This document shows positions 1 through 20,646 of a stretch of 20,646 nt of DNA, piece after piece. Position numbers and translations under genes: made by a program. This stretch comes from Antedon mediterranea (Eukaryota; Animalia; Echinodermata), in contig NW_027306100.1 in NCBI RefSeq assembly GCF_964355755.1, positions 1 to 20,646 on the forward strand, read 5' to 3'. Numbering within the stretch: position 1 is the first letter of the stretch; each line of letters starts with the position of its first letter. The notes under the pieces were generated by a model. That model searched no databases. It saw nothing but the letters and a program-made list of their open reading frames with translations, and was not told the origin of the DNA.

Positions 1-4
1 ACAG

Positions 5-72
5 TAAATAAACGGTGTTTCCAAATAAATGTTAACACTGGTGAAGAATACATTAACGCTTCACACGCTGAG
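5..72 (+). CDS. RPTP D2 exon (..NKRCFQINVNTGEEYINASHAE)
   Basis: YINAS motif in frame 1; donor GAG|gtaggt at 72/73; probable acceptor acag| at 1-4 (window edge, so start less certain). Confidence 0.85.
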
Positions 73-2122
73 GTAGGTACCTGGTTGTGGTGAGAAGAGG
101 ATGTCGTTACAACAAGTCTCACAATATGTAATATTAAGTTTTAATATGAAAATGTGAAAACTCGTTTAAATCTATTAACAATTAAATCGAGCCAGTTTGA
201 TAATAGAAAATGGCACAATAATAATAAGAATTTGTTATTTCAACAGTTCAAATCATCTTGATACATTTAAGAAATACTAAAATGACATGCAGTAGGCATT
301 ATAGGTTTACTCGTAGTAAGATAGAAAGAGCGATTTTTTCGAATAAAATAACTAAAGCTTGGTTCCCACTAGAATCTAACGCAAGGACGTAAACGCAACG
401 CAAGCGTTTTAACCAATGACAAGCGAAGTTATAGACAGTTAGCAATCACAAGCAAATAAGCCATCGCTTGTGATTGGTCAATTCACTTGCGTTGCGTTAG
501 GTCCTTGTGGGAACCAGGCTTTACAGTATAATAATTATACAACGATATAAAAAGACACATGCGCAAGTATCCCCCACATTTTCTCTTTTGTTTTGTATAA
601 TCATGTTTTTTTTTTCAATTAAAGTTTAGTTTGTTTTATTCCGAAGCGTTACAGTGATCATCGTGCTTTTATCGTTACTCGGACACCATCGCATACTAAC
701 AATACTATGGATTTCTGGCGTTTAGTGTTTGACTATAAAAGTGACGTCACAGTACAGCTAACTGAGATGGAAGATATAACGAGTGCACTGTACCTCCCAA
801 AAAAGATCAATCAGAAACAAACATTTGGTGAATATACGGTCATTGTCAAATCAAATTATCAGAATGAATTTATGAATGAGAGGCGAATCGTCTTAGAAAA
901 GGTTAATATTTGTTTTTTCGTTAAGTCAGTGGATAATGCCATATATTATAGATTACTTATCAATGAAATAATTGAAACAAAATATTTATAAGTAATCGTA
1001 GTAACCTATTTTAATTTAATAAATGAGATGATGATTTAAATCAATCGTCTGCTTATCAACCATCATTTCCAGTATCTACTTACTGTAGATATGGAATTGA
1101 TTCATTGATTTGTTTTTTCATTAAGGATGATGGAAAACGACACATTGTTCAGTATGAGGTTAACCAATGGCCAAAAAACGAACCTGTACCAGAAGTCGAT
1201 TCATTTGTTAAAATCATTAGGAAGATAATGGAACGAAATGATACTTTACCAATCACTGTTCATTGCATGTAAGTAAAATCAAAAAGTAAAATTAACTTAA
1301 ATAATTATTTTATATGATAAATGCTTTTCGACTGATAAACATGTATTTCTCTTTTTCACCCAAACAAATTGTTACAGTAACAACTTGTGTCAAGTTAATA
1401 CATAATCTATTGATTTCGCATTTCCAGGGAAGAGTTAATGCAATTTCACTCTTCCCTGGTATTTCTATTCTAATACGGGTGTATATTGGTTTATTTATAC
1501 AATGTATTTATGCAATAGGGATGATTTTGGTAGATCTGGATTATTCTGCCTAGTTTATTCAGTAATACAGAAAATGCGAGAAGACAAGATGGTGGATGTA
1601 TTCCAAACACTTAAAACACTGAGGTCAGCATGTCCTACTGCGGTGGACTCGGAGGTAGTTTATTTTTATTGCGTCTTATTGTCTCTCTTATTTTTCTTGA
1701 ATTTCTATCATACCAATGATTTTCATTCGTTGAATGTGTGCTCAAACTCAATTAACCCAAAGGGTGCTTTGAAGCTGAATCGCCAAAAAGAAATTCATTA
1801 TAAAATAAAACAAATTGTTTTATGTCGTAAATAAAATTTAAAAAAAATCTACATCTTATAAAACTACTTCAGAATCAGAAGCTTTTCGAAGTAATAATTT
1901 ACAATATCAAACTTTATGTGACAAAAAATGCATTGTGCCCATATGGACAATAGTGATGTCATATCACTACAATATTTTGGCACATAACTTTTTTTAAACT
2001 AGAGCTTTATTTAATAATAGTAATAGTGTTTAATGTTGTATTTATAGGTTCAGTACAGCTTTTGCTACGATGCTGCCCTGTGTTATCTGAAAATGTACGA
2101 GGAATATGCTAACGTAAAGTAA
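5..2122 (+). CDS. Receptor-type protein tyrosine phosphatase, 3' part (membrane-distal D2 domain and C-terminus); join(5..72,647..901,1126..1268,1519..1654,2048..2122), 5'-partial
   Basis: Manual splicing at GT-AG sites gives one open frame with ordered PTP motifs: YINAS, FIVTRTP, DFWRLVFDY, QWPK (WPD-loop position), PITVHCMDDFGRSG (P-loop), VDVFQTLKTLR, AVDSEVQYSFCY (Q-loop position), then EEYANVK-stop (TAA 2120-2122). Intron phases are consistent (0,0,2,0). Confidence 0.93.
353..523. mobile_element. Small fold-back MITE in RPTP intron
   Basis: Terminal inverted repeats TAAAGCTTGGTTCCCAC / GTGGGAACCAGGCTTTA (16/17 match) plus an internal ~43-bp inverted pair (aaggacgtaaacgcaacgcaagc..caagcga / tcgcttg..cttgcgttgcgttaggtcctt); TA at both ends. 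Confidence 0.85.
647..901 (+). CDS. RPTP D2 exon (RYSDHRAFIVTRTP..DFWRLVFDY..IVLEK)
   Basis: Acceptor ttttattccgaag| at 646, donor AAG|gttaat at 901/902; overlaps ORF 707..991. Confidence 0.9.
1126..1268 (+). CDS. RPTP D2 exon (DDGKRHIVQYEVNQWPK..PITVHC)
   Basis: Acceptor ttttttcattaag| at 1125, donor AT|gtaagt at 1268/1269; not in the ORF track. Confidence 0.92.
1519..1654 (+). CDS. RPTP D2 exon (MDDFGRSGLFC..AVDSE)
   Basis: Acceptor caatag| at 1518, donor GAG|gtagtt at 1654/1655; overlaps ORF 1502..1834. Confidence 0.92.
2048..2122 (+). CDS. RPTP terminal coding exon (VQYSFCYDAALCYLKMYEEYANVK*)
   Basis: Acceptor tttatag| at 2047; QYxFxY motif; stop TAA 2120-2122. Confidence 0.92.
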   Translation, partial: VQYSFCYDAALCYLKMYEEYANVK

Positions 2123-2199
2123 AATACCACTAAATACAACTATGGATTTAATTCATTGTTCATTTGTTGATAGAGTCTTCTTAAGCTTTCGCTTTTGTG

Positions 2200-2680
2200 A
2201 CAATCAATTCTTCTTATTGTTTGTTGGGCTCTCTCTGGTTGTAGTCTCGTTCTATTTGTGTTTTTAACTTATTAATTGACTTAGAATTTACTGTAACGGG
2301 CAGTAAGTTGTTCCATTTTTCGACAATGAAATATGAGAAAAACTTTTTCTGTGCATTTTCCTAGTATGTTGCTTAAGGATTTTAAAGTTATGGCCTTGTG
2401 TTCTATTTTCCTTATTAAATGAAAAGTAATCATTTGGATTTAAATTGTTATAAACATGGACCATTTTGAATAGTTGAATAACACAAGAACGTTCACGTCT
2501 ATAGTGTCGAAAGATGTATTGCAATTCTTCTTGTATCATAGCTAAAGTCTTTCAATTCTGGAGGTAGTTTAGTTACTCTCCGTTGTTTTTACACTGTTAA
2601 CATTGCTATACTCATGGAAAAGATTTCAACGTGTAATAATGCTGTACTAATCTTCAGATGGACAGCCCTGTTTAATTCAG
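2200..2680 (-). mobile_element. Decayed CR1-type LINE ORF2 3' fragment
   Basis: Minus-strand translations across frameshifts give KQRRVTKLPPELKDFSYD, YRRERSCVIQLFKMV, RTQGHNFKILKQ and WNNLLPVTVNSKSINKLK, matching the CR1 ORF2 C-terminal pattern (QRRATK..YRR.RGD..RTRGH..KL.K..WN.LP). Boundaries approximate. Confidence 0.8.
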
Positions 2681-3562
2681 TGTGTTCGAATTAATTGTGT
2701 TGTGTTAAGTTATATTGTCCCTCTGAAGAAAAATATGCCAATTTAATGTCACATAAAAATTATTAACTTCTATCAAAAATTGGATCGACAAACATGTTTA
2801 CCAAAATCGGCTGCCTACTAGTGTGATTTTAGTTGAATTTAACTGATTATTTATTTTTTTGGGGACAATATATCTAAGAAAAAAAACTTTCTTATTCAAC
2901 CTTAACTTTAAAATGCGAACATAACATAATATAAACATAAAAGGGAGTATGAAAAATTTTTCAAAAAGAAAACTTGTGTTTTGAACAATTTCAGTAGGAG
3001 TTCTTTATGTAATGTTGGACCATAAAACTAATATATACTGCATTCAAGCGAGTATATGTTTTATGTAAATAATCAAAGCGTTTTGTATTATAACAGTGAA
3101 TGTCCGTTTTTTTTTGGAGTAAAAAAACGAGCTGTAGGTGTTAATTATCCGTTGAAAATCAGCGAAATAATGGAAAAACTAATTCCGCCTCCATCCAACA
3201 CCGATCTGTGCTTTCTTTATCGACAACATTTACTGTTTTTACTTCTAAAAAATGATAAAAATAAGATGTTAAATAAAAAAAGTTTTTATATCCTAAATAG
3301 CTTTATGTAAATCATTATCCAATTGCTCTGTACATTACACTAACAATTCTAATTAACTAGGCGCAGGCGAGTGTGTCATGTTACGTTTTGAACAGGTTAT
3401 TATTATTTCTGAAATCATATTTTAATTAAGATTTTGCTTAATAATATTATACTTACTACTTCTTTCGGTAATAAAAGCTTATACCTTCATTATATTCTGT
3501 AAGAAGTATTTTATTTAAATTCACTTCGTATCAGCTGTTCTCAGAAACTATCCCGCCGTCAG

Positions 3563-3863
3563 TATTTTATTTTATTTTATTTTATTTAATTTTCAGGCAA
3601 ACATACATGACAACACAGCGGTGCAGCACCCTGAGGATTGCCATGAGTGCAAAGCACTATCGAGATGGCTCTCCATATACTGCACTAGAACATATAAGAC
3701 AAACATATACACAAGATGCTCTACATAGACAAAGACTTATTATTAAGTCTTTGGGAGTGGAGTTGTAAATTGTCATGAGAAAAAAACCCTGACATATGAC
3801 AGGACTTGAACCCAGGACCCTTAGATTGGTAGCCAAGCATCATAACCACCAAGCCACAGCTCC
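3563..3863 (-). mobile_element. tRNA-derived SINE
   Basis: Minus strand starts GGAGCTGTGGCTTGGTGGTT with Pol III A box (TGGCTTGGTGG, 3846-3856) and B box (GGTTCAAGTCC, 3802-3812), then a ~200-bp body and an (AAAAT)n tail (3563-3593). Confidence 0.85.
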
Positions 3864-4889
3864 ACTGTATAATACTACTATAATGTTGAAATACGATCAA
3901 TTAAGAAAGAAGAATAGTAATATAAAATAAATAAATAATAAATGCGCTGCTTATAAGTAATTTTTGTTTTTTTCCGACAACTGGTGGCCTCCTTTATTGT
4001 TGTTTGCGACTGTATGATAACGACTGGACAAAGAGCCAAGCTTTTCAAATTTTAACTGACGGCAAAAACAACGTAAAGCAACCAAAACAGGAACGTTACG
4101 TTACGTTTACTAAATAATGCATGTTATAAGTTGAATTTGGAGAATACGCATGAATTTAAAGACTGATTGTTTCCGTCAACAAGGATAATATCGGTTTACA
4201 ACGGACTGGTATACTGTGGATTAATGAATGTTTACGCTGAATCTACAGTACAGTCATGATGCTAATGCAATTATATTGCAGCCGGCCCGCAGACCCTGAG
4301 TTGAAGTTAGCGCGAAGTTCAAAACATTACTTTAAACGTATTTAAGCCTACATTTTCCTAATGCTGGTCGATTGCAGAACAATTTTCACTTGATGTACGT
4401 AAGTATCATGCCACTTGTTATTCCTATACGTTTTCTAGCGCCTAGGCCAACAGCCGCTGTTGGAATATGACTTTAGAGAGTAGCCTCTATTGATAAAGAG
4501 TATAATGTGCATTATGCCTAGATACACTCTGTATAGAATACATAACGTTCGGACGGAGTATAAATATCATGTGATAGGATAATAAATCAATACCGAATAT
4601 ATTACCGACAACAATTTAAGGTTTCTACTCATGCGCTGTTAAGATTAGTTTTACATATTATTGTATTAATTATTGTTTAACGAGCTCAAAACGGTATAAG
4701 CTGACATACATGACGCCCTCAACACTTCTCAAAACAACGGTACATATACTAGTTTACACGAAAAGTTAAAATATGATAATTTAACATGATATTGATAATA
4801 ATATTATATAAAACATTATGCAGGAAAGTAATATTTATGAATCATTATAAATCAAAAGCAAAATACTGAAAAAATGCTGTGGGTATCAG

Positions 4890-4919
4890 TATTTTGTATC
4901 TCAATTGAGATACAAAATA
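4890..4919. repeat. Perfect 30-bp palindrome
   Basis: TATTTTGTATCTCAA|TTGAGATACAAAATA equals its own reverse complement. Confidence 0.9.
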
Positions 4920-5122
4920 AAATAATCAAAAAACTAAATCAGCCATGAAAATTAGAGAGCTAATTATATATATGCATTACAAAAATATATTTGCTTGTGA
5001 ACAATTTATTTTGAAACCCTAAAGGCCCTGTCATACCTTGACGATTTAGGCAGCGAGTCCTCAACGTTTCGAAGTTTTTTTAAAAGGCTGGCATACTGTG
5101 GGATTTTCCATTTTTTACATGT

Positions 5123-5602
5123 TGTCACGAACTCCTCTAACGTTTGTTTCCAAGCGGTTGAAAATACTTTAGGGACTCCCTTGTGACATAAAAGTATATA
5201 CACACAATATCCACAATTTTGTAAAATAACTCAAAACAAAGCTTTAATTCCAATCAACTTCAACTTTCAACAATCCAGTAAGCACTTTAAACAACAGCTT
5301 CACAATAACTTTTACAATATACGGTAATATCCAACGTCTAATATCCAATGCTCAAAATAAATGCTTCAATCAAAAATCCTTCTCCCCCTTACAATTGTCA
5401 TACTTCCCCTTATATACAATATGTTCATAACCTTCTAGATCATTCCTTATACTTCTTATTCTATTGTTACAGTTTCTATTAATAGCACTTCTGGAATGTT
5501 CTTGATTGTTCTTACATGGTTTCTTATATCAAAACATCTTATTCTAGAATGTTCTTGTAGATACTAAGTTACTGTATCTGTTAGGAATGGTAATTTATTA
5601 CA
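5123..5602 (-). repeat. 3' LTR (480 bp, apparently complete)
   Basis: On the minus strand it starts TGTAATAAAT right after the PPT, has TATA-like GTATATAAGGG (~5408-5418) and ATTAAA (~5243-5248), and ends CGTGACA at 5123. Confidence 0.75.
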
Positions 5603-5624
5603 CTCCCCCCCCCCCCCTCTTTCT
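5603..5624 (-). other. Polypurine tract (plus-strand primer site) of the LTR element
   Basis: Minus strand AGAAAGAG(G)nAG immediately precedes the TG of the LTR. Confidence 0.75.
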
Positions 5625-6916
5625 GAGCTGAAAACTCTTTCTTGGAGTTTTGAGGGGCAAGTATACACGGACGTGGCAAAATTTAACCCACTCCTAGTCT
5701 GTAAAACTTAAATACGCCATAATAACGTACAACATAATTATTAATATTACTAATAACTAGATGGCACGCTCGCTTCGCTCGCGTACCATCTAGGGGTGCT
5801 CACAGATGGTTCTCGGATACAGTAGAATCCACGGACGGGGACTTTTTTGGGACACTAAACAAAAACGGAAGTGTCCCCCTAATTGGGGTATTCAGAAATA
5901 GAGACAACAAAACCAATACTGGATTCCATAAAGGACAATTAATTTATGTGGATTAAAGAAATTAGGGAGAAATGGAAATGTATGTACGGGAATTGGGCGG
6001 CGGCACGTGGTGGTGGTGATGAAACCGCAGTAATAAAGTTGATTGTATTTATATATTATAAGAACCAAACTAAATAAATAGACCTAGACATTCTGCGAAA
6101 TGGAAATCGGAAATTCAAGCTCCTATTCAGTGAAAAATTAAACTGTAGTCTACCTAAATATTTAGGGCAAATCATCGGTTGTGGTGTTGAACTTCCTGTA
6201 AACATTTGTGTGAACCAAACTGGGTCGAATTTCTGTCATGAGTACTGATTTGTTGGCCTGTGATTTATGACGCCTAAGGGATCTATCTAGACTTATTTTT
6301 TAGAATAATGTACGTACCTGTCAGATACAATTGTCTTGTGTCGTATAATAAATAAGTACTGTAATAGTTACTGAAGTTACTATAATTACAATCTCGTCAA
6401 TGAAAACACGAAAATGTATATGCACTTACTTATGAAAACGTATACAGTATTATACTCAGTTATTGAAACAGTAGGTTTAAAAAAGTTTCGTTTGTCTGTA
6501 AAATGATGTAATCAAGCTGTTTACATGAGTCTTAATTTATAAGCACATCAATAATAAAATAGTTTATCTATCCTGTAATTGGCGAGATTATGGTCGCTGT
6601 TGAATGAAATAAAGCCAATCGGTATCATATTTGTACAGAAACGTTTTCGCGGCCGAAGGGTGTAACCTAAATTCGTTGTATTATCGTCAAGAACTAACTG
6701 TAACTAAACTTACATAGAAAGTAGGGTATCATAAATTTGGCCTTAGCACTCGGGGGAGTGGCTAAGATGAAGTCCGTGGGACTACTAAATATAAATTGTA
6801 ATGAACCTCGAGGGACATAAATAGGAATATTTCATGTTTCATTATCAATGTATAATAAATGGAAACTGTTTACCGATTCAAATAATAGAAATTGGTTTTT
6901 TAACATTTTCCGAACC

Positions 6917-7271
6917 TATTGCAAGTTTATTCTCAAAGGGCCCATATATTTACCTACCGTATGTGTTAAACCAAGGGCTCATAAATTTACCTACAGTACT
7001 TGTGTTAAACCAAACTGGATGTTCCATTCATCGCAAATCAATACATTTGTATAATCGTATATTAAATCTATCAAAATAGTATTTTTTAAAGAAAATCGGC
7101 CTGTCTTCAACATTATGATGGTGTACTCTAGCAATCTATCAAAATAGTATTTTTAAAAGAAAATCGGCCTGTCTTCAACATTATGATGGTGTACTCTAGC
7201 TGTTCAACCGGTTTTCAGCTATTAAAAACAATTATCGTAGGAGGAGATAGGAAAATGCGAAGCCTCCTCGC
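6917..7271 (+). repeat. Direct repeat copy A inside the Helitron (partner 7728-8033), with an internal 2x68-bp tandem duplication (7065-7132, 7133-7200)
   Basis: Near-identical to copy B except for 19 bp missing and the 68-bp duplication (306-19+68=355). Confidence 0.92.
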
Positions 7272-7727
7272 TATGTAACATTAGGGTTGAGGGATGGGAA
7301 AGCGGATAGGTACAAAGAGGAACAATTTTTAAATATATTCTTTATCCACTGAGTAACGAAATATTTTGTTCATGTTTTATAGGCCTATAAATAATATACC
7401 TCTAAATACAGTAGGCCTAAAACATTTGCGATTTAATACTTTGTTAAAACTGTCACTGTCATAATCGATTGAAATATTAAAGTACATGTCACGATACACC
7501 ACTACGACGTTTATATTTTTGGTAATTATTAATTAATACAAACGTTGAGAAGGAACTGTCAGTATAAAGTTTATTTGTATATCTAACAGTAGAGCCTATC
7601 CACAGTCTCAGTAATAAAGTTTATTTGTATATATTTTTATATTACATCTAACAGTACGAACATTCACAGTAAGAAATGTTCGATTCAAATGAAAAATAGT
7701 TAATAGGTATTTACAGTATTGTCAAAG

Positions 7728-8033
7728 TATTGCAAGTTTATTCTCAAAGGGCCCATATATTTACCTACCGTATGTGTTAAACCAAGGGCTCATAAATTTA
7801 CCTACAGTACTTGTGTTAAACCAAACTCTGGCAGACTGAGAGATTGGGATGTTCCATTCATCGCAAATCAATACATTTGTATAATCGTATATTAAATCTA
7901 TCAAAATAGTATTTTTTAAAGAAAATCGGCCTGTCTTCAACATTATGATGGTGTACTCTAGCTGTTCAACCGGTTTTCAGCTATTAAAAACAATTATCGT
8001 AGGAGGAGATAGAAAAATGCGAAGCCTCCTCGC
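7728..8033 (+). repeat. Direct repeat copy B inside the Helitron (partner 6917-7271)
   Basis: Direct alignment by eye from tattgcaagtttattctcaaaggg to gcgaagcctcctcgc. Confidence 0.92.
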
Positions 8034-8487
8034 ATTTTTTTGGCGGGTATTTTTCAAGATGGACATCCATTAGACAGTGTATACCACGATCGGAAAACAC
8101 CCCTATTTGGGGCAAATCTTTGAACCTAAATTCGTTTTAATCGTCAATAACTAATTATCTAACTCAATTTAATTAGTAAACAGGGTTACATCAGGCGGTT
8201 AAAATCAGTACCGAAAGTACGAACCAACTTTACATACCATCGAGTGAAAATTCTAGAAGTAAGGCGAGATTTACCGAATTTTGCCCTTACGTAAATTTAT
8301 ATATAGATGAACCAACAATATTCATGTCAATTTGTCGGAATGGTTCACTAATTACTGACATAGGAATCATCGGGGCCTTCAATTTAGTTTTATACTTTGA
8401 AGCTTTACAATACTCTGTCAAAGAAATATCATGTGAAACTTTCAAAACACTATTACGGCAAGGGTATGGAACTACTAATTGCTCTAT

Positions 8488-8681
8488 TGTTCATAACCTT
8501 CTAGATCATTCCTTATACTTCTTCTTATTCTATTGATTACAGTTTCTATTAATAGCACTTCTGGAATGTTCTTGATTGTTCTTATTAATTATACATGGTT
8601 TCTTAAATCGAAACATCTTATTCTAGAATGTTCTTGTAGATACTAAGTTACTGTATCTGTTAGGAATGGTCATTTATTACA
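8488..8681 (-). repeat. Truncated 5' LTR (U3 portion only)
   Basis: Near-identical to 5422-5602 with small indels; similarity stops abruptly at 8488. Confidence 0.8.
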
Positions 8682-9894
8682 CATGTACATGACGTATTCT
8701 TAACGAATTGGACGTGTACACTGACTGTGTGTCCAGTCATTTCAGTAGTTTATGTACGTTTGTTTATGTAAGTTGTATGTTGTCATTCATCATAGTAATA
8801 CATTATATTGTATATATCGTATTTATTCGAATAAACACCTCCCTCAATATCAAATAATGTATTATGCTATCGTAAATACATTATTACTGAATAGAAAATT
8901 AGATTGAACTAAAGGATCTTCTGTCTCATCAGCGAGATAATTTCAAAATGTCACATTGATATTTTTCAATTAATATTCCAAATTGTTTAAAAACATTATT
9001 ACCTTACTTGACCTTCATGAAAGAAATATTTGATTTGTTATTATTGTTTCCTCGTTATTATCCGACTTGTTGTCTATTCCAATCGCTTCCTTAATTGCCA
9101 ACTTCAGAGCCTGAGTAGTCCTTAGAATAATGGTATGCTTAATCCTTATGTAATTAAAATAGCATTTAAATCTGGATACAAATAATACAAAGCAAAGGAA
9201 TCGAGTAAATAGAAAATAGAAAGAAAAAAGTTGTTTAGTGGATCATGATTTGTACTAATTTGATTAGAGGTAATTATGCATCGAATATAATGTAACGTGT
9301 ATATAAACAAGAGATGTCGTGTTCAATAGAACAGTAAGCTAGTTGGCCATTTCGAATCATAACTGGAATGGTATTATTATGATGATGATATAATTAATAA
9401 TATACTCTTTTGATCTCTTACCCTAACATTTTGTTTTAATATTTTTAAAACTCTACAAATTATTAATTAGTTTTAGCTATAAAACAGCTTCAAAGCTAGC
9501 TGTATATAGCTAAAAATGAGTTTATCTCAGTGCCGTTATTTTAATATAACGCCTATTAGGCTACTACAGCAAAACATACCTCATTCCTGACCTTTGATCC
9601 TAAATCCATGAACAACCTGAAAATTAAAACAATGTGCAAAACATTAGTATATTATTTGTGTGCATGAGAAGTAGTTTTTTATTCATGCTTTTTAATTGTT
9701 ACCCCTGCTGACCATTGCGTTACCTTTGATCCCAAGTTGTGAACACCACATAAAACGTGGTACCATGATAGTTGTCTTCTGCAACTAGTATACTGTACCT
9801 AACTTATCTAAATTCTTCCTTTTTATCATCGGTTCCCATCTTCGATAATCCTGTGACCTCGTCATCATTCCTCCCACACCCTCTCAGATAATTA

Positions 9895-10290
9895 AGGAAT
9901 CACTGTAAATAGAATTGAAATACAATATTGTAAGTTTAAATGGAGAAAGTAAATGTCAAGTAACGTAAAAGGAAACAATGTAAATATTATTAAAAGAATC
10001 ATCTGTGTCCGGTGTCAGGAATTGGAATTGGAAGATCAGGAAACTTGTTTAAACATAAAACGTTGACGAACATACATCACAAGGAAACGATAACTATTTA
10101 AAATTAAACTGTGGACACTGCATTAACCCTCGATTAAAACTAAGGAATTATTTTAAGATATTCGGGTTTCAGGAATTAAAGAAACATGAACCATGGTTAA
10201 ACATAAACGAGCATACAAGGAAACGATATTATATTTACTGACGAACATTGCATTTATACGGAGTACAACTAAGGACCATCCATATATAGT
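9895..10290 (+). promoter_or_regulatory. Candidate proximal promoter of the Tie-like receptor gene
   Basis: Eight same-strand AGGAA (ETS-core) words, TGTTTAAACA at 10046-10055 and TATA-like CATATATA at 10281-10288, directly upstream of ATG 10312. Transcription start unknown. Confidence 0.35.
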
Positions 10291-10311
10291 GGTTAGGGCA
10301 GGAGTATAGAG

Positions 10312-10375
10312 ATGTTTTTCTCTAAATGTTTTCAGACTTTTAGTCTTTGTTTATGCTTGCAATTTGGATCATCAG
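10312..10375 (+). CDS. Exon 1: signal peptide (MFFSKCFQTFSLCLCLQFGSS)
   Basis: ATG in GAGATG context, hydrophobic 21 aa, phase-1 donor CAG|gtatgt compatible with exon 2. Confidence 0.7.
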
Positions 10376-13300
10376 GTATGTCTTAAATCTCATCTCTTGT
10401 TTGGTTTCCCATTTACTAATACAAGTATTACTACTTACTTATTTAATGGACACCTGTGATTATTTTAGTCAGATTGACGTCAAGTATGTCAATTGATATA
10501 ATGGTATAATATTATTGGTGTGTAACATTTGAAATTCATGCCCCAACAACAACAAAAATCTAACAAAAGTAAACTTGACAAGATAGGAACTTGTAACATC
10601 TATGGGATCTTATGTCCGACTCCGACAAATACGAACAGTGTACTATGTACGCGCCGCGCGATATCGCAGCAACAGATAAACCCTTTGATTTCCGGAGCTC
10701 TCATCATGTTGTTAGATTGCCATGGCCTAGTTCTGTTATGTGCTTTTATATTACTAAATCCACGTTTTTTTTTTCTGTTTTTTAAGTTTGTACTGTCGCA
10801 CCTTATATAAAATCAATGCACTTGCATTTTTTAGTAACCTCCCACAAATGTACCGTATACTTACAGTATCAAGATGCTCTACAGGTGGAATGCCATCCTG
10901 AGATGAGTAGTAGTAATTAGTCTTGTTTATTTTATTTCATTTATATTATGTATTTTACTTTCTATGGACCAGATATTCCGAAATAAAAGATTGAATTAAT
11001 GAATTACTGAAGATATCTATCTGAAATTACATATTCTTGCACACTCAATTGAATATTATTATACAGAAATTGCCTGCTAAAGCCCGGCGCACACTAGAGC
11101 TTTCGGCTGAGCCAACTGGCACGAGTAACACTTGCCTCACAGTGTGCGCCGGGTATTTTTTGAGGAATTGGAACGCGTGCCGCTGAGGAAAATATCTATC
11201 ATGTTTAATATTTTTTGGCACGCGTGCCATTTTCCTCAAGTGTGCGCCAAATGTGAGCTTCCTGCTCACTAAAAAATTCCACTGCGCATGACATTTTATG
11301 ATTTATTATGATAATATTTCAGCGCGTGTGCGCCCGGCGCACACTAGAGCTTTCGGCTGAGCCAACTGGCACGAGTAACACTTGGCTCACTAAAAAAATT
11401 GCCACAAACTATGTTCGCGTTCTATCGGACGCACACTAAATGCCTTCAGTACGCAATTTTCTGATTGGATAATTACTTACTACGCTATACAGCACGCGCT
11501 GAAACATCATAATAAATCAGAACATGTCATGCGCAGTGGAATTTTTTAGTGAGCAGGAAGCTCACGTTCGGCGCACACTTGAGGAAAATGGCACGCGTGC
11601 CAAAGAATATTAAACACGATAGATATTTTCCTCAGCGGCACGCGTGGCCGATTCCTCACGAAATCCCCGGCGCACACTGATGTGATGCAAGTGTTACTCG
11701 TGGCAGTTGGCTCAGCCGGAAGCTCTAGTGTGCGCCGGGCTTTAGAGGTTTAATATAGGATTTGACTTCCCCGAGGGAATAATATTTTTTTCGATAGAAT
11801 ACATTTCCCGAAGCGCGAAGTATATTCCATCGAACAAAATATTATTCCCAAGGGGAGGGGTTGTCAAATCTTATATTTTACCGATATTAAAGGCGATATC
11901 TGTTATATTACAAAGCCAACAACAAGTAGAATATCTGCAGGGTCGGGTAGCTACCTCAGGCCTCCTTTTTGTATTGTATGTATTGTATGTATCAATATAA
12001 TCGTACTCGAGGATATATAGTATATTATGTTCGAATAATAACTTTATTTACTAAGGACGATTTAAACCGTATGAGGTGCAATTAAATATGATATTATTCC
12101 AAACCACTTTATTAAAATATGTTTAAAAAGTATTTTCTGTAGGGTTTGCCATATTTATCCATAAGAGTACTATTTGTATTAATTAAAACATTGTTTTTAT
12201 GTCTCTTTGTTAAGATCCATTGGATATAACCGTATATTCTAATACACCACTGACGTCACCTAGTATTACCAATAATAAAGGTAATCTTGTTATTAATAGT
12301 CTGTTTCGAGGATATGCACTTCAAGACGACAAAGACATCAGAGATTTATCAGTTGGAATATTGTACAAGAACATTGATGGGAAAGATAACGTGACTTGGG
12401 CTGATACTGATGATATTATATATACAAAACAACAACAAAAAGATATGCCAGATGGTAAAATATTTGACACAAATAGCATTATTCAATATCGGAAATTCGG
12501 AACACATACGTATTTAGGTGTTGCTAATTTACAAAGTCAGATTGAGAGAGTTGGTGTATTTTCATTTAAAGCAAAGAAAGACGAAGTAGTCACAAATTCT
12601 GCAATTGTATTGACATCAGCTTTTGGTGAGTATATTTTTATTGAAACTATCTATTTTGCATTTATTATTACAATTATAAACTATTTATCAACACTCTAAT
12701 TTGTTGTAGTAATACACTGTATACAACTAAAAAAGTAAATGCTTCTTGTATCGTTTAATCTTACAGCCAGTATTGAAATGGAGTATAGAACGATAACCGT
12801 CGGTATCGGAGAGTCTGTCACTATCAATCTCAGTAAAGGTGGTGGTGATCTTAACGATTTACGCTGGAGACATAATTATGGAGATGAAATACACAATCTG
12901 AGGGGTAATACGTCTGCTGTGATTGAAAACATACGAAGAAAAGATGATGGCGTATATGAATGTTATACAGGTGATAGACCGGATGGTAACCATGGTATCA
13001 TGAGACTAATTGTTAGAGGTAGGTTTATTAACAATTATTGCAGGACATCCTATTCATTTCTTTTGTCGTCTTGAAGTTCGTAATTTTATAATTTCTGTTA
13101 TTATATATATATAAACTTTATTTAAACACGAGACTGATGTGCAGTACAACTCGTTCAATCAATATTGATTGTTTTTACACAAGTTCGTGATACTGTATTA
13201 CACAAAAAAAATCAACACCATATAAATACAACAGAAACGAAAAAAAATTGAAATTGAAAAGAAACAAAATTGCAGCAGAATCCCCTTCATCTGACACCTC

Positions 13301-16300
13301 TATTTAGGGTACACCATACCGGTACTTCCCGTGTAAACGGAAACCCTTATCGAAGTGTATAATTTATGGGGATTCAACTGTAATACATAATAAATCTTTT
13401 GGATTTCATTTACCTTAAAATAATAGTGATAAAACACACATTTTACATAGTATTTAGCCATTTTAAAAGTTGGATGTACACCATCGTAGATTACCATACC
13501 ATTATGTTTTATAATGCATTTTTCAGATACGTTTTAAATAACTTAACTGAATTTGGAAGGGTATCAACATTGAGACTATTCCATATAATTGCTCCACGAT
13601 AAGACAGACTTCGTTTTTTAAAATCGGTTTTTGGCTTTGGGATAAATAGATGTGTATCACTGTGCCTTAGATTATAATTTATATCATTGAATGTAAATAC
13701 ATTATTTAGGTAAGGTGGGGCATTATCTGTCAAAACCTTATATATAACCATACAACATTCATATCTATCTTGATAAAATAAAGGTGACCAATTAATTTGT
13801 CTTAGTGCTTCACTACTAGGTGTGTACCATGTTAGACCACACACGATTCGAGCTGTTCTGTTTTGGATAGTTTGAACTCTTTTCATTAGAGTTTGACTAC
13901 TATTTCCCCAAATTATGCTACAATAGCTCAAGTAAGGTATTACAATAGAGTTTGCAATATGTTTTAATATGTCTTGTGGAAAATAATAGCTACATCGTCT
14001 AAGCATACCCAATCCATTTAGAGCTTTACCTCGAATGTATTCAATCTGATTTTTCCATGATAAATGTTCGTCTATTATGATACCGAGATGTTTGCAATAT
14101 CGAACGCGTGGTACAACATCGTTATCTATATTAACTGATCTATTTTTTTCTTTGGTGGTTGCCAATCGGTTTGTCGATCCGATCAACATGAACTCGGATT
14201 TAGAGACATTTAGACTCAATTTATTATTTTTTAGCCAATCGTCGATTTGTATAAGTTCTTCATTTATACTTTGGTATATTTCATTTTCATTTTTTGAAGA
14301 ACAATAAATTATAGTATCGTCAGCATACATACTTATTTTACATTTGTTTGCAACTTTCGATAGGTCATTTATATATAAGAGGAAAGCAAGTGGGCCCACG
14401 ATTGACCCCTGAGGCACTCCACATTGGATGTGTGTATAGTCAGACAATGTACTATTTACATTTGTGAATTGCTTTCGCTCAGACAGATAGCTCTCGAACC
14501 ATTTTAAAACATATTTACTTGAACCATAAAGTCTCAATTTGCTTAATAGTATGCTATGGTTTACCGTATCAAAGGCCTTTTTAAAATCTAGTAAACAGAT
14601 TCCGACCAGCTTACCCTCGTCTATTGCACTATACCAGTCTTCCGTCACTTTTGTAAGTGCAGTAGATGTTGAGTATGATGGTCGAAAACCTGATTGATTT
14701 ATACATAACAGATTATCTATACTGTACCAATTGTTCTTTATCATCACACTTTACAAAAACTTGGGCCATTGTTAGAAAAGATAGTTTAAACCATAGTGAC
14801 TTCGCTCGCTTATCCTCTAATACCCATATGGGAACACGTATGGTTCTCGAAAATGTTAATATTGCCTTAGGTAAACTTGAATCTCGGAAAATTAATACTT
14901 ACTGTATGTGATGCTATGACGGAAGAAATTAAAGTGAATGTATGACCTACCAAACTTATGCATTTTTAAAGTTTGATTTTAGTACAAATTGTACAATGAA
15001 ACTACATCCACAATTTATCTACGTAGCTTGTCCTTCGCCAAAATGGAATCCTCCAGACTGTGAAATGGACTGTCCTGTATGCTACAATGGTGGAGTGTGT
15101 GATGATAAGACGGGTGTCTGTATTTGCCCACCAGGATTTAAAGGCGAATCTTGTCTAAACGGTAATGTATAGTGTGTTGATCTTAAAGTGCTATTGTAAT
15201 ACTATAGTCACTGATACACACAATAAACAATTTCTGTTTTGATATTGGGATTTATATATTTGTATTTTATAATATGAAGTCAATTGTGTAATTAAAAGGT
15301 GATTTTAGGCTAAATTCGCGTTGTTTTATTTTCGGTAGGTTGTGGAAATAACACTTGGGGTCGTGATTGCCTCTCTATATGTAGCAGCACATTTGGTAAT
15401 ACATGCTTTGGAGTTTTGTTATGTCCACCTGATCCAGTTGGATGTTCATGCATCGATGGTTTAAGAGGAAACCAATGTCGTAAACGTTAGAAACAAATTA
15501 TTAGTGTATAATACAATATTATAGTTTAATTAAATAATAATATTAGTTGTAATGCTATCGTAATATATATTTTCTCTTTTTCGTCATTTGTATAATTGCA
15601 GTAAAGAAATGTCATCTAAGTTTAGTTTATTATGTAAATTTTAGTGATAAATAATGGCAAATATAATTTGTATATAGAATGTGAGCCTGATTTCTATGGA
15701 GCAGATTGTCGTCAACAATGCCACTGTGACAATTGTGATTCATTTAAAGGATGTACTTCCGGGTCAACGTGTTTAGATGGTTACACTGGAGAAGGGTGTC
15801 TCGGTAGCATCTAATATATTTAATTAAAATGTCTATACATTTTCCAATATTTTAATGAACGTTGCTTTTAACCCGTGATTCATACAATTTCTTTAGGGCC
15901 TAATGACTACTGTAGATCACCATCTACATGTACTTGTCGTAAAGTATTATAAGGCAATCCCTATTAAAATAAAGTAAAATATAATGTAGGCCTACTGTTA
16001 TATTATTGAAGATCACGTTACATGAAAATAAATAGCATAAAGGAATAAAATGTACACAATGTGGTAATTTGGTTGGTATAATTTCCTGAAGATTATTATG
16101 ATATAAAATGTTACTCCATCAAACAACAATAATTTACAACATAATAGTTCATGACAATCATAATGTATCTAAATCTAAGATTAAGCAAATAGAAGTATCA
16201 TATTGTCACACACCACCAATTTGTATCTTAAAACATGGTCAATTGAATAATACTCTTCTTCATGTGTCTTTTGTCATGTATAGTACCCACTTTGTGTCCG

Positions 16301-19300
16301 TCTGGATTCTTTGGTATTTTGTGTAACTACCCATGTCACTGCAAAGATAAAGAAGATTGTAATCGAGATGGAAGTTGCAATAATGGGTGTCATGAGGCTT
16401 GGGCTGGACCAAACTGCAGCATAGGTAACGTACCCTGATATAATATATATGTTATATTGTTAGCAAGTATTTTTACTTTTCGACGCCCGGAAATAAGATA
16501 GCAAAAATTGAACATTATATTTTGTTTTCAATTCTCCGCCTAATTGTATGTATTGTTCTAAATTCTTGTAGATTTTCTTATTTTGTAATTTTGCAATCCT
16601 ACATAATGGTTTTTTTTTTGCGCCACTTTTGTTAATCCATAATTTCACTCACTTTCCGATCTGTTTTTAAATACGGTAGTCACAAAACATTAATGAAATC
16701 TAATATTCTATATTTTAATATATTTTACTCCTCGTCATTCTTAAATCTATTATTGTACTTTTCTTTCATTTAAACGTCTGTGTATGTGTTGTTTATTAAC
16801 TATTGAAACTTTTTTCAGTAATTATGATAACAGTAAAGACAATTTTCGTTTTTAAATTTACTACTACTGGCCTTCTTTTCCTTTTTCTATTTCTTCAGCG
16901 CTTGTTTGAATCGAGTCCTTTTTTTTTATCTTTCCCTTTTTACTTTGCATGGTACCTTGTTATTTTTATGCCAATCATTCTCCTTTCTATTGCATACTAT
17001 TTTTTAAGTTTTTAGATCTAATTTTAGGTCACAAACTACATTAAATGTAGAAATAAGTACAATATGGTCATATTGTTTTCATCTTTAAACAATTAAAATG
17101 TGAAAAAAAGTTTATTATAATAACCTAAGCGTCCCCTATAAATCCCAACATGCATTGCGCGTGGATTGATATTTTCGTCTTTCTTCTGTGGTTTTTCGAT
17201 CGATTGCGAAAGCAAAACAATTAGAAGAACCGTTCAGCGGAAACACATGTTCTTTCGGTTCTTCATAATTTAACATAAAACGCACATTTAAGACTAGGAA
17301 TGATCTGGTTTAATGGTTTTATAGGAATATATATGCATTGTTTTTACAAAACGGCAAACATTGTAGAGAATAAGTCTTTAATTTATCTTTGTTCTTCTCG
17401 GTAAGCTGTATGTGATGTTCGAACACTTTCTTTCTGATGCACATTGGTATTGAATATTGCAGAGGATGTCATTGAAGCGGCCATCCTGTAATAATGCTGT
17501 ATGCAATTGCTTCACTTGAATTCGATAGGCTCATAGTTTGAACTAAGTGTTTAGGGGTGGTAGCTTCAATGACATCATCTGCAATATTCAATACCAATGT
17601 GCATCAGCAAGAAAGTGTTCGAACAGTGCGAGTCAAGTGGCCGACAGGGGCACCTAAAGATCCAACAACATCTGCAAGGGTTCTCCTAGTTCTGGTGGTG
17701 GAACAAGTCTTCTCGGATAAGGACTATAAATCGTAGGTCCAGTGTACACAGTTATATTCTGTGTGCACTTTACAGAACCCAGTTCATTATTCGAGAAGAG
17801 TAGGGGGTTACCCCGGTGAACTGGTTCACACAATTACCACCTATCTGATAAGACAGTGATTCATTTACTATTGGTAATCCTTGGTCACATTGCCTAAAAA
17901 CATAAAATAAAATTTATTTTGTTGACTTTTACATTTCTGCGTCATCAAAATTCAATTGTTTGGTTTGTGTCAAAATGGATCATACATTTAGTTTTCCCAT
18001 TGTGTAATTTTAATTTGCTTGCTTTCTTTTTTTATCTTGTTTGACTAAATTGGATCACCTTGTCAAACTCCTCTCTTGACATTTTCTTCTTTATTGTTAT
18101 GTATAAATTCTTCCCTGAAGCATTATCATAGAGTAATAAGAGTAATGTTATTATACTATAGATGAAATGATTTTGTTTTGTTAGCATTACCGTACCATTT
18201 TGAACCGCCAACTATTGTAAACCAGACTGCAGCTACCTTAACGTTTGACGTCACTTGGAATCCTGATGAAGACTATGGAACAGGAATGATTACAAAACGA
18301 AAGCTGTGGTACAAATCATCTGACATGAATAAGTGGTCATCATTACCTAATACGAATAAATTAAATCTATTTGTGAATGCGAAAATTCAGTTTCGATCAC
18401 AGTTTTTTAGAATGGTTAAAGGTGATCAGACATTTGGACCAAAAAGTAAAATTGGATCGATACAACTGGTCTGTTTAAGTAAGCAATGCCTTACTAACAA
18501 TTGTTATTCATAATCTTCACTAGAAATAAGCAAGCATGCGCATATTTGTTTCAACCTCATTCATGATAATTAAAACGTATAGGCCTAGGCTATTATGTAC
18601 TGTACTGACATATACTTTACTTTATGTCGCATACCGTTTATAGTAATGATTAATTTTACAATCAATCGTAAAATTTGTAGGCATTTTGATCAAATTCTTT
18701 AAAGAATATCATGTAAGTAAATACTGTAAGCTCACAGACCAATTCTACCTTTTATATGTTTTATTTATTTATATATTTGTATATTGTTGCCCGTTATGGT
18801 CGTACATATAGTGTATTACTAAGGTCAATAGATTATTTGAAAAATTTAACTTGGATTTTAAATTACGACCGCACATTTTTACAGTTCATGATATTTTAAG
18901 TTTAAACGTAGTTGTAGTAGTAGTAGTTTTTAATTCTATTCTTAATTATTAATATGTATTTTTTTCTGATTATTACTATAAAATACCGGTATGTATTCTG
19001 CCAGTTTTACATTAATTTGTGAATAATGTATTAAATGTTTATTGTTTTCTTCAATTTATTATACTATAGAACCTTTAGTAGAACCGAAAATAGAAATACA
19101 AACTATCAAAGAAAATAAGGTCATTTTAAACGTAAAGGTAATCAATATTATTTTATTTATTTTCTGTTCTTTTATCAATTCAATTTGTTTGTATTGTCAA
19201 TAATGCTATCATATTAGGCTTTGAGATTATAGAGATTCATTTTAAGAATCAACATTCTTTTACAGTAGTTTAAATACAACAAGTTCACTGTTTTACTTTT

Positions 19301-20456
19301 CAGTCAGTTTCAAAAGATCCTGAGCAAATTCAATGTACGTCTATTCTTCGATATCAAGTACAATACTCAGATGGAAATAAACAAAATATTGTCAACACAA
19401 CAAGTAGTTCTCAATTAGAGGTAGAACTATCAGGGTTATCAAGTTGTAATGCTTATGTCGTAAACGCTCGAGTTATTAATAATATGGATATTGCTGGTAA
19501 TTGGGGAGAGAACCTGATGGTACAGACAGTTCCCTCGAGTGAGTTAGACTATGTATGCATAAATTACACTAATTATAATTGAGTGATGATTTAGTTTGTA
19601 GTTGAATACCATGCAGACATAATAATATAAACCAGATAGTACAATTTAATATAAATTAAGACTCGCAAATTAATAGACTCCTTCAGCATTGCCAATTATA
19701 TAAACATTTGTTGAACTATTTAATATTGATAATAGGCTAGTGTAAGTTTTAAAGATTAAACAATAAAATAATGAAATCAATTTGAAGGATATTTTTTTTT
19801 AATTAGAGCCAACGATAGAAAGTAATCCATTTGCAAATGAAACACATTTACTGATGAAGTGGAATGCTGCTATGTGCGAAGTGCCAAACCATAATGTGAC
19901 CTACCATTATGAACTATCAGGTGGAGTATTTCAGCAAGGAACTACAACAGAAACTGAAGTTTTATTTGACGATGGTATTGAATCCTGTATAGAATATACA
20001 TTTACGGTCTTAGCGTCTTATTCAAATTTTAAAGGAATATCTGACACAACGACAGTTATGCTTGGGACAAATTGTGATTCTGGAGGTCAGGGTAAGTGTA
20101 TGTTAAACATGCCGCACTTGCCTTGCTTTATATTCCGTTTTAGATTATTAAATTAATTAAAGAACTATTGCCCTTTCATGCTGGTAGTTATATAATACTT
20201 ATACATAAAACTAAATTATCATCTAAAAATAATTATGTTCAGTTAATATCTTGCTATTTGTTTTGTTCCCGTAGGCCTAATAAATCTAGATTTTACATTC
20301 CTTCCTTCTCTCAAAAACTTGCTTAATAAATGACTACACAATAAATAATTTCATAGTATTTATTTATTTATTTGAAGGTACTCCAATAGGTGTGATAATT
20401 GTATGCCTGGTTCTACTGCTTGTGATACTTATTCTGTTGTTGATTGTAATTAAACG
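10312..20456 (+). CDS. Tie1/Tie2-like single-pass receptor, ectodomain and TM (SP-Ig-Ig-EGFx4-FN3x3-TM); join(10312..10375,12215..12625,12767..13018,15027..15161,15339..15485,15678..15803,16284..16424,18185..18478,19070..19137,19304..19538,19807..20091,20378..20456), 3'-partial
   Basis: Twelve GT-AG exons splice into one 2237-nt open frame (745 codons + 2 nt). Tie-type words: LDITVYSNTPL, TITVGIGESVTI..DDGVYEC..MRLIVRAC, CYNGGVCDDKTGVCICPPGF, CPPDPVGCSC, FYGADC, YGTGMITKRKLWYK; hydrophobic TM followed by KR. Cytoplasmic domain not in the window. Confidence 0.92.
10865..11006 (+). mobile_element. Possible short LINE 3'-end remnant
   Basis: RWNAIL-coding stretch, T-rich segment, AATAAA (~10982) and a ttgaattaatgaatt tail; very degenerate. 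Confidence 0.3.
11078..11744. mobile_element. Large fold-back MITE (~250-bp inverted arms) in intron 1 of the Tie-like gene
   Basis: Termini TAAAGCCCGGCGCACACTAGAGCTT / AAGCTCTAGTGTGCGCCGGGCTTTA; arms ~11078-11328 and ~11493-11744 are reverse complements with scattered mismatches; GC-rich relative to the flanks. Confidence 0.9.
11752..11878. repeat. Imperfect hairpin repeat (~55-bp arms), probably part of another non-autonomous DNA element
   Basis: aatataggatttgac..gggaataatatttttttcgatagaata pairs with tattccatcgaacaaaatattattccc..gtcaaatcttatatt. Confidence 0.75.
12215..12625 (+). CDS. Exon 2: Tie-type Ig domain 1
   Basis: Acceptor tctttgttaag|, donor G|gtgagt; ORF 12220..12699; N-terminus resembles mature Tie2 AMDLILINSLPL. 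Confidence 0.88.
12767..13018 (+). CDS. Exon 3: Tie-type Ig domain 2
   Basis: Acceptor cttacag|, donor G|gtaggt; WRHN, DDGVYEC, RLIVR. Confidence 0.93.
13102..14720 (-). mobile_element. 5'-truncated non-LTR retrotransposon (L2/Crack/Daphne/CR1 group) in intron 3, antisense to the host gene
   Basis: RT ORF followed by ~400 bp of 3' UTR, AATAAA (13117-13122 on minus) and a (TA)n tail; 5' junction approximate; no endonuclease or ORF1. Confidence 0.9.
13509..14747 (-). CDS. LINE ORF2 reverse transcriptase domain and C-terminus (5'-truncated, uninterrupted 412 codons)
   Basis: QSGFR, LLDFKKAFDTVNH, GVPQGSIVGP, YADD, KHLGIIID, QNRTARI and WNSL motifs; the first ~10 codons are probably host flank. 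Confidence 0.93.
   Translation of the reverse strand: MMIKNNWYSIDNLLCINQSGFRPSYSTSTALTKVTEDWYSAIDEGKLVGICLLDFKKAFDTVNHSILLSKLRLYGSSKYVLKWFESYLSERKQFTNVNSTLSDYTHIQCGVPQGSIVGPLAFLLYINDLSKVANKCKISMYADDTIIYCSSKNENEIYQSINEELIQIDDWLKNNKLSLNVSKSEFMLIGSTNRLATTKEKNRSVNIDNDVVPRVRYCKHLGIIIDEHLSWKNQIEYIRGKALNGLGMLRRCSYYFPQDILKHIANSIVIPYLSYCSIIWGNSSQTLMKRVQTIQNRTARIVCGLTWYTPSSEALRQINWSPLFYQDRYECCMVIYKVLTDNAPPYLNNVFTFNDINYNLRHSDTHLFIPKPKTDFKKRSLSYRGAIIWNSLNVDTLPNSVKLFKTYLKNAL
15027..15161 (+). CDS. Exon 4: EGF-like repeat 1
   Basis: ACPSPKWNPPDCEMDCPVCYNGGVCDDKTGVCICPPGFKGESCLN; acceptor acgtag|, donor G|gtaatg. Confidence 0.95.
15339..15485 (+). CDS. Exon 5: EGF-like repeat 2
   Basis: GCGNNTWGRDCLSICSSTFGNTCFGVLLCPPDPVGCSCIDGLRGNQCRK; acceptor tcggtag|, donor C|gttaga. 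Confidence 0.93.
15678..15803 (+). CDS. Exon 6: EGF-like repeat 3
   Basis: QCEPDFYGADCRQQCHCDNCDSFKGCTSGSTCLDGYTGEGCL; acceptor tatatag|, donor G|gtagca. Confidence 0.93.
16284..16424 (+). CDS. Exon 7: EGF-like repeat 4
   Basis: VPTLCPSGFFGILCNYPCHCKDKEDCNRDGSCNNGCHEAWAGPNCSI; acceptor tgtatag|, donor G|gtaacg. Confidence 0.92.
   Translation, partial: YPLCVRLDSLVFCVTTHVTAKIKKIVIEMEVAIMGVMRLGLDQTAA
17416..17625. repeat. Inverted repeat, 63-bp arms (61/63 identical) with 84-bp spacer
   Basis: 17416-17478 is the reverse complement of 17563-17625 with two mismatches. Confidence 0.92.
17626..17911 (+). mobile_element. 5'-truncated SINE with a Deu/Nin-domain-like core
   Basis: 17713-17825 (GGATAAGGACTATAAATCGTAGGTCC..TTACAGAACCCA..TTCGAGAAGAGTAGGGGGTTACCCCGGTG) resembles the recalled AmnSINE1/SINE3 Deu-domain; A-rich tail near 17896-17911; tRNA/5S head missing. 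Confidence 0.7.
18185..18478 (+). CDS. Exon 8: FN3 domain 1
   Basis: ALPYHFEPPTIVN..YGTGMITKRKLWYK..GPKSKIGSIQLVCL; acceptor tttgttag|, donor A|gtaagc. Confidence 0.9.
19070..19137 (+). CDS. Exon 9: FN3 domain 2, N-terminal half
   Basis: KPLVEPKIEIQTIKENKVILNVK; acceptor ctatag|, donor AAG|gtaatc; needed to restore phase between exons 8 and 10. Confidence 0.85.
19304..19538 (+). CDS. Exon 10: FN3 domain 2, C-terminal half
   Basis: YQVQY..LSGLSSCNAYVVNARVIN..GNWG..VQTVPS; acceptor cttttcag|, donor A|gtgagt. Confidence 0.9.
19807..20091 (+). CDS. Exon 11: FN3 domain 3 and stalk
   Basis: LLMKW..YHYEL..IESCIEYTFTVLA; acceptor ttaattag|, donor G|gtaagt; ORF 19854..20156. Confidence 0.92.
20378..20456 (+). 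CDS. Exon 12: transmembrane helix (GTPIGVIIVCLVLLLVILILLLIVIKR)
   Basis: 22 hydrophobic residues then KR stop-transfer; acceptor tttgaag|, phase-2 donor CG|gtaaat. Confidence 0.9.
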
Positions 20457-20646
20457 GTAAATGATATTTTTTGCTGTTCTTATTATTCTGTTATAATCCA
20501 ATCATGTATTTGTTTGTATCACTCTTTCTGGTCATATGTTTTCCCTACTCTGACGTAACTGTACTTAATACAAACTCTGAGAATACCTTCCAGTAATTCT
20601 CGAGTGGGATTATTTTATTTTGAGCATACCTCCCTTTCTTTAATAC

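Follow-up and report, generated by a model that had tools for sequence, protein, structure and literature searches.

Introduction

Tie2 binds angiopoietin-type fibrinogen domains through its Ig2 domain. The Tie1 and Tie2 (TEK) kinases (PDB 2GY5, 4K0V and 9LV4) have in common with the Antedon receptors described here an Ig1-Ig2-EGF1-3 head, three FN3 domains and a single TM segment. The Antedon receptors differ from them in having EGF4 where Tie has Ig3 and many copies per genome, they are not Tie orthologues, and their nearest relatives carry a PTP or pseudo-PTP tail. KIR, LILR and Siglec are families of paired activating and inhibitory receptors, and like them the present family is multigene, with shared ectodomains and differing signalling tails. 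The same likeness extends to FF/FcoR of Botryllus, a multigene receptor family of the paired type (PMC12582321). However, whereas paired receptors use ITIM/ITAM motifs, the opposed outputs would come here from putative enzyme domains within the receptors themselves: PTP, dead PTP and, for sea stars, also kinase.

Tie2 is reported to be balanced by a receptor phosphatase, VE-PTP/PTPRB (PMC10815196). VE-PTP has an FN3-only ectodomain and belongs to a separate gene family, in contrast to the Antedon family, in which head and phosphatase occur in one chain. Among the R2B receptor PTPs (PTPRK/M/T/U), PTPRU is described as a dead receptor beside live members (PMC7320164), and D2 of PTPRK is described as recruiting substrates (PMC9640194). 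The Antedon family resembles R2B in its degenerate D2 P-loop and in having a dead member beside live ones, but the dead Antedon-type copy is predicted to lack D1 altogether, while an inactive D1 is retained in PTPRU. In the snail Biomphalaria sudanica, the SudRes1 cluster of MEGF/galactose-binding RPTPs is reported to be tied to schistosome resistance (PMC12297450). As far as the excerpt of that source goes, both are clusters of paralogous, EGF-rich invertebrate receptor PTPs with diverse ectodomains; the excerpt describes SudRes1 as MEGF plus GBD and mentions no Ig-Ig Tie head and no D1-less or kinase partners. The immune link given in that excerpt is one of SudRes1. A full-text literature search, whose cover did not extend to the 2006 sea urchin phosphatase survey, returned no description of a Tie-headed PTP family.

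Results

A receptor-PTP tail and a Tie-type gene on one contig

The window, i.e., the whole stretch of DNA analysed, comprises positions 1 to 20,646 of contig NW_027306100.1 from the feather star (crinoid) Antedon mediterranea (GCF_964355755.1), and the 20,646 bp are apparently the whole contig. It contains a receptor-PTP tail with its stop at 2122 and, after a gap of 8,189 bp on the same strand, a spliced 12-exon gene with its ATG at 10312. As the contig stops 190 bp after the TM exon of this downstream gene, its tail is unreadable. A tRNA scan of the window found none. The upstream gene has five visible exons:

5..72, plus strand: first visible D2 exon with a phase-1 acceptor, earlier exons lying off the contig (matches D2 of P0016/P0017)
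647..901, plus strand: D2 exon 2 (Pfam PF00102, E 2.9e-11)
1126..1268, plus strand: D2 exon 3, WPK replacing WPD, and the start of the P-loop (HC) (motif reading)
1519..1654, plus strand: D2 exon 4, remainder of the degenerate P-loop (HCMDDFGRSG), Q-loop Gln changed to Asp (motif reading)
2048..2122, plus strand: last exon, TAA stop at 2120-2122 (translation)

Together they encode 224 aa with no internal stop, every internal junction is AG/GT, and Pfam Y_phosphatase was matched by all three exons scanned (E 2.9e-11, 2.5e-5 and 2.9e-6), bearing out the original prediction of an RPTP gene ending at 2122. The visible domain is without the catalytic WPD, HCxAGxGR and Q-loop Gln, and has WPK, HCMDDFGRSG and Asp in their places. 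It is 93%, 92% and 93% identical to the predicted paralogs P0016, P0017 and P0018, followed by P0096 (60%) and D2 of P0007 (56%), and nests among crinoid Tie-PTP D2 domains in the D2 tree (SH-aLRT 99, 100 and 98). All trees were of the quick type, and full-length architectures are those of predicted gene models. The upstream gene is not an unrelated RPTP neighbour, a reading ruled out by its 93% identity to the C-terminal end of P0016, which has a Tie head. In P0016, Tie head and TM are followed by the wedge helix and then directly by D2; the junction is identical in P0017 and the KNRY loop is deleted in both, D1 being absent from both nearest paralog models covering that region. Like P0016, the upstream copy is thus likely to be a pseudophosphatase without D1, and would therefore not dephosphorylate. 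The earlier suggestion that the receptor outputs dephosphorylation would fail for this copy, whose visible domain is of D2 type.

A Tie-type head with a fourth EGF domain

The downstream gene corresponds to the public model P0001 (XP_071965931.1). Its junctions are all AG/GT, with ten introns of phase 1 and one of phase 0, and the 745 codons spliced from the window are the first 745 of the 746 residues of the model. Its features, together with two passengers in its introns, are as follows:

10312..10375, plus strand: ATG and likely signal peptide
12215..12625, plus strand: Ig1, Tie-type (profile and model)
12767..13018, plus strand: Ig2 (domain scan, paralog alignment)
15027..15161, plus strand: EGF1 (domain scan, Tie2 match)
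15339..15485, plus strand: EGF2 with the Tie-type CPPDPxGCxC motif (Tie2 match)
15678..15803, plus strand: EGF3 (Tie2 match, profile)
16284..16424, plus strand: EGF4 in the place of Tie's Ig3, leading straight to FN3 (domain scan, profile)
18185..18478, plus strand: FN3 a (model, profile; spliced to 19070 in X5)
19070..19137, plus strand: FN3 b, first part (X5 splicing)
19304..19538, plus strand: FN3 b, second part (domain scan, X5 splicing)
19807..20091, plus strand: FN3 c (model; spliced to 20378 in X5)
20378..20456, plus strand: TM exon with KR end and phase-2 donor (model; 59% identical to the P0007 TM exon)
11077..11745, no strand assigned: palindromic MITE-like element, passenger in intron 1 (inverted repeats I1, I3, I4 and I8)
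13512..14750, minus strand: LINE-type reverse transcriptase frame, passenger in intron 3 (RVT_1, E 2.2e-29)

The best PDB matches of the head were Tie2 (E 4e-35 to 5e-35), and the family profile aligned to Tie2 residues 2-322 (E 7e-84). The AlphaFold model of P0001 (pLDDT 88.8) superposed its predicted head on 2gy5 with Z 33.2 and rmsd 3.0 Å over 306 residues, the next unrelated row reaching Z 15.7; strands at 435-710 and a helix at 724-745 correspond to three FN3 domains and one TM segment. Splicing, fold and profile thus confirm a same-strand gene of Tie pattern about 8 kb downstream, with a TM exon ending in KR at a phase-2 intron. Of the predicted Tie ectodomain, the Ig-Ig-EGF head, FN3 domains and TM stood, but the layout is Ig-Ig-EGFx4-FN3x3 with the fourth EGF replacing Ig3: no Ig3 was detected after the EGFs of the downstream gene, whereas an Ig3 is seen in frog Tie1 and lamprey Tie. 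The homology of Ig1, on which the Pfam Tie Ig family gave no match, is based on the family profile and the predicted model. Between the Ig domains of Antedon paralogs, Ig1 varies most, with 35 of 146 columns below 50% consensus, whereas Ig2 is conserved (2 of 86 columns variable). The Ig2 segment that we take to be the angiopoietin-binding site of Tie2 is shorter, unlike and not conserved in the profile alignment.

Crinoid paralogs with predicted live and dead phosphatase tails

PTP domains on single-pass receptors were found in the paralogs P0007, P0010 and P0016. P0007 carries a Tie head, TM, an active-motif D1 and D2, and KNRY, WPD, HCSAGAGRTG and the Q-loop are all present in P0007, P0010 and P0038. 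Comparison with R2B rests on PDB matches, in which PTPRK (272 bits) and PTPRT (256) were the best single-D1 matches of P0007 with PTPRA close behind; the domain tree held no canonical RPTPs. A domain scan found no MAM domain in P0001, P0007, P0010 or P0016, which, unlike R2B, have a Tie head instead. The P0016 tail is the longer one, with 9 Tyr and 3 YxxP, compared with 4 Tyr and 0 YxxP in P0007. The paralogs appear mosaic, exon by exon; over the 27 residues compared, the TM exon of P0001 shares 59% identity with that of P0007, 37% with P0016 and 33% with P0006/P0015. Searching the Atlas with P0016 gave FN3+PTP clusters. When the FN3 stalks of P0007 and P0016 were folded together without alignments, the complex scored 0.00, a value that carries no weight in the reading given here.

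Separate ectodomain and D2 trees, which the original prediction had proposed as a check, both recovered the same crinoid group. The window is thus best read as the tail of one copy and the head of the next, as predicted, since both halves belong to one crinoid Tie-ectodomain receptor-PTP subfamily. Eighteen models of the family map to a single 31.9-Mb contig, and the model P0071 joins a PTP tail to the following Tie head, as expected of head-to-tail neighbours. The findings named at the outset as refuting this reading did not turn up: judged through paralogs, the downstream gene would have no kinase, the upstream ectodomain would be related, and local paralogy is probable. Each window gene very probably possesses the half missing from the contig, and it is reasonably probable that the downstream copy is of the active D1+D2 type like P0007. 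On balance we favour, as the probable explanation, a Tie-headed crinoid PTP family in which an upstream D1-less pseudophosphatase and a downstream active D1+D2 receptor form a live/dead pairing, with live and dead receptors probably paired within the array. The direct observations behind this explanation are the structures of the genes, a Tie-type fold in the predicted model, the missing upstream catalytic motifs and both full architectures in paralogs.

The same array might instead be free of pairing, with birth-and-death duplication leaving dead and truncated copies to decay and an ordinary adhesion-type receptor phosphatase as the functional member. Many family models are indeed short or split, a catalytic domain being absent from 157 of 225 Tie-core proteins, D1 of P0096 is decayed with its catalytic Cys missing, and transposons sit inside introns of the window. 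Against this, the D2 frame of the window is open with intact splice sites, at least four D2 copies resemble one another at 92-98%, D1 loss is recurrent (sea star P0082 and sea cucumber P0063) and P0016 has gained tyrosine motifs. We consider this account unlikely.

The 3' end of the downstream gene

P0001 stops at a TAA at 20458-20460, inside the donor of the TM exon, which ends with KR at a phase-2 GT donor at 20456. The annotation might therefore cover the whole gene, which would then encode a membrane-anchored decoy stopping after KR, with no tail; short-tailed models (P0006 and P0015) do occur in the family. However, 7 of the 16 donors in the window open with GTAA, enough in itself to give a stop wherever the intron is of phase 2, and with the contig running out after another 190 bp no further exon was available to the annotator. 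None of the runs searched is recorded as RNA; X5 was taken as RNA by the tool's guess, X1, X4 and X6 behaved as DNA, and X10 gave short paralog-like pieces only. Contigs of X5 span three of the four introns within 18100-20646 at GT..AG, the 19538-19807 junction not being seen. One contig breaks precisely at position 20456 and overlaps the next by 30 nt, which is a weak hint of spliced continuation and speaks against the decoy; no loose end after 20456 was found in X5 among the matches listed. X5 contig 13, by contrast, reads from the TM exon into the following intron at depth 4, as a decoy would. A tailless product of the downstream gene seems quite improbable to us.

Wider distribution and exchange with kinase tails

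Tie-headed PTP receptors were found in each of the five echinoderm classes as well as in amphioxus and arachnids, a recurrence that indicates that the architecture is old and rules out a crinoid-only chimera; the initial claim of a local chimera does not hold. The second domain of amphioxus P0181 is D1-like in a D2 tree built without canonical RPTPs, and this protein may have arisen by a fusion of its own. The ectodomain tree places kinase and PTP receptors as sisters both in sea stars and in amphioxus (65-84% identity), and the ectodomains of predicted sea star kinase and PTP receptors are 75–84% identical, which suggests paired receptors. Ectodomains are thus shared under opposed tails within one genome both in Antedon (P0007 vs P0016) and in sea stars (kinase/PTP pairs P0080/P0083, P0087/P0089 and P0085/P0086), according to predicted models.

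Because the ectodomain tree implies at least 9 exchanges between kinase and PTP tails, a Tie-type kinase as the downstream gene, giving a kinase/pseudophosphatase pair, keeps some slight probability. However, P0001 falls in starred sets of 5, 7, 9 and 13 rows of that tree with no kinase among them, and within its 33-row crinoid clade a PTP domain occurs in 6 rows, the wedge start alone in 2 more and a kinase in none; these PTP counts are biased upward because searches began from the crinoid P0001 clade. The other 25 rows, P0001 included, have neither catalytic domain nor wedge, so forms that are truncated or have no tail are frequent. Grouping P0001 as a true Tie kinase with P0205, P0211, P0215 and P0234 was rejected (AU p 0.0003), and P0211, which represents crinoids in the Tie kinase clade (SH-aLRT 97), is just 36% identical to P0001; the crinoid Tie kinase proper lies elsewhere. 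The alternative raised at the outset, a kinase beside a PTP, is thus very improbable in the Antedon window but seems to exist in sea stars.

An uncollapsed haplotype or misjoin, in which the adjacency would not mark a separate locus, is suggested by a 20.6-kb contig beside a chromosome with close PTP-tail copies, but is extremely improbable given that the closest fetched model is only about 66% identical to P0001 over its length, that 78-84% of window sequence words were present in four runs of one sample, and that the exons were at 98-99% in a second sample.

Discussion

For the favoured live/dead pairing we propose, tentatively, a mechanism of ligand divergence and competition. Copies differing mainly in Ig1 and EGF3 would each recognise their own ligands, whether foreign or on cell surfaces. 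Live copies would dephosphorylate the substrates that D2 recruits, whereas dead copies, retaining the substrate-binding D2, would compete for ligand and substrate, like PTPRU against PTPRK. The three YxxP motifs in the longer, tyrosine-rich P0016 tail could dock SH2 adaptors, and the array would act as inhibitory/counter-inhibitory paired receptors. More speculatively, and with considerable doubt, the Tie head might be an ancient, exchangeable sensor, borne by receptor PTPs before vertebrate Tie kinases existed. Echinoderms would then have an enzyme-output paired system (live PTP, D1-less pseudophosphatase with SH2-docking tyrosines, sea star kinase), in which exchange of ectodomain exons keeps partners alike and the variable Ig1/EGF3 serve self/non-self recognition.

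Public names such as 'Tie-1-like', 'angiopoietin-1 receptor-like' and 'PTPRT/mu/kappa-like' often denote two halves of one Tie-PTP family, so expression studies counting its members as Tie kinases may be misled. Given the phosphatase fusions in echinoderms, amphioxus and arachnids, the Tie ectodomain, a textbook part of two kinases, appears to be a reusable module. The identity of its first tail and of its old ligand become testable questions about the origin of the Tie/angiopoietin system. Near-identical heads with live, dead and kinase tails make the family a candidate invertebrate paired-receptor system with enzymatic outputs.

Organization of the two genes

The window, which appears to be the whole contig, has a GC content of 32% and carries spliced genes. 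The same-strand protein tyrosine phosphatase (PTP) tail and Tie-type ectodomain (head) of the original prediction are real, with 8,189 bp between the upstream stop and the downstream gene start:

5 to 2122 (TAA 2120-2122), + strand: PTP tail of the upstream gene, five exons, from exon reconstruction
10312-20456, + strand: downstream gene, 12 exons, from spliced reconstruction

Pfam Y_phosphatase was matched in all three PTP-tail exons scanned. The downstream gene has AG/GT at every junction, its last visible exon is the TM exon, closing at a phase-2 donor, and its translation is the public crinoid model P0001 (XP_071965931.1, Antedon mediterranea). Contigs of sequencing run X5, presumed to be RNA, spanned three of the four introns in 18100-20646 at GT..AG, with few other letters.

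Several repeats were also found. An open LINE-type reverse transcriptase frame of 412 codons lies on the - strand within intron 3 (13512-14750); a contig of run X4 omits 13100-14711 and may represent an insertion-free allele or paralog. Palindromic MITE-like elements occur at 11077-11745, 17416-17625, and 392-498, with read depth raised over the first two. Near-identical intergenic direct repeats (88-100%; 5422-5603/8488-8682 and 6881-7271/7692-8033) are possible substrates for unequal crossing-over.

Tie-type head of the downstream gene

PDB matches, a family profile, and the predicted fold agreed on the Tie-pattern ectodomain that had been claimed. Searching the PDB with P0001 returned three Tie2 ectodomain sequences at the top (E 4e-35 to 5e-35; next match 1e-6), and a profile of 55 relatives covered Tie2 residues 2 to 322 (E 7e-84), plus the first FN3. 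Foldseek ranked Tie2 first for the P0001 AlphaFold model (pLDDT 88.8), which aligned to 2gy5 with Z 33.2 and rmsd 3.0 Å over 306 residues. P0001 has a fourth EGF in the place of Tie2's Ig3. The Ig2 segment that serves Tie2 as its angiopoietin site is shorter and dissimilar in the family profile. Comparison of 12 close crinoid paralogs showed conservation of Ig2 and EGF1 (variable columns 2/86 and 3/45) and variation in Ig1 and EGF3 (35/146 and 18/54).

Paralogs joining head and tail

A search with the Ig1 exon yielded 15 proteins from 262 candidates, every one crinoid, with PTP families in two and a kinase family in none. The paralogs P0007 and P0010 consist of a Tie head, TM, a first PTP domain (D1) with all catalytic motifs, and a second PTP domain (D2). 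P0016, reached by cluster look-up, joins a Tie head and TM to a single PTP domain that is 93% identical to the window tail over all 224 residues. In a quick, unrooted tree of D2, the tail grouped with P0016/P0017 (SH-aLRT 99), then P0096 (100), P0007/P0010 (98), and P0033/P0038 (99); in that of the ectodomain, P0001 grouped with P0007, P0016, P0006, and P0015 (99), then P0010/P0019 (95) and P0033/P0038 (97). These sequence groupings therefore place both window genes in one Tie-headed PTP subfamily, and the proposed "tail of one copy, head of the next" is the likeliest interpretation. One 31.9-Mb contig carries 18 family models, although some of these could be isoforms, or two parts of a single gene. 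On a different contig, the predicted model P0071 has its PTP tail first and Tie head after, the outcome expected from head-to-tail copies.

Probable dead and live copies

The upstream copy is probably catalytically dead, judging by motifs: the visible domain has WPK instead of WPD, the P-loop HCMDDFGRSG, and Asp for the Q-loop Gln. The dephosphorylating output originally proposed thus probably does not hold for this copy. In the predicted models P0016 and P0017, D1 is wholly missing, as is the KNRY loop, and the wedge helix leads directly into D2. P0096 (Antedon) retains a D2 and a decayed D1 without KNRY, the WPD Pro, and the catalytic Cys; it may be a doubly dead receptor, intermediate between live and D1-less forms. 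D2-only predicted models occur elsewhere (P0082, sea star; P0063, sea cucumber). The juxtamembrane tail of P0016 comprises 153 residues with nine Tyr and three YxxP, and that of P0007 comprises 88 residues with four Tyr and no YxxP. Crk/Abl-type SH2 domains dock on YxxP.

The downstream copy probably carries a live phosphatase. The TM exon of this gene shares 59% identity with that of P0007, 37% with that of P0016, 33% with those of P0006/P0015, and 19% with that of P0096. Its 33-row crinoid clade includes six members with a PTP domain, two more that end in the wedge, and 25 in which neither a catalytic domain nor the wedge is present. Alternatively, the gene might be tailless, ending just past the TM exon, as P0001 ends at a TAA within the TM-exon donor and one X5 contig continues from that exon into the intron. 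However, GTAA starts 7 of the 16 window donors, and X5 contigs ending exactly at the TM-exon donor with a 30-nt overlap weakly hint at a spliced branch. The Tie-kinase alternative is disfavoured, with a kinase in none of the 33 clade rows and the forced grouping of P0001 with the true Tie kinases rejected (AU p 0.0003, 33 rows); that kinase clade has its own crinoid member, P0211, with frog Tie1, lamprey, and Saccoglossus (SH-aLRT 97).

Age and mobility of the Tie head

The Tie core was present in 225 of 235 proteins, a redundant set biased toward the crinoid clade of P0001. Of these 225, 51 carried a PTP and 17 a kinase, and the other 157 lacked both. Tie-headed PTP forms were found in crinoids, sea stars, a brittle star, urchins, and sea cucumbers, and in amphioxus, spiders, a scorpion, and a tick. 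Judged from these proteins, this is an ancient architecture with a mobile head. A single clade for kinase-bearing ectodomains was rejected (AU p 5e-54), and the 64-row ectodomain tree, a quick, unrooted one giving no swap direction, contains at least nine tail changes. In sea cucumber models P0060 and P0066, a Tie-type head is predicted on a GPS + 7TM adhesion GPCR.

Long Tie-headed receptor PTPs with a D1 active by motifs occur in spiders, a tick, and a scorpion (P0054, P0058, P0088, P0093, P0158); no protostome kinase form was among the named matches. Six amphioxus models (P0105, P0106, P0108, P0109, P0110, P0113) have, in one predicted chain, both a Tie-type head and the angiopoietin-type fold, a fibrinogen C domain (PF00147).

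Sea star PTP and kinase receptors are mutual nearest relatives, with partner contigs equally long and likeness extending through TM: P0080/P0083 (Patiria miniata, 75% over 1,182 residues), P0087/P0089 (P. miniata, 81% over 865), and P0085/P0086 (Asterias amurensis, 84% over 710). Same-tail paralogs from other pairs share only about 40-52%. Including amphioxus P0179/P0181, Tie-type ectodomain identity across pairs is 65-84%, and these four pairs are candidate kinase/phosphatase paired receptors.

Proposed paired array

The receptor PTP with a Tie head is apparently unnamed in the literature searched. Full-text searches of mostly open-access literature gave no describing paper, and the family may have been described before; Tie-ectodomain phosphatases go unmentioned in the parts available of PMC10815196 and PMC10084454. 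In an excerpt of PMC13409769, a Tie-2-like kinase and a PTPRF-like protein are separate markers of sea star coelomocytes. RefSeq already lists the family proteins, with automatically assigned names.

For the crinoid genes, we consider a paired array the best-supported working model. Variable heads would bind distinct ligands; in live copies, D2 would bring substrates, which would then be dephosphorylated; D1-less copies would compete with live copies for ligands and substrates and may signal via their own tyrosines. Precedents include D2-dependent substrate recruitment by PTPRK (PMC9640194), inactive PTPRU binding substrates of active relatives (PMC7320164), a snail locus of clustered, EGF-rich RPTPs that has been linked to resistance against a parasite (PMC12297450), and paired allorecognition receptors in Botryllus (PMC12582321). 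The pairing of live and dead receptors, as proposed here, would be the most interesting aspect of the family.
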